DNA of 64,000 nt, taken from positions 73,618-137,617 of the IMG/VR virus record IMGVR_UViG_3300017747_005082. One strand, given 5' to 3'. How positions within the stretch are numbered: position 1 is the first letter of the stretch; the number at the start of each line of letters is the position of its first letter. The notes under the pieces were generated by a model, which made no database searches, was not told where the DNA came from, and saw nothing but the letters and a program-made list of their open reading frames with translations. This document shows, in pieces, positions 1 to 64,000 of this stretch. This stretch comes from a virus. Taxonomy: Duplodnaviria > Heunggongvirae > Uroviricota > Caudoviricetes. The position numbers and the translations under genes are program-made.

Positions 1-18
1 ACATAACTTTGTTTTTAA

Positions 19-378
19 TTAATTTAATTGATTTGTTTTCTTTAAATATTTTTGAACATCAAATTCAGTTATCTTATATTTAATACCATCATTAGCTTGA
101 ACAACAATTGGATATTTATGACTTTTAGGAGTAATTCCTACAATTTTACAATAAGTTCCATCCTCCAATTCAATCTCAATATTATAATGTTTTTGTTCTA
201 AACCAAAAAGTGAGCAATAAGTAATAAAAGAATTATTATCTTCAATACCTCTATATTGTACTTTGGGTTTAATATTTAGAGAAACACTACCTGTATAATG
301 ATTTATTTTCCATTTCTTTTTTAAACTACTAACAGACATAGTTTTAAAATCAGATTTAAAAACTTCTAAAATATCCAT
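19..378 (-). CDS. hypothetical protein (119 aa)
   Basis: ORF track; promoter-like motif 395-408 just upstream of ATG. Confidence 0.5.
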   Translation of the reverse strand: MDILEVFKSDFKTMSVSSLKKKWKINHYTGSVSLNIKPKVQYRGIEDNNSFITYCSLFGLEQKHYNIEIELEDGTYCKIVGITPKSHKYPIVVQANDGIKYKITEFDVQKYLKKTNQLN

Positions 379-394
379 AACTATTTTTTAACGA

Positions 395-408
395 TGTAAA
401 TATATGAA
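395..408 (-). promoter_or_regulatory. conserved promoter-like motif (coding strand TTCATATATTTACA)
   Basis: + strand tgtaaatatatgaa, 17 nt upstream of the 19..378 ATG. Confidence 0.5.
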
Positions 409-519
409 AATATTTTTAATAATCAAGTACCTTATTAAGGTCTCTGTTTATCACATTTATCTAAACTATCATCTAATATTTTTCTAATAAATAATGATTC
501 TTCAGTTGATTCCTGTTGT

Positions 520-840
520 TTATTTATTTCTGTTATTTTCATTATATATTAAATTTGCTTGTTTTATACCTTCTTCTTCAAAAGATGTTCTACTATTAAA
601 ATTATTTGATATATCTTGTCTTGTTATTGTTGATTTAAGACAATTTAATAAATTACCAAAATATTGTTTTGATGCCCTTTCATAATCAATTTCAATTATT
701 AATCCAATTTCATCTAACCATTGAATAATATATGCCGTTTGGATAAATTTAGGTATATCATCAAACATCACCCTATATGGAGCTAAATCTTGTTTATCTA
801 ACCAATTTAGAAAATCTATTTTAGCTTTATTAGTTAACAT
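520..840 (-). CDS. hypothetical protein (106 aa)
   Basis: ORF track; promoter-like motif 860-873 upstream. Confidence 0.5.
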   Translation of the reverse strand: MLTNKAKIDFLNWLDKQDLAPYRVMFDDIPKFIQTAYIIQWLDEIGLIIEIDYERASKQYFGNLLNCLKSTITRQDISNNFNSRTSFEEEGIKQANLIYNENNRNK

Positions 841-859
841 AATTATTTATTAATTATAA

Positions 860-873
860 TGTAAATATATGAA
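860..873 (-). promoter_or_regulatory. conserved promoter-like motif
   Basis: tgtaaatatatgaa upstream of 520..840. Confidence 0.5.
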
Positions 874-901
874 TTAAAGATTAATAATCCAATACCTAAA
901 T

Positions 902-1468
902 TTATCCTTCAAATTCATAACCATATAATTCTTTAAATTGAATTTCAATATCTGAATCGAGTTTATCTTCTATCTCTTCGTTTTCATCAAGAAATTCTCT
1001 CGTATAACCTCTTTTTACCATTTCATTTATTTTTAGATGATTGAATAATTTCCCATTTTCTGTTAAATAATTATCTTCCAACAATTTTAATCCTTCTAGC
1101 AATCCGATTTCTAATGCTTTTTCATAGGTAGAATACCCACTCCAAGTAGTAACAGCTAAATTCACATAAACTTCATAATATTTCTTTATATTATTGTAAG
1201 GTAAAACATTTACATCTATATTGTGAATCTCTCTTAACCATTTTTGAAGTAATGATTGTGTTGGAGTATCAATAATTTCTGTTAACTCACTTCCCCAATG
1301 AAGTGTTTCTATATCATAAACTGTATTTAAAGACCATTCTCCATCTCCTATTCTTCCATAATTATAATACCCTGAGTATTTATAAAAATCTTCTGAATCT
1401 TCATTAAATTTAAATCCTTTTTCTTTAGCTAATTTAGCTGTTTCGAATGTTATTAGTTGTTCTTTCAT
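902..1468 (-). CDS. MKEQ mosaic-family protein, copy 1 (188 aa); paralog of 56534..56923
   Basis: Shares N-terminal MKEQLI.FETAKLAKEKGF, PTQSLLQKW(L/I)RE(I/V)HNI and YE(K/E)ALE.GLLE blocks with 56534..56923, with near-identical DNA patches. Confidence 0.6.
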   Translation of the reverse strand: MKEQLITFETAKLAKEKGFKFNEDSEDFYKYSGYYNYGRIGDGEWSLNTVYDIETLHWGSELTEIIDTPTQSLLQKWLREIHNIDVNVLPYNNIKKYYEVYVNLAVTTWSGYSTYEKALEIGLLEGLKLLEDNYLTENGKLFNHLKINEMVKRGYTREFLDENEEIEDKLDSDIEIQFKELYGYEFEG

Positions 1469-1471
1469 AAC

Positions 1472-1891
1472 TTATTTCTTTTTATACATTAATCCAGTTA
1501 GATCTCTATTTTGATAAATCATTTCAAAACCAAAGCTTTCATAAAATTTATTTAGTTTATTCTGAATTTTAGGATTTATTTTCAATGTTTCCATTGACAC
1601 CGATTCCAAAAATATACTATCATAATCTGATTTTTTATGAAAATTAAGGAAGTATGATAATAATTGTTTACCATATCCTTGATCTCTGTATTTAGGGTCT
1701 ATAATAATAGTATTAATATATAAAATATTATTATTACTAATATTTTTAGTAACCCATTTTTTATCTAAACCAAAATACTCTTGATGTTTATTAATATCAT
1801 ACCAATTCCATTCAATTCGACCTATATTAATTTCATCTTTAAATATTCTTAATATATTAGATTTGGGATTTTTAACAACAAAAGTAATCAT
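1472..1891 (-). CDS. GNAT-family N-acetyltransferase (139 aa)
   Basis: R/Q-x-x-G-x-G motif 'RDQGYGKQLLSYF' typical of the GNAT acetyl-CoA binding motif A; promoter motif 1917-1930. Confidence 0.5.
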   Translation of the reverse strand: MITFVVKNPKSNILRIFKDEINIGRIEWNWYDINKHQEYFGLDKKWVTKNISNNNILYINTIIIDPKYRDQGYGKQLLSYFLNFHKKSDYDSIFLESVSMETLKINPKIQNKLNKFYESFGFEMIYQNRDLTGLMYKKK

Positions 1892-1916
1892 AACTATATT
1901 GTTTTAATTATTATGT

Positions 1917-1930
1917 TGTAAATATATGAA
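1917..1930 (-). promoter_or_regulatory. conserved promoter-like motif
   Basis: tgtaaatatatgaa 26 nt upstream of the 1472..1891 ATG. Confidence 0.5.
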
Positions 1931-1957
1931 AGTAATCTTAGAAATCAAATTCCAAAA

Positions 1958-2473
1958 TTACTCTATTTTATCTAATTCCTCTAATGCTTTATTATAGAAT
2001 TCTTTATCACTTTCTAAAAATGATAAATTATGTAAATTAGTAATAAATATTTTTAAATTACCTTTACTTTGTGTCTCTAGTTTTGTTTGAATATATTCTT
2101 TTGGTGTTAAAAAATCAATTTCAATAATATTTTGATTGTAATTTACAATTTTTTGAAATTGATTTTTATCCATCACTTCTTTAAAATCCCTATTTTCTTC
2201 ATCAATAGTATGATCCCAACTAAAACTTAATCTAGGAAATTTAACATCTTCATAACCTAAATTATTTTTCAAATTTTCAACAACAATAATTAATAAATCT
2301 GATGAAGAAATATAATTTGCATCTTGTATAGCATTTTTAATTAAATTATCAGTAGTATTATTCATACTATTAATAACATCTTGTTTAAAATCTTCTTCGG
2401 TTTTATTTGGATGAGATAAAAACCAATCAGTGTTTCCATCATAATCCCATTCTGATAAATTAAATATTGTCAT
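1958..2473 (-). CDS. hypothetical protein (171 aa)
   Basis: ORF track. Confidence 0.45.
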   Translation of the reverse strand: MTIFNLSEWDYDGNTDWFLSHPNKTEEDFKQDVINSMNNTTDNLIKNAIQDANYISSSDLLIIVVENLKNNLGYEDVKFPRLSFSWDHTIDEENRDFKEVMDKNQFQKIVNYNQNIIEIDFLTPKEYIQTKLETQSKGNLKIFITNLHNLSFLESDKEFYNKALEELDKIE

Positions 2474-2694
2474 AATTTACTTTTAAGTAATTGTATTTCC
2501 TTTAACAAGCTTTGAATTTCTTCTGTGGATTGTGCTTCATCAGCTCGTCTTTTGATATCAAGTATCTTTTTGTAATTATTTTCGTTTTCTAGGTTTTCCC
2601 TTGACCATTTTTCTAGGTTTTCTTCTGACCATATAAACTTAATAATAATCGTTAAAATAACAATAATCAAAATAAAGATTTTTAATATATCCAT
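2470..2694 (-). CDS. small membrane-anchored coiled-coil protein (74 aa)
   Basis: N-terminal hydrophobic segment ILIIVILTIIIKFIW; promoter motif 2712-2725. Confidence 0.45.
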   Translation of the reverse strand: MDILKIFILIIVILTIIIKFIWSEENLEKWSRENLENENNYKKILDIKRRADEAQSTEEIQSLLKEIQLLKSKL

Positions 2695-2711
2695 AATTTA
2701 AATTTCTATGT

Positions 2712-2725
2712 TGTAAATATACGAA
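2712..2725 (-). promoter_or_regulatory. conserved promoter-like motif
   Basis: tgtaaatatacgaa upstream of 2470..2694. Confidence 0.5.
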
Positions 2726-2735
2726 AAACAATTTA

Positions 2736-3101
2736 TTAGTCTACTACCTTAGTATAATGTCCTATCCTTTTCCTTATTTGATCTTCCAATACAACTTCCA
2801 CTACAATTTCTGTATTAGTTGTTTTATAAAAACCAAATTCCATTTCATTATAATAAACAATATATTTAAATTCATTTTCAAATACATCATCTAGTGTTAA
2901 AACATAAATATTATCAAATAATTCTAAAGAAATATTATGTTTAGTTACTACTAATGGTGTATGAAGATATACTGAGATAAAATCTCCCTGTAACCATTTT
3001 GGTGTTTCTTGTATAATTTCTGTTTTTGATTGATGATGGAACTCTTCTGTTTCACAACTTATCAAAAACAAAGTTAATAACAATAGTTGAAATATTTTCA
3101 T
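2736..3101 (-). CDS. putative lipoprotein (121 aa)
   Basis: Signal peptide ending LFLISC (lipobox-like Cys). Confidence 0.45.
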   Translation of the reverse strand: MKIFQLLLLTLFLISCETEEFHHQSKTEIIQETPKWLQGDFISVYLHTPLVVTKHNISLELFDNIYVLTLDDVFENEFKYIVYYNEMEFGFYKTTNTEIVVEVVLEDQIRKRIGHYTKVVD

Positions 3102-3373
3102 ATTTTTTCTTTTTTAATATAAAACCAATAATATAAAATTTTATTTTGTTTCTACTTTAATTAAAAATAATTTATTATCAAAATTACTATTATCAACCAT
3201 ATTTTTAATAGTATTCGCAACCTTTTCATGATTATCTCCAAATACTTCAATAATATATTTAGCTTTCCCTAAATATTTTCCATCTTTGATAAAATATTCC
3301 CTAGGATTATCTTTAATAGGATAAATTTTATTACTTTTAGAACTTACATAAAATGTTTCTGATGTTGGCATAA

Positions 3374-3865
3374 TTAATTCAGTTTAAATCCAATTTTAAT
3401 TTCCCCAGACCATTGTATTTTAGGTTTTGCACCGGAGAATATAAAGTCTTCTCTCCAATCTCCACTTCCTCTTACTCCTATAATTACAACATCTCCCCAT
3501 TGAAAATCAATTCCTGCTTCTACCCCAGCTCCAGGGTATTTTTCATCACCTCTCCAAATAAATCCTAATTTCCCTCCAGCATAATATCTCCATTCATCAA
3601 AGGTACCATAATTTAGACTTACTCCCATTCCGGTCATCCAATCAGTATATCCACCCTTTAATTTATCAAAATTTCTTATACCTGAATGGATATAAAACCA
3701 ATAACACTGATATTCAATTTCAACTCCTATATTCACTCCTTCTTCTTTAATAGAAGAAAAAGGGTCTGAAATTATATTAAAATTAGCTCTTTCAGTGTCT
3801 CCAAATTTAATTTGTGCTGTGCTACTTACTGTAGTTAATAAAATAGCAAATAGTAGTTTTTTCAT
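3374..3865 (-). CDS. secreted/outer-membrane beta-barrel-like protein; true start probably the internal Met (MKKLLFAILLTTVSSTAQ)
   Basis: Bacteroidetes-type signal peptide; alternating aromatic/Gly-rich strands; C-terminal ...GFKLN; promoter motif 3900-3913 sits inside the longer track ORF 3374..3928, supporting the shorter start. Confidence 0.45.
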   Translation of the reverse strand: MKKLLFAILLTTVSSTAQIKFGDTERANFNIISDPFSSIKEEGVNIGVEIEYQCYWFYIHSGIRNFDKLKGGYTDWMTGMGVSLNYGTFDEWRYYAGGKLGFIWRGDEKYPGAGVEAGIDFQWGDVVIIGVRGSGDWREDFIFSGAKPKIQWSGEIKIGFKLN

Positions 3866-3899
3866 AACCTTAATTTTTAATAATTTATAATTTATATAT

Positions 3900-3913
3900 T
3901 GTAAATATATGAA
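3900..3913 (-). promoter_or_regulatory. conserved promoter-like motif
   Basis: tgtaaatatatgaa upstream of the internal Met of 3374..3928. Confidence 0.5.
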
Positions 3914-4302
3914 AAATAATTTAACCAACCAATTCCATATTTACTTTGATAATTTATATGTTGTTGAACATCCAGCAATACCTACAAATTGTTTCTTTTT
4001 AAGTTTACATTTATTACAATGATATTTAGAAACAGAACCTGAATATCCGTAATAACTATAAGTCTTTTTCCATTTATGTTTACAAAACAATATTTTGGAT
4101 ATTTTTCTTATAAAATTATACATAAATTATTCTGGTAGAATTACCTCGAGCTTCTGCTAAAATCATTCTTCTTTGTTTCATTTGGGTAATTTCCAAAGTA
4201 TCCCAATCAGTATACTCAACTTTCATCATAGTTTGAGTAAAAACTCTATAATGACCATCGATTTCTTGGATTCTAAATTTTCTTCTTAATTTTTTTAATA
4301 AT

Positions 4303-5061
4303 TTAGCTTTCATAATTTCTATGTTGTTTAATTATTCTATAACTTCTTGAATCATATTTATTTTCAGAATCCATCAGTTTTCCTGATAGTAATAAATCCA
4401 TTATTTCATATCTTATTGAATTAGTTTCACAAGCTAAATTACTTTCAATAACATAATCAATTTTTCCATATGGATTATATTTTTGTAACCATTCATCATG
4501 AAATTTAAAATTATATTCTCCAGTTTCCTCATTATATGCATATGTTGACCAATTTAATTTATCAATTTGGGAAATTACAAACATATAGGATATAAATGAA
4601 GGAGAAAATATATTCCAAGGTAAATCTCCATCATTATGTGCTCTATATTCTATATATTGTAAAGCTCTAAATATTTCACCTATTAAAGTATTAGATTCTC
4701 CACTCTCAGGGATATTATTTTTAATAAATTTATCCGTTTGAATTTTTAAATCTTCCGATACAGGAAATAATGGATTTCTTTGTTCCATTTTATGATGAAA
4801 TTTAGGTTCTATCTTATTTATTTTAGTAAATAATCTTGATTCTAATTCCTCAATTGTAATTTGAATATACTCTCCTATATCCACATATCCACATTCTCTG
4901 TTAGAGGAAATAGAAATTTTAGATTTTTTAGCTATTTTAATTAATAAATCATTATTATTATATTTATCTACATATAAAAAATCTTTATTTGGAATTTCTT
5001 TTAATTCATTAATAACTTGAACTATTATTCGTAATTTTTGAATATTTGATAATTGTTTCAT
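4303..5061 (-). CDS. hypothetical protein (252 aa)
   Basis: ORF track; promoter motif 5087-5100. Confidence 0.5.
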   Translation of the reverse strand: MKQLSNIQKLRIIVQVINELKEIPNKDFLYVDKYNNNDLLIKIAKKSKISISSNRECGYVDIGEYIQITIEELESRLFTKINKIEPKFHHKMEQRNPLFPVSEDLKIQTDKFIKNNIPESGESNTLIGEIFRALQYIEYRAHNDGDLPWNIFSPSFISYMFVISQIDKLNWSTYAYNEETGEYNFKFHDEWLQKYNPYGKIDYVIESNLACETNSIRYEIMDLLLSGKLMDSENKYDSRSYRIIKQHRNYES

Positions 5062-5086
5062 AACCTTAATTTTTAAATTTCTATAT

Positions 5087-5100
5087 TGTAAATATACGAA
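5087..5100 (-). promoter_or_regulatory. conserved promoter-like motif
   Basis: tgtaaatatacgaa upstream of 4303..5061. Confidence 0.5.
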
Positions 5101-5353
5101 ATATTGTTTAATATATCAATTCAGATAGTAAATTATTTTAAACAAAACATTTATTTTCGAAATTTAATACCTTTATTCCAATTTTCAATTAACCAATTCA
5201 AAAGTAGAATAAGAAAATAAAATAATAAAAGTACACCAAACAATCCCAATGATAAGCTAGCACCTATTTGTAAATCTACTTCAAAATGAATTAATAAAAA
5301 CATTGTTACTAAATATACTATAGAACAAACAGATAAAATAATGTGTTTTACTT

Positions 5354-5584
5354 TCATAACTCTTTTTTTAAAAATTTATTTATATCCTTTTCAGTTAAAA
5401 ATGGAGTTGTAATTATAGGAAATTCCTCATCAAATCCAAAATATTGTTTTTCTGCTTTACGATTTCCACATCTACACTCATAAACTATTTGTCTAGTTCC
5501 AAATGTAATGTAACGACTCACTATTGGTTTATTATACCAACATATATGCGTTTTTTTAAATAACTTTAATATAAATCGTATCAT
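5354..5584 (-). CDS. small Cys-rich (zinc-ribbon-like) protein (76 aa)
   Basis: C-W...C-R-C-G arrangement. Confidence 0.35.
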   Translation of the reverse strand: MIRFILKLFKKTHICWYNKPIVSRYITFGTRQIVYECRCGNRKAEKQYFGFDEEFPIITTPFLTEKDINKFLKKEL

Positions 5585-5919
5585 AATTCATTGTTTTAAA
5601 ATATTAAAAAACAAATCGTCCAGATAATAAAAAAAAAGAATATTACTAGCCCGATTGCAACCCCTTCATTGTCTTGATTATCTTTCATTGTTTCCTGATT
5701 AATAGTTAGAAGCAAAAGGAATATTAGGATATTTCCAATGTGTAGGAAATAATTCAATTGATTCATCAGAAACATCATAAAATTTTCCTTTTTTGAATAT
5801 CGCAATTTTAGGAGCCATTGGTTTTGAATCCATTCCAACAAAAACCTTTTCGTTTTCTTTTGGTTTGCTTAAATTTAAATCTGTATACATAGTTTTTTAT
5901 TTTAGGGTTTATTTCCTGA

Positions 5920-6147
5920 TTAATGGTTAGTATTTGCGGATAAATCTTTTGCGATTAGATAGGCACAATCAGGCTTGTGTTTTATTTTTGACATTTCTGT
6001 CTGTTTATTGCCGTAGCCTATTATTTCCATTTCATAACAAAAAGGGCATGTTGTTTCATAATAATTTGGAATGATATTTATGACTTTTTTACATAATTCC
6101 TGAACATCCTTTTCTCTTTGTTCAGAATGATTTACATTTACTTCCAT
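5920..6147 (-). CDS. small protein, member 1 of a tandem trio with a shared leader (75 aa)
   Basis: Start context TAATCATTAAGAGTAATGG also precedes 6160..6330; local G+C higher than surroundings. Confidence 0.45.
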   Translation of the reverse strand: MEVNVNHSEQREKDVQELCKKVINIIPNYYETTCPFCYEMEIIGYGNKQTEMSKIKHKPDCAYLIAKDLSANTNH

Positions 6148-6159
6148 TACTCTTAATGA

Positions 6160-6330
6160 TTAGTGTGGATTAATTTTGTTGTACATTTCTACTATAAATT
6201 TAGCATCTTCTACGTTTTCACATACACATATAACTGCATATCTTGCTTCTTCATTCCAACCCTTAACGGAAATTATTTCTTTCGGGTTGTTTTTGTCCTG
6301 TTGCCATCGGCCTAATGTTGGAATTGCCAT
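6160..6330 (-). CDS. small protein (56 aa, below the track cutoff), member 2 of the trio
   Basis: Translated by eye: MAIPTLGRWQQDKNNPKEIISVKGWNEEARYAVICVCENVEDAKFIVEMYNKINPH; preceded by TCATTAAGAGTATGGCAATT. Confidence 0.4.
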   Translation of the reverse strand: MAIPTLGRWQQDKNNPKEIISVKGWNEEARYAVICVCENVEDAKFIVEMYNKINPH

Positions 6331-6351
6331 ACTCTTAATGATTAAAGATTG

Positions 6352-6570
6352 TTATCTAAATCTTACATCTGCTGTTCCGTTACCACCATCATATACTCCT
6401 CTAGTTTCACAACCATTAGAAATACAATATTCATCAAATTTTTTAGCATCTTCATGAGATTTAAAACCCATTGCCCAAATCCAATTGATACCATTTTCTA
6501 TAATAATATCTGGATTAATTGTTTTAGCAAATTCTATTGCTTGTTGACAGTGTATATCTATAATTGCCAT
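6352..6570 (-). CDS. small protein, member 3 of the trio (72 aa)
   Basis: Shares the ATGGCAATT start with 6160..6330. Confidence 0.45.
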   Translation of the reverse strand: MAIIDIHCQQAIEFAKTINPDIIIENGINWIWAMGFKSHEDAKKFDEYCISNGCETRGVYDGGNGTADVRFR

Positions 6571-6853
6571 AATATTTAATCAGTTTATTACATGATTAGG
6601 TAGCTTTTAGTTAGTTAATTTTATTCAGAAATATACAAAGCAATATGTCTAGTTATACCATTATCATCAAATCTATCCATAATTTCTGTTAATGTAATAC
6701 TTTTTATATATGTATCAATTACAGTATTCTTAAGTATATTACCATTTGGTTCATATAATATATTTTCTAATATAAACCATACATTATAAGGTTTATCATT
6801 AAACCAACGATTACCTGATTTTTCATCTTTACTAGGTATATAAAATATTGTCT

Positions 6854-7288
6854 TCATATTATTACAGAATAAATAGTATAAACTAATATATATTTAACAG
6901 TAAATTCTTCATCATCTAAATATTCATATTGTGGGTTAAGATTCCCAATATATTTTCCCCATTTATGCCATCTCCAACCTCCCCCTTTTCCTCGATTTTC
7001 CTTGTTTTGAAATACTGGAGTTATTGATACTATATAAAATTTTTGTAAATCTTTAGTAATATCTTTATAATAATCTGTAATTTGTTCAACTGAATCTGCT
7101 ATTCCATATTCATATGGGGTAAGAGTTTCTAAAAATTCTCCTTTGGGAAAATTAAAATCAAAAATATCTCTATATACTCCTCTTAAAAGAGTATTTTTAA
7201 ATTGAGGGGTATATTCAAAATTATTTTCTTTGGCTACTATCTTTCTTCTTTCAATTTCTTCTATATTTGGAGTTAAATTTATTAACAT
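6854..7288 (-). CDS. hypothetical protein (144 aa)
   Basis: ORF track; promoter motif 7314-7327. Confidence 0.5.
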   Translation of the reverse strand: MLINLTPNIEEIERRKIVAKENNFEYTPQFKNTLLRGVYRDIFDFNFPKGEFLETLTPYEYGIADSVEQITDYYKDITKDLQKFYIVSITPVFQNKENRGKGGGWRWHKWGKYIGNLNPQYEYLDDEEFTVKYILVYTIYSVII

Positions 7289-7313
7289 AATTTCTAATTA
7301 TTAATTTTATATT

Positions 7314-7327
7314 TGTAAATATACGAA
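7314..7327 (-). promoter_or_regulatory. conserved promoter-like motif
   Basis: tgtaaatatacgaa upstream of 6854..7288. Confidence 0.5.
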
Positions 7328-7622
7328 ATAATTATAATAAATATTATACCTTATTGATAAGCTATCCACCAATCCCCTTTAACAAAAATAATTTGAAATT
7401 TATCAAATTCCTCTATCCCTATAGATTTTGATTTTATAGATACATTATATAATATTAATAAAGTTGCAGTTTTATCAACAGTAATAGTATAATTATTAAA
7501 ATCTAATAATTCGATTTTGTTTTTATTTCCTTCATTTTGTGAAGCACTATTAATATATTCCTCAAATTTTTCCTCTTCAATTGAAGGGAAACTATTTTTA
7601 AACTGATTATATTCTTCTATAT

Positions 7623-8147
7623 TCATAACGGATTTAAATGATAATTTGGGTTAAACATTTTAATATGTGGAATTAATATATCAATAATAAAATTAGAAGA
7701 TGGAATTGAATCTTTTTTATTATTGTTACAAGTTTTACATAATGTCATTAAATTATATATACTACTGTTTTTGGATTTTGAATATGGTATTATATGATCA
7801 ACAGTTAAATTTTCTTCAGTATTACAAAATATACAACATTTATCCCTATCTATAATAGTTCTCCTCTTTCCCGGTTTTATTGTACATGATTTCTGTGTCT
7901 GTAATTGAAAATTATTTTTATACCAAAGATAATATGAAATGGAAGGATATAAAAATTTATAAAAATTATTATATTCAATTAATTCATTATCTTCAACTTT
8001 TTTATATGTTGTAAATTGACTAGCATGACCTTGAATACAATATATTTTTGATTTAGTTATAGATTTACTTAAAATATCTTGTAATAATTGATATTTTCTC
8101 CCATGTAATAACTTTCTTTTTCTTGTAATATAATTTGCTAATGTCAT
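7623..8147 (-). CDS. HNH endonuclease (174 aa), free-standing
   Basis: C-x2-C ... VDHIIPYSK ... N..NL..LC..CN..K, a canonical HNH/zinc-finger arrangement. Confidence 0.7.
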   Translation of the reverse strand: MTLANYITRKRKLLHGRKYQLLQDILSKSITKSKIYCIQGHASQFTTYKKVEDNELIEYNNFYKFLYPSISYYLWYKNNFQLQTQKSCTIKPGKRRTIIDRDKCCIFCNTEENLTVDHIIPYSKSKNSSIYNLMTLCKTCNNNKKDSIPSSNFIIDILIPHIKMFNPNYHLNPL

Positions 8148-8153
8148 GAATTC

Positions 8154-8360
8154 TCAATAAATATCATAATAAGGATTTTCAATTACTTTCCAAGTTCCAT
8201 CATTAAAAAGTGAAAGTACATTTTCAATATTATAAATAGTAGAACCATTATTCCAAGTTATATATATTTTTTTAGGCTCAATAATATTACCAACTTTATA
8301 TACAGTTTTTGAATTAGCATTAAATGAAACTCCTATTAAATCATTTATATTTTTATACAT
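8154..8360 (-). CDS. YEIY-family small protein (C-terminus ...YYDIY)
   Basis: C-terminal Y-D-I-Y before stop; promoter motif 8388-8401. Confidence 0.5.
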   Translation of the reverse strand: MYKNINDLIGVSFNANSKTVYKVGNIIEPKKIYITWNNGSTIYNIENVLSLFNDGTWKVIENPYYDIY

Positions 8361-8387
8361 AATTTTAAATTTTACCTTGTAAATATA

Positions 8388-8401
8388 CGAATTATATTTT
8401 A
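8388..8401 (-). promoter_or_regulatory. conserved promoter-like motif
   Basis: tgtaaatatacgaa upstream of 8154..8360. Confidence 0.5.
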
Positions 8402-8482
8402 TATATTATTTACCTAAATTAAAAAATGCTTGGAATGATATTTCTATCTTCCCAAGCATTAATTTATTATATTATATATTAA

Positions 8483-8899
8483 TTAGCAACCACTACCTGC
8501 TGGAGCTGAAGTACCTTCAAAATGAGCTGCAACTATAGTTTTGTTAGAACTATTTATAAACCAAGAATATGTAAAATAATAGGTTGAACCATCTCCTAAT
8601 TTTACTTCAGCATATCCACCTCCGCTAGTTCCTGAAAAGGATGGATTTCCACAAAATCTGATTATATTTCTTGAATTAACTTCATTAGGGTGTTCTGTTA
8701 AATATTCTACTTCAGTAGTAAGAACACTTGTAGCTTCTTTGATTTGTGCTTCTGTTGGCGCTTGAGGAATATTTGGATTTCCATCATCACCTTTTGCTAC
8801 GGTTACTGTTTTTTGTTGGTATTTGTTAGTTGTATCATCTGAACTACATGAAAATAGTGTTGATGAAATTAAAAATAATCCTAAAATTAATCTTTTCAT
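8483..8899 (-). CDS. putative lipoprotein (138 aa)
   Basis: MKRLILGLFLISSTLFSCSSDD lipobox. Confidence 0.5.
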   Translation of the reverse strand: MKRLILGLFLISSTLFSCSSDDTTNKYQQKTVTVAKGDDGNPNIPQAPTEAQIKEATSVLTTEVEYLTEHPNEVNSRNIIRFCGNPSFSGTSGGGYAEVKLGDGSTYYFTYSWFINSSNKTIVAAHFEGTSAPAGSGC

Positions 8900-9556
8900 T
8901 TTTGGTGTAAGTATATTTGATTTTAAATTTTTGTCTACTCTATTCAGTTTTCGACTACCCTGTTAATAAATTTGTTTTTGGCCAATTTAATTTATTTAGC
9001 ACCCTTTATCTTTTCAGTACATCAACGCTACACCACCATTTCTGGATTTACATAAGCTGTCTATAGCACAACATCAAGATAATTAGGGTCACATAGTTAA
9101 TATACTTAACGATTTTAAGTCTGTGTGGTTAAGCATTAAGGTACTGACTAACTTCCTCCCATATTAACTATTTGCTGAGAATTGCATAAAAGCAACCAAG
9201 TCCTCACGGATACTTGCTCATTTGTGTTGTAGCCATTAATACTAATAGACTCTTGTACTTTATTCCTTTCTCAAGGGAACAACACATCTAACATTTCTGC
9301 ATTAACACCATAGACCTGTATTCGATGGAAGACACTACCTTTTTTCCACCAACTGAGTTAGCAACTATACTCAATGCGAATTACTTCTTAGTGACATGTT
9401 AACATCCTGTCAATTCAGGATTAGTATCTTTATGTAAATTATTAGATAAAGCATTTCTTTTCTGGATGTAAAATCTCCATTTATTATGAAACATATTTAT
9501 AATCTCCTTTTCTAATATATTTACAAAGGTATTCAATGTTTAACCTTTTATTTTGT

Positions 9557-9613
9557 TGGGAGAAAAGGATTCGAACCTTTAAGTAATATGCTCTACCAAT
9601 TGAGCTATCTCCC
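9557..9613 (-). tRNA. tRNA-like element (57 nt), apparently lacking a complete anticodon arm; possibly a degenerate tRNA or attachment-site remnant
   Basis: Minus strand GGGAGAT-AG-CTCA-ATTGGTA-GAGC-A...AAAGG-TTCGAAT-CCTTT-TCTCCC-A: acceptor, D-arm and T-arm (GGTTCGAATCC) are recognisable, but only about 8 nt lie where a 17-nt anticodon arm should be. Confidence 0.3.
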
Positions 9614-9625
9614 TATTTTTATTTT

Positions 9626-9832
9626 TTAAATATCTCCAAGACAATCATTATAATGAGAATGTCCACAAGTACAAGTTCCATATCTATCATATATTTCTAC
9701 ATCAAAAGGACAATCCATACCTTTTCCAAATTCTTTTTTATGAATTAACTTAGGAATATTTCTGTTTAAATTTCTTTGATATCTTTTATGGGCTCTTTCT
9801 TTTTTCTTTAAGATCTTATCCTGTCTATTCAT
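9626..9832 (-). CDS. small basic Cys/His-rich protein (68 aa)
   Basis: Lys/Arg-rich N-terminus, then CPFD...CTCGHSHYNDC. Confidence 0.35.
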   Translation of the reverse strand: MNRQDKILKKKERAHKRYQRNLNRNIPKLIHKKEFGKGMDCPFDVEIYDRYGTCTCGHSHYNDCLGDI

Positions 9833-10136
9833 AATAATAAATTTATTTAAAAATCCTCTAATCCATTTCCATGTGGACTATTATTTATCTGACTCTTGTA
9901 CAGATAGTAGTAACTGGAAATAATAGCTTACAATAAACAACCTACTCATGGCAGTAGTGTAATAAAACTTAGATATATTTATAATCTTAATTCTTAACGT
10001 GAGCGGGCTTTACTTACACCGTCATTTCTTCCATGCAAGCTTATATTAACTCCTTGGGATTATAACATCTTAGAGCACTCACTACAGATGTATCATATTT
10101 TATTACTGTTTATCTTCAGTTAGAGGATTTATTATT

Positions 10137-10556
10137 TTAATATGGACATAAAACAGATATTGGAGTCATACTAATTGACCACTGACTTGATGTAATTCCA
10201 TTAACTGTTGTAGTAGTAAATACAAAATGAAATGCTAAACCAACATTATATACCTTATGTCCCATCTTTGGTGTACCATGTTGGCATGTAGGTTGTCTTG
10301 GTGTATCTTCATAACTTTCTGTTGAAAAATAAATAGCTTCAGATTCCACTAACATTTCAAATTCATTTGTTAAATCAGTAATATTTAATGTATATTCCGT
10401 TGCGAGTTTCTCTAAATCAATATTAGATATATCTTGATTTAAAGTTTTTATATTTTTTGATTCAAGATTATTTTGTTTTTCCTGATTATCCTCAACGGAA
10501 CAAGATGTAATACTTATTGTAAATATACATAATAGACTTAAAAATAATTGTTTCAT
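10137..10556 (-). CDS. putative lipoprotein (139 aa)
   Basis: MKQLFLSLLCIFTISITSCSVED. Confidence 0.5.
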   Translation of the reverse strand: MKQLFLSLLCIFTISITSCSVEDNQEKQNNLESKNIKTLNQDISNIDLEKLATEYTLNITDLTNEFEMLVESEAIYFSTESYEDTPRQPTCQHGTPKMGHKVYNVGLAFHFVFTTTTVNGITSSQWSISMTPISVLCPY

Positions 10557-11640
10557 TTTATTTAATTGGTTTTATGGCTGTTTTAGCCGGTTTGTAATTT
10601 AATTTTAAAAATATTCCTGTCAAGATTACAGTCTCGAAATAATAGTGAAGTACCAAACCACTCCACACCCTATTTAATCATACCATTGATACTGTATCTG
10701 TATGATGTTTTATTACCTCTCCAATAAATAACAGATCTGTAAATCTTGTAATAATGTTATGTTTTAAATCATTAGCGGGATTAATGCCCAAGTCACATTT
10801 GAAAATACATATCCTAACTATACTTATCATTCTATTACTATTTATTTTCAAGCAGGAATATTTATATTGTTAATCAGATAATTCTTTTATTTCGAATAAA
10901 TTATGTTTTTCACTATATGGAATTGTTAATTCTCCTTTTTGATATTTTTCTATATCCTGTAAATTAAAGATTTTAGGATAAATAAAAGAAGATTTAGTAA
11001 ATTTATTTATAATAAGTATACAATACATAATATTTAATTTAATTCATATTCTTCAAAAAGTAAATAATTAACATACCCTATAGCTTCTTCTCGACTTCCA
11101 CTCCCTGTATGTTGAAGATAATCAATTATATTTTCAACTGTATTACATTCTCCAATATTTCGGGTCATTTCAAAGAAATCAGCTTCTCTATTATAAACAG
11201 CATTTATTTCTTCTTGTAGCAATTCTTTTTTAATTTTATCTAGTAAGATCATGAGGGATATTTGTGTTTTAAGTTATAAGGTAAATATATAAACTTTATC
11301 TTAAAATTCCAAATTTTTTAAGACCCTCAAATCATTTAGAAAAAACTATTTATATTAATTATATTGATGTGTTATTTCAAAATATAAGTCACCTATATAA
11401 TTTCCAACTTCATGTTCTTCTATTCCACCCCCTCTACATAAATGTTGTTTCAATTCTTCAACAGTTTCAAGATTAATAATATCGCTCATTATAACAGCTT
11501 CATTAACATTTCTTTCATGTGATGAAAATCTAAACTCTTTAGCTACTTCGTTTAGAGCTTTTAACTCTTCTACTAATAGTGTAGGTTTTAATACTTCAAT
11601 AATTATATTTCTCATAACCTTTTATTTTTTAATCTTACAT

Positions 11641-11654
11641 TGTAAATATATGAA
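11641..11654 (-). promoter_or_regulatory. conserved promoter-like motif
   Basis: tgtaaatatatgaa upstream of 11355..11615. Confidence 0.5.
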
Positions 11655-11730
11655 TTTATTTTTAATAATCCTATTCCTAAATTAAAAACGCTCAGATTTT
11701 CATCCAAGCGTTTTTATAAAAATATTAAAA

Positions 11731-12216
11731 TTATTTTACTGTTGCAACTAACTTTTGAATAATATCTGGGTTAGCTTCTTCGATCTTATGAGCTAACTTT
11801 TCAGCAGCTTTATCAATTACTTCTTCTACAATAATAGGATTTAATTCAGAAATAGAACCTACTGGTCTACCTCTTTTTACAGTACCTATTTTAGATAAAC
11901 GTTCTTGTCTTGCGGAATTCGGGTCCACCGGTCTTCCCAATTTCAAAGTCCCCTCTTTTCTTTTTTCTTCCAATTCCATTTTACGTTTATGGAATTCAGA
12001 ATTTGGATCAATTGGACGTCCTCTATGTCCTTGTTTTTGTTTTGCTAATCTTTGTTGTCTTACACTGTTTGGGTCTACTTTACGACCTCTTGTTTCAGTG
12101 TTTGGAGCTTCTTCAATTTTAGCAATAATCTCCTCTTTTTTAAGCCCTTTGGTATTAATCCCTAATCCTTTGGCTTGAGTACGTAACTCTTGATAATCAT
12201 TTGATTTAATTTTCAT
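11731..12216 (-). CDS. AT-hook-like repeat protein (161 aa), candidate DNA-binding/nucleoid protein
   Basis: Four repeats of (R/K)GR(P/K)(V/I)DPNS.RQ.RL.K with a GRP core; promoter motif 12264-12277. Confidence 0.45.
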   Translation of the reverse strand: MKIKSNDYQELRTQAKGLGINTKGLKKEEIIAKIEEAPNTETRGRKVDPNSVRQQRLAKQKQGHRGRPIDPNSEFHKRKMELEEKRKEGTLKLGRPVDPNSARQERLSKIGTVKRGRPVGSISELNPIIVEEVIDKAAEKLAHKIEEANPDIIQKLVATVK

Positions 12217-12263
12217 AACTAATTAATTTTGATTTAACAATTGAATTTTTTAAAATTCTTATA

Positions 12264-12277
12264 TTGTAAATATACGA
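12264..12277 (-). promoter_or_regulatory. conserved promoter-like motif
   Basis: tgtaaatatacgaa upstream of 11731..12216. Confidence 0.5.
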
Positions 12278-13220
12278 ACAAATTTACTAAGAATCACTTA
12301 ATCACTCATAAAGTTTTATTAAAATTAAATTATATTGATTTTCTAAGTACTAAAAGTTTTTCGTTTGGTTTTAATTCTATATCTTTGGACTTAACAAAAG
12401 ATAAAAATGAATCTTTTATTGTTGGAAATACCCAACTTCTTAAATCATCAGGAAATTCACTACAATAATCTTTAAAAACATACTCATTATTTTTCCCAGG
12501 TCTCAAATTTCTAATACCCCCTCTTATAATATTTTTACAATCAAATGTTATTTCCTTTTCGGATGCGATGCCTAGTATTTCCATTCCAAGAAGTGAAACC
12601 GACTTATGTTTGCATATATTATTCAAACTGTCCTTATAAAACAACGCATTTCCAAAATTTGCCTTCTCAAAGCTATGTGTCTCTATTGGCATTACCACAA
12701 CAAATATATTTGGTATTATTTCTTTCATAAGATTTTATTAATTTCTTTATCTTCAAAATATTGTTTTATTAAATTATTTTTATAATTATATATTATTCCA
12801 ATATAAATAAACAAAAATCCAATATCTAAAGAAGGTGGACTCCAACTATTTGTTTTAATTAAATTAGTATTTAATACCATATAAGGTAAAAGACTTAAAC
12901 TATTAGGATTTAAATGAAATCCAAAGATAAAATGAGCTATTGTAAAAGATATATAATAATAATCTTTTTCTTTGGTTTGTTCTATAATTAGCCATTGGCT
13001 CTCAAATAATATTTTATACATTTTTATTAATATTTAATAAATATCGTCATCTGAGCTGTCACCATTAAATATAGTATAAAATACACCATATAAACAAGCT
13101 AATGTTGCTGTAATAATTATTCCTATAAACAAATAAACCCACAAATTAAAATAACTAAAAATAAATAATAATAATATAAATATTATCATTGCAATCAAAG
13201 GTTTCTTATGTTTTTCCATT

Positions 13221-13910
13221 TTATTTAATTTTAGTTGGGACATTATAATTTTCTTTTAACCAATTTTTAAGATACGCAATATAATGACTTTCTTCATCAA
13301 AATCTTTAGGTGTATAAGTAAAATTATTAATAACTTCATCCCAAGTTTCTTGAATTGGTTTAATATTGATAGTATTATCAGAATTTACTTTAAGTAATTC
13401 TTTTAAAATAAAAGAACCTTTAAAAACATTATTACTGTAATACTCTCTTTCTTTTACTTCCTCATACTCAACATTAACCAATTCAATAATATTATCTTTA
13501 TTGTATTCTTCAATATAATATTTAATCCATTCTTCTGAAGGTTTAGGTAAATTAAGTTCAGGATTAGTTGTAGCTGTAATTTTCTTACAATATTGAACAT
13601 ACATTTCTCCACAATATGTATAAGTTTCTCCTTCTTTTGTATCTGAAATTAATTCTTTTATACTATGTGCTTCAAATCCTGCTTTACTTCTAAATTTACC
13701 TACTCTAAAAATACTTTCTGTCCTAGTAGTATAAATATAATCTCCTTCTTTAATTTCATCATCTGATAAGAAATAAAGATGTAAATGGTCTACACCTCCA
13801 TAAGAACGCATAATTTCATCATACTCTAATTTATTATCCAAATTTAAACATAAAGGGCTTGATTTATCAGTAGCTAACATAACTACTTGTATTTTTTTAT
13901 CTTGTGTCAT
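13221..13910 (-). CDS. hypothetical protein (229 aa)
   Basis: ORF track. Confidence 0.5.
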   Translation of the reverse strand: MTQDKKIQVVMLATDKSSPLCLNLDNKLEYDEIMRSYGGVDHLHLYFLSDDEIKEGDYIYTTRTESIFRVGKFRSKAGFEAHSIKELISDTKEGETYTYCGEMYVQYCKKITATTNPELNLPKPSEEWIKYYIEEYNKDNIIELVNVEYEEVKEREYYSNNVFKGSFILKELLKVNSDNTINIKPIQETWDEVINNFTYTPKDFDEESHYIAYLKNWLKENYNVPTKIK

Positions 13911-13914
13911 ATTA

Positions 13915-14181
13915 TTAATCTTTAGAAATTATATATCTGCGAATATTTAAATAGATTACATCTCCTATTGCAAAATTAAAATCTTTTACTTTAGCATTAA
14001 ATGTATATGTTTGTGTGTCAGTTTGTACATAAATAGTATTTGAAGTACATATATTACCCATAAAAGAATTACATTCTACTTTAGATACTTTAGCTTTTAT
14101 AGTAAATTCACTATCAAGACCTACTTTTTTACAAGATATATAACATAATCCTAATAATAGGATAAATAAATATTTTTTCAT
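13915..14181 (-). CDS. putative lipoprotein (88 aa)
   Basis: MKKYLFILLLGLCYISCKK. Confidence 0.45.
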   Translation of the reverse strand: MKKYLFILLLGLCYISCKKVGLDSEFTIKAKVSKVECNSFMGNICTSNTIYVQTDTQTYTFNAKVKDFNFAIGDVIYLNIRRYIISKD

Positions 14182-14213
14182 TTTGTTTTAATTTAGTTTT
14201 ATTATTTATATAA

Positions 14214-14330
14214 AAACTAGATAACTAAGAATACTGTAAGTAGAGTTACTTCTTCGCATCTTATTATCTTAACATTAACTTTATCTACGTACTATTAATG
14301 CAAGTACTAAATAAGAGAGTTATCTAGTTT
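14214..14330. repeat. 13-bp perfect inverted repeat (AAACTAGATAACT / AGTTATCTAGTTT) enclosing 91 nt in an intergenic region
   Basis: Arms at 14214-14226 and 14318-14330; between the stop of 14350..14808 and the start of 13915..14181. Confidence 0.6.
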
Positions 14331-14349
14331 ATTATTTGGAAAATATATA

Positions 14350-14808
14350 CTAATATTTATAAATTCCTACTAATTCTTCTTTACCTTCTGAATTAGTGGT
14401 TATTTTTAATCTTCTTTTCACATCTGGAAGCTCAGGAATATCCTTATACCAAAAACCATAACCATCTTTATATTGAACTTGAGAAATAAACTCTTTAGGT
14501 AATTGTTGTTTATATTTTGATTGAATATGTTGTTTAAAATTATTTATACAACTATCTTCAAATTTATGTTCAGGAAATGATGTAGTATCTCTAAATTCAT
14601 ACCCATATTTAGCAGCTCCAATCATATCTTCTAATGTAAATTGTTTGGATTGTGATATTTTATAACCAGTGACAAAAGCTTTAATCCATCTTTTTAATCC
14701 TTTTGGAGGATTAGATAATTTAGCTGTATGATATTGAACTCCTCTATTATGAATTTTAAATGGTAATGGAAATTTTTTCTTTGGCAAGTTTTTCAATATC
14801 TTTTTCAA
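14350..14808 (-). CDS. hypothetical protein (152 aa)
   Basis: ORF track. Confidence 0.45.
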   Translation of the reverse strand: MKKILKNLPKKKFPLPFKIHNRGVQYHTAKLSNPPKGLKRWIKAFVTGYKISQSKQFTLEDMIGAAKYGYEFRDTTSFPEHKFEDSCINNFKQHIQSKYKQQLPKEFISQVQYKDGYGFWYKDIPELPDVKRRLKITTNSEGKEELVGIYKY

Positions 14809-15016
14809 ATGGATTAGGAAGTAATGGAATTCCTTCTAATTCTTTGGATTCTTTTGTTAGAGGATAATAACCCAAAATAGTTTTACAACATTCATCTTTT
14901 TCAAATCCTGAATATTCATTAATATTTCCTGAATACTCACAATAGAAAAATTTTTTGAGTTCTATTTTATTACTAATAAAGAGTAAATAATCTTTCGTTT
15001 GTATTAATTCCATAAC

Positions 15017-15331
15017 TTATTTTATTATAAATAAAGTATATGTCCCTTTTGGAAATTTCTCCATAGCTTCTTTGCTACCATAAGCGTAATGATTGATTTC
15101 ACATCTTAATGGTTGTTTAAACTTAGTTGTTTTATTTCCATCATCAATTAAAGTCATATATTCTTTACCTTCTTTTATATATTCTTTAGGATTTCCACAC
15201 CCTGCAATTATATATTTATCATTTAATAAAAAATATGAAGTATCATCACCCCAAACTTTTACAAATTCATTTTGATTAAATTTAGATAATAATACTTTAT
15301 TTTCTGCTTTAAGTATAGAAACTTTATTCAT
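15017..15331 (-). CDS. hypothetical protein (104 aa)
   Basis: ORF track; promoter motif 15350-15363. Confidence 0.5.
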   Translation of the reverse strand: MNKVSILKAENKVLLSKFNQNEFVKVWGDDTSYFLLNDKYIIAGCGNPKEYIKEGKEYMTLIDDGNKTTKFKQPLRCEINHYAYGSKEAMEKFPKGTYTLFIIK

Positions 15332-15349
15332 AACTATTTAATTTTATAT

Positions 15350-15363
15350 TGTAAATATATGAA
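15350..15363 (-). promoter_or_regulatory. conserved promoter-like motif
   Basis: tgtaaatatatgaa upstream of 15017..15331. Confidence 0.5.
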
Positions 15364-15390
15364 TTATAATTAAATAATCCTATTCCAAAA

Positions 15391-15954
15391 TTATTTAATT
15401 AAATTTTTTAATTTTTCAAAATGTTTTTTATCTTGAGGAGTACCAGCCCAATTAATAAGCTCGAACCAACGAATCATATCCTCATCAGATACCTTTTGAT
15501 CAAAATACTCATAAACAATATTAAAACGTAAATCACAACCCCAAATTGATCTTTTTAATTCAGAATCAAAATCATTATAAAAATATTCATTTCCTTTAAA
15601 TAGAATAGGGAATTCATTATTCATAAAGGCTTGAATAGTTGAAAGTCTTTGCTTACCATCAATAATTTTAAAGATTTTATCTTGCTCTAATTTTAATTTA
15701 CCTTTCTGATCATCTTCATAGACAATTGCAGCAAATCGTGGAAGTAATATTCCCTTAATGATTGATATGATTAATTCTTGTTTTTGTTGAAGTGTCCAAA
15801 CAAAATCTCTTTGTAAAGAAGTTCCATCTGATAATCGAACATCATAATCAATTTTATAACCATAATTACGTTCAAAAAAGTAAGAAGGTTGATAAGATAC
15901 TTCTTGACGAATATCTAAATTGATTGGTTTTACTATATCTCTAAATTTCAACAT
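15391..15954 (-). CDS. DUF262-like (ParB/GmrSD N-terminal nuclease-fold) protein (187 aa)
   Basis: IIDGKQRLSTI matches the DGQQR signature of the DUF262 / ParB-like NTPase-nuclease domain. Confidence 0.5.
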   Translation of the reverse strand: MLKFRDIVKPINLDIRQEVSYQPSYFFERNYGYKIDYDVRLSDGTSLQRDFVWTLQQKQELIISIIKGILLPRFAAIVYEDDQKGKLKLEQDKIFKIIDGKQRLSTIQAFMNNEFPILFKGNEYFYNDFDSELKRSIWGCDLRFNIVYEYFDQKVSDEDMIRWFELINWAGTPQDKKHFEKLKNLIK

Positions 15955-15961
15955 TATTTAA

Positions 15962-16480
15962 TTAGGTTTTTATTGATTCAACTTTTATAGCATCCAGTAT
16001 CTTTTTTACTTCAATAACATCCATTATTTTGGCTCTCATTCTTTTTGCATCTGTTTTATTTCCTATAACAACACCATCTTTAATGGTAAAAGCATGTTTG
16101 TTAATTAAAACTAAATAAGTTCCTATAGGATATTTTTCCAAAAACATTTTAACTGTTATTTTACATGCTCCTTTACCTTTACCTTGATGAGTAAGACTAC
16201 CAGGATATGTTATTTCTTTACTATCAATATAATTAGGAATTTTCCCATTTATTATAGGATGGGAAGAAAAAAATTGATGAATTTGAAAATTTTTAGTACC
16301 TTTTCGGTTTTGTCTATTTAATTGTTCTGAACATATATTATGTGATAAATCATAATCAATATCAAATGCTGTTGATAAAGCTCTAACAAAACAATCGTTA
16401 GTTTCTTTCTTTATCTTATTTGATTGTAATATATTGCTTGATACAACATATTTTACTCCTTTATCAGTAGTATTATACAT
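15962..16480 (-). CDS. hypothetical protein (172 aa)
   Basis: ORF track; promoter 16506-16519 directly after hairpin 16520-16537. Confidence 0.5.
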   Translation of the reverse strand: MYNTTDKGVKYVVSSNILQSNKIKKETNDCFVRALSTAFDIDYDLSHNICSEQLNRQNRKGTKNFQIHQFFSSHPIINGKIPNYIDSKEITYPGSLTHQGKGKGACKITVKMFLEKYPIGTYLVLINKHAFTIKDGVVIGNKTDAKRMRAKIMDVIEVKKILDAIKVESIKT

Positions 16481-16505
16481 AACCTATATTTTAATTATTT
16501 ATATT

Positions 16506-16537
16506 AGTAAATATACGAAAGGCCCCTTGAGGGGCCT
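16506..16537 (-). promoter_or_regulatory. terminator-promoter cassette: hairpin AGGCCCCTTGAGGGGCCT (16520-16537) fused to motif variant agtaaatatacgaa (16506-16519)
   Basis: GC hairpin straight after the stop of 16543..16818, followed on the coding strand by TTTCGTATATTTACT upstream of 15962..16480. Confidence 0.5.
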
Positions 16538-16821
16538 ATACCTTATTCTATAATAACTAAATCTTCCTTTTTATCAATTGGTTTTACCTCTATACCAAGC
16601 CCTTCATATTTTAATAATGAATTACTTACATATCTATATAATCCAACTATATTTTTTTGATCTTTTGTTTTCTGTATAATTAATTTTTTATCAGTCTCTT
16701 TTATATCTTTTGTTTGAATAAATTCAATTATAAAATCTTGAGCTAACTTTAAATCTGAAATGTTAAACAAATGGGAGGCAATTTGTTCAAATATGCTTTT
16801 AATGGGGAATTTAGACATAGT

Positions 16822-17067
16822 TTAATAAATTTCGTAGTTTAACGAAGATATTATTTCCGCAAATTTTTCAGATGAATATACGCAAACAGTTAATTCACCA
16901 TTTTGTTTCTCTTTAAGATCAATATACGCATAATCAATATCATTATCAAATTGAGTAAAATCCCATTCCTTTATGTTAGAAATATTATATATCTTACCAT
17001 CGCTCAGACATTTAACTTCTTTAGCATTTTTGAAATGGGATTTTATTTGTTTTTTGGAAATTTTCAT
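16822..17067 (-). CDS. YEIY-family small protein (...LNYEIY); paralog of 17080..17322, which lacks the tail
   Basis: C-terminal NYEIY; both ORFs share HF..(A/V)K.V.CLS.G. Confidence 0.5.
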   Translation of the reverse strand: MKISKKQIKSHFKNAKEVKCLSDGKIYNISNIKEWDFTQFDNDIDYAYIDLKEKQNGELTVCVYSSEKFAEIISSLNYEIY

Positions 17068-17349
17068 AAAAACAAGATTCTAGAAAACATTATATTCTCT
17101 TGTATCATTATTTTTATACTCACTAGTAGGAGCCAATTTTTCTAAAGATGAATCATACAAACGTACTAAATTGTTTGTTTTATCATCTCTACACCAAATA
17201 GTTCCATCATCATCTTGGGTGAGATCATTTAACTGTGTAATTACTGATACACCTCCACTAGATAGACATCTCACTTTTTTTACACTAGCAAAATGTTTTC
17301 TGATATCGTTTAATGTTTTCATAAATATAAAATATTTTTAGCCACCAAA

Positions 17350-17372
17350 AGCCTCAACTTTCGATGAGGCTT
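17350..17372 (-). terminator. intrinsic terminator-like hairpin after 17394..17855
   Basis: AGCCTCA-(8 nt loop)-TGAGGCT followed by TTTTGG on the minus strand. Confidence 0.5.
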
Positions 17373-17393
17373 TATGATTTTTTGTTTGGATTT

Positions 17394-17855
17394 TTATTCT
17401 TGTCCTCCAATAGCACTTACCAATTTCTTGAAGAACATTTCTTTTTGATCTTCTTGAGAAAGGAATTTTGTTGCTTCTTCTTCAAGAGCTTTGTATTTAT
17501 CCAACTCTTCTTTATGAGTAATAATTTGAATTCTCAAATTAATATCATGTTTCCAATCCGAAGCAGTACCTCCATCAAGAACGAATTCTGGGAATGTATC
17601 TACTCCAAGATCTTTTGCAGCTGCTGCATAAGCTTCAGATCTACCTTTAACTGATGAATAAGCTTTGATCAAATTATCCACTTTTGTTTCAGTATTGATA
17701 TCACCAAATCCTGATAGCTTTCCAGCTGTTTTGAATTTTGTTGTTTCAATCCCTTTGAATGATTTGATTTTTTCCTTAATCATTTCTAATACATCAGGAA
17801 TTGAACCTGTGAATTGACCTGCTACAGAAACCGCGTTTTCTTTTTGTGTTGACAT
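17394..17855 (-). CDS. hypothetical Ala/Lys/Glu-rich protein (153 aa) on its own promoter-terminator unit
   Basis: Promoter motif 17928-17941; terminator hairpin 17350-17372 straight after the stop. Confidence 0.55.
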   Translation of the reverse strand: MSTQKENAVSVAGQFTGSIPDVLEMIKEKIKSFKGIETTKFKTAGKLSGFGDINTETKVDNLIKAYSSVKGRSEAYAAAAKDLGVDTFPEFVLDGGTASDWKHDINLRIQIITHKEELDKYKALEEEATKFLSQEDQKEMFFKKLVSAIGGQE

Positions 17856-17927
17856 AATCTTTGTTGTTTTAAATTTAAAATTGTTTAATGAATTATTATT
17901 GTTTATTAATTTTACTTTGTAAATATA

Positions 17928-17941
17928 CGAAATTTAAATCT
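17928..17941 (-). promoter_or_regulatory. conserved promoter-like motif
   Basis: tgtaaatatacgaa upstream of 17394..17855. Confidence 0.5.
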
Positions 17942-18035
17942 CAAATCCAAATATTTTTATAATAATCTTTTTAAAATTAAATTTTTTTAAAAATATAATT
18001 GTAAGAGCCATTATTGAGTATCTACCAACTATAGT

Positions 18036-18135
18036 AAAAATTCATTAATGAGAACTGCCCGTTCTAATGAATTCTAAAACTCGAACCTGTTTAATTTTAG
18101 AAAGATTATTATTTCAATATTTCAAATAGCTTTAA
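18036..18135 (-). ncRNA. candidate small RNA: ORF-less segment between promoter motif 18145-18158 and a hairpin + U-run terminator (18036-18074)
   Basis: Full promoter motif with no ORF over 25 aa downstream; imperfect 13-17 bp stem (TTCATTAATGAGAAC / GTTCTAATGAATT) followed by TTTTT on the minus strand. Confidence 0.35.
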
Positions 18136-18144
18136 ATCTTATAT

Positions 18145-18158
18145 TGTAAATATACGAA
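18145..18158 (-). promoter_or_regulatory. conserved promoter-like motif (drives the ORF-less segment)
   Basis: tgtaaatatacgaa. Confidence 0.5.
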
Positions 18159-18420
18159 TTAAAAATTAATAATCCAAATTTCTTTTTAAAAAATTTCATA
18201 AATTGGATTTACTAATTTTATTTTACTTGTTGGTATATTCCACCCAAATCCCTTTTCACAAATACCTCCACAATCATGATTCTTTTCATGTCCTTTATCC
18301 CATTTTACTGATATGTAGTTATTTTTTGTTTTATTACAGTACCATAATCACCTACATTTAAATGATTATACTCTGATATTACTTCTATACGATCTCCTGT
18401 TTTAAATTCTCCTTCCATAA

Positions 18421-18711
18421 CTAATATATTTCATATGTTGTAGTTATTTCAATTACATTGAAGGGTTTATTTAATTTATCATATTCAAGAATTTCTTGAG
18501 GAGTAGCATACCTCCAATCATTAAGACCTTTCACACTGGAGAAAGATTTGTTATAAAGATGAGCTTGGAAACCATTATTTGTAGAACCATTAATATCTTT
18601 ATAAACTTTTAAATAATTATCATCACATCTTTGTTTATAACAAAAATTTAATTTAAAACCTATACTTTCCAATCCTTTTAAGATTACAATATATTCTCCC
18701 TTTTTAAACAT
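18421..18711 (-). CDS. YEIY-family small protein (...TTTYEIY)
   Basis: C-terminal tail; homologous to 27470..27766 (NDWRYA(T/S)PQEI.EYDK). Confidence 0.55.
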   Translation of the reverse strand: MFKKGEYIVILKGLESIGFKLNFCYKQRCDDNYLKVYKDINGSTNNGFQAHLYNKSFSSVKGLNDWRYATPQEILEYDKLNKPFNVIEITTTYEIY

Positions 18712-18974
18712 AATTTTATATTTTATTTTAAATATTCTATTAAATTAGTTTTTAAATTTAATACCATATCATTTCCAATCATAATACATGGTTTTCCCGC
18801 AATAATCACTTGTTTACCATTATGTTTTTCTTTTTTAATGGTATTATACATAGATGAAGAATCCTCACAATATATACGTTGTTTTTTAATCGCCATCAAG
18901 TAATTTCTTTAATTTTGCCTCTGTTTCCTCTATCTTTTTATAGATAATTTCCAACATTTCTAATATCCCCATAA

Positions 18975-19268
18975 CTAATATATTTCATAATTATTTTTTA
19001 TGATATCTTCATATGGTATAAATTTATCTTCTTTTAAACAAGTATTATACCATAATTTTTCTTCATAAGTGGCTTCCCTTAATTTATATTTACTAGGGTT
19101 TCGATAACTACTACCACTCCAACTTTGAATACTAACACGTAATACACATTTATCACCAATAATATCATCATTATCCCCAATATGAGAAAAGCGGATTAAA
19201 TATTCATATTGAGTTTTATGAAAATAAATTTCTCCAGGAATTAAATCTTCTATTTCAATATATGTCAT
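18975..19268 (-). CDS. YEIY-family small protein (...NNYEIY)
   Basis: C-terminal tail; LIPGEIY and R.AT.EEK.W motifs shared with neighbours. Confidence 0.55.
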   Translation of the reverse strand: MTYIEIEDLIPGEIYFHKTQYEYLIRFSHIGDNDDIIGDKCVLRVSIQSWSGSSYRNPSKYKLREATYEEKLWYNTCLKEDKFIPYEDIIKNNYEIY

Positions 19269-19545
19269 AACTTTCTACTTTAGGTAATTTTTCATAAGAT
19301 ATATAATCATTTATCTCAATACAATAATTTAACCATCTTTTTTCTTCATCAGTAGCTAATCGAATAGTACTTCCACTTTCACTATTTATATAACCTGTAT
19401 CAAAATATGATATTTTTGTATTTATAAAATATTTTCCGCATGCCCTTTTTTCATTATAATGAGTAAATAAAAAAATATATTCATTTTTAGATTCTTCATA
19501 TTTCTGACAATAAATTTCTCCAGGAATTAATTCAGTATATTTCAT
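19255..19545 (-). CDS. YEIY-family small protein (...ESYDIY)
   Basis: C-terminal tail; 14-nt overlap with the next gene, whose ATG lies inside the TATGAC tail codons. Confidence 0.55.
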   Translation of the reverse strand: MKYTELIPGEIYCQKYEESKNEYIFLFTHYNEKRACGKYFINTKISYFDTGYINSESGSTIRLATDEEKRWLNYCIEINDYISYEKLPKVESYDIY

Positions 19546-19547
19546 AA

Positions 19548-19775
19548 TTAATATATTTCGTATGTATTTTCTACTTTTGTTAAATATTCCCTAAAAACCC
19601 ACCAACAATAACCATCTTTTCCTCTTCCATCACCATTATGAAAATGAGAACGATATTCATCAAATTCAATTAATAAATTATTTTCATCATCAAATAATAC
19701 AGTCCCAATTCCACTTCTAATATCACCATTTCGGTATACTCTATCACCAATTTCAATTTTATTAATAGATTTCAT
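19548..19775 (-). CDS. YEIY-family small protein (...NTYEIY)
   Basis: C-terminal tail. Confidence 0.55.
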   Translation of the reverse strand: MKSINKIEIGDRVYRNGDIRSGIGTVLFDDENNLLIEFDEYRSHFHNGDGRGKDGYCWWVFREYLTKVENTYEIY

Positions 19776-19995
19776 ATGAAAATGGATTTATTGGATATCT
19801 TTCATAAAATTCTTCAAATTCTCCATTAGATATTTTACTCCAAAAACTATATCCTTCTTCTGTTCTATTCCAATGAAAATTTTTATCACCTGTTCCAAAA
19901 TCTAGTGATACATTTTCATTGGGAGTATTTCCAGCTTCAATTTGTTTTTCAAATACTTTTTGTTTAATCTCATAGGGTAAATCTTTTACTTGCAT
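19762..19995 (-). CDS. YEIY-family small protein (...FSYEIY)
   Basis: C-terminal tail; promoter motif 20028-20041. Confidence 0.55.
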   Translation of the reverse strand: MQVKDLPYEIKQKVFEKQIEAGNTPNENVSLDFGTGDKNFHWNRTEEGYSFWSKISNGEFEEFYERYPINPFSYEIY

Positions 19996-20027
19996 AATTA
20001 AATTTCTTAAAATAATTGAATTTATTC

Positions 20028-20041
20028 TGTAAATATACGAA
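20028..20041 (-). promoter_or_regulatory. conserved promoter-like motif
   Basis: tgtaaatatacgaa upstream of 19762..19995. Confidence 0.5.
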
Positions 20042-20063
20042 CTATAATTTATAAAGAAAATTC

Positions 20064-20624
20064 CTAATATATACTATATAAAGATGTTTCTAGATTTTCT
20101 TTTTTAGATATTATTTTTAGATAACTTCCTTTTTTATATTCTTCTCTTACCACAAGATTAGCTCCACATAATATTTGAACCTGATCACCATCTATTCCTG
20201 TTACAATACCTTCATCCCCAAATTCCATTATATAATTTTCATCAAATTTTAATTTAGAAGATGTACAATGACCTCTAACTGTAGCTTGTACTCTATCACC
20301 AATATTATATCCAAATGAAGATGATGAAATAATTCCACATCCTAAAGTTTTAAGAGAAATATCTTCATCTATATTTTCATAAACTTCTAAAAATTTACCT
20401 TTTCTATTTTCGCATCTAGTAACAAATTTATTATCTTTTGTTAAAAGTATTTCAGTATAATATCCTGATACTCCAGTAATAATACCTTTTTCTCCTTCCC
20501 TCATAGGTCTTTCATGTTTAAGGGATGAATTTGTACTACCCCCAGTAACAGTGGCAAATACTTCTTGTCCTATTTTATATCCATGTGTAGATGGTGATAC
20601 CACCCCACTTCCTTTCTTATCCAT
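20064..20624 (-). CDS. YEIY-related protein with internal tandem domain duplication (...LYSIY)
   Basis: Two ~80-aa repeats (G(Y/H)(K/N)IG(Q/D)(E/R)V.ATV.G...SS.LK...); tail Y-S-I-Y. Confidence 0.5.
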   Translation of the reverse strand: MDKKGSGVVSPSTHGYKIGQEVFATVTGGSTNSSLKHERPMREGEKGIITGVSGYYTEILLTKDNKFVTRCENRKGKFLEVYENIDEDISLKTLGCGIISSSSFGYNIGDRVQATVRGHCTSSKLKFDENYIMEFGDEGIVTGIDGDQVQILCGANLVVREEYKKGSYLKIISKKENLETSLYSIY

Positions 20625-21010
20625 ATTAAAGTTGGGTTATTTGTTCAGTTAATATTTTTACAGTATTATTATAATGAGTTTTAAATATATCAATATTTAT
20701 TTTACCAGTTTCATTATTTTCGATAATCCATTTTAGCACCTTAATTTCTAAGGTATCTTTATACTCAATTTTATCCATTTTCAATAAAAGACTTTCTAAA
20801 CTAGTTTTGGAAATATTAAACCATGATGTTATAATTTGGGGATAATCAGTATGGATTTGAATAATTTTTAATTTATAGAGCTCTCCATTACTCATAAATT
20901 GGGGTAAAAGTAAAGTTAACTTTGAACCATTATATTCTTGATAAGCAATATTTTCTTCAGGAATATTTAATTCAACATTCTTAACTAATACTTTAGAATA
21001 CTCATATTTA

Positions 21011-21463
21011 TCAATTTTTATTTTCATCTTTTACAATTTCAATTAATTTTTCTAGACAAGCATGTCTTGCTTCTTCATAAGAATTTACTACTTGATAAAA
21101 AGGTTTTTCTATATAAGGATGTCCATCAGCAATACCTATCCAATGATTTAATATTTCACCATAACCGCTGTATCCATTTTCTTCACACCCAATTGACCAT
21201 GAATATAGTAATCTATCTCCTATTTTATCAGGATTATATCTTGGAAGTATTTCAGCGTGTAAATTATATTTCTCTCTAAACCAATCAAAAGCCTGTTGCC
21301 ATAGTGGTGCTTTAACAATATCACTTAAAGGTTCTCCAAATGTTCTATTGTTAATACCTCTCATTACAAATTCACCTCTTAGATATTCAGCAAGACAACG
21401 TTCATCAAATCCTAAATCTTTTAGGTCTGAAGATAATGTGGAAGGTACAAATTGTTTTTCCAT
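21011..21463 (-). CDS. MKEQ mosaic-family protein, copy 2 (150 aa); paralog of 51685..52086
   Basis: [12 protein letters not shown](E/K)K and [14 protein letters not shown](V/I)K blocks; about 50 nt of near-identical DNA at the 3' end. Confidence 0.6.
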   Translation of the reverse strand: MEKQFVPSTLSSDLKDLGFDERCLAEYLRGEFVMRGINNRTFGEPLSDIVKAPLWQQAFDWFREKYNLHAEILPRYNPDKIGDRLLYSWSIGCEENGYSGYGEILNHWIGIADGHPYIEKPFYQVVNSYEEARHACLEKLIEIVKDENKN

Positions 21464-21466
21464 AAT

Positions 21467-21745
21467 TTAATATATTTCGTAATTATTTCCTTTTTCATCA
21501 TTTGACCAAATTCCTTTCTCATATATAACAAACCTTCCATAACCAGTACTATATAAGGTATCTGTTTCTTTATTATATCTAAAACTACCTCCAAATATAG
21601 CATATTCTTTTTTATAATTACTACCATCAATTTCTTTTATACTATCTCTTAATGCAATAAAGTTCTCACCTGTTTTAAATCTTTTATATCCTTCTTTATA
21701 TAATGGATGAGAATTATCTATATATGGAAAACCAAAATAACTCAT
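21467..21745 (-). CDS. YEIY-family small protein (...NNYEIY)
   Basis: C-terminal tail. Confidence 0.55.
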   Translation of the reverse strand: MSYFGFPYIDNSHPLYKEGYKRFKTGENFIALRDSIKEIDGSNYKKEYAIFGGSFRYNKETDTLYSTGYGRFVIYEKGIWSNDEKGNNYEIY

Positions 21746-21747
21746 AA

Positions 21748-21999
21748 TTATGCTATATTAATTATATTACCATTTTTATCTTCAACAATAGTAACATCAA
21801 ATTTTTTATCCAAATGCTCAAAAATCGGACCTGGAATGAATTGTAATGCTAATGAAAAAGCTTGTGCGAATTGTTGTCCACTTACACATTCTTTTTCTAA
21901 ATCTCTATTTTGTAAATAGTATTGGTAAAACCAATTTAGATCAAATTTAAAACCTTCTTTCAAAGAATTTCTTCTCATTTGAATATATTGCTCTCTCAT
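21748..21999 (-). CDS. hypothetical protein (83 aa)
   Basis: ORF track. Confidence 0.45.
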   Translation of the reverse strand: MREQYIQMRRNSLKEGFKFDLNWFYQYYLQNRDLEKECVSGQQFAQAFSLALQFIPGPIFEHLDKKFDVTIVEDKNGNIINIA

Positions 22000-22002
22000 A
22001 AC

Positions 22003-22314
22003 TTAGTATATTTCGTAATTATTTTTAATTTGTTTATCAAAATGGATAAATTCATTTTCTTGAATACAATATTTTAACCAATTTATTTCATCCTCAGTAG
22101 CTTTTCTAAGATTTTCTCCTGGTAAATTAAAAAAAGACATACTATTACCTTTAAGAAAACACCTTTTACTTTTAGGAAATATAGCATATAGATAAGTAAT
22201 TAGAGGTCCTTGTATTTCAAAAAATTGAAAAATAATAGGATAAAATTTACTACCAGATAGAAAAGATCCATAATAATATTCATTTTTAATCATTTCATGA
22301 TTCCCTACATCCAT
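22003..22314 (-). CDS. YEIY-family small protein (...NNYEIY)
   Basis: C-terminal tail; LRKATEDEINWLKYCI motif. Confidence 0.55.
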   Translation of the reverse strand: MDVGNHEMIKNEYYYGSFLSGSKFYPIIFQFFEIQGPLITYLYAIFPKSKRCFLKGNSMSFFNLPGENLRKATEDEINWLKYCIQENEFIHFDKQIKNNYEIY

Positions 22315-22316
22315 AA

Positions 22317-22604
22317 CTAATATATTTCGTATGTTTGTGAATTATTCTCTAATCTTTCTAACATTTCTTTAAATGTCAAAGGTATTGCAATATTATCTAT
22401 TGAAAAAGAAAATTGTAATTTATAATCTTTGCGATCCCATCCCCAACCATTTCCTAAAGAATTTTCACTCATTTTCCATCCAACGGAAGAAGGATAACCT
22501 AATTCAATTAATTTTTTTCTAATTATATTTCTTTCTTCTAAGGTAGAATTATCACTAGACATTCCTTCCCCAGTTTTAAATTGATATAGATTATTTTTTA
22601 ACAT
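22317..22604 (-). CDS. YEIY-family small protein (...QTYEIY)
   Basis: C-terminal tail. Confidence 0.55.
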   Translation of the reverse strand: MLKNNLYQFKTGEGMSSDNSTLEERNIIRKKLIELGYPSSVGWKMSENSLGNGWGWDRKDYKLQFSFSIDNIAIPLTFKEMLERLENNSQTYEIY

Positions 22605-22971
22605 TTTCTAAAATTTTATCAAGAATATTATATTTTCGATCAAAAATTCGATCAATTTTTTTAGTAGTATTAGTAGAGATAATAATTTTAACTCTAGTTA
22701 TAACCTTTTCTAAAACTTTATCATTAACTTCTATATTAATAATATCTTTAGTATTAACTAATAATGCTTTTGTGGGAGTTAATATTAAATCATAATGAGA
22801 TAATGGATTTGATACAACATAACGATTTAATAAAGGATCACTATCAGCAACAGAATTATTATTAATAATATGACCTATAATTATTTTATAACCTTGAATA
22901 TCTGTTTCAGTAATTTTAGTTCTAAAACATCTTTTGGTTTGGTTTTTTAATCTATTTAAATATTTATTCAT
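22591..22971 (-). CDS. hypothetical protein (126 aa)
   Basis: ORF track; promoter motif 22990-23003. Confidence 0.5.
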   Translation of the reverse strand: MNKYLNRLKNQTKRCFRTKITETDIQGYKIIIGHIINNNSVADSDPLLNRYVVSNPLSHYDLILTPTKALLVNTKDIINIEVNDKVLEKVITRVKIIISTNTTKKIDRIFDRKYNILDKILENVKK

Positions 22972-22989
22972 AACCTTAATTTTATATTT

Positions 22990-23003
22990 TGTAAATATAC
23001 GAA
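22990..23003 (-). promoter_or_regulatory. conserved promoter-like motif
   Basis: tgtaaatatacgaa upstream of 22591..22971. Confidence 0.5.
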
Positions 23004-23019
23004 TTATAATTTATAAATC

Positions 23020-23352
23020 CTAATAAATATCATAAAGTATATTATTTCCATTATATATCATTATTTCTTCAAGTGTAGCTTCTCTAAAATGATCAAGATG
23101 AGGAAACCAATAATAGTTATTAATATCTGATTTACATAAATTATGAAATTCATAATAAAAATGACCAGGATAAACTTCTGATGGTTGTTTAAGTGTAATT
23201 TTACATATACAATTTTTGAAAGAATTCATACTATGATTGAAATTCTGATTACTAGAAGTTATAACAACTATATCTCCGATATTATATTCTTTTTTCATAA
23301 CTTTTTTATTATTAAGACACATAAATAAGGCCAAATTAAAATTAAGACACAT
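23020..23352 (-). CDS. YEIY-family small protein (...ILYDIY)
   Basis: C-terminal tail. Confidence 0.5.
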   Translation of the reverse strand: MCLNFNLALFMCLNNKKVMKKEYNIGDIVVITSSNQNFNHSMNSFKNCICKITLKQPSEVYPGHFYYEFHNLCKSDINNYYWFPHLDHFREATLEEIMIYNGNNILYDIY

Positions 23353-23452
23353 CTATCAAAATATGTTAATTTTACCTGTCTTTTTGAAATAGATTCACTT
23401 ATACTTGTAATTATTATACCAATAATTATATATGTTATAAAATATACCATAA

Positions 23453-23713
23453 TTAATAAATTTCATAGATATTGTCTTCCAATATTTCTAATATATTTCT
23501 AATTCCTCTATGATATGCAATATTTTCCATTTCTGTAGCTAATCTCCAAGTATCTACATTATCAGTAACTTTTCCTGATTTATACCTGAAAGAAAATTTT
23601 GTAAAATCATCAACTACAAACATTTCCCCAATATTTCTAGCATCATCTACATATTTTAAAGAAACTAAAATATCACCTTCTTGATATTTATCCCAAAGTT
23701 TAATAGATTTCAT
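23453..23713 (-). CDS. YEIY-family small protein (...NIYEIY)
   Basis: C-terminal tail; WRLATEMENIAYH motif. Confidence 0.55.
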   Translation of the reverse strand: MKSIKLWDKYQEGDILVSLKYVDDARNIGEMFVVDDFTKFSFRYKSGKVTDNVDTWRLATEMENIAYHRGIRNILEILEDNIYEIY

Positions 23714-23734
23714 ATAATTCGTTTTTAAATTCTT

Positions 23735-24181
23735 CTAATGTTTTAAATCTCCACATACTCCTACTTTTTTTATTATTTTTAAATGGTTGGATATATAAGT
23801 ATCTTGGGAAAATAAAGTATTACAAACTAAAAATTCTGAATTTTTAGGGATAATACATTCATAAATAGAATAATTTGTAATCTTTTTATGTTGAATAAAC
23901 CTATATAAACTTGGTAAACTTATAAAAGAAGAATACCCTCCTTTTATATTTACCCCATAATTATCACGACTCCAAATACAAATTGTTCTTTCTTTTTGAG
24001 GAATGTTAATTAAATATAAATTATTAGATGTAGATTTAATTATTCCAGGAATTTCTGTTTCTTCAAATAACTTATAACATATAATATTTTTCCTATTTAT
24101 TTTTACTTTTAATTTGGGAGTTATATTAAATATTCTTTGGAATAAATTCTTTTTAATATCTTCATTAAGTATTTTTTTCAT
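23735..24181 (-). CDS. hypothetical protein (148 aa)
   Basis: ORF track. Confidence 0.45.
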   Translation of the reverse strand: MKKILNEDIKKNLFQRIFNITPKLKVKINRKNIICYKLFEETEIPGIIKSTSNNLYLINIPQKERTICIWSRDNYGVNIKGGYSSFISLPSLYRFIQHKKITNYSIYECIIPKNSEFLVCNTLFSQDTYISNHLKIIKKVGVCGDLKH

Positions 24182-24183
24182 AA

Positions 24184-24435
24184 TTAATAAATTTCGTATA
24201 TATTTGTATCCTCTTCAAAATGTTTTACTGCAAAATATCTAACTCCGTTTTCACCCTTAGGCCATAATATTATATCATCCCCTCCAAAATCTTCTAAGGT
24301 ATCAATAATAAACTTTTTACCAGGGAAATAACCTGCTCCAGCCCTTTTAAGTTGGTCTTTATTTTGAGACAATTGATCTAACTCAATACATATAACAGTA
24401 TCTCCTTTTTTGAAATTATGTTTCATGATTTTCAA
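24184..24435 (-). CDS. YEIY-family small protein (...NIYEIY)
   Basis: C-terminal tail; terminator-promoter cassette 24444-24475 upstream. Confidence 0.55.
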   Translation of the reverse strand: MKIMKHNFKKGDTVICIELDQLSQNKDQLKRAGAGYFPGKKFIIDTLEDFGGDDIILWPKGENGVRYFAVKHFEEDTNIYEIY

Positions 24436-24443
24436 TTTATATT

Positions 24444-24475
24444 CGTAAATATACGAAAGGCCTCTTAAGAGGCCT
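24444..24475 (-). promoter_or_regulatory. terminator-promoter cassette: motif cgtaaatatacgaa (24444-24457) fused to hairpin AGGCCTCTTAAGAGGCCT (24458-24475)
   Basis: Near-identical cassettes at 35617-35647 and 61313-61344. Confidence 0.55.
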
Positions 24476-24593
24476 AATAATTTTAATAAATCGTAATTTT
24501 TGGTTTTTGTGAAACATTTTTAAGTTTCAACCATTCCATTAAGTTTTGAACTTTGCTTTTGTTACTTGTTTTGCTCATTTTATTTTATATTAA

Positions 24594-24857
24594 TTAATAA
24601 ATTTCATATATTTTATTATAATTTATAATATCTACTTCTTCAAAAAATGATTTATTAAAATTACCCTTATATCTATTTCCTTCAGGGAAAAAATAAAAAT
24701 CACTATTATAAGTTCCTTTTATATTTGCCCAAGTTATATCTCCTACTTTCATATTTTCAGGAAAATGTGATTTATAATCTCCTTCATATGGTTTAATTAA
24801 TTTTATCCATATAATTTCTCCTTTTGGAGGATAATATTTATATTCTTGATTATTCAT
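24594..24857 (-). CDS. YEIY-family small protein (...KIYEIY)
   Basis: C-terminal tail. Confidence 0.55.
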   Translation of the reverse strand: MNNQEYKYYPPKGEIIWIKLIKPYEGDYKSHFPENMKVGDITWANIKGTYNSDFYFFPEGNRYKGNFNKSFFEEVDIINYNKIYEIY

Positions 24858-25956
24858 AATCTTCTCTTGCTATATTAATAATTTTGGGAAATCTTAAAGA
24901 TAAATCTGAGGTTTTTTCAAAATATTTACAAGTGCATGTTTTTCCTATTAGATTTTCTCTATCCCTCCATACTTCTTCTAGATATTGCATAGTACCATTT
25001 ATAGTAGCGTCTACTTTTATCCCATCTTGTGTTGTAAATGAAATTGTTGCTGCTTTGTTAGCAAATTTTCCAATACCTTCATTTATATTTTCAATTATAA
25101 ATTCCTCATCAAAAAATTCCTTATGTTTTAATAATCCTTTAGATCGTTTAGATTCATATAAAGAATCCAAAACTCTTAACATTTGTCCCTCATAGCCTTC
25201 GAAAATATATTGAGCTAATTTTTCTTGTAATTCTTCTTTATTATTGACTATTTCATAACCCACTAATACTAATTCAGGGATATCATTAATTATAGAACGT
25301 AATATATTAATTCGTTCCATATAAACATAATCATTTCCATCAAAATTAGGTATATCATAAACATAATATTTGATATATTGTTTAGATAAATCTAAATCTA
25401 TTAAATTAGGTTTAGTTTTTCTTACACAAGATACTATTGTATTAAAATCACAAGTATCTTTTTCAGCATATAATTCCCCATCAAGAACTAAATCAGGATA
25501 TTTTTCAAATAAAGGTTTTAATGCCTCATTTATATGAGGAGCAGATATAATTTCTTTTCCATTTCGTGAAAATACTCCATTTATATGACTAATGGCTCTA
25601 ATTCCATCTAATTTTTTACTTGAACCTAAAGGATATTTAATTTTTTCTTTAAGGAAATCTTTTGCAAGCATAGGTTCAAAAAATACTTTTTTATCACAAT
25701 CATTAATATCTTCCCAATATCCTAAAGACTTTCTTTTAGTCCAAAGAGCCTTGGCTTCTGCTAATGCTTGTTCTTCAATAGTAGTAGCATTCTTTTTCCC
25801 AATATTTTTTTCTGAACATTTAGTCCAATCTCCAGTAAATAATTTCATTCCTACAAATCCTGTTATAGTTCTAAAGCTATCTCCTTCGATTTCTATTTCC
25901 CATTGGTTTATATGATCTTTAGAATTACTTCTTTTATAAAGTATTGGTAATTTCAT
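24850..25956 (-). CDS. ATP-dependent DNA ligase (368 aa)
   Basis: Nucleotidyltransferase motif I KLDGIR (KxDGxR), LDGELY, FEGYEGQMLR and LLKHK (motifs III-V); size matches T7-type ligases. Confidence 0.75.
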   Translation of the reverse strand: MKLPILYKRSNSKDHINQWEIEIEGDSFRTITGFVGMKLFTGDWTKCSEKNIGKKNATTIEEQALAEAKALWTKRKSLGYWEDINDCDKKVFFEPMLAKDFLKEKIKYPLGSSKKLDGIRAISHINGVFSRNGKEIISAPHINEALKPLFEKYPDLVLDGELYAEKDTCDFNTIVSCVRKTKPNLIDLDLSKQYIKYYVYDIPNFDGNDYVYMERINILRSIINDIPELVLVGYEIVNNKEELQEKLAQYIFEGYEGQMLRVLDSLYESKRSKGLLKHKEFFDEEFIIENINEGIGKFANKAATISFTTQDGIKVDATINGTMQYLEEVWRDRENLIGKTCTCKYFEKTSDLSLRFPKIINIAREDYE

Positions 25957-25961
25957 TTATA

Positions 25962-26237
25962 TTATTTAATTATTATAGTTCCTTCTTTTATACCATATGG
26001 AGACTTCTCTTGAAAATAATTTATTCCTGTTATAGTATCTTTGGTTAGAATCCATAATGAAGTTTCTTTCCAAGTTACTGTTATTAAAGTATGATTTTTC
26101 TTTAATTTTACCTCTTCAGTCCCTCCCCAATTTCTTGCTCTTTCATTATCAGTACAACTGTATATAAATAATATACTTAATAATATTAAAAAAATATTAA
26201 TATATTTCATAATTTGAAATTTTTGTTGTTTTTTCAA
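25962..26237 (-). CDS. small secreted/membrane-anchored protein (91 aa)
   Basis: N-terminal hydrophobic segment ending ...IYSC. Confidence 0.4.
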   Translation of the reverse strand: MKKQQKFQIMKYINIFLILLSILFIYSCTDNERARNWGGTEEVKLKKNHTLITVTWKETSLWILTKDTITGINYFQEKSPYGIKEGTIIIK

Positions 26238-26478
26238 TTTTGCAGGGATTTGAATTTTCTTGTATCATTTTTTCAAATTCCTCTCCAGATATCATTAATT
26301 CAATATAAGGTTCAGAACTATCCATTTCCAAACACATCACTTTTCCCTCTATTACTCCATAGTAAGAGCTTAATAAAGCATTCCAATTAAAAGAATGGTT
26401 ATAATTTTTATTTATAAAATTTCTTACATATTGGAAATTCTTATCACCAAAACTCACTAAAAAATTATTCTTATCCAT
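26197..26478 (-). CDS. YEIY-family small protein (...SNYEIY)
   Basis: C-terminal tail. Confidence 0.55.
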   Translation of the reverse strand: MDKNNFLVSFGDKNFQYVRNFINKNYNHSFNWNALLSSYYGVIEGKVMCLEMDSSEPYIELMISGEEFEKMIQENSNPCKIEKTTKISNYEIY

Positions 26479-26480
26479 AT

Positions 26481-26705
26481 TTAATATATTTCATAATTAT
26501 TTTCAGGTAAAGATATTATACTATAATGAATTTGATTATTTAAATATGCACAAATTTCAATAATTGTATGATCATAATATACAGTTCCGTCTTTTTTTAA
26601 CAGATCAACTGTTTCTAAGTTTTGTGATTTTGGAAATAAAATTTCATAAGTTTCATGTTTATTTCCAAATTTTATACCTATAATTTCTTGTTGAGTAGTA
26701 TACAT
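26481..26705 (-). CDS. YEIY-family small protein (...NNYEIY)
   Basis: C-terminal tail; promoter motif 26724-26737. Confidence 0.55.
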   Translation of the reverse strand: MYTTQQEIIGIKFGNKHETYEILFPKSQNLETVDLLKKDGTVYYDHTIIEICAYLNNQIHYSIISLPENNYEIY

Positions 26706-26723
26706 AACTAATATTTTTATTTA

Positions 26724-26737
26724 TGTAAATATATGAA
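26724..26737 (-). promoter_or_regulatory. conserved promoter-like motif
   Basis: tgtaaatatatgaa upstream of 26481..26705. Confidence 0.5.
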
Positions 26738-26744
26738 TTTTAAA

Positions 26745-27278
26745 TTATAAATCCAAATAAGATTTGATAATTTTTACTTGTTTTCTTAGTTTTGTTTCGT
26801 ATTTTTTTGTTATCGCATATCTTCTTTTGGAACAGTTAACAAAATTATTGAGGAGTTTTGTTAATGAAGAACAGGATAAATAAGAGGATGCTATTATAAA
26901 ATAATAGGCTTCAACCCCCTCTTTTATTGAATTATATTTTACGTAACCTTTTTTACTATTAATAGAATATGGATTATTTTTCTTTTTTCCTACTCCTTCA
27001 TTTCCTAATGATGTTTCAATTATTGCTTGTGATATTGCCAATTCATAAGGAACAATAATATCAAGTGAATCATAAACCTTTATTGCATTATCATACAAAT
27101 CTTCTGCTGTTATTTGTGATTTTGGATAATGTTCTAATATTCTTGCAGAATTATAATAATAGGTACTATCAATTTGACTATAAGTTTTAAATGAACAAAA
27201 CAATATAAATAATAACAATATTTTTCTCATATTAATAAATTTCGTAAATATTCTCTTTTTGGGAAACCAATCCCTCAT
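26745..27278 (-). CDS. secreted glucosaminidase-like peptidoglycan hydrolase (177 aa)
   Basis: Signal peptide MRKILLLFILFCSFKTYSQ; ISQAIIETSLGNEG resembles the FlgJ/glucosaminidase AQAALESGWG motif. Confidence 0.4.
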   Translation of the reverse strand: MRDWFPKKRIFTKFINMRKILLLFILFCSFKTYSQIDSTYYYNSARILEHYPKSQITAEDLYDNAIKVYDSLDIIVPYELAISQAIIETSLGNEGVGKKKNNPYSINSKKGYVKYNSIKEGVEAYYFIIASSYLSCSSLTKLLNNFVNCSKRRYAITKKYETKLRKQVKIIKSYLDL

Positions 27279-27492
27279 TATCTATAAATAATATTATATC
27301 TGTTGTAACATGCCAATTTCTTTGATATTCCCTTCCAGGTACAAGAACTTGAATATTATAAACACAATCATTAAAACTTTCCATATTAGATATTATACCA
27401 ATATCCCCAATCTGATTACAGCTATATGAATCATTTTTTATAATTTTAACTTTATCTCCTATTTTATATTCAATATATCTCATATCTGTCAT
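27232..27492 (-). CDS. YEIY-family small protein (...ENIYEIY)
   Basis: C-terminal tail. Confidence 0.55.
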   Translation of the reverse strand: MTDMRYIEYKIGDKVKIIKNDSYSCNQIGDIGIISNMESFNDCVYNIQVLVPGREYQRNWHVTTDIILFIDNEGLVSQKENIYEIY

Positions 27493-27766
27493 AACTGGTA
27501 GTTATTTTAGTTACATCAAAAGGTCTGTTATTTTTATCATATTCTTGGATTTCTTGGGGAGAGGCGTATCTCCAATCATTTCTTTGGGATTTATCAAATG
27601 GAAGTATACTCCATCCATTTTCTCCTCCTTTAGCATCGTTTTCTACAGTTAAATAACTACTATCATAAGATATTTTATAACAAAAATTTATAGGAAAATT
27701 TACATCCTTTGGATGTTTGGAAGATAAAAGTACTATATAATCTCCTTTTTCAAATTTATTTTTCAT
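27470..27766 (-). CDS. YEIY-family small protein (...DRYEIY)
   Basis: C-terminal tail; homolog of 18421..18711. Confidence 0.55.
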   Translation of the reverse strand: MKNKFEKGDYIVLLSSKHPKDVNFPINFCYKISYDSSYLTVENDAKGGENGWSILPFDKSQRNDWRYASPQEIQEYDKNNRPFDVTKITTSYDRYEIY

Positions 27767-27777
27767 AAATCAGCGTA

Positions 27778-28044
27778 TTATTCACCAGGTCTTTTTTTAC
27801 TCACCCAGTTATGTTCAATTATAGAGTTTGGCGTTATATTCGCTTTTACTAATTTATTAGTACCATATTTGTATATAGGACCAATATATTCTTTTTCATT
27901 AATTCTTCTTTTATATGAAGAAGAACGAAATTCACGAGCAGTTTGTCTATACCACCCATTTAAATTGGGAATAAATGATTCTAAATTAGCCGCAGTTTCA
28001 AAATCATATATTAATTTTTCGGTATTACCTGTTTTTTCTTTCAT
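27778..28044 (-). CDS. hypothetical protein (88 aa)
   Basis: ORF track. Confidence 0.45.
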   Translation of the reverse strand: MKEKTGNTEKLIYDFETAANLESFIPNLNGWYRQTAREFRSSSYKRRINEKEYIGPIYKYGTNKLVKANITPNSIIEHNWVSKKRPGE

Positions 28045-28332
28045 TTAATATATTTCGTAATTTTCCATAATATTCCCATTATCCCCGTAAAGAATTAAAT
28101 TTTTTAAATCTTGAAAAGAATAAAATTCACGTATTTCAGATAAATTACAAGATCCCCAAACTATACCAGTTTTAGTATCCCAAAACATAAACACAAAATC
28201 AGTTTTATCCCCATAACAATATGTAGGTTGAGCACAATGATAATTTTTTATCATTAATTCCCAAATCTCTCTTTTTTCTGATGGAGTTGCTTTTGGATCT
28301 AAACCATCACCTTCTTTAAATTGGTATTTCAT
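28045..28332 (-). CDS. YEIY-family small protein (...ENYEIY)
   Basis: C-terminal tail. Confidence 0.55.
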   Translation of the reverse strand: MKYQFKEGDGLDPKATPSEKREIWELMIKNYHCAQPTYCYGDKTDFVFMFWDTKTGIVWGSCNLSEIREFYSFQDLKNLILYGDNGNIMENYEIY

Positions 28333-28334
28333 AT

Positions 28335-28634
28335 TTAATATATTTCGTATGTTTTGTTAATTTTATCAAATGTTTTATTAATTGATTCTTCAGAAATATA
28401 TTTTCCTTTAGCCTCACAAGACTCTAACCAAAATTTTTCAAATTCACTAGATTGATATATTTTATTCCAACTATGAGTTGCATCTTTTTCAAATTTTTTC
28501 CTAACAATTCGTGATTCATAATGTAAAGTACTGTTATATTTTGCTCTCCATATAAAATATTCATTATTGTCTATTGAAGTATAAATTTCTCCTTTTCTTA
28601 TTTCTCCTACAGTTATTTTAATTCTATTTACCAT
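28335..28634 (-). CDS. YEIY-family small protein (...KTYEIY)
   Basis: C-terminal tail. Confidence 0.55.
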   Translation of the reverse strand: MVNRIKITVGEIRKGEIYTSIDNNEYFIWRAKYNSTLHYESRIVRKKFEKDATHSWNKIYQSSEFEKFWLESCEAKGKYISEESINKTFDKINKTYEIY

Positions 28635-28873
28635 ATATCATAAAAATTATCTTGTTCTAAATCAATCTCTAAATCTATAGGCCTATATGAATTATTTGAA
28701 CCATCTTCCCAATCCACATAATAATAAAAATAGTCAGGTTTTAATTTATAATGCTTTTCAGATACTTTTCTTACTACTCCTACCATTGGAACTCCATTTC
28801 CATCTAATCCTTGATCTTTATATTCTGACTTCAGATTTATCCTAACTTTTTGTCCTTGTTGTAAATATTTCAT
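28628..28873 (-). CDS. YEIY-related small protein (...FYDIW)
   Basis: Variant tail Y-D-I-W. Confidence 0.45.
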   Translation of the reverse strand: MKYLQQGQKVRINLKSEYKDQGLDGNGVPMVGVVRKVSEKHYKLKPDYFYYYVDWEDGSNNSYRPIDLEIDLEQDNFYDIW

Positions 28874-29469
28874 TATTGTTTTATATTTGGTCTAAAACTT
28901 GTTATTTTGTCAAATCCTTTATTTTCCAATTTTTGTATATCAGATAAACTATCATTTCTTCCTTGTTCACTATCAACTTGTTCAGCTAACCAAGTAATTA
29001 ACCATTGATAAATTTCTTCTGCAGGAATAAATGAAGCCAAATTTAGTTTAGATAAATTAGGATATTTACTTAAATTTAATTTACTTCCCTCTAATTGCTC
29101 TCCATAATGATTAACCAATAATATTGGACAATTATATAATTTATTATAGTAATTATTTGGAATAGGAGCCATTTCAACTAAACTAAATAATCTTCCTCCT
29201 TTTTCATCTATTCTTACTTTATTTTTATTTGCTTTATAATTCCAACTAGTTGAAGGTACTTTATAACCAATTTCTAATAATTTACGTCCATAATAAAATA
29301 CTCCATTTAATTCATAACCTTCAACTTGATAACCAGCTATAAATAAAATAATATGTTTATAAACATATTCTCCTCCATTATCTCTTCTATCTAAAATTAA
29401 TTTAGGATCTTCTCCATAAATACCTCGTAGATAATCATAATAATCTTTATATTTGGATAATATTTTCAT
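28873..29469 (-). CDS. hypothetical protein (198 aa)
   Basis: ORF track. Confidence 0.5.
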   Translation of the reverse strand: MKILSKYKDYYDYLRGIYGEDPKLILDRRDNGGEYVYKHIILFIAGYQVEGYELNGVFYYGRKLLEIGYKVPSTSWNYKANKNKVRIDEKGGRLFSLVEMAPIPNNYYNKLYNCPILLVNHYGEQLEGSKLNLSKYPNLSKLNLASFIPAEEIYQWLITWLAEQVDSEQGRNDSLSDIQKLENKGFDKITSFRPNIKQ

Positions 29470-29480
29470 AACCTTTTATT

Positions 29481-29729
29481 TTAATATATTTGATATATAT
29501 CTATATTAAATTTTGAAATATTAGAAGTATTTATTAAAGTAGTTAAATCCCATCCATAATCTCCTGCTTTCATTGCTATATAATCTTCATCATTATATAG
29601 ATCTTCTATTATACATTCAAATGGAAAAATACATTCATCTAAAGGATTATTTTGACATAATCTAGAAGCCCAATGGGTAGGTTTTATTCCAATAAGGATT
29701 TTATCTCCAATTTTAAATTGATGTTTCAT
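29481..29729 (-). CDS. YEIY-related small protein (...IYQIY); N-terminus MKHQFKIGDKILI like 35126..35377
   Basis: Variant tail; shared N-terminal block; promoter motif 29750-29763. Confidence 0.5.
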   Translation of the reverse strand: MKHQFKIGDKILIGIKPTHWASRLCQNNPLDECIFPFECIIEDLYNDEDYIAMKAGDYGWDLTTLINTSNISKFNIDIYQIY

Positions 29730-29749
29730 AACTTTATAATTATTTATTT

Positions 29750-29763
29750 AGTAAATATACGAA
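29750..29763 (-). promoter_or_regulatory. conserved promoter-like motif (variant agtaaatatacgaa)
   Basis: Upstream of 29481..29729. Confidence 0.45.
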
Positions 29764-30390
29764 AAAATATTTATTCATCAAAGCTTTTTATATAATCTTG
29801 CAATTCTTGTCTTTCTTTATCTAGCTGTTGTTGTACTTTTTTAGGTATTTTAGGTAAATCTGTTGTTTTACCTTTAAGAAAAGTTTTATCAATATTCCAA
29901 TCTTTACAATCAAGTATATCTTTATCTAAAATACCTCTAAATACCATAAAATCTTCAATAATATTACCTTCTTCCTCTTCCTCGAATATAAATTGGGGAG
30001 AGTGAAAAAACTGTATTATTTCTTCTTTAGAAGCCATTACTCCTGGAGTATTAGCTAATAATTTAGCAATTTCTAATTTAGTCATGTAAAAGGGCATTCT
30101 TTTGAAACTTCATCTATAGAATTATATCCTAACATATAATGAAATTGTGATTTATAAATTTTATATGATTTCCTATATTTAGTAATAGTTTTTGAACCAG
30201 TATACTCTTGTCCATATACTCTTAGAAAAACATAATAATAATGAATATATTTATAATCAGGTAATTTTAAATTCCATATAAAATATAATAGTGTTAAAAA
30301 TATATAATATGGTAAAATTATTATAAAAATTATAGTTGTGTAAAGTAATTTTAAAAATGGTATAATAATATATTTCATTTTATTTTTATT

Positions 30391-30401
30391 TAATATACGA
30401 A
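30391..30401 (-). promoter_or_regulatory. promoter-like motif variant (taatatacgaa)
   Basis: Between terminator 30411-30440 and the 30082..30378 ATG. Confidence 0.35.
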
Positions 30402-30410
30402 AAATATTTA

Positions 30411-30440
30411 GATAAAAAAAGACCTCAATTGAGGTCCTTT
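30411..30440 (-). terminator. rho-independent terminator after the thioredoxin gene
   Basis: Minus strand AAAAGGACCTC-AATT-GAGGTCTTTTTTT: 6-7 bp GC stem, 4-nt loop, U7 tail. Confidence 0.7.
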
Positions 30441-30442
30441 TA

Positions 30443-30700
30443 TTACATACTTGTTATTGCTTCTCGGAGTTGAGACTCTGATACTAATCCCACAGTTCGA
30501 TTAACTTCTTTATCATCTACCAAATATACTATTGTAGGTACTCCTTTTACTTGAAAACTTCTAGCTATTTCTGGTGTTTCATGACAATCAATAGATTCAA
30601 ATTGAGTATCTTCAATTTCTTCAGAAATTTTTTCATAAATAGGTGCTAAACTTCGACATGGACCACAACTCTTTGTGGAGAATTTAATTACTTTTTTCAT
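30443..30700 (-). CDS. thioredoxin (85 aa)
   Basis: C-G-P-C active site in a thioredoxin-sized protein; strong intrinsic terminator 30411-30440 after the stop. Confidence 0.8.
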   Translation of the reverse strand: MKKVIKFSTKSCGPCRSLAPIYEKISEEIEDTQFESIDCHETPEIARSFQVKGVPTIVYLVDDKEVNRTVGLVSESQLREAITSM

Positions 30701-31542
30701 TTTTTATTATTTGATTTATCTTCCCAATGTATTATAGGACATTGTTTCTTATAAATATTATAAACCATATCAACACAAACACAAAATATTTCTCCTAATA
30801 TAATAAAGAAATTCTTTATATATAACCATAATTTAGTTTTACATAATTTACAAGTGTAACCTGGTAAACAACTAAGATATGAGAAAAATGGTTTGATTAT
30901 ATATTTACAAAGTAAAATTACTAATATACCTATAAGTGAAATAATTCCCAAATTAATAATAACACGAAGAACTCGTTCCCAATCAGTATTTAAATAAGTA
31001 AAATTACATAATTGATATATAACATAAGCAAATGTTAATATTAATGCTACAGCTACAATAATAGCAATAAACTTAACTATAATATTTTCTTTAATATTAG
31101 TTAAAGTTTGTTTTCTAATTGTTTTCTTCTTTGCCTCCTCTTCTAATAAAGTTTTACCATAAATCCTGGCTCTAAGATTAATATTTTCTTTATTTTCTTC
31201 TTTTAGATAATATGCCCATTCATACCAACATGAAGTATATCTAATAGAAAAACATTCTTTATCAGTCAATATTGAAGGATTATTATATTTTATAAGAAAT
31301 AATTTATATCTTTTGTTATATTTATTATTTTTATATTCATGAAGATAATTCATAAATTTTGTTCCACTTTTACCAAATAATTTTATAACTAAAATTAAAG
31401 GTAAAAATAAAATAGTTAAAACATATGACCAAAAATAAGGACACATACTTTTAAAACGATAAACAGGATTTATTCCATAAATCCAAAGAAAGAACTTGAC
31501 ATGCCAAGCATCTTTATTAAAATTGTATAAATTTTTAAACAT
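30697..31542 (-). CDS. integral membrane protein (281 aa)
   Basis: Several long hydrophobic segments. Confidence 0.5.
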   Translation of the reverse strand: MFKNLYNFNKDAWHVKFFLWIYGINPVYRFKSMCPYFWSYVLTILFLPLILVIKLFGKSGTKFMNYLHEYKNNKYNKRYKLFLIKYNNPSILTDKECFSIRYTSCWYEWAYYLKEENKENINLRARIYGKTLLEEEAKKKTIRKQTLTNIKENIIVKFIAIIVAVALILTFAYVIYQLCNFTYLNTDWERVLRVIINLGIISLIGILVILLCKYIIKPFFSYLSCLPGYTCKLCKTKLWLYIKNFFIILGEIFCVCVDMVYNIYKKQCPIIHWEDKSNNKK

Positions 31543-31564
31543 ATTTTATTTAATTTAAATAGAA

Positions 31565-31584
31565 TGAACGCCTTTCGGCGTTCA
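31565..31584 (-). terminator. terminator-like hairpin after 31598..32392
   Basis: TGAACGCC-TTTC-GGCGTTCA stem-loop; weak U-tract. Confidence 0.4.
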
Positions 31585-31597
31585 TATCTTTAGTTAA

Positions 31598-32392
31598 TTA
31601 TTGACCTAAAATGATTGGTGTTTTACCATCAGTTATAATGACTTTATTGTTAGTATTTCTAATAGCCTCAATCCATTGTTGTTGAAGAATTTTATTATCT
31701 AAACCATCAGCTTTTATTCTATTAGTTGCAGCATCAATAACAGCTTTTTCTTTTAAATTTCTAGCCGTCTCTAATTGATTTTTAACTTTATTGGCTTCTT
31801 GGATAGCAACGTTTCTATCTTCAATAGCTTTTGTCATAGATGGAGGAGGGTTAAGACCTGATGTTAATGTTTCAAGATTAAAATACTTAGATGTAAATTC
31901 TGTTTTTAATCTTTCATTTACCTTAGTTTCATAAGATTCAACATTATTCATTAAAGAGTCTGCAGTAGCGTATCTTCTAGCTTCTTCTCGATAAGCATCT
32001 GTTACTCTTTTATTTAATACATTTAACTCTACTAAATCATAAAAAGTATCAGGAGATTGAACATCATAATTTTTATATTCTAATACAATATTAGGGCCTT
32101 TACCTCTTAATGCTCTATAAGTATAAGTAGGATCTACTGTAAATTTAGAACCATCTTTAGTAAGAACCTCTACCTTATTAGCATCTCCAGTTTGTTCCCA
32201 CATAGGAACTTGATACAACTCACTTCCAGGACCTAATGGACCTTGAGCTCCTGTTACAACAGCAAATGATTTAATACCATCCCTACCATAATCAGTCATT
32301 AATACTCCTTCGTAATTTGATTCAGGTCTGTTACAAGACACCATAAATAAGGCCATTCCAGCCAATAACATAACTTTTCTTAATTGTTTCAT
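31598..32392 (-). CDS. putative lipoprotein (264 aa), locally G+C-richer; possibly SPFH/band-7-like
   Basis: MKQLRKVMLLAGMALFMVSC lipobox; Ala/Arg/Glu-rich helical C-terminal half; hairpin 31565-31584 downstream. Confidence 0.35.
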   Translation of the reverse strand: MKQLRKVMLLAGMALFMVSCNRPESNYEGVLMTDYGRDGIKSFAVVTGAQGPLGPGSELYQVPMWEQTGDANKVEVLTKDGSKFTVDPTYTYRALRGKGPNIVLEYKNYDVQSPDTFYDLVELNVLNKRVTDAYREEARRYATADSLMNNVESYETKVNERLKTEFTSKYFNLETLTSGLNPPPSMTKAIEDRNVAIQEANKVKNQLETARNLKEKAVIDAATNRIKADGLDNKILQQQWIEAIRNTNNKVIITDGKTPIILGQ

Positions 32393-32424
32393 AATCTTTG
32401 TTTAAAATTTATTAATTATTTTTA

Positions 32425-32781
32425 TTAATCACATGAACATGATGAATCACTTGAAGAACAATCACTTGAAGAATCGCTCCCATAATCACTTGGTATATCG
32501 AAAGAAGCTCCAGCTCCTCCTCCACTAAAACCGCCACCTCCAAAATCCATACTTGAATGAGTATTATTTTCAGAGTTTGTAAAAATTTCAGATTGTAGTG
32601 AAGACATAATTAGTGGATTTAAAATACTATCTTCAATATTTACAGACTCATAATTTTTCCTAGGAGAAATTGGAGAATATACTTTTAGTCTAATAGTATT
32701 TGAATTTGAATTGATATTTTTAAAGTTATTTAACTCCTCCACTTTCTTTTTCTTCGGAAAGAAAAATCTAAAAATATTCAT
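32425..32781 (-). CDS. low-complexity Gly/Ser/Cys-rich protein (118 aa)
   Basis: C-terminus GGGGFSGGGAGASFDIPSDYGSDSSSDCSSSDSSCSCD. Confidence 0.4.
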   Translation of the reverse strand: MNIFRFFFPKKKKVEELNNFKNINSNSNTIRLKVYSPISPRKNYESVNIEDSILNPLIMSSLQSEIFTNSENNTHSSMDFGGGGFSGGGAGASFDIPSDYGSDSSSDCSSSDSSCSCD

Positions 32782-33844
32782 TATTTGAAATATTTTTTAT
32801 AAGGAAAACAAATTAAACCAATAACACTTAATGTAGAAGTAATAAACCAAAGAGTAGGATATGGACTTCTAAATACCATCATATTTAAAATAACCAATAT
32901 AACTATCATTATTATAAAAATAATAATCCTTACAGCTAATTTTTTCATACTATTATAGTACTTTTAAGAATTTAGTTTCTTTAACATTTACTACAGTAAA
33001 ATCCAAATTATCACCTTCATCAGTGAACATTTTATTTACTTTAGTTTCAGCATCTAAACAAGAAATAGCATCTACTAAATATTTCTCTTTAGTAACTTGA
33101 ATTTTACCTTTGTCATTTTCTATTTTAGTGTTGACATTCACTTCATAAAATTTATTCATATTATATTTGATTTTTTAATTATTTTAAATATATGAAAAAA
33201 TATTTAAGATTCCAAATCTAAAATTTGTTTTTCTAAATCTCTAGCAGAAACTGCCAATTCATAATATTGGAAAGTACATGCCCAATCTTTTATTTCTTTA
33301 AGCATATCTAACCAATTATCAATATAAACTGACATATATTTCTTTTCTTTAGTTTGGAATGTTACTTCAAATATATCAATTGTAGCTAATTTTTTATTTT
33401 TATCTAGGTGTTTTTGTAATTCAACTAGAGTATATTCATATAATTCTTTTTTATTTGAGTTATAGTAATCTACTAGTTCATCTTCATCAAATACTTTAAT
33501 TTTTCGCATTCTTTCTTGTTTTAATTTGTGGACGATCTTCAGGGAAATGATTATAATGTTCTTCTTCTAATTGATATTGAAGGGATTCCATTAATTCTTT
33601 ATCGGCTTTAGTAATTCTAGGTTTTCTTTCTTGATTTTTGGGATTATATTTATTTTCTAATTCTTGAAGTTGTTTTATTAATCTATCAGATTTATTATAA
33701 ACGGGATCATGAATTTCCACAAATAAAGGAGATCCTTTGGAAATATTCTTATCCCAAACCCATTTATATGTTATTCCATTATGGTCTTGAAAATTTTGTG
33801 TATATGATAAAATTGGTGTAATATTATCACTAGGTCTTCCTTGT

Positions 33845-34168
33845 TTAGTAGATTTCATAAGACAAATTTTTAATTCTTGAAAATGGAATAAATCTTCCTA
33901 ATTCAATACATTCTAGTAACCATTGTTTTTCTTCCCAAGAAGCTATTTCAAATCTTCTGTCTTTAGAAGCATAACACCAACTTCTATTATGATAAAATAT
34001 TCTTTCTGAGGATATAAAAGTCGCGTTTCCTCTTTGATTAAACTTATCATTATCTCCATTATTAGGGATAAGAACTTTTCCAATCATCCAAAAATTTTCA
34101 CCTTCACTTGGATCAGTTATTTTATAAATTTCACCTTCAACTAATTTATGTAATTTCATATATTCCAT
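33845..34168 (-). CDS. YEIY-family small protein (...LSYEIY)
   Basis: C-terminal tail; SWEEKQWLLECIE motif. Confidence 0.55.
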   Translation of the reverse strand: MEYMKLHKLVEGEIYKITDPSEGENFWMIGKVLIPNNGDNDKFNQRGNATFISSERIFYHNRSWCYASKDRRFEIASWEEKQWLLECIELGRFIPFSRIKNLSYEIY

Positions 34169-34892
34169 TGTTTAGAGAATTCCTGTTTATATTTTCCACA
34201 AGGACATATCCATCCTTCCAAAGTAGCTGTTAATATTCCTTCATTATCTTTATTATATTCTATAATTTCTCCATTTTGTCTTTTATTATAAGATAATTGT
34301 CTTTTACATTCCTTAATATCAGATGGAGAACAACAAGTATAAGGATGATATGATCCCCTTTCTTGTTGCTTATTCATAAAATCTATTGTTTCTTGTGTAG
34401 TTATTTTTTTCATTTTAAAATATACTCTTCATTCCATGTAGACTTTTTTGTTTTACTATCTATCCAACCCCAAGTTTCTCTTGCCTTATTTAAATCTTTA
34501 TCAGAATAATATAAGTACCATAATATCATTTCCCAATAAGTATCATCTCTTTTCAAATCAGGACTTCTGTAAAAGATACAAAATTGCCATTTAAAAAAGA
34601 AAATTATAAAAGAAGGATTCCATTCATGTCTTGGGCTATTATATTTATCTTTCCAACCTAATCTCCCTTGATGAATAAATATAGGAGTTCCATAAGATAT
34701 ATTAAAACCTAAAAAATTAAAACTATTATTTCTATTATATTTTATTTTTTCTTTTTTTATTTGTAATATAGTAGGATTAAATTTTCTAGGATACATATAA
34801 GGTGTACCATATTGTAATTCTCCAAAATAGTATTGTTTTTTTGGAGATTTAAATATATTTTTAATATATTTTATTTCAGATTTCTTCATAAC

Positions 34893-35123
34893 TTAATAAA
34901 TTTCTTCCTCTTTTTCTTTACCACAATTCCTGCATTTATAATAATTAATATTCCAAGAACCTCTTATTCCAAATCCTAAATCTCCAGTCCTACCTTTACT
35001 ATTATAATTAAAATACCAATCATGTGTTTTATTTTTAATACATGGTTCTTCTTTTAAACTTATAAATATCCCAATTATGGATATTATAAATAAAATTAGA
35101 GGTCCTATTATTAATATTTCCAT
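34893..35123 (-). CDS. small membrane-anchored protein with a partial tail (...EEEIY)
   Basis: N-terminal TM segment; EIY terminus. Confidence 0.4.
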   Translation of the reverse strand: MEILIIGPLILFIISIIGIFISLKEEPCIKNKTHDWYFNYNSKGRTGDLGFGIRGSWNINYYKCRNCGKEKEEEIY

Positions 35124-35125
35124 AA

Positions 35126-35377
35126 TTAATAAATTTCATACATCATTAAATTATTTTCATAAAGTTCTATATCGTTTATGCTAAAAGAACTTGCTCTTTC
35201 ATCTAAACGAGTTCCTAATACCACTTCATCATGTCTGGTAATATCTGAAATAAAACAAAAATCTTGGTCTTCAGGTAAATATCGTATTAGGGCACAAGCT
35301 GTTAGAGAAATTTCAGTGTCTTTTGTTTTTTGAGTTGGAATTTTTACTTTGTCCCCAATTTTAAATTGATGTTCCAT
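35126..35377 (-). CDS. YEIY-family small protein (...MMYEIY)
   Basis: C-terminal tail; MEHQFKIGDKVKI N-terminus. Confidence 0.55.
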   Translation of the reverse strand: MEHQFKIGDKVKIPTQKTKDTEISLTACALIRYLPEDQDFCFISDITRHDEVVLGTRLDERASSFSINDIELYENNLMMYEIY

Positions 35378-35379
35378 AT

Positions 35380-35595
35380 TTAATATATTTCGTATATTTC
35401 GTAATTATTTTCTTGAACTAATTCATCAAAAGGAATCCATACAGTAGTATCTCCCATTAATATAAAAGAATTATTTTTAATATCTCTTATTTCTCTATTT
35501 ATTAGAACTGTTTTTCTAAACTTCCCACGACTAGAATTAACCATTTCATTTTTACAATCTTCATCTTTAATAATATATCCAATTTTATATTTCAT
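35380..35595 (-). CDS. YEIY-family small protein with a duplicated tail (...NNYEIYEIY)
   Basis: Tandem duplication of the TACGAAATA unit at the 3' end. Confidence 0.55.
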   Translation of the reverse strand: MKYKIGYIIKDEDCKNEMVNSSRGKFRKTVLINREIRDIKNNSFILMGDTTVWIPFDELVQENNYEIYEIY

Positions 35596-35616
35596 AATTC
35601 GTAATTTTACTTCCTA

Positions 35617-35647
35617 GTAAACATACGAAAGGCCTCTTAAGAGGCCT
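35617..35647 (-). promoter_or_regulatory. terminator-promoter cassette (agtaaacatacgaa + AGGCCTCTTAAGAGGCCT)
   Basis: Near-identical to 24444-24475 and 61313-61344; upstream of 35380..35595. Confidence 0.55.
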
Positions 35648-35668
35648 AATAATTTTTATAATTTATTT

Positions 35669-36070
35669 TTAATCAAACGTATTTGGGAATAGCTTTATTA
35701 TTACATCATAGAGCTCTTCAGGACTTTCAATAAAAATTTCTTCTAAATTTGGTCCTATCATAAAATTAGGATTTCCATCTTCACTAAACCTCTCATAGAA
35801 ATAAAATGAAATTAATCTTGAAACATCCTCACCCCAAGATAATAATATCATGTTATCAATTATATGATATAAAGGATCATTAAATTTAGATATATCTATT
35901 TGAAAATTAGTCTCTAATAATAAAGATTTATTTAATTCTTCATCATATTTTTTAATTATATCTAAAAATAAATTTCTTTTTTGGTTTTTTTGAGTAAGTC
36001 TTTTTCTTCTAATGATAGTATCCACTCCTAACATTTTATTAAATCCTTCTTGTAAATATTCTTTATTCAT
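35669..36070 (-). CDS. hypothetical protein; start probably the internal Met (MNKEYLQEG...)
   Basis: The longer track ORF overlaps the GIY-YIG gene; the internal Met removes most of the overlap. Confidence 0.4.
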   Translation of the reverse strand: MNKEYLQEGFNKMLGVDTIIRRKRLTQKNQKRNLFLDIIKKYDEELNKSLLLETNFQIDISKFNDPLYHIIDNMILLSWGEDVSRLISFYFYERFSEDGNPNFMIGPNLEEIFIESPEELYDVIIKLFPNTFD

Positions 36071-36752
36071 TTTTGTATTTCCATTTAAATTTACCACATT
36101 TATTAGTTTTTCCAGAACAACAGCTAGATATCCCACCTCCATTTAAATTTAATTTATTAGATGCTTCTTTTATACTATTCCATTCTTTTATAAATTTATT
36201 ACTAATATCATATTGTAGAACAGGTTTAATGGATTTATGGAAGGGAAAAGTATAATTTATAGGTAAAGGATTATTTTTATATCTCCAAATAAATCCATTA
36301 GATTTTTTAATTTTTCCAACCAAACAATTGCTTATAGAATTTTTATTAATTTTTAGAATTTTAGATGATTCAACAATACTATTCCATTCTTTAATAAAAT
36401 TTCCATTTAAATCATATTGTAATATTGATTTAGATATTTTATTAACTATTTTTTGTTTGGATATTTCATTATGGGTTATAACTCCACCACCTCCATTATT
36501 TTTATTTTGGATATCAAATCCCCATTGTCGAAATTGTTCTATCCAAAAAGTTTCTAAAGGTTCCCAATATAATTTAGATAATGAATTAATTTCATCAATA
36601 TAACCAAAATAAATATTTTTCCCAAATCTTTTTCTATGATTATATAATCTTTTTGTGGTTTTAGGATATTTTTCTTTTCCTATATATATTTTATTAGGAT
36701 CTTCATAGCAATTAGTAACAAGATATATTCTAGTTTTTTCATTACTATTCAT
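36063..36752 (-). CDS. GIY-YIG homing endonuclease, free-standing (229 aa)
   Basis: N-terminal RIYLVTN...KIYIGKEK...R..NHRKR (GIY...YIG...R...H); two C-terminal ~45-aa repeats (QYD.NG.FIKEWNSI.E(S/A)SK.L.(I/L)N...IS.C..GK.....F.W.YK) like the DNA-binding modules of Seg/I-TevI-type enzymes. Confidence 0.65.
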   Translation of the reverse strand: MNSNEKTRIYLVTNCYEDPNKIYIGKEKYPKTTKRLYNHRKRFGKNIYFGYIDEINSLSKLYWEPLETFWIEQFRQWGFDIQNKNNGGGGVITHNEISKQKIVNKISKSILQYDLNGNFIKEWNSIVESSKILKINKNSISNCLVGKIKKSNGFIWRYKNNPLPINYTFPFHKSIKPVLQYDISNKFIKEWNSIKEASNKLNLNGGGISSCCSGKTNKCGKFKWKYKNE

Positions 36753-37049
36753 TTATTCTTTAATTTTAGTGGCTAAATCTCTTAATAATACACAATTATC
36801 AAAATTTTCTTTTGAAAGATAATATTTTTCTAATGTATTAATTACCTGCTTATATTCAGATTTGGGAACTATTATTTGAAATTCATCAACAATACAAACA
36901 ACACATTCTTTTCTATTTTTTTCAACTGCTTCTTTTATTATAGGAACTATTCTATTAAAAACCCCTTCTTGAACTTGGGACTGATTTAATCCCACCAAAA
37001 TAGTATCTAAAGAATTATCCCTAAATGTTACCCTAGGTATTTTGTTCAT
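36753..37049 (-). CDS. hypothetical protein (98 aa)
   Basis: ORF track. Confidence 0.45.
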   Translation of the reverse strand: MNKIPRVTFRDNSLDTILVGLNQSQVQEGVFNRIVPIIKEAVEKNRKECVVCIVDEFQIIVPKSEYKQVINTLEKYYLSKENFDNCVLLRDLATKIKE

Positions 37050-37052
37050 AAA

Positions 37053-37424
37053 TTATTGTTTTAATACTAAATCTCTTATCATTGTAAAGACTGAATCTAA
37101 TGGAATCCAAAAATTCGCTGCAGATTTATCTGGAGCATCTACATCTCTATCTATTTCTAATTTAAATTTAGAAAATTTTGGGCCTAATGCTGTTGCTAAA
37201 GAATTTTGTAACGTATCTACTTCCTCTGGTGATAAGTTTTGAATCATATCTCCTTCGGGATTGGAAGGGAAAAATTTAATTTTAATTCCTTTTTTAGATG
37301 GATTTTTACCAACATCAACAGTTACTTTAAAATTTTCACCTCCTAAATTAGCAGTATAATTTAATTCACCATCTTCTTTTAATAAATCTTCACTAAGGAT
37401 ACTTTTTAAGGATATTTTTTTCAT
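37053..37424 (-). CDS. hypothetical protein (123 aa)
   Basis: ORF track. Confidence 0.45.
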   Translation of the reverse strand: MKKISLKSILSEDLLKEDGELNYTANLGGENFKVTVDVGKNPSKKGIKIKFFPSNPEGDMIQNLSPEEVDTLQNSLATALGPKFSKFKLEIDRDVDAPDKSAANFWIPLDSVFTMIRDLVLKQ

Positions 37425-37433
37425 TATTTATTT

Positions 37434-38564
37434 TTATATAAATATTAATTCAGGATAATAATTTTCAATATTTATTACATTAATGGTAAAAATATCCATT
37501 TCATAATTCCCAGGTTCTTTAATATCTCCTAATATATTTTGTATATTTCTAATTATATGAAAATTATTATTATTTAATTGATTACCATCAAAATATATTA
37601 AAATATCATTATCCCTTTCTAATTCTGAAGATGATATTCTTCTTGACAAATTAAAAGATGTATTTTTTTGTTCCGCTTCAATATATTCTTGTATTATACT
37701 TTCTTTATCACATTCAAGATATATGTCAGATGCCCAAGGTTCCATATTTTTTAGTATATCAATATTACAGTTTTTAATTACAAATCCAATATCAAACAGA
37801 TTATTTGAATCATATGAACCCCATTTTCTAATATATGTTCTATTTGAATTTTCTTCTATTCTTTGAGTATTTTTTATTCCTTCTTCTGAAAAACGAGAGG
37901 TTTTAGATACAAAATGATAAACAATAGAATCTAATGAAGTAAGACATTTTAATCCTCTTCCTTTTAAACGTCTAATTAAATCATCATCTTCACAATAATA
38001 TGGATTGAATATATTATCAAAACCTCCCATATCCAAAAGAACTTGACGAGAAAGTGACATAAAAAATGTAATTCCATCTTGTGTAGTATTTTTCTTTGAT
38101 AATTTTTCATTTAAAGCAAATTCAACAAATTTATCTCTTTCAAAATTATTAAAATCACTACCAAAATCTCTAATTATTTTACCGGGCCTTTCATGTCCAG
38201 CAAAAATAGGGGGTTCTACTGTAGTATAAGAAATAACTCTATCTTTATGTAAATATTTTTCAAGATTTTCTAAAAATTGAGAAGATACTACCATATCATT
38301 ATGAGCAAATACTACAAAATCTTTAGTAGCAATTTCTATAGCTTTATTATAAGTATCGGAAAATGTTTTTTTATTATAATCAAAGAAAGCTTTTACATTT
38401 GGATCTGTCAATCTTAAATCACATAACCATCCATGGGTTCCATCAGTACTTCCATAAGAAACAAAAATTAACTCTTCTTCAGGATATATTTCCCTAAAAG
38501 TCTTATAAAAATTTTTAGAATATTCTAAATTATCTTTTAATCCTACTAATGTACTAATATTCAT
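37434..38564 (-). CDS. family-2-like glycosyltransferase (376 aa)
   Basis: FVSYGSTDGT matches the GT2 DDGSTD-type nucleotide-sugar motif; FAHNDM downstream. Confidence 0.5.
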   Translation of the reverse strand: MNISTLVGLKDNLEYSKNFYKTFREIYPEEELIFVSYGSTDGTHGWLCDLRLTDPNVKAFFDYNKKTFSDTYNKAIEIATKDFVVFAHNDMVVSSQFLENLEKYLHKDRVISYTTVEPPIFAGHERPGKIIRDFGSDFNNFERDKFVEFALNEKLSKKNTTQDGITFFMSLSRQVLLDMGGFDNIFNPYYCEDDDLIRRLKGRGLKCLTSLDSIVYHFVSKTSRFSEEGIKNTQRIEENSNRTYIRKWGSYDSNNLFDIGFVIKNCNIDILKNMEPWASDIYLECDKESIIQEYIEAEQKNTSFNLSRRISSSELERDNDILIYFDGNQLNNNNFHIIRNIQNILGDIKEPGNYEMDIFTINVINIENYYPELIFI

Positions 38565-38851
38565 TGTTTAAACGATAAGGTTTAATTATTGAAATAGGAG
38601 AATTTTTAGAATATTGAAATTCATCTAAGAGATAAAAATATTTCCCTATTATTTCTAAATCTTGAAAATCTTCAATAATTTCCCATTTATTATTAAATGT
38701 GGATAAAATTTCCCTATATTTGATATCTGAATCTAAATCTTTTAAATAAATTGTAGTATTTGTTAATTCTAGTACTTTTCCTTTGAAAACAGTAGGATAT
38801 GAAGTATGTTTTTGTTTAAAGATATATGTGCTGTTTTGTTTTAATTTCATA

Positions 38852-39331
38852 TTATCTAAGTTGGTTTATATCTATTCGTTTTATTGATTTACTTTTTTGT
38901 TTTGCATATTTAACACAATTAGCAGTACCTCCTGAAGTTCCATCCCATACAGCAATTAACAAATCACAATTGTCTACCATCCATTCATTTCTCTTTTGCA
39001 TACAAAATGGAGTATATTCAGTTTGAGTAACGTAATGTATATCAGTAAACTCAGAATGTAATATTTTGTTATATCTAATTTTAGATTTCTCAGGCCACAT
39101 TTTATCTTGATTAAAGCATGGTATAGCAGCTATTAATGGGATTTTATTTTCAATAGCTAATTCAGCCCATAATATATCAATTCCTAAAGCCATTCCACTA
39201 ATGAGAGCATTCGGATTAGTATAGTCAATATAATCTTGGAGTTGAGATTTAATTTTAATAATTAAAGGACTAATTAAATCATAATCATTCCCTAATTTAC
39301 TTGGTCTATGTCCAGTTATTGCTATTTTCAT
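38852..39331 (-). CDS. SLOG/YpsA(DUF1273)-like Rossmann-fold protein (159 aa)
   Basis: MKIAITGHRP...GMALGIDILWAE...LIAVWDGTSGGT pattern. Confidence 0.4.
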   Translation of the reverse strand: MKIAITGHRPSKLGNDYDLISPLIIKIKSQLQDYIDYTNPNALISGMALGIDILWAELAIENKIPLIAAIPCFNQDKMWPEKSKIRYNKILHSEFTDIHYVTQTEYTPFCMQKRNEWMVDNCDLLIAVWDGTSGGTANCVKYAKQKSKSIKRIDINQLR

Positions 39332-39633
39332 TTAATATGACTTTGAACTCCATTAATATCAGGTTTTCCCCATTTTCTTTTTCGATTAATTTCCATTTTC
39401 TCAGAAACTGCATTCGATATATCTTCAAAAGTCATACCATCAGAATGAGCTCCTCCAAATAATAAAATAAAACAATCAGCCCATTCTAATCTTTTATTTT
39501 TAGAACCTGTTTTAATATCATTAATTAATTCCTTTATTTCTTCATTTAAATGAGATAATTTAGGTAAAGGGTTTTGTTTACCAAATGTTTCTTCTTGCCA
39601 TTTAGTAACAGCTAAAAATTGATCTTTAGTCAT
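39328..39633 (-). CDS. MazG-like nucleotide pyrophosphohydrolase; start probably the internal Met (MTKDQF...)
   Basis: EEIKELINDIK...RLEWADCFILLFGGA...EKMEINRKRKW, an all-alpha MazG/dimeric-dUTPase-like pattern; the longer track ORF overlaps 39635..40399. Confidence 0.45.
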   Translation of the reverse strand: MTKDQFLAVTKWQEETFGKQNPLPKLSHLNEEIKELINDIKTGSKNKRLEWADCFILLFGGAHSDGMTFEDISNAVSEKMEINRKRKWGKPDINGVQSHIK

Positions 39634-39634
39634 A

Positions 39635-40399
39635 TTATCTACCTTTAAATTCTGGATATAATTCTTTACCTGAATCTGATTGCCAAAATTCTTTAGTTTT
39701 AATATCCATAATAGATACATAACCATGCCATCCACCACCTGTATCAAGATTCCATATATTAGCAGCATTCATAGGTTCATTTTTTTTCCAAAATTGAGTT
39801 GAAGTATGTCCTATAAATACTTCTTTAAAATCCCCTACCATTTTAAATTTAGGTCTCCAACCTGGAGTATATTCTGGTAAATCTAAATTAGTCATAGTAC
39901 CATAAGATAATGCTTGACTCCATAAATCTCTATCCCAATAAAATATAAATTCTTCCTGATCTTCTAATTTTTCATGTCTATTAAATCCACCATGTACAAA
40001 TAGATTATTTTCATCATCTATATAATATGGTAATTGGTTTTTGAAGAATTCAACATGAGTATTTGGAATATGTCCATATATTATTGTATTTTCACCTGGA
40101 TATTTCTCAAGATAAGATAATGCTGTTGCTTTTGCACCTTGAGACCATCCAGAACCGTGCCTTCCAGAACATAACCAATCATTAAACCATTCGTCATGGT
40201 TACCTTTAATAGGAATCAAATTTTTTATTTTAAGTAATTCTTCAATAACTTCAAATGATTGACTATGACCATCTACTACATCTCCTAATGAAATGAGAGT
40301 ATCATTTTTATAATCAAAATTACTTCTCTCTAAGGCTTGTATTAAACCTTTATAATTTCCGTGGATATCTCCTATTACTAATATTCTATTTGTTTTCAT
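39635..40399 (-). CDS. calcineurin-like metallophosphoesterase / PPP-family phosphatase (254 aa)
   Basis: VIGDIHGNY, GDVVDGH and GNHDE motifs. Confidence 0.7.
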   Translation of the reverse strand: MKTNRILVIGDIHGNYKGLIQALERSNFDYKNDTLISLGDVVDGHSQSFEVIEELLKIKNLIPIKGNHDEWFNDWLCSGRHGSGWSQGAKATALSYLEKYPGENTIIYGHIPNTHVEFFKNQLPYYIDDENNLFVHGGFNRHEKLEDQEEFIFYWDRDLWSQALSYGTMTNLDLPEYTPGWRPKFKMVGDFKEVFIGHTSTQFWKKNEPMNAANIWNLDTGGGWHGYVSIMDIKTKEFWQSDSGKELYPEFKGR

Positions 40400-40572
40400 T
40401 ATATAATCCTTTAATTAAATGAGTTAATTGATTAATATCTTCTATTATAGGAAGATCTTTCCCACAATATCTAAAGAAAATATAATCCTCGTAAATGGCA
40501 GCTTTTAGAGATTTAAATTCAAAAATATTCTTTTTAATTTCTATAAATCCTAATTCTTTTATTTTTTCTAAA

Positions 40573-41463
40573 TTACTTATTTGCATATAATATTTGTTTA
40601 TATAGTTCTAAATGTTGTTTAGCAACAACATTTCTTTTAAATCTTTCTATTTTTGGAGGATATTTTAATTGAACATCTAAAATATTTCCTTGATAATCAA
40701 CTTTATAGATATAACTAGGTATTCCACACATCCATCCCTCAATCGTAGTTCTTCCACCAATTCCTACGGTAAAATCTGCGTATTTAACGTGGATCTCTGT
40801 ACCATAACATGGATCTATAATTTCAATTAGTTCATTATTAAAATTACGTTTACTTCGAGATATAATAGTTAATCTGTGATTATTTTCAATACAATTTTGA
40901 ACGGCATGTTCAATCATATGGGAACGTAATGGATCATTTATCTCTCCAATTAAAATACCAGTTGTCTTTGCTCTTTTAGAAAATGATCTACCTAAATTAG
41001 GTTTAAATCTTTCTTCATTAATTGGATTATAAATTAAAGAAATATCTTTTGTTTTTATTCTATATTGATTTTTTAAACATCTGTAAATATCAGGTTGGAC
41101 TGCTATATAATGTTTTATAGAATCATGTTTTACTGCATCTTCACTCCTTAAAGCTGAATGGATAATAGAAATTTTAGGAATTGATGGATATTTTTGACAT
41201 AAAATAGAATTTGGTAGTGGTTGAGATGCAATAATTAAATCAAAAGAGATGTTATAATTTGATATTAATTCTTCTAATCCAATACATTTTATTCCTTGGT
41301 TTAATAATTTATCAAATAAATGAAAATCTAAATTTGGTTTGGTATAAGTAGCAAAATATATATCTAATTCCTTAAATTTAGATAAACCCATTAATAGCTC
41401 ATAGTGATATAATTCACTACCACCATAGGCGTTCATATTTTGACAACTAATTAAAATTTTCAT
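40573..41463 (-). CDS. glycosyltransferase-like protein (296 aa)
   Basis: Rossmann-like MKILISCQNMNAYGGSE N-terminus typical of GT-B enzymes; weak. Confidence 0.35.
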   Translation of the reverse strand: MKILISCQNMNAYGGSELYHYELLMGLSKFKELDIYFATYTKPNLDFHLFDKLLNQGIKCIGLEELISNYNISFDLIIASQPLPNSILCQKYPSIPKISIIHSALRSEDAVKHDSIKHYIAVQPDIYRCLKNQYRIKTKDISLIYNPINEERFKPNLGRSFSKRAKTTGILIGEINDPLRSHMIEHAVQNCIENNHRLTIISRSKRNFNNELIEIIDPCYGTEIHVKYADFTVGIGGRTTIEGWMCGIPSYIYKVDYQGNILDVQLKYPPKIERFKRNVVAKQHLELYKQILYANK

Positions 41464-42009
41464 ATTTTATTAACTAATTCTATAATTTCTCTTAACTGAT
41501 TGTAAATCTCTTGTTCTGTAATTAATTCACGAGGGCTATCAGGATTACTTAATTTATATTCTAATGAATGAGATAATAATGCTAATTTTAAATTAATAGG
41601 TCTAAATGAACTTATATCTATTATTCTTAAATTTTTAGTTTCCATAATTAAAATTTTTCTTTAATAAAGTCTTCTATTTTATTCTCTAACCAATCTTGAT
41701 GTTCTTGATCTCCATGTTTTATTTCTTGGAATAATTCTCTTAAATAACTTTTACACAATCTTTCAAAAGGGATAGGATATTTTCTATATTTTAAATGTTG
41801 AAGATATTTATATGTTTCTGTTAAACTACAACTAAATTCAGTATTATTTGTTTTATTTTCTATTATCAATCTAGGTACATATCCTTGAGTAGTTATCTTA
41901 GTTATAGGCATATTAATTATAAGAATATCTTCTATCGAGATATTTTTCCAAAAATCAAACTTTGTTCTTCCTTTATATTTTTCTTCAATTATAATATAAA
42001 GAGCTAATT

Positions 42010-42615
42010 TTAATCCTTCCATAATTGAAATATTATTCCTTGTGAATATTTTCGATATACTCTATATCCTTCATCCTCCATTAATCTAACTACATCTTTC
42101 CATCCATATTCTAATTTATGAGTTGAAATATCACCTTCCCAAGTTTGCCCATCCTCTGTAATAGGACATTCAAAATAAACCCAATTAACTCCACTACAAT
42201 ATTTTACCAATTGTTCAAAATGTTGATTTGATAAATGCTCAATAAAATGAGTAGCAAAAATTATATCAGCTTCTTCTGTTCTTTTATCTTCAAACCAATT
42301 AAATTTAGAAGGAAAAATATAACTAAATTTGGGATTATTACAGTTTATTTTTTTAATAGCGGCTTTACATATTTCAATACCTTTCCATTGTTTTATATCT
42401 TTAAAAATAGATAAAGCTTGTTGAGCCATATCTCCTTTCCAACAACCAAATTCTAATATTTTATCATTTTTAGCTATTGTCAATAATTCATTTACAATAG
42501 GAAATGTATAGTGAGCTTGATTAGGATACCTGGATTCTAAATCATTATGATATTCTACTTGTTCTTCTAAAGTCATAGTCTCATAAGACTTTCTCCAATT
42601 ATCAAATTCATTCAT
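42010..42615 (-). CDS. class I SAM-dependent methyltransferase (201 aa)
   Basis: ILEFGCWKGDMA resembles methyltransferase motif I (E/DxGxGxG). Confidence 0.5.
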   Translation of the reverse strand: MNEFDNWRKSYETMTLEEQVEYHNDLESRYPNQAHYTFPIVNELLTIAKNDKILEFGCWKGDMAQQALSIFKDIKQWKGIEICKAAIKKINCNNPKFSYIFPSKFNWFEDKRTEEADIIFATHFIEHLSNQHFEQLVKYCSGVNWVYFECPITEDGQTWEGDISTHKLEYGWKDVVRLMEDEGYRVYRKYSQGIIFQLWKD

Positions 42616-43283
42616 TATTTAAGATTTTTATGTATATTTATAGTTTCTTCGTATTCTTCAATTAAATCATCCATACCCCAAACGGTATTATATCCATTTG
42701 CTCTAGTTAATCCAATAGTATTTTCTTTTAAATGTTTAACAGGATTTCCAACATATATTTGTCCTGGTAATATTTTAGATTTCTTAGTAACTACTCCTCC
42801 CATTCCTATCATAGAAAATCCTCCTAAAATAGAAAATTGATGACATATAGAACCTAATCCCATATTTACTCCATCTAATATTTCTGAATGTCCTCCAACT
42901 AATACATTACAAGATAATGTAATTTCATTATTTAAAATACAATCATGTCCTAGATGAGAACCTCTTAACATTATATTATTGTTGTATATTTTTGTATGTC
43001 TTGATGAACCTGAATTAATAGTAACATATTCTCTAAAAACATTATTACTTCCAATATCAACTGAATATTTAGATTCTGTGTTATGGAATAATCCCTTATA
43101 TTCAGGGTTAGTACCAATAGAACAGTATGCTTCAAATCTGTTGTTATCTTCCATTCCTACTCCTTTTTTTATAATACAAAAAGGGCCAATATAATTATTT
43201 TTACCCATTATTACACCTTCTTCTACAATAGCAGTATGGTGGATAAAGTTACTTTTATCATGAATTGTTTTAAATAATTTCAT
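42615..43283 (-). CDS. hexapeptide-repeat (left-handed beta-helix) acyl/acetyltransferase (222 aa)
   Basis: Repeated [LIV]-G-x-x-x-x hexads (IGSNNVF, LGHDCILNNEITL, VLVGGHSEILDGVNMGLGS, IGMGGVV). Confidence 0.6.
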   Translation of the reverse strand: MKLFKTIHDKSNFIHHTAIVEEGVIMGKNNYIGPFCIIKKGVGMEDNNRFEAYCSIGTNPEYKGLFHNTESKYSVDIGSNNVFREYVTINSGSSRHTKIYNNNIMLRGSHLGHDCILNNEITLSCNVLVGGHSEILDGVNMGLGSICHQFSILGGFSMIGMGGVVTKKSKILPGQIYVGNPVKHLKENTIGLTRANGYNTVWGMDDLIEEYEETINIHKNLK

Positions 43284-43928
43284 TTATAATTTAGAATATA
43301 ATTCATTTTGTTTTTCCTGTTTATCTATTTTTTTAATATGAAGTAATTCATATTCACTCTCTGTAGGTAATTCAGTTCTTAAAGTAAATCCTAATATAGT
43401 TTCATGAACTTTACCTTCCCAATTTAATTTAGATATATTTTTACATATACGATATTGAAAATCAGGATAATTTATTCGATTTTTAGAATCTATTCTCCAT
43501 CCCCATTTTTGAATATGTTCAGGGGTTATTCCTTTAACAAAATTAGATCTAGCAATTCCAAAAACATCAACATTTGGATTTAATTCTAATATTAATGGTA
43601 AATCTGCTATTAATTGTGGATTTGGATTTTCATCAGCATCTATAAAAAATATGTAATCTTTACATAAAGGATGGTTTTTTAATTTATTTTTCCATTCAGC
43701 AAAATTACCATTAAAATTATCAGATATTAATTTAATATATCTTGCTCTATGTAAATCAAATAAAAAATCCCAAAATTCACAAGATTCAGGACACTTATTA
43801 TTATCTACTAAAACAATAATATTATCTTCTTCTCTTTTATTAATTTGAAGGGTTTTAAAAAGTAATTTAAATTCCTCAAACTCATCGGCAACTGTTATTG
43901 CATATGTTATTCTCATATTAATAATCAA
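43284..43928 (-). CDS. GT-A-fold glycosyltransferase with DxD motif (214 aa)
   Basis: IIVLVDNN ... YIFFIDADE (DxD). Confidence 0.45.
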   Translation of the reverse strand: MIINMRITYAITVADEFEEFKLLFKTLQINKREEDNIIVLVDNNKCPESCEFWDFLFDLHRARYIKLISDNFNGNFAEWKNKLKNHPLCKDYIFFIDADENPNPQLIADLPLILELNPNVDVFGIARSNFVKGITPEHIQKWGWRIDSKNRINYPDFQYRICKNISKLNWEGKVHETILGFTLRTELPTESEYELLHIKKIDKQEKQNELYSKL

Positions 43929-44802
43929 TATGAATTAAAAAGGTAGTATTAATTAATTCAGGATATGTTGTTCTTAACCAATCTTGCAGTTCTCCTTCTT
44001 CTTCTTCCAATAAATTGTATTCAGTATAGACATCACAACCTAATTCATCTAACCAACCTTTATCAATTTCTTCAGGTATATCACAATAGGATACTACCTT
44101 CATATTTAATATTTTTAACATATAACTTTTTTATTTAAATATACAAACTTAATTTATTAAATCCAAATAATCTAAAGAATCTATAAATCCTTCTTTACCA
44201 AACTTAGTTAATGTTGATGGATCATTTTTATATTTAATATATTCTCCTGTTGTTGGATTTTTAAATTTTTCTTTTTCTTCTTCCCTAACTTTAATGGATT
44301 TAATAGCTGCCCATTCCCAATCATCTCTACTAGTACCTAATACAAAGATAATACCTACCCCTTCTATATTTATTGTTTGTGGATACCAAACTCTTTTATC
44401 ACTATCTACTTGTTTAATATCTTTATACAACTCAGGTAAAGTTTCTTCAAAAGTTTCAAAATCAAATTCATCTAATTTCATTAAATCATTTGTTTCAAAA
44501 CCAGTAACTAAACATTTATATGATTTTAATGTTTCGTTAATAGGAGTTATATATGCGCTTTCTTCTAATCCACATAATGGAGAAAATCCTAATTCATCTT
44601 TCATTTTATTTTTTTATTAAAGGTAATATATTAATTTCTTTATATTCAAAAACTACAACTTCATAATCATCCAAACATATTATATGTTTATTATTTTTAA
44701 TAGCTTCTGAGGGGAATACATGCCATGTATATTTATTCGAATACCCAAGTGTAATAAATTCTTGGGTTTTCTTATTTCTAATTTTATATATTTTATTTCT
44801 CA

Positions 44803-46080
44803 TTATACTTTTTTTAATGGAGGTAAAACAACTGAATATGGTAATTTTATATTTGAATCAATTATTGTTTGGATTTTTTCTTTCATTTTATCAAATGAAA
44901 AATTAGTTTTACAATAATATCCTAATCTTAAACCTAAATCTTTATATTTGGGATAATTCTCAAAATAATCTCTTAAAGTAGCACCCGCTATTCCATAATC
45001 AGGGGTAAACCATTTACTTCCTTCAATTAACATATCTTTTATTTGTGCAGATGGGTGAATTGGAGTTAAATTTCCAGGTAATAAAGAAGTAAATTCAGGG
45101 TTACAAAAATCAATATGTCCACTCCAATTAGATACTATCAATGGTTTTTTAGATTGAGTAAATTCAAGTAATGGTTTTCCAAATCCTTCACCTTTAGTTA
45201 AAGATACCATTGCTTTTATTTTTGGATGATTATATAATTCATTCATTTCAATATCTTTTATTTCTCCATGAAGTAAATATATATTAGGTAAATTTGCTGA
45301 GTTTACAGATTCTCTAATTTGCTGAATTTTATCTAAAATAAATTCTCTATCTGTAATAGAACAAGGACCTGACATAGTTTTTAATACTAGTGCAGGTTTG
45401 GTTTTTTTATTTTTAAATGTCTCAAAAAATAATTTAACAAGTCCTCCAACGTTTTTTCTGTCCTCTCCTATATCTCCTTGTAACCAATGACCTGCAAATA
45501 GAAAACAGAAATTTTCTTCAATAGAATCTAATTCTGTTTTAATGGAGCTGTTTTCTAGTTTTGGTAAATATTTATAAACATTTGTAATAAAACCTTCATG
45601 AATTACTTCAATTGGTTTTTCTACTTTTATTCTACCTACAATTTGTTGGGTTTGATCATTTTTTTTATCAAATTGAGAATTTAAAAATACAGACTTAGAA
45701 TGTTCTGATGGAACAATAGTTAAATCCATTGTATTTATAGCCTCAATCCATTGAGGTGCACATAAATCTGTTTCTATTCCAGCAGTAAATAAACAATTCC
45801 ATTTTCCTATAGGTTTTGCTTCAACAGGAATTGTAAACCATAACATAATATCAGGTTGGTATGTTAAATTTTCTAATAGAATATAATCATTTAAGAAACT
45901 CCATTCAGAATTGTTATCTATAAATCCATTTGGAGTATTACCCCAACCACAAGATAATATTTTAATATCCCATTTATCTCCATATAATTCAATTAAGGCT
46001 TTTATTCTTTCTCTTGATGCTCCTCCATAACCAGAGAAAGTATCAATAGGAGCGTACATAACGCATTTTGGTTTATTCAT
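44803..46080 (-). CDS. GT-B (GT4/GT1-type) glycosyltransferase (425 aa)
   Basis: TKGEGFGKPLLEFTQSKKPLIVSNWSGHIDF matches the E-x7-E/GxG donor-binding motif of GT4 enzymes. Confidence 0.6.
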   Translation of the reverse strand: MNKPKCVMYAPIDTFSGYGGASRERIKALIELYGDKWDIKILSCGWGNTPNGFIDNNSEWSFLNDYILLENLTYQPDIMLWFTIPVEAKPIGKWNCLFTAGIETDLCAPQWIEAINTMDLTIVPSEHSKSVFLNSQFDKKNDQTQQIVGRIKVEKPIEVIHEGFITNVYKYLPKLENSSIKTELDSIEENFCFLFAGHWLQGDIGEDRKNVGGLVKLFFETFKNKKTKPALVLKTMSGPCSITDREFILDKIQQIRESVNSANLPNIYLLHGEIKDIEMNELYNHPKIKAMVSLTKGEGFGKPLLEFTQSKKPLIVSNWSGHIDFCNPEFTSLLPGNLTPIHPSAQIKDMLIEGSKWFTPDYGIAGATLRDYFENYPKYKDLGLRLGYYCKTNFSFDKMKEKIQTIIDSNIKLPYSVVLPPLKKV

Positions 46081-46253
46081 TATTTCTAAATTGGTCAGTT
46101 AAAGTTTTTATTTCTTCTCTTAATTTGTTTCCTTCTTTTATAACATCTTCAGAACATGACCATCCATGAATATATAATAAAGGAGAGGTTTTTGTTATTT
46201 GATTTTCTAAAAATTCTATATATTCCTTTTGTTTTAAATATAATTCTTTCATA

Positions 46254-47678
46254 CTAATAAGTTAATGGATGTAATATTTTTTTCTCAGATCTATTTACTG
46301 ACTTAACTAATTCAAATGATTTTCTTGGTTGAAATTTAGTTAATACTTTGTCTACTCCACTTATAATATTTTTACACATATTATTAGATGACATCATAGA
46401 TTCTTCAGACATTACCCATTCTCTACCACTTAGTCCAAATTTTTGTCTTTGTTCTGATTCTAAATTATATACTTCAGTAATGGTTTTTGCTAAGTCTCTA
46501 AAATCTAATTTTGTATCCCAAATATATGGAGTTTGAGGAGATCCAATTAATGATATATTATTTGGAAAAACAGGTTTTGCCCACTCTCCACATTTTTTAT
46601 ATGTACCAAAATGGTTTGAAGGGAATTTTTCATTGAACTTAATCCATTCTCCATTTTCATCTTCAAATCTCATTTGATCTTGCATACCCCCAGTAACATT
46701 GGCTATAATCATAGTTCCAGCCATCATAGATTCAGTAAGTGATAATCCCCAACCTTCATTAGAGGAAGGTAAAATTGTTACATCAGCAAGATTATACAAT
46801 TCATTCATTTCAGGTGTACCCATTTTTTTACTAGTAAAATATACATTCGATTTTTTACCAAATAACATTTCTCTAACAGCACCTAAATCAGTTCCATTTC
46901 CATCTACAACATCTGTATGTAATAATAATGCGGTGTCTTTTTGTTGTTCAGGAGTTAATTTTTCTTGAAATAATTGCCAAGCAACTAACAAATCAGGTAC
47001 ACTTTTCCTCCTTATATTTCTTGAATTAAAAAATGAAACAAATTTAGGATTAGAACCTCCTAAATATTTTTGTTTTAATTCAGTGATTTTAGAACTTTCT
47101 AATGGATAAAAATCATTTTCATTAATACCATGAGGTACATATTCAATTATTTTATCTTTAGCTAATTCTCCTAATACTAATTTATTAATATTTTCTGTTT
47201 GTCTTGAAATAGCTAATAAACCATCACAAGATTCATAATAAGATTTATTATAAAGTGGAGCAGGATATTCATCCCATATATTATAATAAATTATAGGACA
47301 TTGTTTTCTTACCTCATTTTCAATTTGAAATAACCAAGTAAAATACCTTGGATCAGTAAATATTATTATTGCATCAGGTTTTTCTGTTTTTAACAAATAT
47401 CTCATAATTCTAGCATCTCCATATCCATTAAAAGGATATAAAATTACTGAAGAATCTTCATTTCCTGTTTGTTCATCAATAGTTTTGGATACATCTATTC
47501 TTTGTCCTTGATGAGGATGATTTACACCTGAAGCTAAATTAACCCAATTAAAATAATGGCTTGTACCTTTTACAATTTCTCTGGCCATTGTAGATACTCC
47601 TGAAAATAAGAATATATCATCAGATAATAGTAGTATTTTTTTACGTTCTTCTTTTGGCTTATAACCTTCTTTATGCAT
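46254..47678 (-). CDS. GT-B (GT4/GT1-type) glycosyltransferase (474 aa)
   Basis: LPSSNEGWGLSLTESMMAGTMIIANVTGG conserved donor-binding motif. Confidence 0.6.
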   Translation of the reverse strand: MHKEGYKPKEERKKILLLSDDIFLFSGVSTMAREIVKGTSHYFNWVNLASGVNHPHQGQRIDVSKTIDEQTGNEDSSVILYPFNGYGDARIMRYLLKTEKPDAIIIFTDPRYFTWLFQIENEVRKQCPIIYYNIWDEYPAPLYNKSYYESCDGLLAISRQTENINKLVLGELAKDKIIEYVPHGINENDFYPLESSKITELKQKYLGGSNPKFVSFFNSRNIRRKSVPDLLVAWQLFQEKLTPEQQKDTALLLHTDVVDGNGTDLGAVREMLFGKKSNVYFTSKKMGTPEMNELYNLADVTILPSSNEGWGLSLTESMMAGTMIIANVTGGMQDQMRFEDENGEWIKFNEKFPSNHFGTYKKCGEWAKPVFPNNISLIGSPQTPYIWDTKLDFRDLAKTITEVYNLESEQRQKFGLSGREWVMSEESMMSSNNMCKNIISGVDKVLTKFQPRKSFELVKSVNRSEKKILHPLTY

Positions 47679-47974
47679 ATACTTAATTTAAACTTTTTAT
47701 GATTTAATATATAAAACCTTTATTACAAAACCAAATAATTTTATTCTTTTTCTTTAAATTCTAAATTTGTTGTATTATGAAGTTTACTTTGAAATTCTTC
47801 ATCAGAAAGATATAAAAATAAGGCTCTATCTACTAATTTCTGTAATGAGAATTTTGATTTTATACAAGCTATTTTGAATTTTTCAAATACTTCAGTATCT
47901 ACTTTGACACTTGTAAGACTTTGGTTGATTTTTTTCATGATATTTTATTTTGTATATATAAATATATACAATTT

Positions 47975-48949
47975 TTAAAATATCTCAAATGGGTTTCTCC
48001 ATTTTGCAGGTGTTTTACCTTTTGGACATAATTTATCATCTTCTTTATAAGGACAAAACTGACAACTAGAAGGACTAATATGTTTTTTAAATGGATCCGT
48101 TTTTATTTTTCCAAATTGATCAAAGGCAGAATGAGCAAAATTTTCTAATAATGTAAAAGCTTTCTTAAGTTTTACTTTACCCGAAGCTGGAATAAATTCT
48201 TGTATTCTTTTTTCTGGGAAATCACCATCTTCCTTTATTTTTCTTTTTAATATCATAAATTTGATACTAATATTGTCAATAGGAAAGTTAAATTGTTCTG
48301 AAAATAATTTTTTATAAAGAACTAATTGTGATAATTTATTTTCATCTTTTTTGGATTTATCATACCAAGCTCTTGTGGATGATTTTAAATCTATAATTTC
48401 TACTGTATTAGTAGGTTCATGATATAAAACTAAGTCTAATGCTCCCTTATATAAAACATTAGGAAGAATATCATAAGATACAGGGATTTCACAACCAAGT
48501 AAAAACCAACCTTTTTTGGAAAAATATTCACCTCTTTTTCTTTTAAAATATCTTATTATTTCTAATCCATCAAGACAATATTCATCTAATTCTGCTGGGT
48601 TAGAAAAATGGATTTTGTTATTTTTATTATATTGGACTACATATTCTTGCTTTAATTTTAATTTAAATAAACTTTCTAAGTCTATTCTATCAGCTTCTGC
48701 TCCACTTTTTTCATAAAAAGTAGTTAAATAATGTTGTATTACTTCATGTAACACAATCCCAAATAATAAGTTTATATTATAATTAGGTATTTTATGGCCA
48801 TCTCGATAAGTTAATCCCCATCGAAACTCACAACCATTAAATATTGTCATTTGAGTATGACTTATAACTTTTTGTTTGGAAAAATCAATAAATGGTGGTT
48901 TGTAGGCTTTTACTTGTTTTACTAGGGCTGGTATTTTTTTCTTGGCCAT
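47975..48949 (-). CDS. PD-(D/E)xK nuclease, Cas4/RecB-like, with Cys cluster (324 aa)
   Basis: D...EIIDLKSS (D-x(n)-E-x-K) core; one N-terminal and three C-terminal Cys (CQFCPYKEDDKLC), as in Cas4/AddB Fe-S nucleases. Confidence 0.5.
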   Translation of the reverse strand: MAKKKIPALVKQVKAYKPPFIDFSKQKVISHTQMTIFNGCEFRWGLTYRDGHKIPNYNINLLFGIVLHEVIQHYLTTFYEKSGAEADRIDLESLFKLKLKQEYVVQYNKNNKIHFSNPAELDEYCLDGLEIIRYFKRKRGEYFSKKGWFLLGCEIPVSYDILPNVLYKGALDLVLYHEPTNTVEIIDLKSSTRAWYDKSKKDENKLSQLVLYKKLFSEQFNFPIDNISIKFMILKRKIKEDGDFPEKRIQEFIPASGKVKLKKAFTLLENFAHSAFDQFGKIKTDPFKKHISPSSCQFCPYKEDDKLCPKGKTPAKWRNPFEIF

Positions 48950-49170
48950 ATTTTAGCATCTTTCTTTTGGAAGAAAAGTTGGAATAGTATTATGAATTTT
49001 ATTTAGTTCATCTTGATGTTTACTATCTCCCATACTAGGATCTATTTCATGTTTAAAAACTAAATTTAAATGTTTTTTAATTAATTCTGTTTTTTTCCAA
49101 TCTATTTCTTTTGGATTTTCTAATTCAAAAAATCCTTGTAGCCAATATGCAAAATCTCTACTTGTCATAA

Positions 49171-49431
49171 TTAATATATTTGATAATTTTCTTTTTGTAC
49201 TACTACAAACCCTGTTTTTGGAGTATCACAATAATTTATAATGTCTCCATTTTCTTCATTACATTCTTTTAAAGATTCTTCAATATCTTCTATATCAATG
49301 ACCTTAGGTAAACCAGATTTAGCAAACCCTAATACTCTAGCAATTACAATTCCTTTTACATAAGGTGGATTATAAGCAATTAAATCACCTACTGAAGGAA
49401 TTTGATTCAACATATCTTTTCTTATATTCAT
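49171..49431 (-). CDS. YEIY-related small protein (...ENYQIY)
   Basis: Variant tail. Confidence 0.45.
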   Translation of the reverse strand: MNIRKDMLNQIPSVGDLIAYNPPYVKGIVIARVLGFAKSGLPKVIDIEDIEESLKECNEENGDIINYCDTPKTGFVVVQKENYQIY

Positions 49432-49857
49432 AATTTAAGAAATTTAAAATTAACTGAATTAAATAATTTTCCTGGAAATTCCTCTAACTCTATTGTACTA
49501 GAAAATTTATCCACTTTCATTATTTTTAATGTATAAGGTTTATTTATTTCTAAATGTTTTTTAATTTGTTCAGAATCTAATGAGTAACCGTTATTAATAG
49601 TTTTTTCTGTTACTATTACTCTAAATTTATTTTTTAGATATAACTCTTCATCCTCATTTAGTTTATATATTCCTGGGTATATATGAAGGTGTTGTAATTT
49701 ATAATAAATTCCTATTAATTTAGTAGATATTTCACATTCTTCATCTAATACAATTTCTAATGGGTTTCCTAGTTGAGGAGAAAAAACATCTTGTGTTGTT
49801 ATTCTATTATCTTCATCAAAAGGATCTTCCATAGAACCTATAATTATTGAAAATATT

Positions 49858-50289
49858 TTATTTTCCATTTAACATTGTTTTAATCTTTTTACTATCAACC
49901 CCCATTCTTTCTAAAATATATATAATATTTTCTTGCGATAGTAATTCTAAATTATCATATATTTCGCGTTTAGAAACGGTAAAAAAGCGAGATAAATTAT
50001 TAATCACATCATCCCCATAAACTTTTTTACTTGACTTGATATAACGTGAAAATTGCTTTCCTTTTGGTATTATTTTTAAATAAAAATTATATAAATACTT
50101 AGAGGGAACTTGGTAAGATTGAGCCTCATTTACATACTCAATATATCTAGAATTCATACTAATAATCCTATTTAATATATAAGCATTAAATGTTTTTTGT
50201 TCATCTTGTGAGAATTTTTCCCAAGGGGTTTTAAACTCTGTTAAATGTTTAAACCAATCAAATGGACTAAGATTTTTGTTTTTATTCAC
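49858..50289 (-). CDS. hypothetical protein (143 aa), possibly regulatory (helix-turn-helix-like C-terminus)
   Basis: FTVSKREIYDNLELLSQENIIYILERMGV resembles an HTH region; weak. Confidence 0.3.
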   Translation of the reverse strand: MNKNKNLSPFDWFKHLTEFKTPWEKFSQDEQKTFNAYILNRIISMNSRYIEYVNEAQSYQVPSKYLYNFYLKIIPKGKQFSRYIKSSKKVYGDDVINNLSRFFTVSKREIYDNLELLSQENIIYILERMGVDSKKIKTMLNGK

Positions 50290-50541
50290 ACTATATTATT
50301 TTTATTAAACTATTAATTATCAATATTATCTAATTTTTGTTTAATAATTTGTCTAACTTTTTCCCAATAATTAGTTCTATTACTCCATTCAGCATTTTGA
50401 CCTTTATTGGAAATATAAATAGCTTCATTAGCAACAATTAATGCACTTGATAAACAAAAATAATCTCTATCAAGTTCAAATTCAATAAATAATTTTTTAT
50501 ATTTATTAATTAAATATTCTGCTGTTTTTTCTGGTGTATAA

Positions 50542-50784
50542 TTACTTTTCGGCATCTTGTGATAATAATAATTCTTTTAATTCTGGCGGCAATCCTTCCT
50601 CACATATTTCTCCTGTTTCAGGATCATAAAATACATCAATAGGTATAACTGCATCTATAGGACCTCCTGTTAAAAATCTACTTGCTTTTCTTAAAATTAC
50701 TCCTGTTTGCCAAATTTTTCCTCCAGAAGGAGTTAAAATTGGAGTTGTTTTTCTAATATCAAGGTTTATTTGTGGTTTTTCCAT
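50542..50784 (-). CDS. small protein straight after the clamp loader (80 aa); possible clamp-loader accessory subunit
   Basis: Position only (start overlaps clamp-loader stop), analogous to T4 44-62. Confidence 0.25.
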   Translation of the reverse strand: MEKPQINLDIRKTTPILTPSGGKIWQTGVILRKASRFLTGGPIDAVIPIDVFYDPETGEICEEGLPPELKELLLSQDAEK

Positions 50785-51692
50785 TATTTATTATTTAAAA
50801 TTTTACTAATTAGTGCTATAAATTGTATTTCTCTATCAGGAGCAGTAACAGCTTTATATTGAGATTCAGCAATCATCCATGGTATTGTAATATTATCTGA
50901 ATATTCATCTAGTTTATCAAATAATAATCTATATAATTCAGAATATTCTTTTAAATCTAAATCTGCTACTATTTGTCTTATTTTATTAAAATCTTTTGGG
51001 TTTTTACCCTTTAATAATTTAATTATCTCTTCTCCTTCTTTTTCAATATTTTTAGAAGTATCTGTTATTATTAACTTACCTGTTTTGGAAAATGATTGTA
51101 ATTTAATTAAACATTGTCTAGTATCAGGGTATGTTAAATTCACTACTTTAGCTAGTTCAGTATTTTCAAATTTAATATTTTCTTGTTCTAAGATATATTT
51201 ACATTTAGCTGCTAATTCTGATTTTGTAGGAGGTTTTAATTCATATCGTTCTAATCTACTTTGAATAGGTTCTAACATCCTCTCAAAATAATTACAAGTA
51301 AATATAAAACGAGTAGTACTACTAAAAGTCTCAATAATATTTCTTAAAGCAGATTGTGCTGCTGGTGTTAAAAAATCTGCTTCATCTAATACTATGATTT
51401 TCAAAGTCATAAAACTAGCTGTAGAAGCAAATGATTTAACTTTTTCTCTAATAGTATCAATTCCATTTTCATCAGAAGCATTTATATAAAGACTATCACA
51501 GGGAATAGAAGAAGTAATTACTTTCGCTGCAGTTGTTTTCCCTGATCCTGCTCTACCACTTAATATAATATTAGGAATAGAACCTTCTTCAATCCATTTT
51601 TGTAAATCTGCTCTAAATAATGGGTTTCCTATATATCCCTCGAGACTTGTTGGAGAGTATTTTGCCCAATATAAATTATGTTCGTTATTCAT
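50784..51692 (-). CDS. clamp-loader AAA+ ATPase (RFC small-subunit / T4 gp44-like, 302 aa)
   Basis: Walker [10 protein letters not shown], Walker [12 protein letters not shown]-type QSRLERY motif. Confidence 0.75.
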
Positions 51693-52086
51693 TTCCTTTT
51701 ATAATTTCAATTAATTTTTCTAGACAAGCTTGTCTTGCTTCTTCATAAATTTGTTTAGTTTTTCCTAAATCATCATTATCAACAAGTATATTAGAATTTT
51801 TTTCACTTCCACATATAGTATAAAAATAATAATCAAAATTATCACCTATATAATCTTTTCGTTCTATATTAGAATCTATTAATTTATTTTTTCTAAACCA
51901 ATCAAAGGCCTGTTGCCATAGTGGTGCTAATATCCAATAAATTTCTTTTTCAGGCTGTTTTTTAAACTCCCCAAATATTTTGATAATTTCTTTAGTTTTA
52001 GTATGATAAGTGGACAAACAAGGTTCATCAAAACCTAAATTTTTAAGTTCTAGTGCTAATTCATAAGGTATAAATTGTTCTTTCAT
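51685..52086 (-). CDS. MKEQ mosaic-family protein, copy 3 (133 aa)
   Basis: Paralog of 21011..21463 with near-identical DNA patches. Confidence 0.6.
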
Positions 52087-52283
52087 ATAAAATTATTATA
52101 TATTTCTTCAATATACCAACCAAAATTATTTTTACTACATATTACTATTTGATAAGGAGGAAGATATTTTTTGTTATTTATAGCTTTTTTTGCTTCTTCA
52201 ATTGAAGAAAAAACTTTATCATTAATAAATAACTTTTTTAAAATACAATTCCCTTTATCAAAATAATATACTTTATATTTCAT
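52083..52283 (-). CDS. hypothetical small protein (66 aa)
   Basis: ORF track; hairpin 52301-52318 and AT-rich motif variant upstream. Confidence 0.45.
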   Translation of the reverse strand: MKYKVYYFDKGNCILKKLFINDKVFSSIEEAKKAINNKKYLPPYQIVICSKNNFGWYIEEIYNNFI

Positions 52284-52287
52284 AATT

Positions 52288-52318
52288 AGTAATATATAAA
52301 AGGCCTTTTACAAGGCCT
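52288..52318 (-). promoter_or_regulatory. hairpin AGGCCTTTTACAAGGCCT with an AT-rich motif variant, upstream of 52083..52283
   Basis: Same GGCCT...AGGCC hairpin type placed after the groEL stop; motif degenerate (agtaatatataaa). Confidence 0.4.
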
Positions 52319-52323
52319 AATAT

Positions 52324-53949
52324 TTAATATAATGAAGGTTGTTCTTTTTGTTCTTCTCTTTTTTCAATAACTAAATTATTTGTTGTTAAAATAGTTCCAG
52401 CTACTGAAGAAGCATTTAGTAATGCATATCTAGTTACTTTTACAGGATCTAAAATACCTTTAGTTCTCATATTAACAATAGATTCAGAAACTAAATCATA
52501 TCCATTCCAAATATCAGGTTTTTTAGTTAAATCAGATATTAATTTTTTAATATCTTCACTATCATAACCAGCATTTTCAAGAATTCTAGTAAATGGAGCA
52601 GAACAAGCATCATATACAATTTGCTGTCCTAATTTAATATCTTTATCTATTTCATTAAAAATGATTCCTTCTCTAGCATATAATAAAGCAGAACCTCCTC
52701 CAGGTAATACTCCTTCTTCTATGGCAGCACGAGTAGCATGTAATGCATCATCTACCCTATCTTTTTTCTCTTCAATTTCTACTTCAGAATTACCCCCAAT
52801 AGAAACTACAGCAACTCCTCCTACCATTCTTCCTAAACGTTCTTGAAGTTTTTCTTTCTCGAATGGAGATGATGCTTTATCAATTTGAGTTTTAATTTCC
52901 TCAGTTCTCTTTTCTATTTCTGCTGGTTCACATTCTCCATCTACTATTGTAGTATTTTCTTTAGTAATAGTTACAGTACGAGCATTACCTAAATATTTAT
53001 TCCATTCATTTGGATTTATTTTATCCAATTTCATTCCTTTTTCAGTAGATATAACTTGTCCTCCTGTTATAATTGCTAAATCTTCTAACATAGATAATCT
53101 TCTATCTCCAAAATCAGGAGCTTTGACAGCAACTGAATCAACAACTCCTCTAACTTTATTTACAATTAAAGTTGATAAAGCTTCTCCGTCAATATCCTCA
53201 GCAATAACTAATAATGATCTTTGTTCAATATTAGCTTTATTCATAACTCCAACTAAATCTTGGGCTGATGTTATTCTTCCACTATATATAAGAATTAATG
53301 GTTTTTCTAAAGTAGCTTGCATTGTATTGTTATCAGTAACAAAATATGGAGATTTATAACCTCTGTCAAACTGCATTCCTTCTACAACATCTAAACTGGT
53401 TTCTCCAAATTTAGATTTTTCAACCGAAATTATACCTTCTCTACCTACTTTATCTATAGCTGTAGAAATTAATGTTCCGATTTCAGGATCATTATTACCA
53501 GATATAGTTGCTACTTCTTGGATTTGGGAATTTTCTGTTATATCTGCTTTATTTTCTTTCAGTTTTTCAATAACTTGTTTAACAGCTAAATCAATACCTT
53601 TCTTAACAGAAACAGAATTAGATCCTTTTTCCATAACTTTGAAACCTTCTTTTATAATACTAGTAGCTAGTAATGTTGATGTCGTAGTACCATCACCTGC
53701 TTTATTATTAGTATCTTCCGATACTTTTTTAACAAGTTGTGCACCCATATCTTCAATTTGATCTTCCAATTCAATAAAACCTTTCGCTACAGAAACACCA
53801 TCCTTAGTAGTTTTAATTTTACCATATTGGTCTTTAAGCAGAACTGTTCTTCCATAGGGACCTAATGTATCAGATACTGCATTATTTAATTTCTCTATTC
53901 CTCTTAATAAACCGGCTTGTAATTTTTCTCCGTTTTCTGTTTGTGTCAT
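52324..53949 (-). CDS. groEL: chaperonin GroEL / Cpn60 (541 aa)
   Basis: Collinear GroEL blocks: TKDGVSVAK, AGDGTTTSTLLA, VVEGMQFDRGY.SPYF, AVKAPDFGDRR, GGVAVVSIGG, DALHATRAAIEEGV.PGGG, GILDPVKVTR. Confidence 0.9.
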   Translation of the reverse strand: MTQTENGEKLQAGLLRGIEKLNNAVSDTLGPYGRTVLLKDQYGKIKTTKDGVSVAKGFIELEDQIEDMGAQLVKKVSEDTNNKAGDGTTTSTLLATSIIKEGFKVMEKGSNSVSVKKGIDLAVKQVIEKLKENKADITENSQIQEVATISGNNDPEIGTLISTAIDKVGREGIISVEKSKFGETSLDVVEGMQFDRGYKSPYFVTDNNTMQATLEKPLILIYSGRITSAQDLVGVMNKANIEQRSLLVIAEDIDGEALSTLIVNKVRGVVDSVAVKAPDFGDRRLSMLEDLAIITGGQVISTEKGMKLDKINPNEWNKYLGNARTVTITKENTTIVDGECEPAEIEKRTEEIKTQIDKASSPFEKEKLQERLGRMVGGVAVVSIGGNSEVEIEEKKDRVDDALHATRAAIEEGVLPGGGSALLYAREGIIFNEIDKDIKLGQQIVYDACSAPFTRILENAGYDSEDIKKLISDLTKKPDIWNGYDLVSESIVNMRTKGILDPVKVTRYALLNASSVAGTILTTNNLVIEKREEQKEQPSLY

Positions 53950-53964
53950 ATATCTTTTTAATTA

Positions 53965-54258
53965 TTATTTAATAGCAGCTAATAAATCAGAAATAGAAGC
54001 TACAAAATAGTCTACTCTATCTAATGTCACTTTTTGTGCTCCCATTGATGGGAAAACTACAATATCTCCTTCATTAAACATGCAAGGAACTATAGTTCCT
54101 GTATTATAATTGTATATTGGAGCTAATTTAATAATCTCAGCTTGAGAAGCTCTTGTATTTTCTATATCAGGAATAATTATATTTCCCTGAAATTGTTCTC
54201 CTTCTTCAATAGGTTTTAAAATAGCTTGTCCATAATTAGGGACTAATTGTTTACTCAT
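53965..54258 (-). CDS. groES: co-chaperonin GroES/Cpn10-like (97 aa)
   Basis: GroES length and pattern (L.P..D..I.K...E......G.I.......), C-terminal EGDIVVF...VTLD....F; directly downstream of... upstream of groEL in transcript order. Confidence 0.65.
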   Translation of the reverse strand: MSKQLVPNYGQAILKPIEEGEQFQGNIIIPDIENTRASQAEIIKLAPIYNYNTGTIVPCMFNEGDIVVFPSMGAQKVTLDRVDYFVASISDLLAAIK

Positions 54259-54554
54259 AAAAATTGTTGGTTTAATGTATTTACTATTAATTTATATTCA
54301 TCTATATATTCTTTTAATGAAAATGTCTTATATTTTTCATTAGTTTGTAATTTAGCTATTTTACCTAAAGCTCCTCCTAAAGTTGTAAAATATCCCATAT
54401 TCTTTTCCTTTGCAACAGATGAAGTTTGAGAAACTTCAAAAATATTATCTTTTATAACAATATGATATTTCCCTAATAATGGATCTTTTATATATGTTAT
54501 ATTATCAGTTCCTTTAGGTCTACCTGCTCCAAATGGTTTTTTTGCTGTCTCCAT
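54255..54554 (-). CDS. hypothetical protein with AT-hook-like PFGAGRPKG (99 aa)
   Basis: GRPKG core. Confidence 0.35.
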   Translation of the reverse strand: METAKKPFGAGRPKGTDNITYIKDPLLGKYHIVIKDNIFEVSQTSSVAKEKNMGYFTTLGGALGKIAKLQTNEKYKTFSLKEYIDEYKLIVNTLNQQFL

Positions 54555-54653
54555 AATCTTTATTTATATATTATTTTTCTGTTTAAGTTTTAAATTTACC
54601 TCCATAACTTTAGTTTTTATTTCTCTTTATAAATCTATTATAGAGATAATAGT

Positions 54654-55379
54654 TTATATATTCTTATTTGGGACTAAGTAGTATTGGACATTAATATCAT
54701 CTTCTTTAGTAATTAAGGAAACTATCCCCATAGAATATACTATCATTTCACATTCTGAATTTTTTGAATTAGATAAGATTTCTCTAAAATTAGATACTCT
54801 ATAAGTAAATTTTTCTAATTCACTATAAGTTTCTACAGGTTGAGAAAATGTAATTTTATTTGCGTATCTTTCATTTAAACCAATTGTAAATTTTAGGTTT
54901 TTTGATTTAGTTTTGTCTATTTCGGATTTTATTGTAAACGTTTCAACTTTTTCTAAAGCATTATGAGCTTTAATAAAACGATTTATGAATTCTGTATCTA
55001 ATGTAAGTTTTATTGAAGGAGGGGGCATGGAATTTTGCAATTTTCCTTCAGAAATTAATCCTAAATCACCTAAATTATAAGATAAATCATATTGATTATC
55101 TTTTATTTCAAGTCTTAAAGCAGTTTCTCCAGCTTTTTCAACTGTTAATTGAATAGGATCATTAGTAATATTTACTAATTTATATAATTGGGTAGTATCA
55201 TAAATACCTAACTCTACATCTTCCATATCCATAGGAGCACTTAATTCTCCAATACAGTCTTTTAAAGCTGTAGCAAAATTAATAGTTAATTGATTATCTT
55301 TTATTTTAAATTTAACTTGCTCTGTTAAACCTCCCAAGTAATATTTCTCAATTACTTTTACTAAATCTTTTTTATTCAT
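54654..55379 (-). CDS. candidate sliding clamp (gp45-like, 241 aa)
   Basis: Size, acidic two-subdomain character and position between polymerase and chaperonin/clamp-loader genes; no motif seen. Confidence 0.35.
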   Translation of the reverse strand: MNKKDLVKVIEKYYLGGLTEQVKFKIKDNQLTINFATALKDCIGELSAPMDMEDVELGIYDTTQLYKLVNITNDPIQLTVEKAGETALRLEIKDNQYDLSYNLGDLGLISEGKLQNSMPPPSIKLTLDTEFINRFIKAHNALEKVETFTIKSEIDKTKSKNLKFTIGLNERYANKITFSQPVETYSELEKFTYRVSNFREILSNSKNSECEMIVYSMGIVSLITKEDDINVQYYLVPNKNI

Positions 55380-55617
55380 TTAAATATTCTTTCTATTATC
55401 TAATTCTAATAAAAGTTTTTCTGCTATTTTATGAAGTTCAGGATATTCATCTTCATTATAATCTTCTAGATAAGTATATATATAATCCTCAGTATCTTCC
55501 GCATAAAACATAGGAGTATTATATATATCATATAACTTTTTTATCTCAGGGGATAATTTCATAATCTTTTTTATTTATATTAATATACATTAATTTATTA
55601 AAATATCCAAATTTTAT

Positions 55618-56523
55618 TTAAGAGAAATTAAAATAATCAGTTATATAAGAATTAAATACAACAGAACCATATTTTAAATCTTCATAAATTTTTTCTATCT
55701 TTTTTTGGAGTACTGTTTCAAATAATTTATTTTTATCAATATATTCTTCTACTAAATCTACTATTTCTGGGGGATCATCATATCCTTTAAATGCTATCAT
55801 ATCTAACATATATGGATTTTTCTTTAAATAAGCTAAATATATTTTATCTCCTAATTGGATTTGGGAATATTGTTTATCCCAACCTTTAAATTTTAATATA
55901 TCATTATATTTAATGGAACCTTTTGTATTGGGTGGTGCTTTCTTTTGTAAAGTTGAAAACATTTTTCCTGGGGGTGGTGGAGAAGCAATATATTCTTGTA
56001 TTTTTTTAATACCTGTAGGTTTACATAATTTCCTCCAATTTACTTCATTTATTGAATCTCTAAAATCAATAATAAATTTATCTACTTCTGTTTTAGAAGT
56101 AGCAAATAATATTTTTTTAATTAATTCTTCTCCAAAACCTCTAAAATGTGGAGGGAAATTAGATTTCATAATATCTAATCCCATTACTACAAGTTTTTCT
56201 ATGGGAATACCTTCTTTATCAACTTGCCATTGAGCATATCTTCTTTTTCCTGACCAATAAGCAGATTGAAGAATAAATTCAGGTTTTAAATCGAAATAAT
56301 GTTCATCACAATTTAAAATATTTTTAGCAAGTATAGTTTGTTGTTTATTTAATACTGCCCCTACATCTTTTTGTAATGTTTTAACCTTAGGTAATACTTC
56401 TTCTTTATCAGTTAAATCTAAAGTAGGATAAAGTTTAGTTAATACAGGTTCAAAACAAATAAAACATGAATCTGTATCACTAGCAGCAATATGTTTATTT
56501 ATTTTATGGACATCAAAATTCAT
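55618..56523 (-). CDS. family-B DNA polymerase, C-terminal fragment (palm motif C + thumb, 301 aa)
   Basis: HIAASDTDSCFICF contains motif C (DTDS); lies downstream of the N-terminal fragment. Confidence 0.75.
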   Translation of the reverse strand: MNFDVHKINKHIAASDTDSCFICFEPVLTKLYPTLDLTDKEEVLPKVKTLQKDVGAVLNKQQTILAKNILNCDEHYFDLKPEFILQSAYWSGKRRYAQWQVDKEGIPIEKLVVMGLDIMKSNFPPHFRGFGEELIKKILFATSKTEVDKFIIDFRDSINEVNWRKLCKPTGIKKIQEYIASPPPPGKMFSTLQKKAPPNTKGSIKYNDILKFKGWDKQYSQIQLGDKIYLAYLKKNPYMLDMIAFKGYDDPPEIVDLVEEYIDKNKLFETVLQKKIEKIYEDLKYGSVVFNSYITDYFNFS

Positions 56524-56533
56524 ACTTTTATTT

Positions 56534-56923
56534 TTATATAATTTTTAATGCTTCTAATAGTCCTGTTTCCAATGCTTCTTCGTAGGTTTTATAATAATTT
56601 TGTAAATCATATTCTTGAAAATTATTATGTTTATCAAGATATACCATTATTATAAAATAATTTGTTTTAGATGGTGAAATTAATATATTAATATTATGAA
56701 CTTCTCTTATCCATTTTTGAAGTAATGATTGTGTTGGAGCATTATAACAATCTTTTAATCTAAAAGCTGATGAAAAAATAGCTTTTTCTAAACTAAATAA
56801 ATTACCTTCAGGACTATAAACGTTTTGTTGAGATATTCTTATTTCTCCATTAGATGTTTTATCAAAAAACTCTTTTTCTTTAGCTAACTTGGCTGTTTCG
56901 AATGATATTAGTTGTTCTTTCAT
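56534..56923 (-). CDS. MKEQ mosaic-family protein, copy 4 (129 aa), inserted within the split polymerase gene
   Basis: Paralog of 902..1468: first ~50 nt and the PTQSLLQKW region near-identical at DNA level. Confidence 0.6.
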   Translation of the reverse strand: MKEQLISFETAKLAKEKEFFDKTSNGEIRISQQNVYSPEGNLFSLEKAIFSSAFRLKDCYNAPTQSLLQKWIREVHNINILISPSKTNYFIIMVYLDKHNNFQEYDLQNYYKTYEEALETGLLEALKII

Positions 56924-56931
56924 ATTAATTG

Positions 56932-57588
56932 TTATTTAACGTAATCTTTATAAGCAATAAAATCATTATCTTCATCTCCTTTATCTTCATCATCCATAAG
57001 ACCTAAGTCTTTTAAATGTTCCTTCATATAAGGATCTAAATCCCAAGTAACTTCATTGGTTTTCGAAGTATCAACATGAGATTCTATATCTTGGATTTGT
57101 CTTTTAGTAAATACATCTCCTACAGTTAAATAATAACAATTATAACAAATTAATTCTAAATTAGGTTGTCTCCAATTTTTTCTATTTCCATCTTTAAAGT
57201 TAATTAATAATGGTACTTTATAATCAAGAACTCTTGCCTCATCAAAACCACAACGATTGCATCTTTCAAAGAATATTAAATCTCTAATTAAAGCAGTTTT
57301 GAATTTTTCGATATCATAATTATCGATAGTGGTAATTTCTCCTTTTAAAATCATTTGAAGATCACCTCCTTTTCCTTTATTATTATAAAATTTAGGAACA
57401 CCTTTACCACTTTGGTTCTTATGTTTTTCCCATAATGTTTTTCCTGTTTCTTTATCTATATATAATTTGGCATATTTTCTATATGTCCAAAAACTTACAT
57501 TAAGATATTTAGCAGCTGCTATATTTGATTTAGTAACAGCCATAGCTCTTAAAATATCTTGTTCTGTTCTAATTTTCGCTGCAGGCAT
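56932..57588 (-). CDS. HNH-like homing endonuclease inserted in the DNA polymerase gene (218 aa)
   Basis: N-terminal HTH-like segment (AAKYLNVSFWTYRKYAKLY); C-terminal C-x2-C ... INFKDGNRKNWRQPNLELIC-x2-C zinc-finger/HNH-like core (the His is not canonical); ATG overlaps the upstream stop. Confidence 0.5.
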   Translation of the reverse strand: MPAAKIRTEQDILRAMAVTKSNIAAAKYLNVSFWTYRKYAKLYIDKETGKTLWEKHKNQSGKGVPKFYNNKGKGGDLQMILKGEITTIDNYDIEKFKTALIRDLIFFERCNRCGFDEARVLDYKVPLLINFKDGNRKNWRQPNLELICYNCYYLTVGDVFTKRQIQDIESHVDTSKTNEVTWDLDPYMKEHLKDLGLMDDEDKGDEDNDFIAYKDYVK

Positions 57589-57591
57589 AAT

Positions 57592-59445
57592 TTATTTTTT
57601 TAAATAGGTTTCTTCAATATGTTCATTAGCATATTTAATTGTTTCGCAAACCATTCTTTGTCCAGTACAAGTAATAGCTGATGATAATATTTTGAAACCA
57701 TCTGTAAATCTCCAAGCATTAATTGCAAATGCTCCATAAACGGCATTTAATAGAATTTTGAATGAGTGTTGTTGAGAATCATATAATTTTCCTAAAACTT
57801 CATCACCTTCTTTATAGGCAATTTCCATTTTATGTTTATATTCCTTTCTTAATTTAAACCAATCTGTTAATACTTTAGCTACTACACTTTGAGTATCTGT
57901 TCTAAATATAACCCCATTAGCAGAAATAGTCCAGTTTTTATCTTCTATATTTTTTACTATTTTACCAATGGTAGTATTATGAGTAGTAAAAGTATATGTT
58001 TCCTTATCAAGAATTTCAAATTGGATTTCTTCATTTTGGTTTTTATTCTTTAAATCTTCTAACCCCCACCAAATATTTCTAGTTGGATTATCAATTGCTA
58101 TTCTTCCTATTAAAGTTTCAATACCTAAATTTAAAGATCTAATAATTGATGGATATAGGGAAGCATAATCAAAATCACTCAACCATCTATATATTCCTGG
58201 AATAGGTTCTAATAAAAATCCTCCAGCATATGATTCTTTTTTACGAATAGTTTTAATTCCTCGTAATTTTAATTCTCCTAACGCTGTTTTTACATAAACT
58301 TCCTCTCCTTCAACAGAATGTACCTCTCCTTCAATAGTTGGAGTACCTCTTTGATGAACAACTATATCTCCTTCGTTTAATTCACGAATTTCTTTATTAA
58401 TAGTAGTAGGTTTATTATGAACTATTATTCCTTCACGTTTTAAATAAGTAAGAATAGCTCCCTCATTTAAAACTGTATTATAATAAATAGATTCATAAGA
58501 AGTATGACATAAATGTGAAATTAAAATAGTTAATTGAACAAATTGTAAGTTTTTCTCCAATTCTTCAATAATTTCAACATCACGAATATTATAATCAATA
58601 TATTTTTCAGGGTCTTCCTCAAATAATTGATCTAAATTTCCTTTATATTCAATTTTACCAAGTTTAGCATATTTAATACCAATATCATGCAATTTATATG
58701 ATGGTTCTTCTTTTGTAATATATTTTTTAGTCAACCTCATGAAATCTAAACAATTTATACCACCTATAGTGATAGGATTATCAGGATTTGCAGGTTGATT
58801 AATTACTTTTTTTATTGGAGATAATAAATTAGCTGTTTCTTCACCAAATACTTTTAAAATCCTACAATACAAATAAGGCATATCGAAATAATCACTATTC
58901 CAGCCAACAACTATAGTAGGATCTAATTCTCTCCATTTCTTTAAAAATTTAGAAATTAAATCTCTTTCACTATAACATACTATAATTTGTTTTCCTTCTT
59001 TTTGTAAATCTGTTAATTTAGATTTTCCATCAACAATAAAACATATCTTTTGTTTAGTAGTTATATCTATTAAAGCTATTGAAGTTAATTCTGCTGGAGC
59101 AGCTTGTATATAACTAGGTGTTAAAGAACCCAACAACTGAATCTCAATATCTAAATAAAGTATATTATGATATGAAGGTTGTGAATCATCTTTATAATAG
59201 AAATCTCTTAAAACTGCTATTTCTTTTTGGATATCCTTTTCAAGAATGTGGTTATCAAACCAATCATACTTTCCTTCTACTTTGGATACTCTTTTTCCAA
59301 ATAAAGTACTATACTCCCCTTCAGGATTTACTTCATAAACTGGTGGAGAATATTTAAATCTTTTCCATTTTTCAATATCATCTCTGAGGTAAATATATCC
59401 TTTATCTGGGTTCTTCCTTCTTTCAAAAAAAATTGCTTGGTACAT
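57592..59445 (-). CDS. family-B DNA polymerase, N-terminal fragment (3'-5' exonuclease + palm/fingers, 617 aa)
   Basis: Exo I YLDIEIQ, Exo II WNSDYFDMPYL, Exo III YNIRDVEII, Pol motif A DFDYASLYPSII, motif B KILLNAVYG. Confidence 0.85.
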   Translation of the reverse strand: MYQAIFFERRKNPDKGYIYLRDDIEKWKRFKYSPPVYEVNPEGEYSTLFGKRVSKVEGKYDWFDNHILEKDIQKEIAVLRDFYYKDDSQPSYHNILYLDIEIQLLGSLTPSYIQAAPAELTSIALIDITTKQKICFIVDGKSKLTDLQKEGKQIIVCYSERDLISKFLKKWRELDPTIVVGWNSDYFDMPYLYCRILKVFGEETANLLSPIKKVINQPANPDNPITIGGINCLDFMRLTKKYITKEEPSYKLHDIGIKYAKLGKIEYKGNLDQLFEEDPEKYIDYNIRDVEIIEELEKNLQFVQLTILISHLCHTSYESIYYNTVLNEGAILTYLKREGIIVHNKPTTINKEIRELNEGDIVVHQRGTPTIEGEVHSVEGEEVYVKTALGELKLRGIKTIRKKESYAGGFLLEPIPGIYRWLSDFDYASLYPSIIRSLNLGIETLIGRIAIDNPTRNIWWGLEDLKNKNQNEEIQFEILDKETYTFTTHNTTIGKIVKNIEDKNWTISANGVIFRTDTQSVVAKVLTDWFKLRKEYKHKMEIAYKEGDEVLGKLYDSQQHSFKILLNAVYGAFAINAWRFTDGFKILSSAITCTGQRMVCETIKYANEHIEETYLKK

Positions 59446-59577
59446 TATTTATTTGATTTATTTCTATTTCCTATTTGATATGAATAACCAAATAATTTTG
59501 CTATTTCTGTTGTTTTAAATAATGGTTGATGATTTGTGAAGTGGAAACATTTCTGTTGTTCTTCTAAAATAATTAAA

Positions 59578-60138
59578 TTAAAAGAAGAGCATGGAATTAT
59601 ATGGTCTATTTTTCCCATTTAAAATTTTAATTGCTTTTTCAGCACATATTCTAGTTAAACCATATCCAATATCAATACAATCTTCATGGTTATTATTTTT
59701 ACTACATATTACAAAGTTATCTTTTTGTGAAAATAACATATCATTATCATCATCTAAAATAACATAATTATCTACTTTATTTTCTTTTAACCAATATTCG
59801 ATTTCACAACCTCTTGGGATTGAATAACCCCTTATTTTAGGAGTGGGTTTTTCTAATAATTTATTATTCCAAAATCGTATACTCCCCCCCTTTTTTAAAT
59901 ATAAACTAGGAGTAGTATCAATTAATTCACCAGGTAAATTTCTATCTAACCACATAGATTTCATTTCCTCTAATCCGTTTTTTCTCCAAGAAGAAGAAAT
60001 TACAATTTTAGCTCCTGTTGAATCTATAATCCATTTTAAATTATCTTCAAAATGTTTATGAAATATTTTACCATATTTATCATGACCTTGTCCTATAACA
60101 TTCAAAACACCATCAATATCTAAAAATATTACTTTCAT
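59578..60138 (-). CDS. HAD-superfamily phosphatase (186 aa)
   Basis: N-terminal FLDIDGVLN (DxDG[T/V]) motif. Confidence 0.55.
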   Translation of the reverse strand: MKVIFLDIDGVLNVIGQGHDKYGKIFHKHFEDNLKWIIDSTGAKIVISSSWRKNGLEEMKSMWLDRNLPGELIDTTPSLYLKKGGSIRFWNNKLLEKPTPKIRGYSIPRGCEIEYWLKENKVDNYVILDDDNDMLFSQKDNFVICSKNNNHEDCIDIGYGLTRICAEKAIKILNGKNRPYNSMLFF

Positions 60139-60563
60139 ATCAATTGATTTAATAGTTTTTTAATATGTAAATTAGGAGTTATATTAGGGTTTCTTTTCTT
60201 AAAGTCTTGATAAGATTCAGTTCCTAGTATATCTTGAATAAATTCTCCTACAGCTCCGCTTCTAGAAATACCAGCACTACAATGAACAAAACATCTTTTT
60301 TTATCCTTATTTGATTTTATAAATTGATAAATTTCCTCAGCTTGTTTTTCATTCATAGGTTTATAGTTACCAATTTCATATTCTAAATCATAAAACCACC
60401 AAGTTTTATAATTATCGCAATCATTAAATAATCTATCTGGAAAATCAGGATCTAATATACTAATAAAAAATATATCATCAAACATTTCAGGACTGCTTCC
60501 TTTTTGTTTAAAAGAATCCAACATTTGTTGGAAAACATGTTTTGGAAAAATATTAATTATCAT
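60135..60563 (-). CDS. dual-specificity / tyrosine phosphatase (CX5R, 142 aa)
   Basis: VHCSAGISRSG P-loop signature. Confidence 0.7.
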   Translation of the reverse strand: MIINIFPKHVFQQMLDSFKQKGSSPEMFDDIFFISILDPDFPDRLFNDCDNYKTWWFYDLEYEIGNYKPMNEKQAEEIYQFIKSNKDKKRCFVHCSAGISRSGAVGEFIQDILGTESYQDFKKRNPNITPNLHIKKLLNQLI

Positions 60564-60615
60564 TATTTGTCATTAAGTGAATTATAAATTCAGAAGGTAA
60601 ATATATATTTTCATA

Positions 60616-61032
60616 TTAATTTTTGGTTGTATAATTAACCATTAATTTATGCCAAAATTTTTTAGGAAGATGTATATTATCAATATTAATAGCGTTTTCA
60701 AATAAAGGTGCTACTTCTTTAGGTTGTAAACCAGCTAACCCACAACCTATTTCAGTCACAAGAAATGTTAAATTTGGATTAGCTTTAGCAAATTCAATAA
60801 ATTCATCTACATAATATTGAATTTTAGGAAGTGTTAATGTTTTTGTTATAGAAGCATTTTTTGTTGGAATTCCGTATGTTTTTCCTTGGAGTCCTTTAGG
60901 TTGTCCCCAAATAGCTCCCCAAGTCAAAGCTTGACGAGCAGCTCCAGCCCCATGTCTTCCAGATTCATTAGAACCAAAAACAAAAACTTCATTATCTTTT
61001 AATATTTGTATATTATTTTCTGTTACTCTCAT
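60616..61032 (-). CDS. Rossmann-like protein of unknown function (138 aa)
   Basis: VFVFGSNESGRHGAGAARQA glycine-rich loop. Confidence 0.3.
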   Translation of the reverse strand: MRVTENNIQILKDNEVFVFGSNESGRHGAGAARQALTWGAIWGQPKGLQGKTYGIPTKNASITKTLTLPKIQYYVDEFIEFAKANPNLTFLVTEIGCGLAGLQPKEVAPLFENAINIDNIHLPKKFWHKLMVNYTTKN

Positions 61033-61312
61033 ATTAATATAAAATAACTTTGTATATCATTTCTCTCAAAAAAACCTAATTTTCTTAAATATCCGTTATT
61101 ATATACCTCAAAATATTCTGTATCTTCCATAATTTTATTATTAATCACTATTTCTTTAGTATATTTTCGATATACTTTTTTATATGATGTCCAAAAAAAT
61201 TTATATTGTATATATAATTCAGTATAATTTTCCTCTTGATTATGATAAAGTATCTTAATTTTATCTATATTATTTGTATTTAATAAAGGCATAATTTGTA
61301 ATTTTATTTATT

Positions 61313-61344
61313 AGTAAACATACGAAAGGTCTCTTAAGAGGCCT
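61313..61344 (-). promoter_or_regulatory. terminator-promoter cassette (agtaaacatacgaa + AGGTCTCTTAAGAGGCCT)
   Basis: Near-identical to 24444-24475 and 35617-35647; after the MazG-like gene and upstream of 61029..61292. Confidence 0.55.
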
Positions 61345-61348
61345 AATA

Positions 61349-61825
61349 TTATTCAAAAAACTGTTTTAAATTTGGTTTAAAATATGTAATAGATTTTTGA
61401 ACTTTTCTATCTGAAGAACGATATACTACCCAATGTTCTTCCACTTTTTCATAATGACATGGTTGTCCTAGCATTATTTCTCTATCTTTTACTGTAGCTA
61501 TAGCATCTTCTTCAGATAAACAAATTTTAGACATATTAGATATTTGTATTTCTTTATATACATCTTCTATCTTATCTTTCATTCCATGTAACATAATTCC
61601 ATTACATAAAACATACATAATATCACCTAAAGCATCTGCTACTCCAACTAAATCATTAGTTTCACATGCCTCTTTATATTCATCTAATTCTTCTTTAATA
61701 AAATTATATATAAATTCCCATTGCCATTTTTCTTTAGGTATATTTGGAATATATGAATTCGGTTTACCCATAGCTTTATTAAAAGCTTCTACTTCACTTA
61801 CAAAAGGTACAAAACTCATACTCAT
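61349..61825 (-). CDS. MazG-like nucleoside triphosphate pyrophosphohydrolase (158 aa)
   Basis: EELDEYKEA ... VGVADALGDIMYV (E-E-x-x-E ... D-x-x-D metal-binding helices); terminator-promoter cassette 61313-61344 downstream. Confidence 0.55.
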   Translation of the reverse strand: MSMSFVPFVSEVEAFNKAMGKPNSYIPNIPKEKWQWEFIYNFIKEELDEYKEACETNDLVGVADALGDIMYVLCNGIMLHGMKDKIEDVYKEIQISNMSKICLSEEDAIATVKDREIMLGQPCHYEKVEEHWVVYRSSDRKVQKSITYFKPNLKQFFE

Positions 61826-62064
61826 TATTCTAAATCTATTTTAGAGATGGCTAACATAATTTTTTCTCTGATAATTTTTGCTTGATCTTCATCTATTCTA
61901 TTCTGGTATGAAGAGACTAAAGTTTTATCACCATTAATAGTATTTATATAGTATGATTTTACTTTCAGTAATTGATTTAGTTGCAAAATTGTACTTAGTA
62001 AGTTTTGGTTTTTGAAATGTTTTATTTCTTCTACTTGTTGTTGAATTGTCTGTGACATAATTAT

Positions 62065-62700
62065 TTATATTAATTTTATTATACTTGTTATTGCTATTCT
62101 ATAATCATCAGTTAAATTGGGAGAGGAAAAGTGCATACAATCTTTATCATGTACTAATATTTCTCCAACTTTCATTGGAACTTTTACAAATTCTCTATTT
62201 TTATAATAATCGGAATATAATGAAAAACCAGTTTTACCTGTTCTTGTTCTAACATTTGTTCCAATAGCTTTATGTTCTACTAAACCATTTTTATGGCTTC
62301 CTGGTACATAAAACATACATGAATTTATTAAATCAACATCTTGTAAAGGAATCCAAAATGTAAAAACTTTTTCTTTACTATCAAAATAAGCATTATCTTG
62401 ATGGGCTGAGGTCATTTTGTAATTAGGAGGTTTACAAAAATATTGATTATTAAGTACTTGATAATTACCATCCCAAATTAATCTAACTAATTGTTCATTC
62501 AAATTACCAAAATTTAGATTTTGAATTTGCTTAATATCTCCTAATTTGGTTCTAAAAACATCAGTATTAATACTATATTTGGCTACTTCTTCTAAATCTA
62601 AAGAATAAGTATTAATAATATCTTTTATAAAAGGGTTATTAAATACTTGAAATCCATCTTCCTCTAATGTTTCACTTCCTATGTAATTTTTGAATTCCAT
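62065..62700 (-). CDS. PhyH-like 2-oxoglutarate/Fe(II)-dependent dioxygenase (211 aa)
   Basis: HQD (H-x-D) ... HKA... H...R arrangement. Confidence 0.45.
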   Translation of the reverse strand: MEFKNYIGSETLEEDGFQVFNNPFIKDIINTYSLDLEEVAKYSINTDVFRTKLGDIKQIQNLNFGNLNEQLVRLIWDGNYQVLNNQYFCKPPNYKMTSAHQDNAYFDSKEKVFTFWIPLQDVDLINSCMFYVPGSHKNGLVEHKAIGTNVRTRTGKTGFSLYSDYYKNREFVKVPMKVGEILVHDKDCMHFSSPNLTDDYRIAITSIIKLI

Positions 62701-63198
62701 TTAATATATACTTGTGTTTAAATTTAATAATTTTGGTTTCTTAAAATTAGAATGTATGAAATATAAATATTCATTCCAAATCTTTTCTAAACCTTTATTA
62801 AAACCTAAGGCTCTTGTAATTTTATAACCTTCTCCATCTTTATTATAAAAATGAGTTATAGTTGCTTCATTACATTGAGTTTTTATTATTAAATCAGGAA
62901 CTATATAACCATCTTTAGCTAATTTTCTAAGTAATCTAAATCCTAATATTCCTTCTACAATTATTGGGGTAACTGAATAATAATATTGTTGGAGTTCATT
63001 TTCTAAATATGTTATAGCATCTTCATGTCCATATTTTTCAATAAATTCATCAGAAATTAGTAAAGTTCTATTTAATTCTTTTGCTAGTTTACGAGCTATA
63101 GTGATTTTTCCTGTTTTTGTATAACCTATTACAAAAATAATATTCAGAGGTTCACAATATTCAACTATTTTTTCTGTAATTAAATCTTCTAAATTCAT
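62701..63198 (-). CDS. P-loop kinase/NTPase (165 aa)
   Basis: Walker A GYTKTGKIT near the N-terminus. Confidence 0.5.
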   Translation of the reverse strand: MNLEDLITEKIVEYCEPLNIIFVIGYTKTGKITIARKLAKELNRTLLISDEFIEKYGHEDAITYLENELQQYYYSVTPIIVEGILGFRLLRKLAKDGYIVPDLIIKTQCNEATITHFYNKDGEGYKITRALGFNKGLEKIWNEYLYFIHSNFKKPKLLNLNTSIY

Positions 63199-63445
63199 TT
63201 TCTTTTAAAATATTCAGTCCCATTTTCATCTACTAACATACCATGATGAAATTTATCAAGTGGTATTTCTTCAAAAGATAATTTATTATCATAATATGAA
63301 GAAATATATAGTATATCCTTTGTACCATGTCTACATTCTACAAGATCAGTACCATCATCCCATAATAAAATTCTAATAGTATAAGAACATTTGGGAAATT
63401 TACTCCTTATATCATCTATAACTAATTGGATTTTTTCTTCTTGTG

Positions 63446-63805
63446 TCATTCTTTAGTTATTAATCCTAAATTATAATAAACTTGGAAATCATTAAAATTT
63501 GGATTTGATTTTTCTAATAATATTTTATCTCCAATTTTATAATTAAAAATTTCTCCATTTCGAGTAATTACTAAATTATTATTAATATAATAAGTACCTT
63601 CTACGAGTAATTCTGTATTATTTTTTGGTTGTTGTATATTTGGCTGAGAATAAGGAAATAATTCATTTAATACGTTTTTTCTACGTGTACATCCACAATT
63701 TTCTATACCAAGTATATCGGTAGTTTTTTCAACTACCGATTTTATACCTGTTACTTTAAATATTTTTTCAAGACTATCTCCTAATCCTTTAGATTTCTTT
63801 TCCAT
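63446..63805 (-). CDS. hypothetical protein (119 aa)
   Basis: ORF track. Confidence 0.45.
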   Translation of the reverse strand: MEKKSKGLGDSLEKIFKVTGIKSVVEKTTDILGIENCGCTRRKNVLNELFPYSQPNIQQPKNNTELLVEGTYYINNNLVITRNGEIFNYKIGDKILLEKSNPNFNDFQVYYNLGLITKE

Positions 63806-64000
63806 CTTTATCTAATTCCCAAATATCATAATAAAACCAGTTATTTTTCCCAAACTTGGAATTCACTAATTCAGTTATATTCTCTCTATTATCATGATCT
63901 GTTATGATTTCTGACGATTTAGAATAATCTTCCTCTAACCATACTACAATTTTATTCATTTAATATATTTTTTATACTCCACGTAAATCATCAAAGGAAA

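Follow-up and report, generated by a model that had tools for sequence, protein, structure and literature searches.

A 64-kb stretch of phage DNA (the window) carries one short motif again and again in front of its genes, which raises the question of what that motif does, which polymerase would read it and at what stage of infection.

Distribution of the repeated motif

The exact motif, TGTAAATATAYGAA, occurs 16 times in the window, on the plus strand only, compared with no occurrence in any of 100 dinucleotide-preserving shuffles, and with up to two mismatches allowed there are 33 copies against 8.5 +/- 2.6 expected. A 15-nt weight matrix, partly circular as it was trained on the same sites that it scores, returned 22 sites at 14 bits or more, every one of them on the gene (minus) strand; lowering the threshold to 10 bits gave 27 sites there and two on the opposite strand, with 1.8 in mononucleotide shuffles. 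The overall tally was 22 strong and approximately five weaker sites, every one on the gene strand. All 22 strong sites are intergenic in a window of which intergenic DNA makes up 9%, and on the coding strand the density of TATATTTA is 16-fold higher in intergenic DNA than in gene interiors. Strong sites are concentrated in the small-ORF region at 0-36 kb (20 of 22), the replication and glycosyltransferase genes at approximately 36-61 kb having no more than weak or variant sites, and three further sites were found on a short contig reaching 2.1 kb beyond window position 1. The repeated 14-base motif is a genuine element. These data bear out most of an earlier sequence-only reading, which had described a highly conserved, promoter-like motif upstream of many genes, always oriented with them, never inside long ORFs, delimiting transcription units and largely missing from the replication and glycosylation modules. 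Of the 16 coordinates given there 13 are exact, the remainder being corrected from 8388, 17928 and 12264 to 8378, 17918 and 12265; its variants were recovered at 11280, 16506, 24444, 29750, 33183, 35616, 44134 and 61313, and the one placed at 30391 proved to be a weak variant, TTCGTATATTAAAT, at 30388. The proposed distance of 17-35 nt to the start codon holds in slightly altered form, the gap between motif end and next ATG being 16-34 nt in 21 of 24 sites, with outliers at 12265 (48 nt), 17918 (62 nt) and 18145 (289 nt, with no ORF).

Anatomy of the putative promoters

The motif constitutes the downstream half of a putative promoter of approximately 45 nt, and the sequence-only reading missed a second block, T(T/A)GG, at the exact -33 position of the host sigma factor. 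On the coding strand the element may open with a terminator hairpin, and it continues with T(T/A)AGG at approximately -27, T(T/A)GG at -23 to -20, a rigid A+T-rich spacer of 16 nt and then TTCR-TATATTTA-CA. T(T/A)GG corresponds to the -33 element and lies 20 nt upstream of the TA, whilst TTCR-TATATTTA-CA comprises a T-n-R extension and the -7 element TAnnTTT. A transcription start is predicted 4-5 nt past the box, giving a leader of 13-31 nt that has no Shine-Dalgarno site and terminates in TTATG. Within the -33 block, 20 of the 24 sites have T at -23, 17 have G at -21 and 19 have G at -20; approximately five of the 24 are without G at -21/-20, and the hairpin class carries AGG there. Occupancy of the -7 element is tighter, with T, A, T, T and T fixed in 24/24 sites and middle positions that are T (24/24) and then A (22/24), C never being found and G in only two. 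A is present at -5 in all 24 sites and C at -4 in 22. Conservation peaks at sigma-contact positions and falls off in the flanks.

This arrangement fits within the published Bacteroidota architecture of -33 TTTG and -7 TAnnTTTG (PMC6847099, PMC7366714), and the spacing TTG-N20-TA is the same as that of the canonical promoter TTTG-N20-TATCTTTG before tRNA genes of Bacteroides phage crAss001. The resemblance to the Bacteroidetes -7 element noted in the sequence-only reading is upheld by the invariant TA and TTT. Further likenesses to sigma-ABfr promoters (TAHHTTTG in Flavobacterium johnsoniae) are the TTG-type element 20 nt upstream, the A+T-rich spacer, the leaders of approximately 13-31 nt lacking a Shine-Dalgarno site and the presence of exact motif copies in Bacteroidota chromosomes. 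The motif differs, however, in having A then C where the host has G at -5, a base nearly invariant in F. johnsoniae sigma-A promoters (PMC6847099), in the TTCR directly upstream and a second GG block at -27/-26, and in an information content far higher than that of host promoters. Canonical TAHHTTTG sites were not enriched in the intergenic DNA of the window, and neither was the classical sigma-70 consensus (191, 174 and 156 sites compared with 170, 170 and 155 in shuffles). A classical sigma-70 reading (TTGATT-N16/17-TATATT) is geometrically possible but was rejected because its sites are unenriched and the invariant TTT fits the Bacteroidota box.

All sites lie on the minus strand. Putative class I promoters were identified at 395-431 (TTG at -22 to -20 and TTCATATATTTACA, 16 nt upstream of the gene 19-378 start codon), 860-896 (TTAGG..TTGG then TTCATATATTTACA, before gene 520-840), 1917-1953 (before gene 1472-1891), 2712-2748 (weak -33 element, GTAG; before gene 2470-2694), 3900-3936 (before gene 3374-3865), 5087-5123 (TTGA at -23 to -20, before gene 4303-5061), 15350-15386 (before gene 15017-15331), 17918-17954 (before gene 17394-17855, and kept upstream of orthologues in L048 and L037), 18145-18181 (followed by approximately 290 nt without an ORF), 22990-23026 (TAGG, before gene 22591-22971) and 26724-26760 (before gene 26481-26705). 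Two more candidate promoters are located at 12265-12301, before gene 11731-12216, and at 29750-29786, where TTTG precedes TTCGTATATTTACT upstream of gene 29481-29729. At 7314-7350 (before gene 6854-7288) and 20028-20064 (before gene 19762-19995) the extended -7 box is accompanied by the distal GG (-27/-26) only. Variant promoters with TTGG occur at 11280-11316 (TTTATATATTTACC, upstream of gene 11034-11252, the TTGG occupying the -33 position) and 33183-33219 (TTCATATATTTAAA, before gene 32953-33159), with a weak variant at 44134-44170 (TTTGTATATTTAAA, before gene 43918-44121).

Putative promoters fused to hairpins

Hairpins of about -12 to -17 kcal/mol are present directly upstream of, or within, eight sites, and five class II copies as well as no fewer than three of class I share the terminator-plus-promoter arrangement. 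A terminator hairpin is followed by a promoter at 8378-8460 (-17.5 kcal/mol, before gene 8154-8360), by a class I promoter at 11641-11715 (-16.4 kcal/mol, before gene 11355-11615) and by the weak variant at 30388-30442 (before gene 30082-30378). In class II the hairpin abuts the box itself, as seen at 16506-16545 (GC hairpin AGGCCCCTCAAGGGGCCT abutting TTCGTATATTTACT, before gene 15962-16480), 24444-24483 (AGGCCTCTTAAGAGGCCT, -13.6 kcal/mol, abutting TTCGTATATTTACG, before gene 24184-24426), 35616-35655 (-12.5 kcal/mol, abutting TTCGTATGTTTACT, before gene 35380-35595) and 61313-61352 (an imperfect hairpin abutting TTCGTATGTTTACT, before gene 61029-61292). A class II-like site at 52284-52330 has hairpin AGGCCTTGTAAAAGGCCT (-13.1 kcal/mol) then TTTTATATATTACT, before gene 52083-52283 and just downstream of GroEL. 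In four copies the hairpin is a near-identical perfect palindrome placed between the -33 and -7 positions. The motif and its flanks fall within repeat families 38-82 nt long and 60-100% identical, one of them (D4) having five copies of 80 nt. The PeSL cassettes of T4-like phages likewise consist of a terminator and an early promoter (PMC4122927; PMC2839356), and the five copies fused to a GC-rich hairpin may similarly act as joint terminator and promoter cassettes. Common to both is a terminator hairpin directly before an early promoter, repeated between small variable ORFs; the difference is that here the class II hairpin sits in the promoter spacer, abutting the -7 extension.

Phage type and predicted host

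The window encodes T4-type replication genes, including a split PolB and the clamp loader gp44/62, and relatives, which were reached via the motif itself and then by protein searches, carry a T4-type portal and major capsid protein. Protein searches identified Flavobacterium phage vB_FspM_immuto (immuto) as the closest cultured relative, with identities to immuto of 59% for the portal and 43% for the exonuclease encoded on motif-bearing IMG/VR contigs, and a gene order of GroES/EL, nuclease, glycosyltransferases and then small genes is common to immuto and the window. Megablast of 16 kb found no counterpart among cultured phages, and an IMG/VR scan with PolB as a single protein gave no confirmed relatives. 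The window belongs to a T4-type phage of the immuto-like group. Start-codon contexts show no G-rich Shine-Dalgarno peak and are A-rich at -11 to -13, as described for Flavobacterium (PMC6847099). Since immuto infects Flavobacterium, Shine-Dalgarno sites are absent and cellular matches to the motif fall in Bacteroidota, the host would be a member of the Bacteroidota, most likely of the Flavobacteriia. A SAR11 (pelagiphage) host, considered on account of low GC and marine abundance, was rejected given the Flavobacterium relative and the Bacteroidota genome matches. Among the 146 proteins of the window, 20 share the C-terminal tetrapeptide YEIY; a literature search for YEIY together with phage found nothing.

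Conservation in the clade and in cellular genomes

The composite pattern GGATT-N12-TTCRTATATTTACA is present on more than 118 IMG/VR stretches, most of which encode homologues of window or immuto proteins. Promoters of orthologous genes are retained at 55-61% protein identity, and the box is kept across phages whose proteins are only 30-60% identical, with differing leaders. At 200 clade sites outside the search-pattern selection, C at -2 (45%) and G at -1 (43%) were still enriched, with A at -5 in 45% and G in 24%. A 20-base version of the promoter had four matches among 185,579 species genomes (596 Gb), three of them on true Bacteroidota chromosomal contigs, and all clearly cellular matches were in Bacteroidota. 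Two of these loci, L121 and L123, are orthologous to each other, and in both the motif precedes a gene for a T9SS-type secreted protein, L122 being the third Bacteroidota locus. Cellular genomes hardly ever carry C at -14 with the complete TTCR-TATATTTAC string, both of which are specific to the phage clade. Two unrelated Flavobacterium phages have comparable sequences: phage 11b carries TTAGG-N19-TATATTTG with G at -5 and a TTG immediately preceding the box, and the temperate phage 6H carries a hairpin/terminator followed by TATATTTAC, with A at -5 and C at -4. A BLAST search with the immuto promoter against cultured phages matched immuto alone, an Rfam search of the Bacteroidota loci and L133 gave no match, and CGTATATTTAC was not found in a relevant context in the literature. 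An argument that unrelated phage types share the motif, which would make it host-determined, was rejected: the L047- and L064-type loci had seemed podovirus-like, but portal and exonuclease proteins tie them to immuto and T4-type phages and hence to the same clade. Nearly all motif-bearing viral contigs proved to be members of one broad clade, so the spread of the motif is no proof against a clade-specific factor.

Timing and the polymerase that reads the sites

In the complete immuto genome, 22 of 25 copies of an equivalent box (TTG-N20-TAYHTTTAGRTA) lie at 60-77 kb before small hypothetical genes, and the structural region is free of it except for one copy; the structural genes have a different, shorter box, HTATTTATW, with no -33 element. 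Sites in the window likewise precede groups of small ORFs without a known function, the layout seen for early genes in T4-type phages. The sequence-only reading had assigned the motif to a middle or late class, an assignment that these locations do not support. No other candidate early promoters were found in the window or in the intergenic DNA of the complete immuto genome. Because TAHHTTTG is unenriched and a T4-type phage without its own polymerase needs promoters that the host can read, the motif is the sole candidate for that role. We favour the interpretation that the motif is the extended -7 box of some two dozen strong early promoters, probably read by host RNA polymerase in the manner of the T4 'über' promoters; the holoenzyme reading the sites, their timing and the start site are what we infer here. 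Just after DNA entry, host core RNA polymerase with the primary sigma factor (sigma-A, Bacteroides type) would bind these near-optimal sites, out-compete host promoters and transcribe short operons of small takeover genes, with the replication and glycosyltransferase modules served by read-through and by weaker or variant sites.

There is precedent for host polymerase acting in this way. T4 early promoters are 'über' promoters with a consensus extending beyond the host elements and are transcribed by unmodified host RNA polymerase (Hinton 2010, PMC2988021), and the strongest constitutive Bacteroides promoter is a phage promoter that works without any phage factor (bioRxiv 10.1101/2025.03.18.644028). 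As in T4, many copies stand before groups of small ORFs that are non-essential, extra conserved positions accompany a complete set of host recognition elements, and downstream replication genes would rely on read-through and weaker or different promoters; unlike T4, the sigma family and consensus are others, and no counterparts of Alt, MotA or AsiA were identified. T4 middle promoters (MotA/AsiA) have a phage activator box in place of the -35/-33 element; the upstream box in the window is of the host TTG type and is common to the unrelated phage 11b. T4 late promoters (TATAAATA, dependent on gp55/gp33/clamp) are similar in having an A+T-rich octamer near -10, and the hairpin class has AGG rather than TTG at -33. 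A late, gp55-type class was nevertheless rejected, as a -33 element is part of most window sites, the genes downstream of them are small and early-type, the immuto structural region is nearly without the box and its genes carry their own, and no gp55 homologue was found in the window or in immuto.

The extended invariance of the motif had led the sequence-only reading to propose a phage-encoded or phage-modified sigma factor. That deduction is weakened by the host-type -33 element, by T4 early promoters being likewise extended and near-invariant whilst using unmodified host polymerase, and by PHROGs and Pfam scans of 50 window proteins, which found no sigma-like gene in the window (approximately a third of the genome) and no match to the MotA or AsiA families; T4 gp55 as a phmmer query gave nothing below E = 0.27 in the window, in immuto or at any of the loci. 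A phage-altered polymerase is nonetheless a conceivable, if rather unlikely, reader of these sites, either because a phage protein, injected or made early, modifies host RNA polymerase (as T4 Alt/ModA or MotA/AsiA do) or because the enzyme carries a phage-encoded sigma-like subunit, in which case the promoters would be delayed-early or middle and the discriminating contacts would be TTC at -16 to -14, A at -5 and C at -4. Judged from the sites themselves, the host consensus alone does not account for C at -14 and the TTCR-TATATTTAC string, and the uniform A in place of the near-invariant host G at -5 (PMC6847099), with C following, argues against a plain host-sigma reading. Clade sites outside pattern selection again show the TTCG extension and favour A at -5, phage 11b retains G at that position, the exact extended motif is abundant in viral contigs compared with its four occurrences in cellular genomes, and injected Alt can boost T4 early promoters (PMC2988021). 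Yet the TTG-type element stands at host spacing, whereas T4 middle promoters replace it, other candidate early promoters are lacking in the window and in immuto intergenic DNA, no sigma, MotA, AsiA or gp55 homologue was found in the window nor a gp55 homologue in immuto, and the box with A at -5 and C at -4 is also present in Bacteroidota chromosomes and in 6H, an unrelated phage where it comes after a terminator. The narrower proposal that the clade-specific bases (TTC at -16 to -14, A at -5, C at -4) are a code by which a phage factor separates phage from host promoters is distinctly unlikely; the factor could be an injected RNA polymerase-modifying enzyme or a new sigma-binding 'appropriator', and if true, the unusual Bacteroidota sigma-ABfr would gain its first sigma-appropriation-like or Alt-like system, one conserved throughout a very abundant aquatic phage clade.

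It is more doubtful still that the cassettes owe their conservation chiefly to serving as substrates for recombination or as signals at the RNA level, their promoter-like appearance being secondary; they would then be, for example, PeSL-type gene-shuffling repeats, processing or stability sites, or operators for dimeric regulators at the palindromic hairpins. The repeat families over motif and flanks, the four palindromes and phage-specific conserved leaders such as GGTATCAATAATTAAAAC in immuto are in keeping with this and suggest spread by duplication or recombination. Conservation is sharpest where sigma would make contact, however, and decays in the flanks, spacing to the -33 element is rigid, and the box persists among diverged phages while leaders change. 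Such roles are also compatible with promoter function, PeSLs themselves being promoters (PMC4122927).

Significance

The motif is most likely useful without representing a new kind of biology. As host-read early promoters, these sites would give a first promoter consensus, and a first map of transcription units, for the immuto-like T4-type phages of Flavobacteriia, a group common in freshwater and marine viromes, as the spread of the composite motif over IMG/VR indicates. Promoter geometry together with Shine-Dalgarno-less starts may serve as a host-phylum marker pointing uncultured phage contigs to Bacteroidota. Genetic tools for Flavobacteria suffer from a shortage of compact and very strong promoters, for which the sites are candidates, and the G-to-A change at -5 and the TTCR extension offer hypotheses on the recognition range of sigma-ABfr.

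A repeated intergenic element on the coding strand

The window has 25% G+C, and its 146 ORFs occupy 92% of it, with essentially all genes on the minus strand. Sixteen matches to TGTAAATATAYGAA (coding-strand form TTCRTATATTTACA) were observed, all on the + strand, whereas the pattern was absent from all 100 dinucleotide-preserving shuffles. When up to two mismatches were allowed, 33 matches were found against 8.5 ± 2.6 expected. Both strands were also scanned with a 15-nt weight matrix derived from the motif sites themselves, and at a threshold of at least 14 bits all 22 sites detected were on the coding strand; lowering the threshold to 10 bits gave 27 coding-strand sites and 2 on the opposite strand. 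The strong sites were all intergenic, and at 21 of 24 sites a gap of 16–34 nt separated the end of the motif from the following ATG. Coding-strand density of TATATTTA was 16-fold higher in intergenic than in genic DNA, the corresponding ratio for the canonical host-type TAHHTTTG in the window being 0.8, i.e. no enrichment, and matches to classical sigma-70 promoters in the window were no more frequent than in shuffles. All but two of the 22 strong sites fall at 0–36 kb, the small-ORF region; copies at 36–61 kb, among replication and glycosyltransferase genes, are exclusively hairpin-type or degenerate, a pattern consistent with read-through and weaker promoters there. Three further motif sites were present on a metagenomic contig reaching 2.1 kb past window position 1. 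The repeat described in the sequence-only reading is therefore genuine, given its exact copies on one strand, its absence from shuffles and its intergenic placement. The structural observations made there were correct and most site coordinates held, three being slightly off (true positions 8378, 17918 and 12265). On these features the motif is a real and highly non-random family of predicted promoters; its consensus was not reported in the literature searched.

Anatomy of the element

Alignment of 24 sites on the box, with the T of TATATTTA as position 0, revealed invariant or near-invariant bases from -4 to +8 (TTCR TATATTTA C). The box had been recognized previously but constitutes only half of the element, as a second block at -23 to -20 (T 20/24, t, G 17/24, G 19/24), followed by ATT, had been missed. 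The distance between these two main blocks is constant across the aligned sites; TAA occurs at -14 to -12, and about half of the sites carry a further GG at -27/-26. In published numbering, which places the box at -12 to -5, the element consists of T(T/A)GG at -33, an extension of TTC at -16 to -14 plus R-13, and a -7 box reading T-12 A-11 T A T-8 T-7 T-6 A-5, then C-4. Transcription is expected to start 4–5 nt downstream of a -7 box (PMC6847099), giving predicted leaders of 13–31 nt.

Five copies, forming repeat family D4 (16506, 24444, 35616, 61313 and the degenerate 52284), differ in that a GC-rich palindrome (AGGCCTCTTAAGAGGCCT) occupies the spacer and adjoins TTCG. Predicted folding energies of these hairpins were -12.5 to -14.6 kcal/mol, with -5.5 kcal/mol for the imperfect 61313 copy. 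Of the ordinary copies, at least 8378, 11641 and 30388 follow a classic terminator hairpin (-16 to -17.5 kcal/mol). Composites of a terminator and an early promoter (PeSLs) are repeated across variable regions of T4-like phages (PMC2839356, PMC4122927), and by analogy some motif copies would be best explained as PeSL-like cassettes packaged with terminators.

Phage relatives and host phylum

On Pfam and PHROGs gene content the window is assigned to a T4-type phage. Genes identified include those for clamp loader gp44/gp62, an ATP-dependent ligase, a PD-(D/E)XK nuclease, several glycosyltransferases, GroES (53965–54258) and GroEL (52324–53949), along with a family B DNA polymerase encoded by separate N-terminal (57592–59445) and C-terminal (55618–56523) genes. 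Between the polymerase halves lie an HNH endonuclease gene (56932–57588) and a 129-aa ORF matching phrog_12005 (56534–56923). Paralogues of this ORF were observed at 902–1468 and 51685–52086, with 5' ends of up to 91% DNA identity (repeats D14 and D19); this pattern suggests a mobile cassette. The GroES/GroEL pair occupies the same relative position in the closest cultured relative, Flavobacterium phage vB_FspM_immuto (immuto; NC_055915), and in several IMG/VR relatives. No close DNA relative of the window was found among cultured phages, and the GroEL protein was found on short freshwater-metagenome contigs. A search of IMG/VR for the composite GGATT-N12-TTCRTATATTTACA gave at least 118 stretches, all of those listed having 25–37% G+C, and homologues of window proteins were encoded by 69 of the 122 loci examined. 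Assignment of the remaining loci to other phage types was considered and dropped, as immuto and other T4-type phages were matched by both the portal and the 5'-3' exonuclease of these loci, at 59% and 43% identity respectively. Members of the immuto group have genomes of 155–190 kb in which PolA, PolB or PolC are interchangeable (PMC11348598).

Three independent lines point to Bacteroidota as the probable host phylum. The cultured relative immuto infects Flavobacterium. In the 146 start regions of the window no G-rich Shine-Dalgarno peak was found, G being present in 3–9 of 146 at positions -7 to -13; A was enriched at -11 to -13 (about 100/146), and the start context was (A/G)-T-T-ATG, with T-1 in 95 and T-2 in 83 of the regions. 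This profile agrees with initiation in Flavobacterium, which is Shine-Dalgarno-less and dependent on A-12/A-13 (PMC6847099), and thus with a Bacteroidota host. Across 185,579 species genomes, just four occurrences of the 20-base promoter TTGGATT-N12-TTCGTATATTTAC were found. Three of these matches (L121–L123) come from Bacteroidota MAGs, on contigs that are genuinely chromosomal, have 45–50% G+C and carry genes for adenylosuccinate lyase, a SusC-like TonB receptor and T9SS sorting domain proteins. On L121 and L123, which are orthologous and were counted as one independent case, the motif lies 26–38 nt upstream of genes for large secreted Ig-repeat proteins; these motif-bearing genes also have the AGTTATG start context. 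The fourth match, in a bin labelled 'Woesearchaeota' with 30.6% G+C, is on what seems to be a phage contig. When the clade consensus was searched by BLAST against cultured phages, matches were mainly in intergenic DNA of Bacteroidota phages, and that in crAss001, ahead of tRNA genes, was a textbook TTTG-N20-TATCTTTG promoter identical in spacing to the window element.

Temporal class

Because the window contains no structural genes, the complete immuto genome was used as a proxy for temporal class. The two share a gene order of GroES/EL, nuclease, glycosyltransferases and small genes; in immuto the structural genes come after the small genes, all on one strand. The equivalent immuto element is AGTTGC-N16-TTCN-TAT(A/C)TTTA-GGTATCAATAATTAAAAC, and its box TAYHTTTAGRTA was present in 25 copies on the gene strand and two on the other, with 22 of the 25 at 60–77 kb before small hypothetical genes. 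Upstream of structural and many other immuto genes there is instead HTATTTATW, a distinct and shorter box with no -33 element. Although intergenic DNA makes up 6% of the immuto genome, 39 of the 49 gene-strand copies of this box were intergenic, and it was commonest at 110–155 kb. It lies 8–25 nt upstream of structural and other genes, for example at 95181, 117605, 146992 and 149171. HTATTTATW is a candidate for the clade's late promoter, and reverse-complementing its core, TATTTATA, gives the T4 late box, TATAAATA.

Canonical TAHHTTTG was not enriched in immuto, as in the window. A T4-type phage that lacks a polymerase of its own needs host-readable promoters at infection, which would leave the motif element as sole candidate. 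T4 early promoters, termed 'über' promoters, have a consensus extending beyond host elements and precede small-gene clusters (PMC2988021), and the window element parallels them in its position before such clusters.

C-terminal tails and non-coding stretches

Twenty of the 146 predicted window proteins end in YEIY and nine more in -IY (YDIY, YQIY or xxIY). The 20 YEIY proteins are 71–107 aa long and their genes lie within 16822–35595 (e.g. 35380–35595, 28335–28634, 22317–22604, 19548–19775 and 16822–17067). By BLAST they form several mutually unrelated groups, and their YEIY codons vary synonymously, indicating selection on the peptide. Among the C-terminal tetrapeptides of related IMG/VR loci, too, YEIY ranked first (37 of 1380 ORFs; e.g. 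L016, L048, L065 and L077), often as EPQYEIY or EPNYEIY, and it was not found in immuto. No Pfam family was matched by these proteins and no literature on YEIY was found. YEIY looks like a short C-terminal tag on many putative early proteins of one subclade, and its novelty may exceed that of the promoter.

A tRNA-like gene at 9556–9614 (minus strand; Rfam, 43.8 bits), missed by ARAGORN, retains intact acceptor, D and T arms, with 15 anticodon-arm consensus positions replaced by about 2 nt, and so lacks an anticodon arm. A sub-threshold Rfam DUF805b match (8932–8964, minus strand; 29.4 bits against a gathering threshold of 35.6, E = 1e-5) lies just upstream of gene 8483–8899, which has no Pfam match. 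Non-coding stretches of 170–730 nt were observed in the window at 8900–10136, 14182–14349 and 17932–18144, and at 2486–3090 of locus L133; several have a G+C of about 0.3, higher than their surroundings. Their only Rfam matches were the tRNA-like gene and the weak DUF805b match, and they showed no mutual similarity. In two cases a full-strength motif copy (18145 in the window, 2472 in L133) lies immediately before the stretch, and stretches so placed may represent promoter-driven small RNAs.

Host-type and clade-specific bases

Part of the element is common to unrelated Flavobacterium phages. Promoters of siphovirus 11b read TTAGG-N19-TATATTTG, with TTG directly upstream of the box, and share with the window element GG at -21/-20, a T-n-G extension and TATATTT. 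Temperate phage 6H contains TATATTTG and also a terminator hairpin followed by TATATTTAC. In comparison with these phages, C-14, a strict A-5 and C-4 appear particular to the immuto-like clade. At 200 clade sites outside the selection imposed by the search pattern, the two bases before TA were C (45%) and G (43%), and TTT was followed by A in 45% versus G in 24%; the clade-specific bases are kept at orthologous promoters of phages with only 55–61% protein identity. A separate repeated promoter, TTTTCATATGTCGTAAAAAATGcTTAtATTTAcA, was observed in the 213-kb Chryseobacterium phage MA9V-1 (OR050627, 75764–115812), with a -7 box ending in A or G, the comparison with the window being a motif match only.

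These data suggest that the motif probably represents early promoters, read by the host sigma-A holoenzyme, in a T4-type, immuto-like phage infecting Flavobacteriia. Dependence on a phage factor is considerably less probable, and is given weight mainly by A-5: near-invariance of G-5 has been reported for F. johnsoniae (PMC6847099), and in F. psychrophilum each of the three main sigma-A motif classes is reported to be a variation on TAnnTTTG (PMC9723704), making A-5 a genuine departure from host consensus. Against such a factor, no sigma-like, MotA, AsiA or gp55 gene was found in the window, which spans about one third of the phage genome, and a phmmer search of immuto with T4 gp55 detected no homologue, both searches being insensitive to small, fast-evolving regulators. 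The proposal of a phage-specific sigma factor and a middle or late class was unsupported, with no sigma-like gene found in the window and the equivalent immuto box confined mostly to the small-gene region. The G-to-A change and the TTCR extension, which the host consensus alone does not account for, form part of the interest of the motif. The promoter would be usable as a host-phylum marker, and its distribution would give an aquatic phage clade of high abundance its first promoter map.

Follow-up and report, generated by a model that had tools for sequence, protein, structure and literature searches.

Why do so many small proteins of an uncultured T4-like phage end in the same four residues, and what might such an ending be for? 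The question arises from a 64-kb window, the whole stretch of DNA analysed here, which forms part of a 180-kb genome and was examined together with fragments of related genomes. The tetrapeptide Y-[E/D/Q]-I-[Y/W], placed immediately before the stop codon, ends 26 intact minus-strand ORFs of 68-110 aa, and in the source phage and its relatives between one-fifth and one-half of the small proteins encoded in the early region carry a YEIY-type end although they belong to many unrelated families. This shared tail resembles a C-terminal address or docking tag of a kind not yet described; the original prediction knew of no earlier description, and full-text literature searches for the motif found none.

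Tail-bearing genes in the window

Genes were defined as the longest non-overlapping ATG ORFs, which cover 91% of the window. Within this set, the terminal pattern Y[EDQ]I[YW]-stop is seen in 25 of 144 minus-strand genes (YEIY 19, YDIY 3, YQIY 2, YDIW 1), and the 26th tail gene (27232-27483, ...NIYEIY) was excluded solely because it overlaps a neighbour. Composition predicts approximately 0.01 tail genes, compared with the 26 found among about 145, and away from protein termini the pattern occurs just three times in 19,453 residues. Between 16.8 and 35.6 kb, the tail is present in 24 of 51 genes. At the DNA level, the 15-mer TAYGAAATHTAYTAR has 20 copies versus 0.08 expected, all on the minus strand and all at ORF ends. 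The originally predicted placement, an array at 18421-29729 with outliers at 8154, 16822, 33845-35595 and 49171, was verified throughout, and the motifs MK.QFK.GD, LIPGEIY and WR.AT.EE quoted with it were found in the proteins. Its count of at least 27 members holds only when two relics and two looser variants are added to the intact ORFs (20064-20624, 47975-48949, 18186-18418 and 23700-23756), and the tail is not absolutely conserved as claimed, since E, D and Q all occur at position -3 and W is the final residue in one case. The tail ORFs and neighbouring genes are as follows.

8154..8360, minus: tail ORF, 68 aa, ...PYYDIY; tailed orthologs in L047 and L111
16822..17067, minus: tail ORF, 81 aa, ...LNYEIY
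17080-17322: tail-less paralog of 16822-17067, end REYNVF
17394..17855, minus: 153-aa protein, tail-less
18186..18418, minus: decayed or frameshifted SH3-like member; MEGEFKTGDRIEV... is broken at an A6 run; ...NPIYEIF-stop ends the other frame
18421..18711, minus: tail ORF, 96 aa, ...TTTYEIY; same family as 27470-27766
18975..19268, minus: tail ORF, 97 aa, ...NNYEIY, class A; Sm/Tudor-like barrel plus helix, modelled with AlphaFold
19255..19545, minus: tail ORF, 96 aa, ...ESYDIY, class A; the next gene's ATG lies within the tail codons (14-nt overlap)
19548..19775, minus: tail ORF, 75 aa, ...NTYEIY
19762..19995, minus: tail ORF, 77 aa, ...FSYEIY, motif F.W..T.EG..FW
20064..20624, minus: two-repeat protein, 186 aa, looser tail ...SLYSIY; the L047 ortholog has a single repeat and ends EPTYEIY
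21467..21745, minus: tail ORF, 92 aa, ...GNNYEIY
22003..22314, minus: tail ORF, 103 aa, ...KNNYEIY, class A
22317..22604, minus: tail ORF, 95 aa, ...SQTYEIY
23020..23352, minus: tail ORF, at most 110 aa, ...NILYDIY; final gene ahead of a promoter-like motif
23453..23713, minus: tail ORF, 86 aa, ...DNIYEIY
23700..23756, minus: 18-codon relic MWRFKTLEEFKNELYEIY-stop, overlapping the start of 23453-23713; a probable 3' remnant of a lost tail gene
23735-24181: L047 ortholog without the tail
24184..24426, minus: tail ORF, 80 aa, ...TNIYEIY, SH3-like N-terminus
24594..24857, minus: tail ORF, 87 aa, ...NKIYEIY; L047 ortholog ends EPIYDIY
26197..26478, minus: tail ORF, 93 aa, ...ISNYEIY
26481..26705, minus: tail ORF, 74 aa, ...ENNYEIY
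27232..27483, minus: tail ORF, 83 aa from MRYIEYK, ...ENIYEIY
27470..27766, minus: tail ORF, 98 aa, ...YDRYEIY; residues 2-88 match an internal domain (residues 84-168) of a 446-aa ORF in L008
28045..28332, minus: tail ORF, 95 aa, ...MENYEIY
28335..28634, minus: tail ORF, 99 aa, ...NKTYEIY, class A
28628..28873, minus: tail ORF, 81 aa, ...DNFYDIW
29481..29729, minus: tail ORF, 82 aa, ...IDIYQIY
33845..34168, minus: tail ORF, 107 aa, ...LSYEIY, class A
35126..35377, minus: tail ORF, 83 aa, ...LMMYEIY
35380..35595, minus: tail ORF, 71 aa, ...NNYEIYEIY (duplicated tail)
47975..48949, minus: PD-(D/E)XK nuclease, 324 aa, ...NPFEIF; fits the loose aromatic-x-I-aromatic pattern, uncertain member of the tail set
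49171..49431, minus: tail ORF, 86 aa, ...KENYQIY; outlier within the replication module

Unrelated families and concerted drift

The array had been taken for a single, rapidly diversifying set of paralogs, a view that does not stand. The 157 distinct tail ORFs compared, from 19 loci, fell into 24 BLAST clusters and 56 singletons, and when the eight largest families were aligned by hhalign with their tails removed, one of 28 pairs was related while the other 27 scored below 20% probability. By these profile comparisons, at least seven unrelated families bear the tail, with architectures as distinct as F.W..T.EG..FW, LP.KW.I and RFKT.EEF...GW. Across phages the tail is a stable family-level trait, present in all members of some families (8/8, 10/10, 5/5 and 3/3) and in none of others (0/10, 0/4, 0/4 and 0/4), and the identity of cross-phage pairs within families is 26% over the body and 79% over the tail. 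The best 150 hits of a search against 1.84 billion representative proteins include 79 stand-alone class A homologs, of which 43 end in Y[EDQ]I[YW] and the remainder mostly carry near variants; the relatives bear the same kind of arrays as the source phage. Homologs without the tail had been named as evidence against a tag, and homologs in other phages have kept it.

Within each lineage, the tail consensus drifts in concert. It is YEIY in L146, L147 and L149, N-Y-x-I-[YF] in L148, NN.Y.IF in L150-L152 and N..SIF in L153, while in L134 YELW or HELW ends four unrelated adjoining ORFs. In an unrelated marine phage (L129), approximately 14 small ORFs have a common IIR.K.LR-type tail, and the family of 19548-19775 ends there in IIRDKNLR. 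Shared array ancestry together with recombination at near-identical junctions could also produce such concerted drift.

The explanation we favour, with a confidence slightly above even, is that the tail is a C-terminal short linear motif acting as a docking or address tag for one shared partner. Its general form would be aromatic-x-Ile/Leu-aromatic-COOH, with Y-E-I-Y as the version of the source phage, with a polar linker between it and the many small proteins, acidic, soluble and mutually unrelated, that bear it. A single trans-acting partner would bind both the final four residues and the free carboxylate, and this binding might confer a shared fate on the tagged proteins, such as hub recruitment, timed turnover or sorting. 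The original prediction had suggested virion packaging, secretion or proteolysis as conceivable roles, and an anti-defence or injected-effector repertoire as a candidate function of the array. Because the tag changes together across unrelated proteins in each lineage, the reader is probably phage-encoded rather than host-encoded and would co-evolve with the tag.

Self-association is an unlikely alternative, in which tails would bind each other or a common barrel surface without a dedicated reader, and non-covalent assemblies of separate domains would imitate proteins that in other phages carry several domains in tandem. The domain classes encoded here as individual tagged ORFs are indeed fused in tandem elsewhere, as in P0008 (an 18421-like domain, then four class A domains), P0012 (a 19762-like domain, then three class A domains) and P0007 (three class A domains, then an LP.KW-like domain); the N-terminal strand of class A (...GEIY) resembles the tail, and mutual compatibility would account for concerted drift with no separate reader. 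However, a four-residue tail provides one binding site per protein, and many tagged families fall outside class A and lack a common surface. In L129, moreover, the small ORFs and a multi-domain protein both bear the tail of their lineage, so fusion does not replace tagging.

Descent of all tail proteins from one ancient family, diverged beyond recognition except in the tail as its most constrained patch, seems very unlikely. In its favour, many members seem to consist of an SH3-, Sm- or Tudor-like barrel and a subsequent helix that bears the capping motif T/S-x-E-E-F, profile comparison links two of the eight large families, and head-to-tail tandem arrays are typical of duplication. Nevertheless, the hhalign scores and the clearly different architectures speak against common descent, the tail of one and the same family can differ between phage lineages, and homologous domains in 72 multi-domain proteins show neither a terminal tail nor internal copies (37.6 thousand residues). 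Even if true, common ancestry would leave the freezing of just the final four residues unexplained.

Selection on the peptide

Relative to the consensus TAT GAA ATA TAT, the tail codons display 23 synonymous and seven conservative non-synonymous changes (crude dN/dS ~0.05); codon positions 1 and 2 are nearly fixed, and variation is almost entirely third-position and synonymous, with the same synonymous spread in related phages. The first Tyr codon is TAC in 36% of tails versus 6.9% genome-wide (p = 3e-5), and TAC is found at 10 of 17 junctions with a separate downstream ATG after the stop compared with 0 of 8 otherwise (Fisher p = 0.008). The rare codon is confined to sites at which TAT-GAA would introduce a competing ATG, and the TAC/TAT switch alters the nucleotide while retaining Tyr. 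The Ile codons are ATA, ATT or ATC without significant bias, and the sequence after the stop is not conserved (TTATG, ATATG, ATG or long gaps). As judged from this codon variation, selection on the tail acts on amino acids, not on DNA, which bears out the original view of a C-terminal protein motif and runs counter to a constraint at the nucleotide level only.

The original prediction had also raised the possibility that a DNA element forces the tail. In this scenario, to which we attach a small probability, the junction 15-mer would be functional, as a recombination joint for cassette shuffling, a site of translation initiation for the gene that follows or a promoter-like box, and the peptide would be a by-product. 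The 20 near-identical 15-mers fit such a role, as do six window junctions at which the Tyr-Glu/Asp codons contain the ATG of the following gene, all four L134 junctions, at which Leu-Trp contains it, the persistence of the relic tail at 23700-23756, which supplies the next gene's start, the shuffling of tail genes between conserved backbone genes in relatives, and an ATATATT core common to the 15-mer and the promoter-like motif TTCRTATATTTAC. Against it stand the synonymous variation, the unconserved post-stop sequence and the varied Ile codons; in addition, the same couplings occur in untagged operon genes (e.g., the 14-nt overlap 22591/22604), and orthologs retain the tail regardless of downstream context. 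What persists of the DNA-element idea is a by-product, since a conserved peptide and this codon bias yield a near-identical 15-mer, which could help recombination.

Terminal position and protein properties

The motif is strictly terminal: in 68 of 68 sampled tails it forms the final four residues, preceded by an E/N-P/N-N/T/S linker. An AlphaFold model of 18975-19268 has a mean pLDDT of 87, with the final seven residues averaging 66 as the least confident stretch, and in it the tail forms the tip of the terminal helix, not a free coil. Tail proteins have a median pI of 5.1 versus 7.2 for other small ORFs, and a TM-like hydrophobic segment was detected in 0 of 26; because they are acidic and lack such a segment, their secretion is unlikely. 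A role in cis, either for the protein's own fold and stability (a hydrophobic cap or C-terminal protection from proteolysis) or in tuning termination and re-initiation through the nascent peptide, would suit tails that all directly precede the stop, mostly in genes tightly coupled to the next, and that lie at a helix end in the model, but it is improbable given that identical residues end at least seven unrelated families after a polar, Pro-rich linker and with the lowest model confidence, that some tails have no coupled downstream gene (24594, 23020), that coupling is equally good in untagged genes, and that concerted lineage change is unexpected for independent cis roles.

Comparison with known systems

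In logic, the closest analogy to the proposed docking tag is the eukaryotic C-terminal targeting signals PTS1 (-SKL) and KDEL, which are recognized by Pex5 and the KDEL receptor, respectively, and direct proteins to membrane-bound destinations. Like YEIY, they comprise three or four strictly terminal residues on otherwise unrelated proteins and have lineage-specific variants, and the strictly terminal position in both suggests that the free carboxylate is read. They differ in having known receptors and compartments, whereas YEIY belongs to a phage-infected bacterium and is unrelated in sequence. The C-terminal degrons of AAA+ proteases, such as ssrA (...YALAA, with ClpXP/SspB) and the SulA tail (with Lon), use a short peptide with a free carboxylate to give unrelated proteins a common fate, as proposed for YEIY, and tails such as ...ENNY-EIY superficially recall ssrA ...ENY-ALAA. 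However, E-I-Y contrasts with the non-polar LAA of ssrA, and host protease specificity is conserved whereas the YEIY tag drifts by phage lineage.

Clamp-binding C-terminal peptides of the T4 family include the tails of T4 gp33 and gp55. Another is that of RB69 gp43 (...SLFDMFDF), reportedly described by Shamoo and Steitz in 1999. They resemble YEIY in occurring in a related phage group, at the extreme C-terminus, with an aromatic-acidic-aliphatic-aromatic order (F-D-M-F versus Y-E-I-Y). Nonetheless, the source phage's own polymerase ends in ...ITDYFNFS, not Y-x-I-Y, and dozens of small YEIY proteins would compete with the replisome. Short peptides also bring diverse cargo into HK97-fold shells, examples being the cargo-loading peptide of encapsulins, which is C-terminal, and the capsid-targeting sequence of T4. 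In T4, however, the signal lies at the N-terminus and is cleaved, neither sequence is related to YEIY, and the YEIY proteins are acidic and encoded behind the promoter-like motif of the small-ORF region without late-promoter enrichment.

Candidate reader and genomic setting

No C-terminal-peptide-binding domain such as PDZ or TPR is recognisable in the 64-kb window. The only concrete candidate for the reader, and a weak one, is the 153-aa protein 17394-17855, which may be a partner or marker because it is the sole tail-less gene adjoining the arrays in 10 of 10 related loci. That association is possibly trivial, since the loci were retrieved with this very gene, and it could merely reflect a conserved gene of the clade. 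The protein has no Pfam, PDB or NCBIfam match, and its family does not co-vary with tail type.

The tail genes form operons downstream of the repeated promoter-like motif TTCRTATATTTAC and would be expressed early. As this motif is restricted to the small-ORF region and the T4-type late-promoter motif shows no excess, packaging of the tail proteins into virions finds no support in the sequence. The setting recalls promoter-early stem-loop cassettes (PeSLs) of T4-type hyperplastic regions, where arrays of small variable genes are likewise shuffled between conserved genes (PMC2839356, PMC4122927). Hairpin-plus-promoter composites are present in the window as well. PeSLs are non-coding, intergenic DNA, whereas the YEIY tail is coding and under amino-acid-level selection.

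Genomic context of the window

The window is part of a 180,524-bp metagenomic contig. Its G+C content is 23-29%, and coding lies almost entirely on the minus strand, with 91% of the sequence taken up by 144 non-overlapping ORFs. The encoded repertoire includes a family-B DNA polymerase in two pieces, a clamp-loader subunit, GroEL, GroES, an ATP-dependent ligase, thioredoxin and several glycosyltransferases, a gene content that makes it a large T4-like or related myovirus. No close cultured relative was found, as no polymerase among cultured and GenBank phages matches that of the window at more than 30% identity.

Landmark genes of the window
55618-56523 and 57592-59445 (-): family-B DNA polymerase in two ORFs, split by two other genes (56534-56923 and 56932-57588)
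52324-53949 (-): phage-encoded GroEL homolog
53965-54258 (-): phage-encoded GroES homolog

Occurrence and anatomy of the C-terminal tail

The pattern Y-[E/D/Q]-I-[Y/W]-stop ends 25 genes of the set, plus one that was dropped solely for overlap, giving 26 (20 of them YEIY), where composition alone predicts about 0.01; internally, 19,453 residues contain the same pattern just three times. Of the 51 genes between 16.8 and 35.6 kb, 24 carry the tail, and the outlying members originally predicted at 8154 and 49171 were confirmed. The motif forms the last four residues in all 68 sampled tails, with Tyr at position -4 in 68/68, Glu at -3 in 59/68 (the rest being Asp, Gln or Thr), Ile at -2 in 66/68 and Tyr at -1 in 67/68, and a polar stretch, [E/N]-[P/N]-[N/T/S/I], leads into it. 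Tail proteins are acidic (median pI 5.1 versus 7.2 for other small ORFs), and a TM-like segment was absent from every one checked. Several looser or disrupted forms accompany the canonical set.

Looser, split and relic tails
20064-20624: two-repeat protein ending YSIY
47975-48949: PD-(D/E)XK nuclease ending FEIF
18186-18418 (-): split SH3-like tail gene with a frameshift at an A6 run, the downstream frame ending PIYEIF
23700-23756 (-): 18-codon relic, MWRFKTLEEFKNELYEIY-stop, 3' of the gene at 23735-24181

The split gene may be a pseudogene, an error of assembly or a case of programmed slippage, between which no distinction can be made. The relic retains a WR..T.EEF motif together with the tail, and provides the ATG of the next gene. 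A frameshift that would fuse 23735-24181 with the relic was rejected because the ortholog in a related phage contig (L047) ends without a tail.

Constraint on the peptide rather than the DNA

Relative to the consensus TAT GAA ATA TAT, the 26 tails contain 23 synonymous changes and seven conservative replacements (to D, Q or W), corresponding to a crude dN/dS-like ratio of about 0.05 for the tail codons. All three stop codons are used after the tails, the bases 3' of the stop vary, and the tails of other phages display the same kind of synonymous scatter. Codon choice for the first Tyr is also unusual: the rare codon TAC is found in 36% of tails versus 6.9% genome-wide (p = 3e-5). The common alternative, TAT-GAA, holds an out-of-frame ATG, and TAC occurs at 10 of 17 junctions where the next gene has a separate ATG just past the stop, versus 0 of 8 junctions where the embedded ATG is the next start or the operon ends (Fisher p = 0.008). 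The nucleotide is thus altered to remove a competing start while Tyr is kept. The predominance of synonymous variation, the TAC pattern and the similar scatter in other phages show that the constraint acts on the peptide, so that the tail is conserved as a protein-level element and not, as the original prediction had allowed, forced by the DNA.

An observation in favour of a DNA-level repeat, such as a recombination site or a PeSL (promoter-early stem-loop, a non-coding cassette of T4-type hyperplastic regions), is the abundance of a near-identical 15-mer encoding the tail, with 20 copies against 0.08 expected. Instead of the frame-independent, non-coding conservation typical of such repeats, however, all 20 copies lie in frame at ORF 3' ends, tail variation is restricted almost entirely to third positions, and the intergenic DNA holds separate hairpin-plus-promoter elements that are distinct from the 15-mer. 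The near-identity is attributable to highly biased codon usage combined with a conserved peptide; these 15-mers may help recombination, as a by-product only.

Promoter-like motif and operon setting

Tail genes sit in operons behind a promoter-like motif, TTCRTATATTTAC, which occurs in 23 copies versus 1.4 expected, all on the minus strand and intergenic, with 22 of them within 1-36 kb. Its core, TAnnTTTA, is reminiscent of the Bacteroidota -7 box. Several copies lie directly 3' of a G+C-rich hairpin; three of these hairpins are copies of a palindrome, AGGCCTCTTAAGAGRCCT, two identical and the third differing by one base.

Promoter-like motifs (five of the 23 sites) and hairpins
20029-20041 (-): TTCRTATATTTAC
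22991-23003 (-): TTCRTATATTTAC
24445-24457 (-): TTCRTATATTTAC
29751-29763 (-): TTCRTATATTTAC
35617-35629 (-): TTCRTATATTTAC
24458-24475: hairpin AGGCCTCTTAAGAGRCCT, just upstream of TTCRTATATTTAC
35630-35647: hairpin AGGCCTCTTAAGAGRCCT, just upstream of TTCRTATATTTAC
61327-61344: hairpin AGGCCTCTTAAGAGRCCT, just upstream of TTCRTATATTTAC

The hairpin-TTCRTATATTTAC composites look like the PeSL cassettes of T4-type hyperplastic regions (PMC2839356, PMC4122927) and, on this analogy, probably mark early operons. The T4-type late-promoter motif TATAAATA is not enriched (44 copies versus 41 expected).

Carrier families

The original prediction envisaged a single expanded paralog array, which was not borne out. 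After trimming of the tails, BLAST resolved the window proteins into small subfamilies and 16 singletons, and 157 distinct tail ORFs pooled from 19 loci formed 24 clusters and 56 singletons. Among the eight largest families, profile-profile comparison (hhalign) related one of 28 pairs, and the other 27 fell below 20% probability. Thus, the homology across the bodies of all members that a single paralog family implies is lacking. In cross-phage pairs within families, identity is 26% in the body versus 79% in the tail. Searches of Pfam, PHROGs and NCBIfam with the tail proteins, their multi-domain homologs and 40 other window proteins returned no informative match, and word-indexed homolog searches with two tail proteins matched solely themselves.

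Tail carriage is a family property across phages, since tagged families carry it in every phage (8/8, 10/10, 5/5 and 3/3) and untagged families never do (0/10, 0/4, 0/4 and 0/4). One family, class A (ORFs 18975, 19255, 22003, 28335 and 33845, with a predicted Sm/Tudor-like barrel plus helix), was examined closely. Searched against 1.84 billion representative proteins, its profile produced 760 hits, some without a tail. The best 150 of these include 79 stand-alone proteins about 100 aa long; 43 of them have the ending Y[EDQ]I[YW], and near variants (such as YELY, FEIY, YSIY, YEVY, YEIF and HELW) are found on most of the others. The 72 multi-domain proteins among the same 150 (226-1177 aa) have no tail (0/72), nor does an internal copy occur in their 37.6 thousand residues; in these long homologs, class A is fused in tandem with domain classes that the window encodes as individual tagged ORFs.

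Distribution of tails in other phages

An IMG/VR pattern scan combined with an ORF census located tail arrays on at least seven other contigs, among them L047 with 13 tail ORFs in 14 kb. This contig and L016 are true relatives, with untagged backbone genes 35-62% identical to those of the window, and the tagged genes lying between shared backbone genes differ between the window and both contigs. When the one untagged gene common to the arrays (17394-17855) was used as an anchor, eight relatives were fetched, and tail arrays lay beside the anchor in all eight. Nine relatives had shown no tails within 10 kb of their ligase genes; the absence suggested by those neighbourhoods was overturned by the pattern scan and the anchored loci. 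With distance from the window phage the tail consensus drifts, from YEIY at 56-71% anchor identity to N-Y-[QEKNS]-I-[YF] at 52%, NN.Y.IF at 46-49% and N..SIF at 45%. Searches with genes at the edges of the window matched short contigs only. On a separate 1.4-kb contig (L134), four unrelated consecutive ORFs end IYELW, IYELW, IYELW and IHELW, with synonymous codon differences.

A marine Tara contig of 50.8 kb from a different phage type (L129) contains, at about 2500-12700, some 14 small ORFs of several families with another shared tail, (I/V)(I/V)R(D/P)K.LR or FKR.LR. Its homolog of the window protein 19548-19775 aligns end to end, with 28% identity up to the tails. On this contig, where many gene pairs have a constant spacing of 21-24 nt, AGR as well as CGN codons are used for the tail Arg. 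The presence of a shared tail of other sequence in an unrelated marine phage suggests that such tagging may be a general principle.

A scan of 185,579 bacterial and archaeal species genomes (GTDB) gave chance single hits but no arrays, and the array, a class-A member and the 17394 protein had no DNA or protein match in cultured or GenBank phages. The feature is real and conserved, and no earlier account of this kind of shared tail in phage proteomes was found; a literature search for YEIY or shared C-terminal motifs in phage early proteins returned nothing relevant.

Comparison with known C-terminal signals

The tail most resembles, in its logic, PTS1 or KDEL signals and C-terminal degrons, and it is not a DNA element of the PeSL type. 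Like the PTS1/KDEL type, it consists of a few strictly C-terminal residues on unrelated proteins, being terminal in every sampled case and absent internally from the 72 long homologs; such signals have a dedicated receptor and a destination compartment, whereas no tail receptor was found within the 64-kb window. An ssrA/ClpX-type degron, which shortens half-life through an AAA+ protease, has a non-polar, L-A-A-like terminal tripeptide; the tail differs in sequence, its tripeptide being E-I-Y or Q/D/S/N-I-Y/F. PDZ ligands combine a hydrophobic P0 with a conserved specificity position at P-2, but in the tail P-2 varies more than any other position across lineages (E, Q, D, S, N, T or K), and conservation lies at P-1 (Ile) and P-3 (Tyr). 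A T4-family sliding-clamp-binding tail would also end the phage's own polymerase, whereas the C-terminal polymerase fragment here (55618-56523) ends ...SYITDYFNFS, which differs from the tag. Finally, a capsid-targeting or cargo-loading peptide would predict late expression of the cargo genes alongside structural genes, and cargo proteins in virions. The tail genes lie in operons behind the 22 copies of TTCRTATATTTAC at 1-36 kb, and TATAAATA is not enriched.

A proposed trans-read motif and its putative reader

The tail is best explained as a short linear motif that would require a free C-terminus and be read in trans, because it occurs on unrelated families after a flexible linker, is under strong purifying selection and changes in concert within a lineage. 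Three rivals rank below this trans-read motif, namely an element acting at the DNA or RNA level, a structural or termination role in cis, and descent from a single ancient family. Host protease and clamp specificities are conserved, but the tag drifts among related phages, which favours a phage-encoded reader that would co-evolve with the tail. The effect of the tag may be timed turnover, docking onto a hub or self-association; secretion is unlikely and packaging has no support.

No peptide-binding domain was found among the window proteins with Pfam, PHROGs and NCBIfam. The sole positional candidate reader is the 17394 family, comprising the tail-less protein at 17394-17855 (-) and its homologs on nine other phage contigs (L128, L146-L153), which are 144-158 aa long and always lie within or beside tail arrays. 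The family is 38-67% identical across its alignment (A4) and more conserved than the tagged genes. It is a weak candidate because no recognisable domain was found in it, no co-variation with tail type was seen, and the protein was itself the bait for the loci.

A more far-reaching idea, which we consider rather doubtful, is that the tail acts as a proteome-wide C-terminal postcode, in which a lineage-specific peptide would send many small early-region proteins to one phage-specified destination or machine through a co-evolving phage-encoded receptor, as a viral counterpart of PTS1/KDEL in the bacterial cell. Possible examples would be YEIY, YELW and xSIF in the T4-like clade and IIR.K.LR in the unrelated marine phage. 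To our knowledge, small phage genes of this kind represent the largest pool of proteins annotated without function and are where host-takeover and anti-defence factors are mainly sought. A tag common to 20-50% of such genes would allow a functionally linked set to be picked from sequence across metagenomes, and the tail peptide provides a bait handle for fishing out the reader. If a reader exists, the tags would be evidence of a shared recognition code, co-evolving by lineage, by which phages organise their small proteins, and private shared tails are open to systematic search across phages.

Additional features of the window

Several further elements are found in the window.

Other genes
902-1468, 21011-21463, 51685-52086 and 56534-56923 (-): four-member paralog family without tail, N-termini like MKEQLI.FETAKLA
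7623-8147 (-): HNH endonuclease, among the small-ORF-region genes
36063-36752 (-): NUMOD-domain protein, among the same genes
15391-15954 (-): protein with a GmrSD N-terminal-like domain, among the same genes

Two copies of the paralog family map to the replication region, where one sits between the polymerase fragments, and homologs occur on three other phage contigs (L016, L099 and L100). NUMOD is a DNA-binding domain typical of homing endonucleases. ARAGORN made no call on a 59-nt tRNA-like sequence at 9556-9614 (-), which scores 43.8 bits against the Rfam tRNA model and apparently lacks an anticodon arm. This sequence sits in unusually long non-coding DNA (stretches 8900-9625 and 9833-10136).

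Follow-up and report, generated by a model that had tools for sequence, protein, structure and literature searches.

What is the short palindromic module at positions 24444 to 24475 of this phage genome, and why does it recur, almost unchanged, between other and unrelated genes of the same genome? A preliminary description, made from the letters alone, had listed 30-nt modules at 24444-24475, 35617-35647 and 61313-61344 together with related junctions at 16506-16537 and 52288-52318, had taken them for combined terminators and promoters, and had compared them with the "promoter early stem-loop" (PeSL) cassettes of T4-type phages. Reading of the sites confirmed the sequences and coordinates of the three modules and of both related junctions, all on the minus strand. 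In the sections of Arbiol et al. (2010; PMC2839356) that deal with the motif, a PeSL is a repeated intergenic element combining a sigma-70-like early promoter, an AT-rich upstream region, a stable stem-loop, a Shine-Dalgarno sequence and a start codon, and in phages RB49 and phi1 the stem-loop is placed most often in the gap separating the -35 box from the -10 box. Comeau et al. (2014; PMC4122927) broadened the idea to include T4/PST and KVP40/nt-1, where promoter and stem have a consensus specific to each lineage.

Genomic Setting and Relatives

The window, that is, the whole stretch of DNA analysed, comprises 64 kb (positions 73,618-137,617 of IMGVR_UViG_3300017747_005082), and all coordinates below are window positions. 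It has a GC content of 25%, and its genes are all on the minus strand, referred to as the coding strand. The predicted products include a family-B DNA polymerase (PolB), a gp44-type clamp loader with a Gp44_lid domain, an ATP-dependent ligase, GroES and GroEL, a PD-(D/E)XK nuclease and glycosyltransferases; PolB, clamp loader, ligase and nuclease place the cassettes in a T4-like myovirus. PolB is 26-30% identical to T4-like isolates, its best phage matches, and at most ~30% identical to any isolate, and a megablast search of GenBank phages with window positions 23000-26500 yielded zero matches. The virus is therefore regarded as an uncultured, deep-branching freshwater T4-like phage.

An identical GroEL is recorded in the protein collection on a 180.5-kb contig. 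Otherwise, the nearest relative found by GroEL protein search was 71% identical, and this search gave none closer for comparing the window's own cassettes. A ligase-based search for the locus in metagenomes returned only ~60%-identical relatives or short fragments, and a GroEL-based search for the locus in IMG/VR found nothing. The comparisons below use relatives from ligase-based and gp44/GroEL-based searches with 60-71% protein identity. Window cassettes are named L1 (24475), L2 (35647) and L3 (61344), whereas three-digit names such as L001 or L007 denote other contigs.

Five Nested Cassettes between Co-Oriented Genes

Five hairpins of one type were found in the window, each followed by a copy of a repeated core, and a sixth combination of hairpin and core, absent from the preliminary description, is arranged differently.

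24427-24482, minus strand: cassette L1, the entire intergenic region (stop, 7 nt, hairpin, core, 18-nt leader, ATG at 24426); hairpin AGGCCTCTTAAGAGGCCT at 24458-24475, core TTCGTATATTTAC at 24445-24457; -35-like box TAGGCC at 24471-24476, -10-like box TATATT at 24448-24453; recurs in L001 and L002
35596-35668, minus strand: cassette L2 (stop, 21 nt, hairpin, core, 21-nt leader, ATG at 35595), downstream of a NUMOD1 homing-endonuclease-like ORF; hairpin AGGCCTCTTAAGAGGCCT at 35630-35647, core TTCGTATGTTTAC at 35617-35629; recurs in L029
61293-61348, minus strand: cassette L3 (stop, 4 nt, hairpin, core, 21-nt leader, ATG at 61292); hairpin AGGCCTCTTAAGAGACCT at 61327-61344 with one C.A mismatch, core TTCGTATGTTTAC at 61314-61326
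16481-16542, minus strand: cassette 16537; hairpin AGGCCCCTCAAGGGGCCT at 16520-16537, core TTCGTATATTTAC at 16507-16519, ATG at 16480
52284-52323, minus strand: cassette 52318, located where the GroES-GroEL operon has its 3' end; hairpin AGGCCTTGTAAAAGGCCT at 52301-52318, degenerate core TTTATATATTAC; recurs in L027 and L028
30389-30436, minus strand: sixth hairpin and promoter, non-nested; hairpin GACCTCAATTGAGGTC at 30421-30436, a 7-T run, further spacer, core TTCGTATATTAAA at 30389-30401

The common type reads AGGCC...GGCCT on the minus strand, with a 7-bp stem and a 4-nt loop at -18 to -1 relative to the core. On this strand L1 and L2 read AGGCCTCTTAAGAGGCCT-TTCGTAT(A/G)TTTAC, and L3 is alike except for one G-to-A change in the 3' arm. 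The 7-bp GC hairpin running into the motif, as claimed before, is thus present at all five sites, with the reservation that the L3 stem contains the mismatch. The pattern AGGYCNNTTNNNNRGCCTTTYRTAT, with at most two mismatches, matched at exactly these five sites of the window, whereas shuffled sequence gave an expectation of 0.02. Eight GC-rich perfect stems were counted along the coding strand of the 64 kb, or nine with the mismatched stem at 61344, and five of these nine are of the nested type. Cassettes also hold 9 of the 24 GGCC sites and 7 of the 9 AGGCCT sites of the window.

Three of the five cassettes (24475, 35647 and 52318) recur in contigs of JGI 3300017707 or Logan SRR10520816, and since these assemblies are independent the cassettes are not assembly artefacts. 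One Logan contig terminates exactly within cassette 24475, as expected of a repeat. The exact or degenerate cassette pattern had no match in IMG/VR or JGI metagenome contigs, and Rfam placed no known RNA family over the cassettes.

All five cassettes extend from the stop codon of one gene to the start codon of the next, co-oriented gene. The intergenic regions measure 40-73 nt, with 4-21 nt from stop codon to hairpin and 17-39 nt from hairpin to ATG. Three of the five lie at 1-36 kb among small lineage-specific genes, and the other two at variable junctions of the replication block. Genes of the fast-evolving YEIY array, earlier given as neighbours of the cassettes, do flank 24475 and 35647 and, loosely, 16537, but not 52318 and 61344.

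A Bipartite Promoter-Like Family

The core belongs to a larger family. The 13-mer TTCGTATATTTAC occurs in 16 exact and ~27 loose copies in the window, on the coding strand only, and nearly all copies are intergenic, 17-35 nt upstream of ATGs. Allowing two mismatches, 35 matches were obtained against 7.2 expected. Of ~28 promoter cores, 24 are situated at 1-36 kb amid small ORFs, and the element precedes ~27 coding-strand genes, mostly small ones of the first 36 kb. Copies without a hairpin, in which the spacer is AT-rich and variable, are found at the following positions.

396-408, minus strand: plain core TTCATATATTTAC, without hairpin
861-873, minus strand: plain promoter core
1918-1930, minus strand: plain promoter core
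2713-2725, minus strand: plain promoter core
3901-3913, minus strand: plain promoter core
5088-5100, minus strand: plain promoter core
7315-7327, minus strand: plain promoter core
8379-8391, minus strand: plain promoter core
11281-11293, minus strand: plain promoter core TTTATATATTTAC
11642-11654, minus strand: plain promoter core
12266-12278, minus strand: plain promoter core
15351-15363, minus strand: plain promoter core
17919-17931, minus strand: plain promoter core
18146-18158, minus strand: plain promoter core, no ORF until the next core
20029-20041, minus strand: plain promoter core
22991-23003, minus strand: plain promoter core
26725-26737, minus strand: plain promoter core
29751-29763, minus strand: plain promoter core
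33184-33196, minus strand: plain promoter core TTCATATATTTAA

Aligning the copies on the core revealed a second box, TTGG(A/C)T at -19 to -14, followed by a non-conserved stretch. The geometry TTGGNN-N17-TATATT is kept in 31 window copies and in 177 copies from relatives, with boxes that deviate from the sigma-70 consensus; the logo from the relatives is sharper and reads GTTTGGCT ... TTCGTATATT. Comparison of the copies makes TTCGTATATTTAC the putative -10 region, TATATT with conserved flanks, of a bipartite promoter-like element. We regard this element as a probable promoter because it is strand-specific and intergenic, has a bipartite form with 17-nt spacing, and is conserved across a clade whose ligases are 60% identical. 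The genes that it precedes, small accessory genes and replication genes, suggest an early-type promoter class.

Several observations qualify the assignment of the boxes. The -35-like box (TTGGCT or TAGGCC) is far from TTGACA, and the box sequences differ from those of E. coli sigma-70. Relatives carry a second conserved box, GTATAAT, 4 nt downstream of the core, which could be the true -10 and counts against TATATT in this role. The core at 52318 is degenerate and weakens the promoter reading at this site. A generic sigma-70 scan found 184 matches against 169 expected and is uninformative at 25% GC. Two other assignments were rejected. A Bacteroidetes-type promoter (TTTG ... TAnnTTTG), prompted by TATATTTAC and by the lack of Shine-Dalgarno sequences, was discarded as the corresponding TATATTAA and TATATTAT of relatives have no terminal TTTG, and pairing TTCGTA as -35 with a downstream TATAAA or TATAAT as -10 would leave a spacing of 8-9 nt only.

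No Shine-Dalgarno sequence of the GGAG type was found before the cassette ATGs, whose contexts are AATTATG or GGTTATG. This, together with strand specificity and a fairly fixed distance to the ATG, would also suit a signal acting in the 5' untranslated region of the mRNA, either a processing site or a translation signal of a host that does not use Shine-Dalgarno sequences, so that hairpin and motif would form an mRNA processing junction. We hold this to be very unlikely: another conserved box is found exactly 17 nt upstream, beyond a spacer that is itself not conserved, and in several cassettes the motif is 4-7 nt from the ATG, which fits the promoter of a leaderless mRNA better than an untranslated-region element. 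At cassette 52318 the ATG (52283) follows TATATT after only 7 nt, and the downstream transcript may be leaderless.

Nesting and Covariation of the Stem

With the promoter boxes defined, the relation between hairpin and promoter proved closer than first described. The five hairpin copies read T-TAGGCC-TCTTAAGAGGCCTTTCG-TATATT, an 18-nt inverted repeat being accommodated in the 17-nt spacer with the spacing unchanged. The earlier view that the tail of the hairpin is also the start of the promoter motif was borne out, but it understated the overlap: the entire hairpin is inside the spacer, the Gs with which its pairing begins coincide with the GG of the -35-like box, and the 3' arm stops one base before TTCG.

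This layout extends beyond the window. Among 208 promoter cores from the window and non-redundant relatives, 28 have a hairpin ending at -4 to 0. GC-rich hairpins on the coding strand are nested in 26 of 72 cases against 0.4% expected, and 15 more lie at most 45 nt upstream of a core. Two classes can be distinguished. In the 17-18-nt class (e.g., tttGGCTCCCATAGGGAGCCttcg, tttGGCCCCTTAAAGGGGCCttcg and the window copies) TTGG forms the base of the stem, and in the 24-nt class (e.g., AGAGGCTTGGATTTCCAAGCCTCT-tttcg) it lies at the top of the 5' arm; in both, TTGG (TAGG in the window) stays at -19 to -16. A hairpin after the m16818 homologue was not found in L005, L009 and L010.

Stem pairs were counted by script from the GG anchor, as the MAFFT alignment A1, in which hairpins with 3-nt and 4-nt loops are out of register, was unfit for pair counting. 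Across the clade stem pairs 4-7 alternate between C:G and T:A with a few U:G or C.A intermediates, a covariation pattern that supports selection for base pairing. Stems comprise 6-10 bp, and the loops (TCAA, GTAA, CATA, CGTA) are non-palindromic.

These data bear on whether the palindrome acts as DNA, whether as an operator bound by a dimeric regulator of phage or host origin or as the target of a nuclease or methylase, timing five promoters on or off. L1 and L2 contain perfect 18-bp palindromes in the classic operator position between the -35-like and -10-like boxes, and the concentration of GGCC and AGGCCT sites in the cassettes points in the same direction. Covariation and non-palindromic loops nevertheless argue against a sequence-specific palindromic operator. 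Because the stems vary by compensatory substitutions, loops and stem length differ, and the 24-nt class occupies the same place with a different sequence, it is apparently the pairing that is conserved rather than a recognition sequence, and we consider the operator highly improbable.

The Hairpin as a Putative Terminator

Does the paired structure end transcription? Predicted folding yielded ~-12 kcal/mol for each hairpin and -12 to -17 kcal/mol for the 51-nt contexts, with one exception: the L3 context, with the C.A mismatch in the stem, folds weakly (-6.9 kcal/mol). The tail is less convincing. The coding-strand tail TTCGTATA fails a rule of at least five T in eight at 24475, 35647 and 16537, and only 52318 passes; in UUCGUAUA only four of eight positions are U. 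Stand-alone terminators of the clade carry runs of T5-T8, and with the sub-canonical tail of the nested form termination may therefore be partial.

The hairpin can also be compared with those of relatives. At the 3' end of the GroEL gene about four of them (L030, L110/L111/L112 and L114) have a canonical hairpin, a T-run and, 17-18 nt later, a separate TTCGTATATT core, whereas this place is taken by the nested form in the window and in L115. The stems of L030 and L115 are identical (GGCCTCGTAAGAGGCC) and one base off the hairpin of L1-L3. Between L007 and L008, which share 92% nucleotide identity, a separate hairpin and promoter in one equals a nested cassette in the other, and at one orthologous promoter the inner spacer, plain and 13 nt long in L007, corresponds to a hairpin of equal length in L008. 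In these equivalences between nested and separate forms we see the strongest argument at hand that the hairpin, when nested, may serve as a terminator.

Attenuation, or protection of the 3' end, has to be taken seriously as an alternative. In its full form it would make the hairpin an RNA 3'-end stabiliser or a processing or attenuation signal that is mostly read through, while the adjacent motif remains a promoter. The U-tract broken by CG, which falls short of the simple terminator rule at three sites out of five, is compatible with this, as is the number of canonical terminators, ~3 in 64 kb of unidirectional genes, which suggests that long read-through is tolerated. Yet relatives have a canonical hairpin and T-run at orthologous positions, and in known PeSLs the corresponding activities have been measured: the reporter experiments described in Arbiol et al. 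(PMC2839356) showed both promoter and terminator activity, and one RB49 stem-loop, whose place relative to the boxes is not given in the sections concerned, cut reporter expression, terminating about as well as rrnB T1. A hairpin that is mostly read through is thus considered unlikely.

We think it probable that the modules are compact dual-use elements in which a terminator or attenuator hairpin is set in the spacer of an early-type promoter, resembling PeSLs. Transcripts of the upstream gene, which has its stop codon 4-21 nt before the hairpin, would fold into the ~-12 kcal/mol structure; the U-rich, though imperfect, tail UUUCGUAUAUUU would then terminate or attenuate them, or they would acquire, at the least, a protective stem at the 3' end. 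A host RNA polymerase holoenzyme would be recruited by this same DNA, and transcription would restart a few nt after TATATT for the downstream gene, so that the cassette would insulate adjoining transcription units within 40-73 nt. With comparative sequence behind it, this regulatory reading appears well supported.

Repeats, Indels and Gene Order

Less certain is a second function, in which the cassettes, among the longest dispersed repeats of the genome, would act as homology patches for the phage recombination system. The near-identity of the three main copies described earlier was confirmed and turned out to be mosaic. L1 and L2 have a stretch of ~44 nt in common with 3 mismatches, including the upstream AAAATTATT, and L2 and L3 have ~62 nt in common, from hairpin to ATG, with 5 mismatches; the core variant TATGTTTAC is restricted to L2 and L3 within the window. 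No paralogy was detected among the proteins flanking the cassettes at E < 1e-3. Gene duplication as the source of the identity was accordingly rejected, the flanking proteins being non-paralogous while L1/L2 and L2/L3 have 44-62 nt in common. The mosaic hints that the cassette itself has been copied or exchanged, and recombination between homology patches could account for its near-identity despite unrelated flanking genes.

In its strongest form this idea makes the cassettes primarily recombination linkers: exchange between them, possibly via mini-circles, would insert, delete or swap the small genes that they flank, and the near-identity of L1-L3 (an upstream half common to L1 and L2, a downstream half common to L2 and L3) would be its footprint. 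Individual cases are suggestive. In L008 a 1.1-kb insertion lies between two promoter cores, of which the right-hand one has a hairpin, and a replacement between L007 and L008 has cores at both sides. Behind cassette 52318, at the GroEL-gp44 junction, five different gene contents were seen among seven relatives; the close pair L110/L111 differs by one gene right after the cassette, and L113 has an HNH-like gene at this junction. In relatives the ligase gene is flanked by the m30700 and m18896 homologues, where the window has ~4.5 kb and ~6 kb of lineage-specific genes, and the first of these blocks begins exactly at the 30436/30401 terminator-promoter.

Other data temper this picture. L1 is located not at the edge of the second lineage-specific block but 375 nt within it, and L2 lies in the interior of another variable block, beside the NUMOD1 homing-endonuclease-like ORF. 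Among 55 indel events in six pairs of relatives, 16 have cores at both edges, but edges coincide with promoter cores in 48 of 110 cases (44%) compared to 180 of 460 gene starts that carry a core (39%; p = 0.19). For hairpin cassettes the figures are 15 of 110 (13.6%) against 8.3% (p = 0.037), a marginal enrichment that rests on overlapping pairs and on an either-genome criterion. Many other indels occur at ttATGa start/stop junctions, through microhomology with overlaps of 7-19 nt and without a cassette, and an intergenic element beside a variable gene is trivially at a boundary. In addition, stem identity alone is weak evidence, since the stem repertoire is narrow (about GGC-YYYY), allowing recurrence by chance or constraint, and near-identical stems occur in the distant relatives L011, L030 and L115.

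Gene order and indels are thus compatible with PeSL-type exchange, but they support it weakly, no preference over gene boundaries in general being demonstrated. A role in recombination is plausible, with good anecdotes but no statistical excess; that the cassettes are primarily linkers is possible, though we would not expect it. For the modular shuffling proposed at the outset, core-bounded insertions and replacements in relatives provide clear examples, but the indel edges as a whole give it weak support. Quite unlikely, in our view, is a more elaborate proposal that combines an evolved overlapping code, with the -35 box as stem base and two independent structural solutions, with an active vehicle that seeded the lineage-specific expansion of ~20 small YEIY-tail genes, and with a cruciform-capable palindrome that a phage nuclease, either structure-specific or of the homing type (the NUMOD1 enzyme by L2, for instance), cuts or binds to start exchange.

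Comparison with Known Systems and Significance

The dual-use cassettes appear to match the PeSL subclass with the stem-loop between the boxes, the commonest in RB49 and phi1. As in PeSLs, dispersed intergenic repeats extend from stop to start codon of co-oriented genes in a T4-like genome, a bipartite, 17-nt-spaced putative promoter is combined with a stable GC-rich stem-loop lying between the boxes, and the elements are concentrated among small ORFan genes and in some cases adjoin insertions or replacements between relatives. Most sequence-level features of a PeSL are therefore present, and the PeSL-like terminator-plus-promoter architecture first proposed for this T4-like genome is upheld on that level. 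The differences concern the boxes (TTGGCT and TATATT with TTCG and TAC flanks, as opposed to the sigma-70, T4 and KVP40 versions), the stem (GGC-YYYY instead of polyG/polyC) and the 3' end, which has no Shine-Dalgarno sequence. The latter is probably host-specific rather than essential to the PeSL concept. The phage itself also differs, being uncultured, of 25% GC and from freshwater.

An ordinary intrinsic terminator followed by a separate promoter, as in L030, L110, L114 and at 30436/30401 of the window, has the same position and presumed function and interchanges with the nested form at orthologous junctions. The nested form differs in dispensing with the T-run and the 17-18-nt gap, nucleotides being common to hairpin and promoter.

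Morons of lambdoid phages are autonomous promoter-gene-terminator units of temperate siphoviruses. The likeness is that small accessory genes are carried with their own transcription signals and can be inserted without disturbing their neighbours. Each moron is, however, flanked by its own promoter and terminator, whereas here one overlapping element lies between tandem co-oriented genes of a T4-like lytic genome.

The nested layout as such has already been described for PeSLs; it is the lineage that is new. The shuffling hypothesis is tempered, as cassettes are not clearly preferred breakpoints when measured against a gene-boundary baseline. The comparative series, with nested and separate forms alternating at one junction and two hairpin classes keeping TTGG in register, would argue that both functions, termination and promotion, are under selection. 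A PeSL-type design, described in a small number of cultured T4-like phages of enterobacteria and Vibrio, is thereby extended to a very AT-rich uncultured freshwater lineage with another consensus, and the promoter model TTGGCT-N17-TATATT with its TTCG and TAC flanks should be usable for annotating transcription units, and possibly for host inference, in this clade.

Small accessory genes and gene turnover

The array of small accessory genes that partly adjoins the promoter cassettes (terminator-like hairpins nested in a promoter spacer) carries a peptide signature of its own. Nineteen small proteins encoded on the minus strand between positions 16822 and 35595 of the window end in ...YEIY-stop and are otherwise unrelated. 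Examples are the following:

24184-24426, minus strand: ORF ending in ...YEIY-stop
24594-24857, minus strand: ORF ending in ...YEIY-stop
35380-35595, minus strand: ORF ending in ...YEIY-stop

The codons of the tail differ synonymously (TAT/TAC, ATA/ATT/ATC and GAA/GAG), and because codon use varies in this way, the tail is conserved as a peptide and not as DNA. No YEIY tail was found in the related contigs. A paralogous family of four members is scattered over the window, with one member directly behind the cassette at 52318:

902-1468: family member
21011-21463: family member
51685-52086: family member
56534-56923: family member

Directly upstream of cassette L2 (35596-35668) lies an ORF that resembles homing endonucleases; it has NUMOD1 and I-HmuI-NUMOD domains and shares 80 nt with the ORF that follows:

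36063-36752 and 35669-36142, minus strand: the two overlapping ORFs

One of the JGI contigs that belong to this phage has its start inside the homing-endonuclease-like ORF. The phage furthermore carries an ORF (15391-15954, minus strand) matching the GmrSD N-terminal (DUF262) domain, which is part of a type IV restriction enzyme family.

GroES-GroEL operon and DNA polymerase

A GroES-GroEL operon is carried by the phage (51685-54258). The stretch that links GroEL to the clamp-loader gene, for which five gene contents were observed among seven related genomes (loci L030 and L110-L115), is a gene-turnover hot spot.

Within positions 56932-59445 (minus strand), the ORF for a family-B DNA polymerase comprises 617 aa and stops within the polymerase domain; it is followed by a 218-aa ORF, which yielded no Pfam match. 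In the relative L110 the polymerase is encoded by one ORF of 1005 aa, whereas L115 shows the same 617-aa polymerase ORF followed by an ORF of 225 aa. Judged from these reading frames, a split polymerase is possible in the window phage and may be common to part of the clade.

RNA-like elements

A tRNA-like element of 59 nt (9556-9614, minus strand; Rfam tRNA, 43.8 bits) shows an acceptor stem together with D and T arms, but only 2 nt at the position of the anticodon arm; ARAGORN reported zero tRNAs for the window. The Rfam DUF805b RNA motif matched positions 8932-8964 on the minus strand, in an ORF-poor stretch, with 29.4 bits, which is below the gathering score of 35.6.

Promoter cores and start contexts

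Two full promoter cores, 227 nt apart, are located at 17919-18158 on the minus strand. No ORFs of at least 40 aa were found between them, and the product expressed from the first core might be a small RNA or else a tiny peptide. Exclusively in cassette L1, the core belongs to a second inverted repeat (TTCGTA-TATT-TACGAA, 24442-24457), predicted to form a second hairpin immediately after the first.

Across 177 promoter copies in the relatives L003-L018, a second conserved box, GTATAAT, follows 4 nt 3′ of the TTCGTATATT core; at the same position the window shows a looser TATAAA. Candidate roles for this second box are a second -10, an initial transcribed sequence or a late-type box.

Shine-Dalgarno sequences were not found anywhere in the window, the start contexts being AATTATG or GGTTATG. 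In some cassettes (52284-52300; L110, 5626-5682; L115, 5701-5743) just 4-7 nt separate TATATT from ATG, so that the resulting mRNAs would be leaderless or nearly so.
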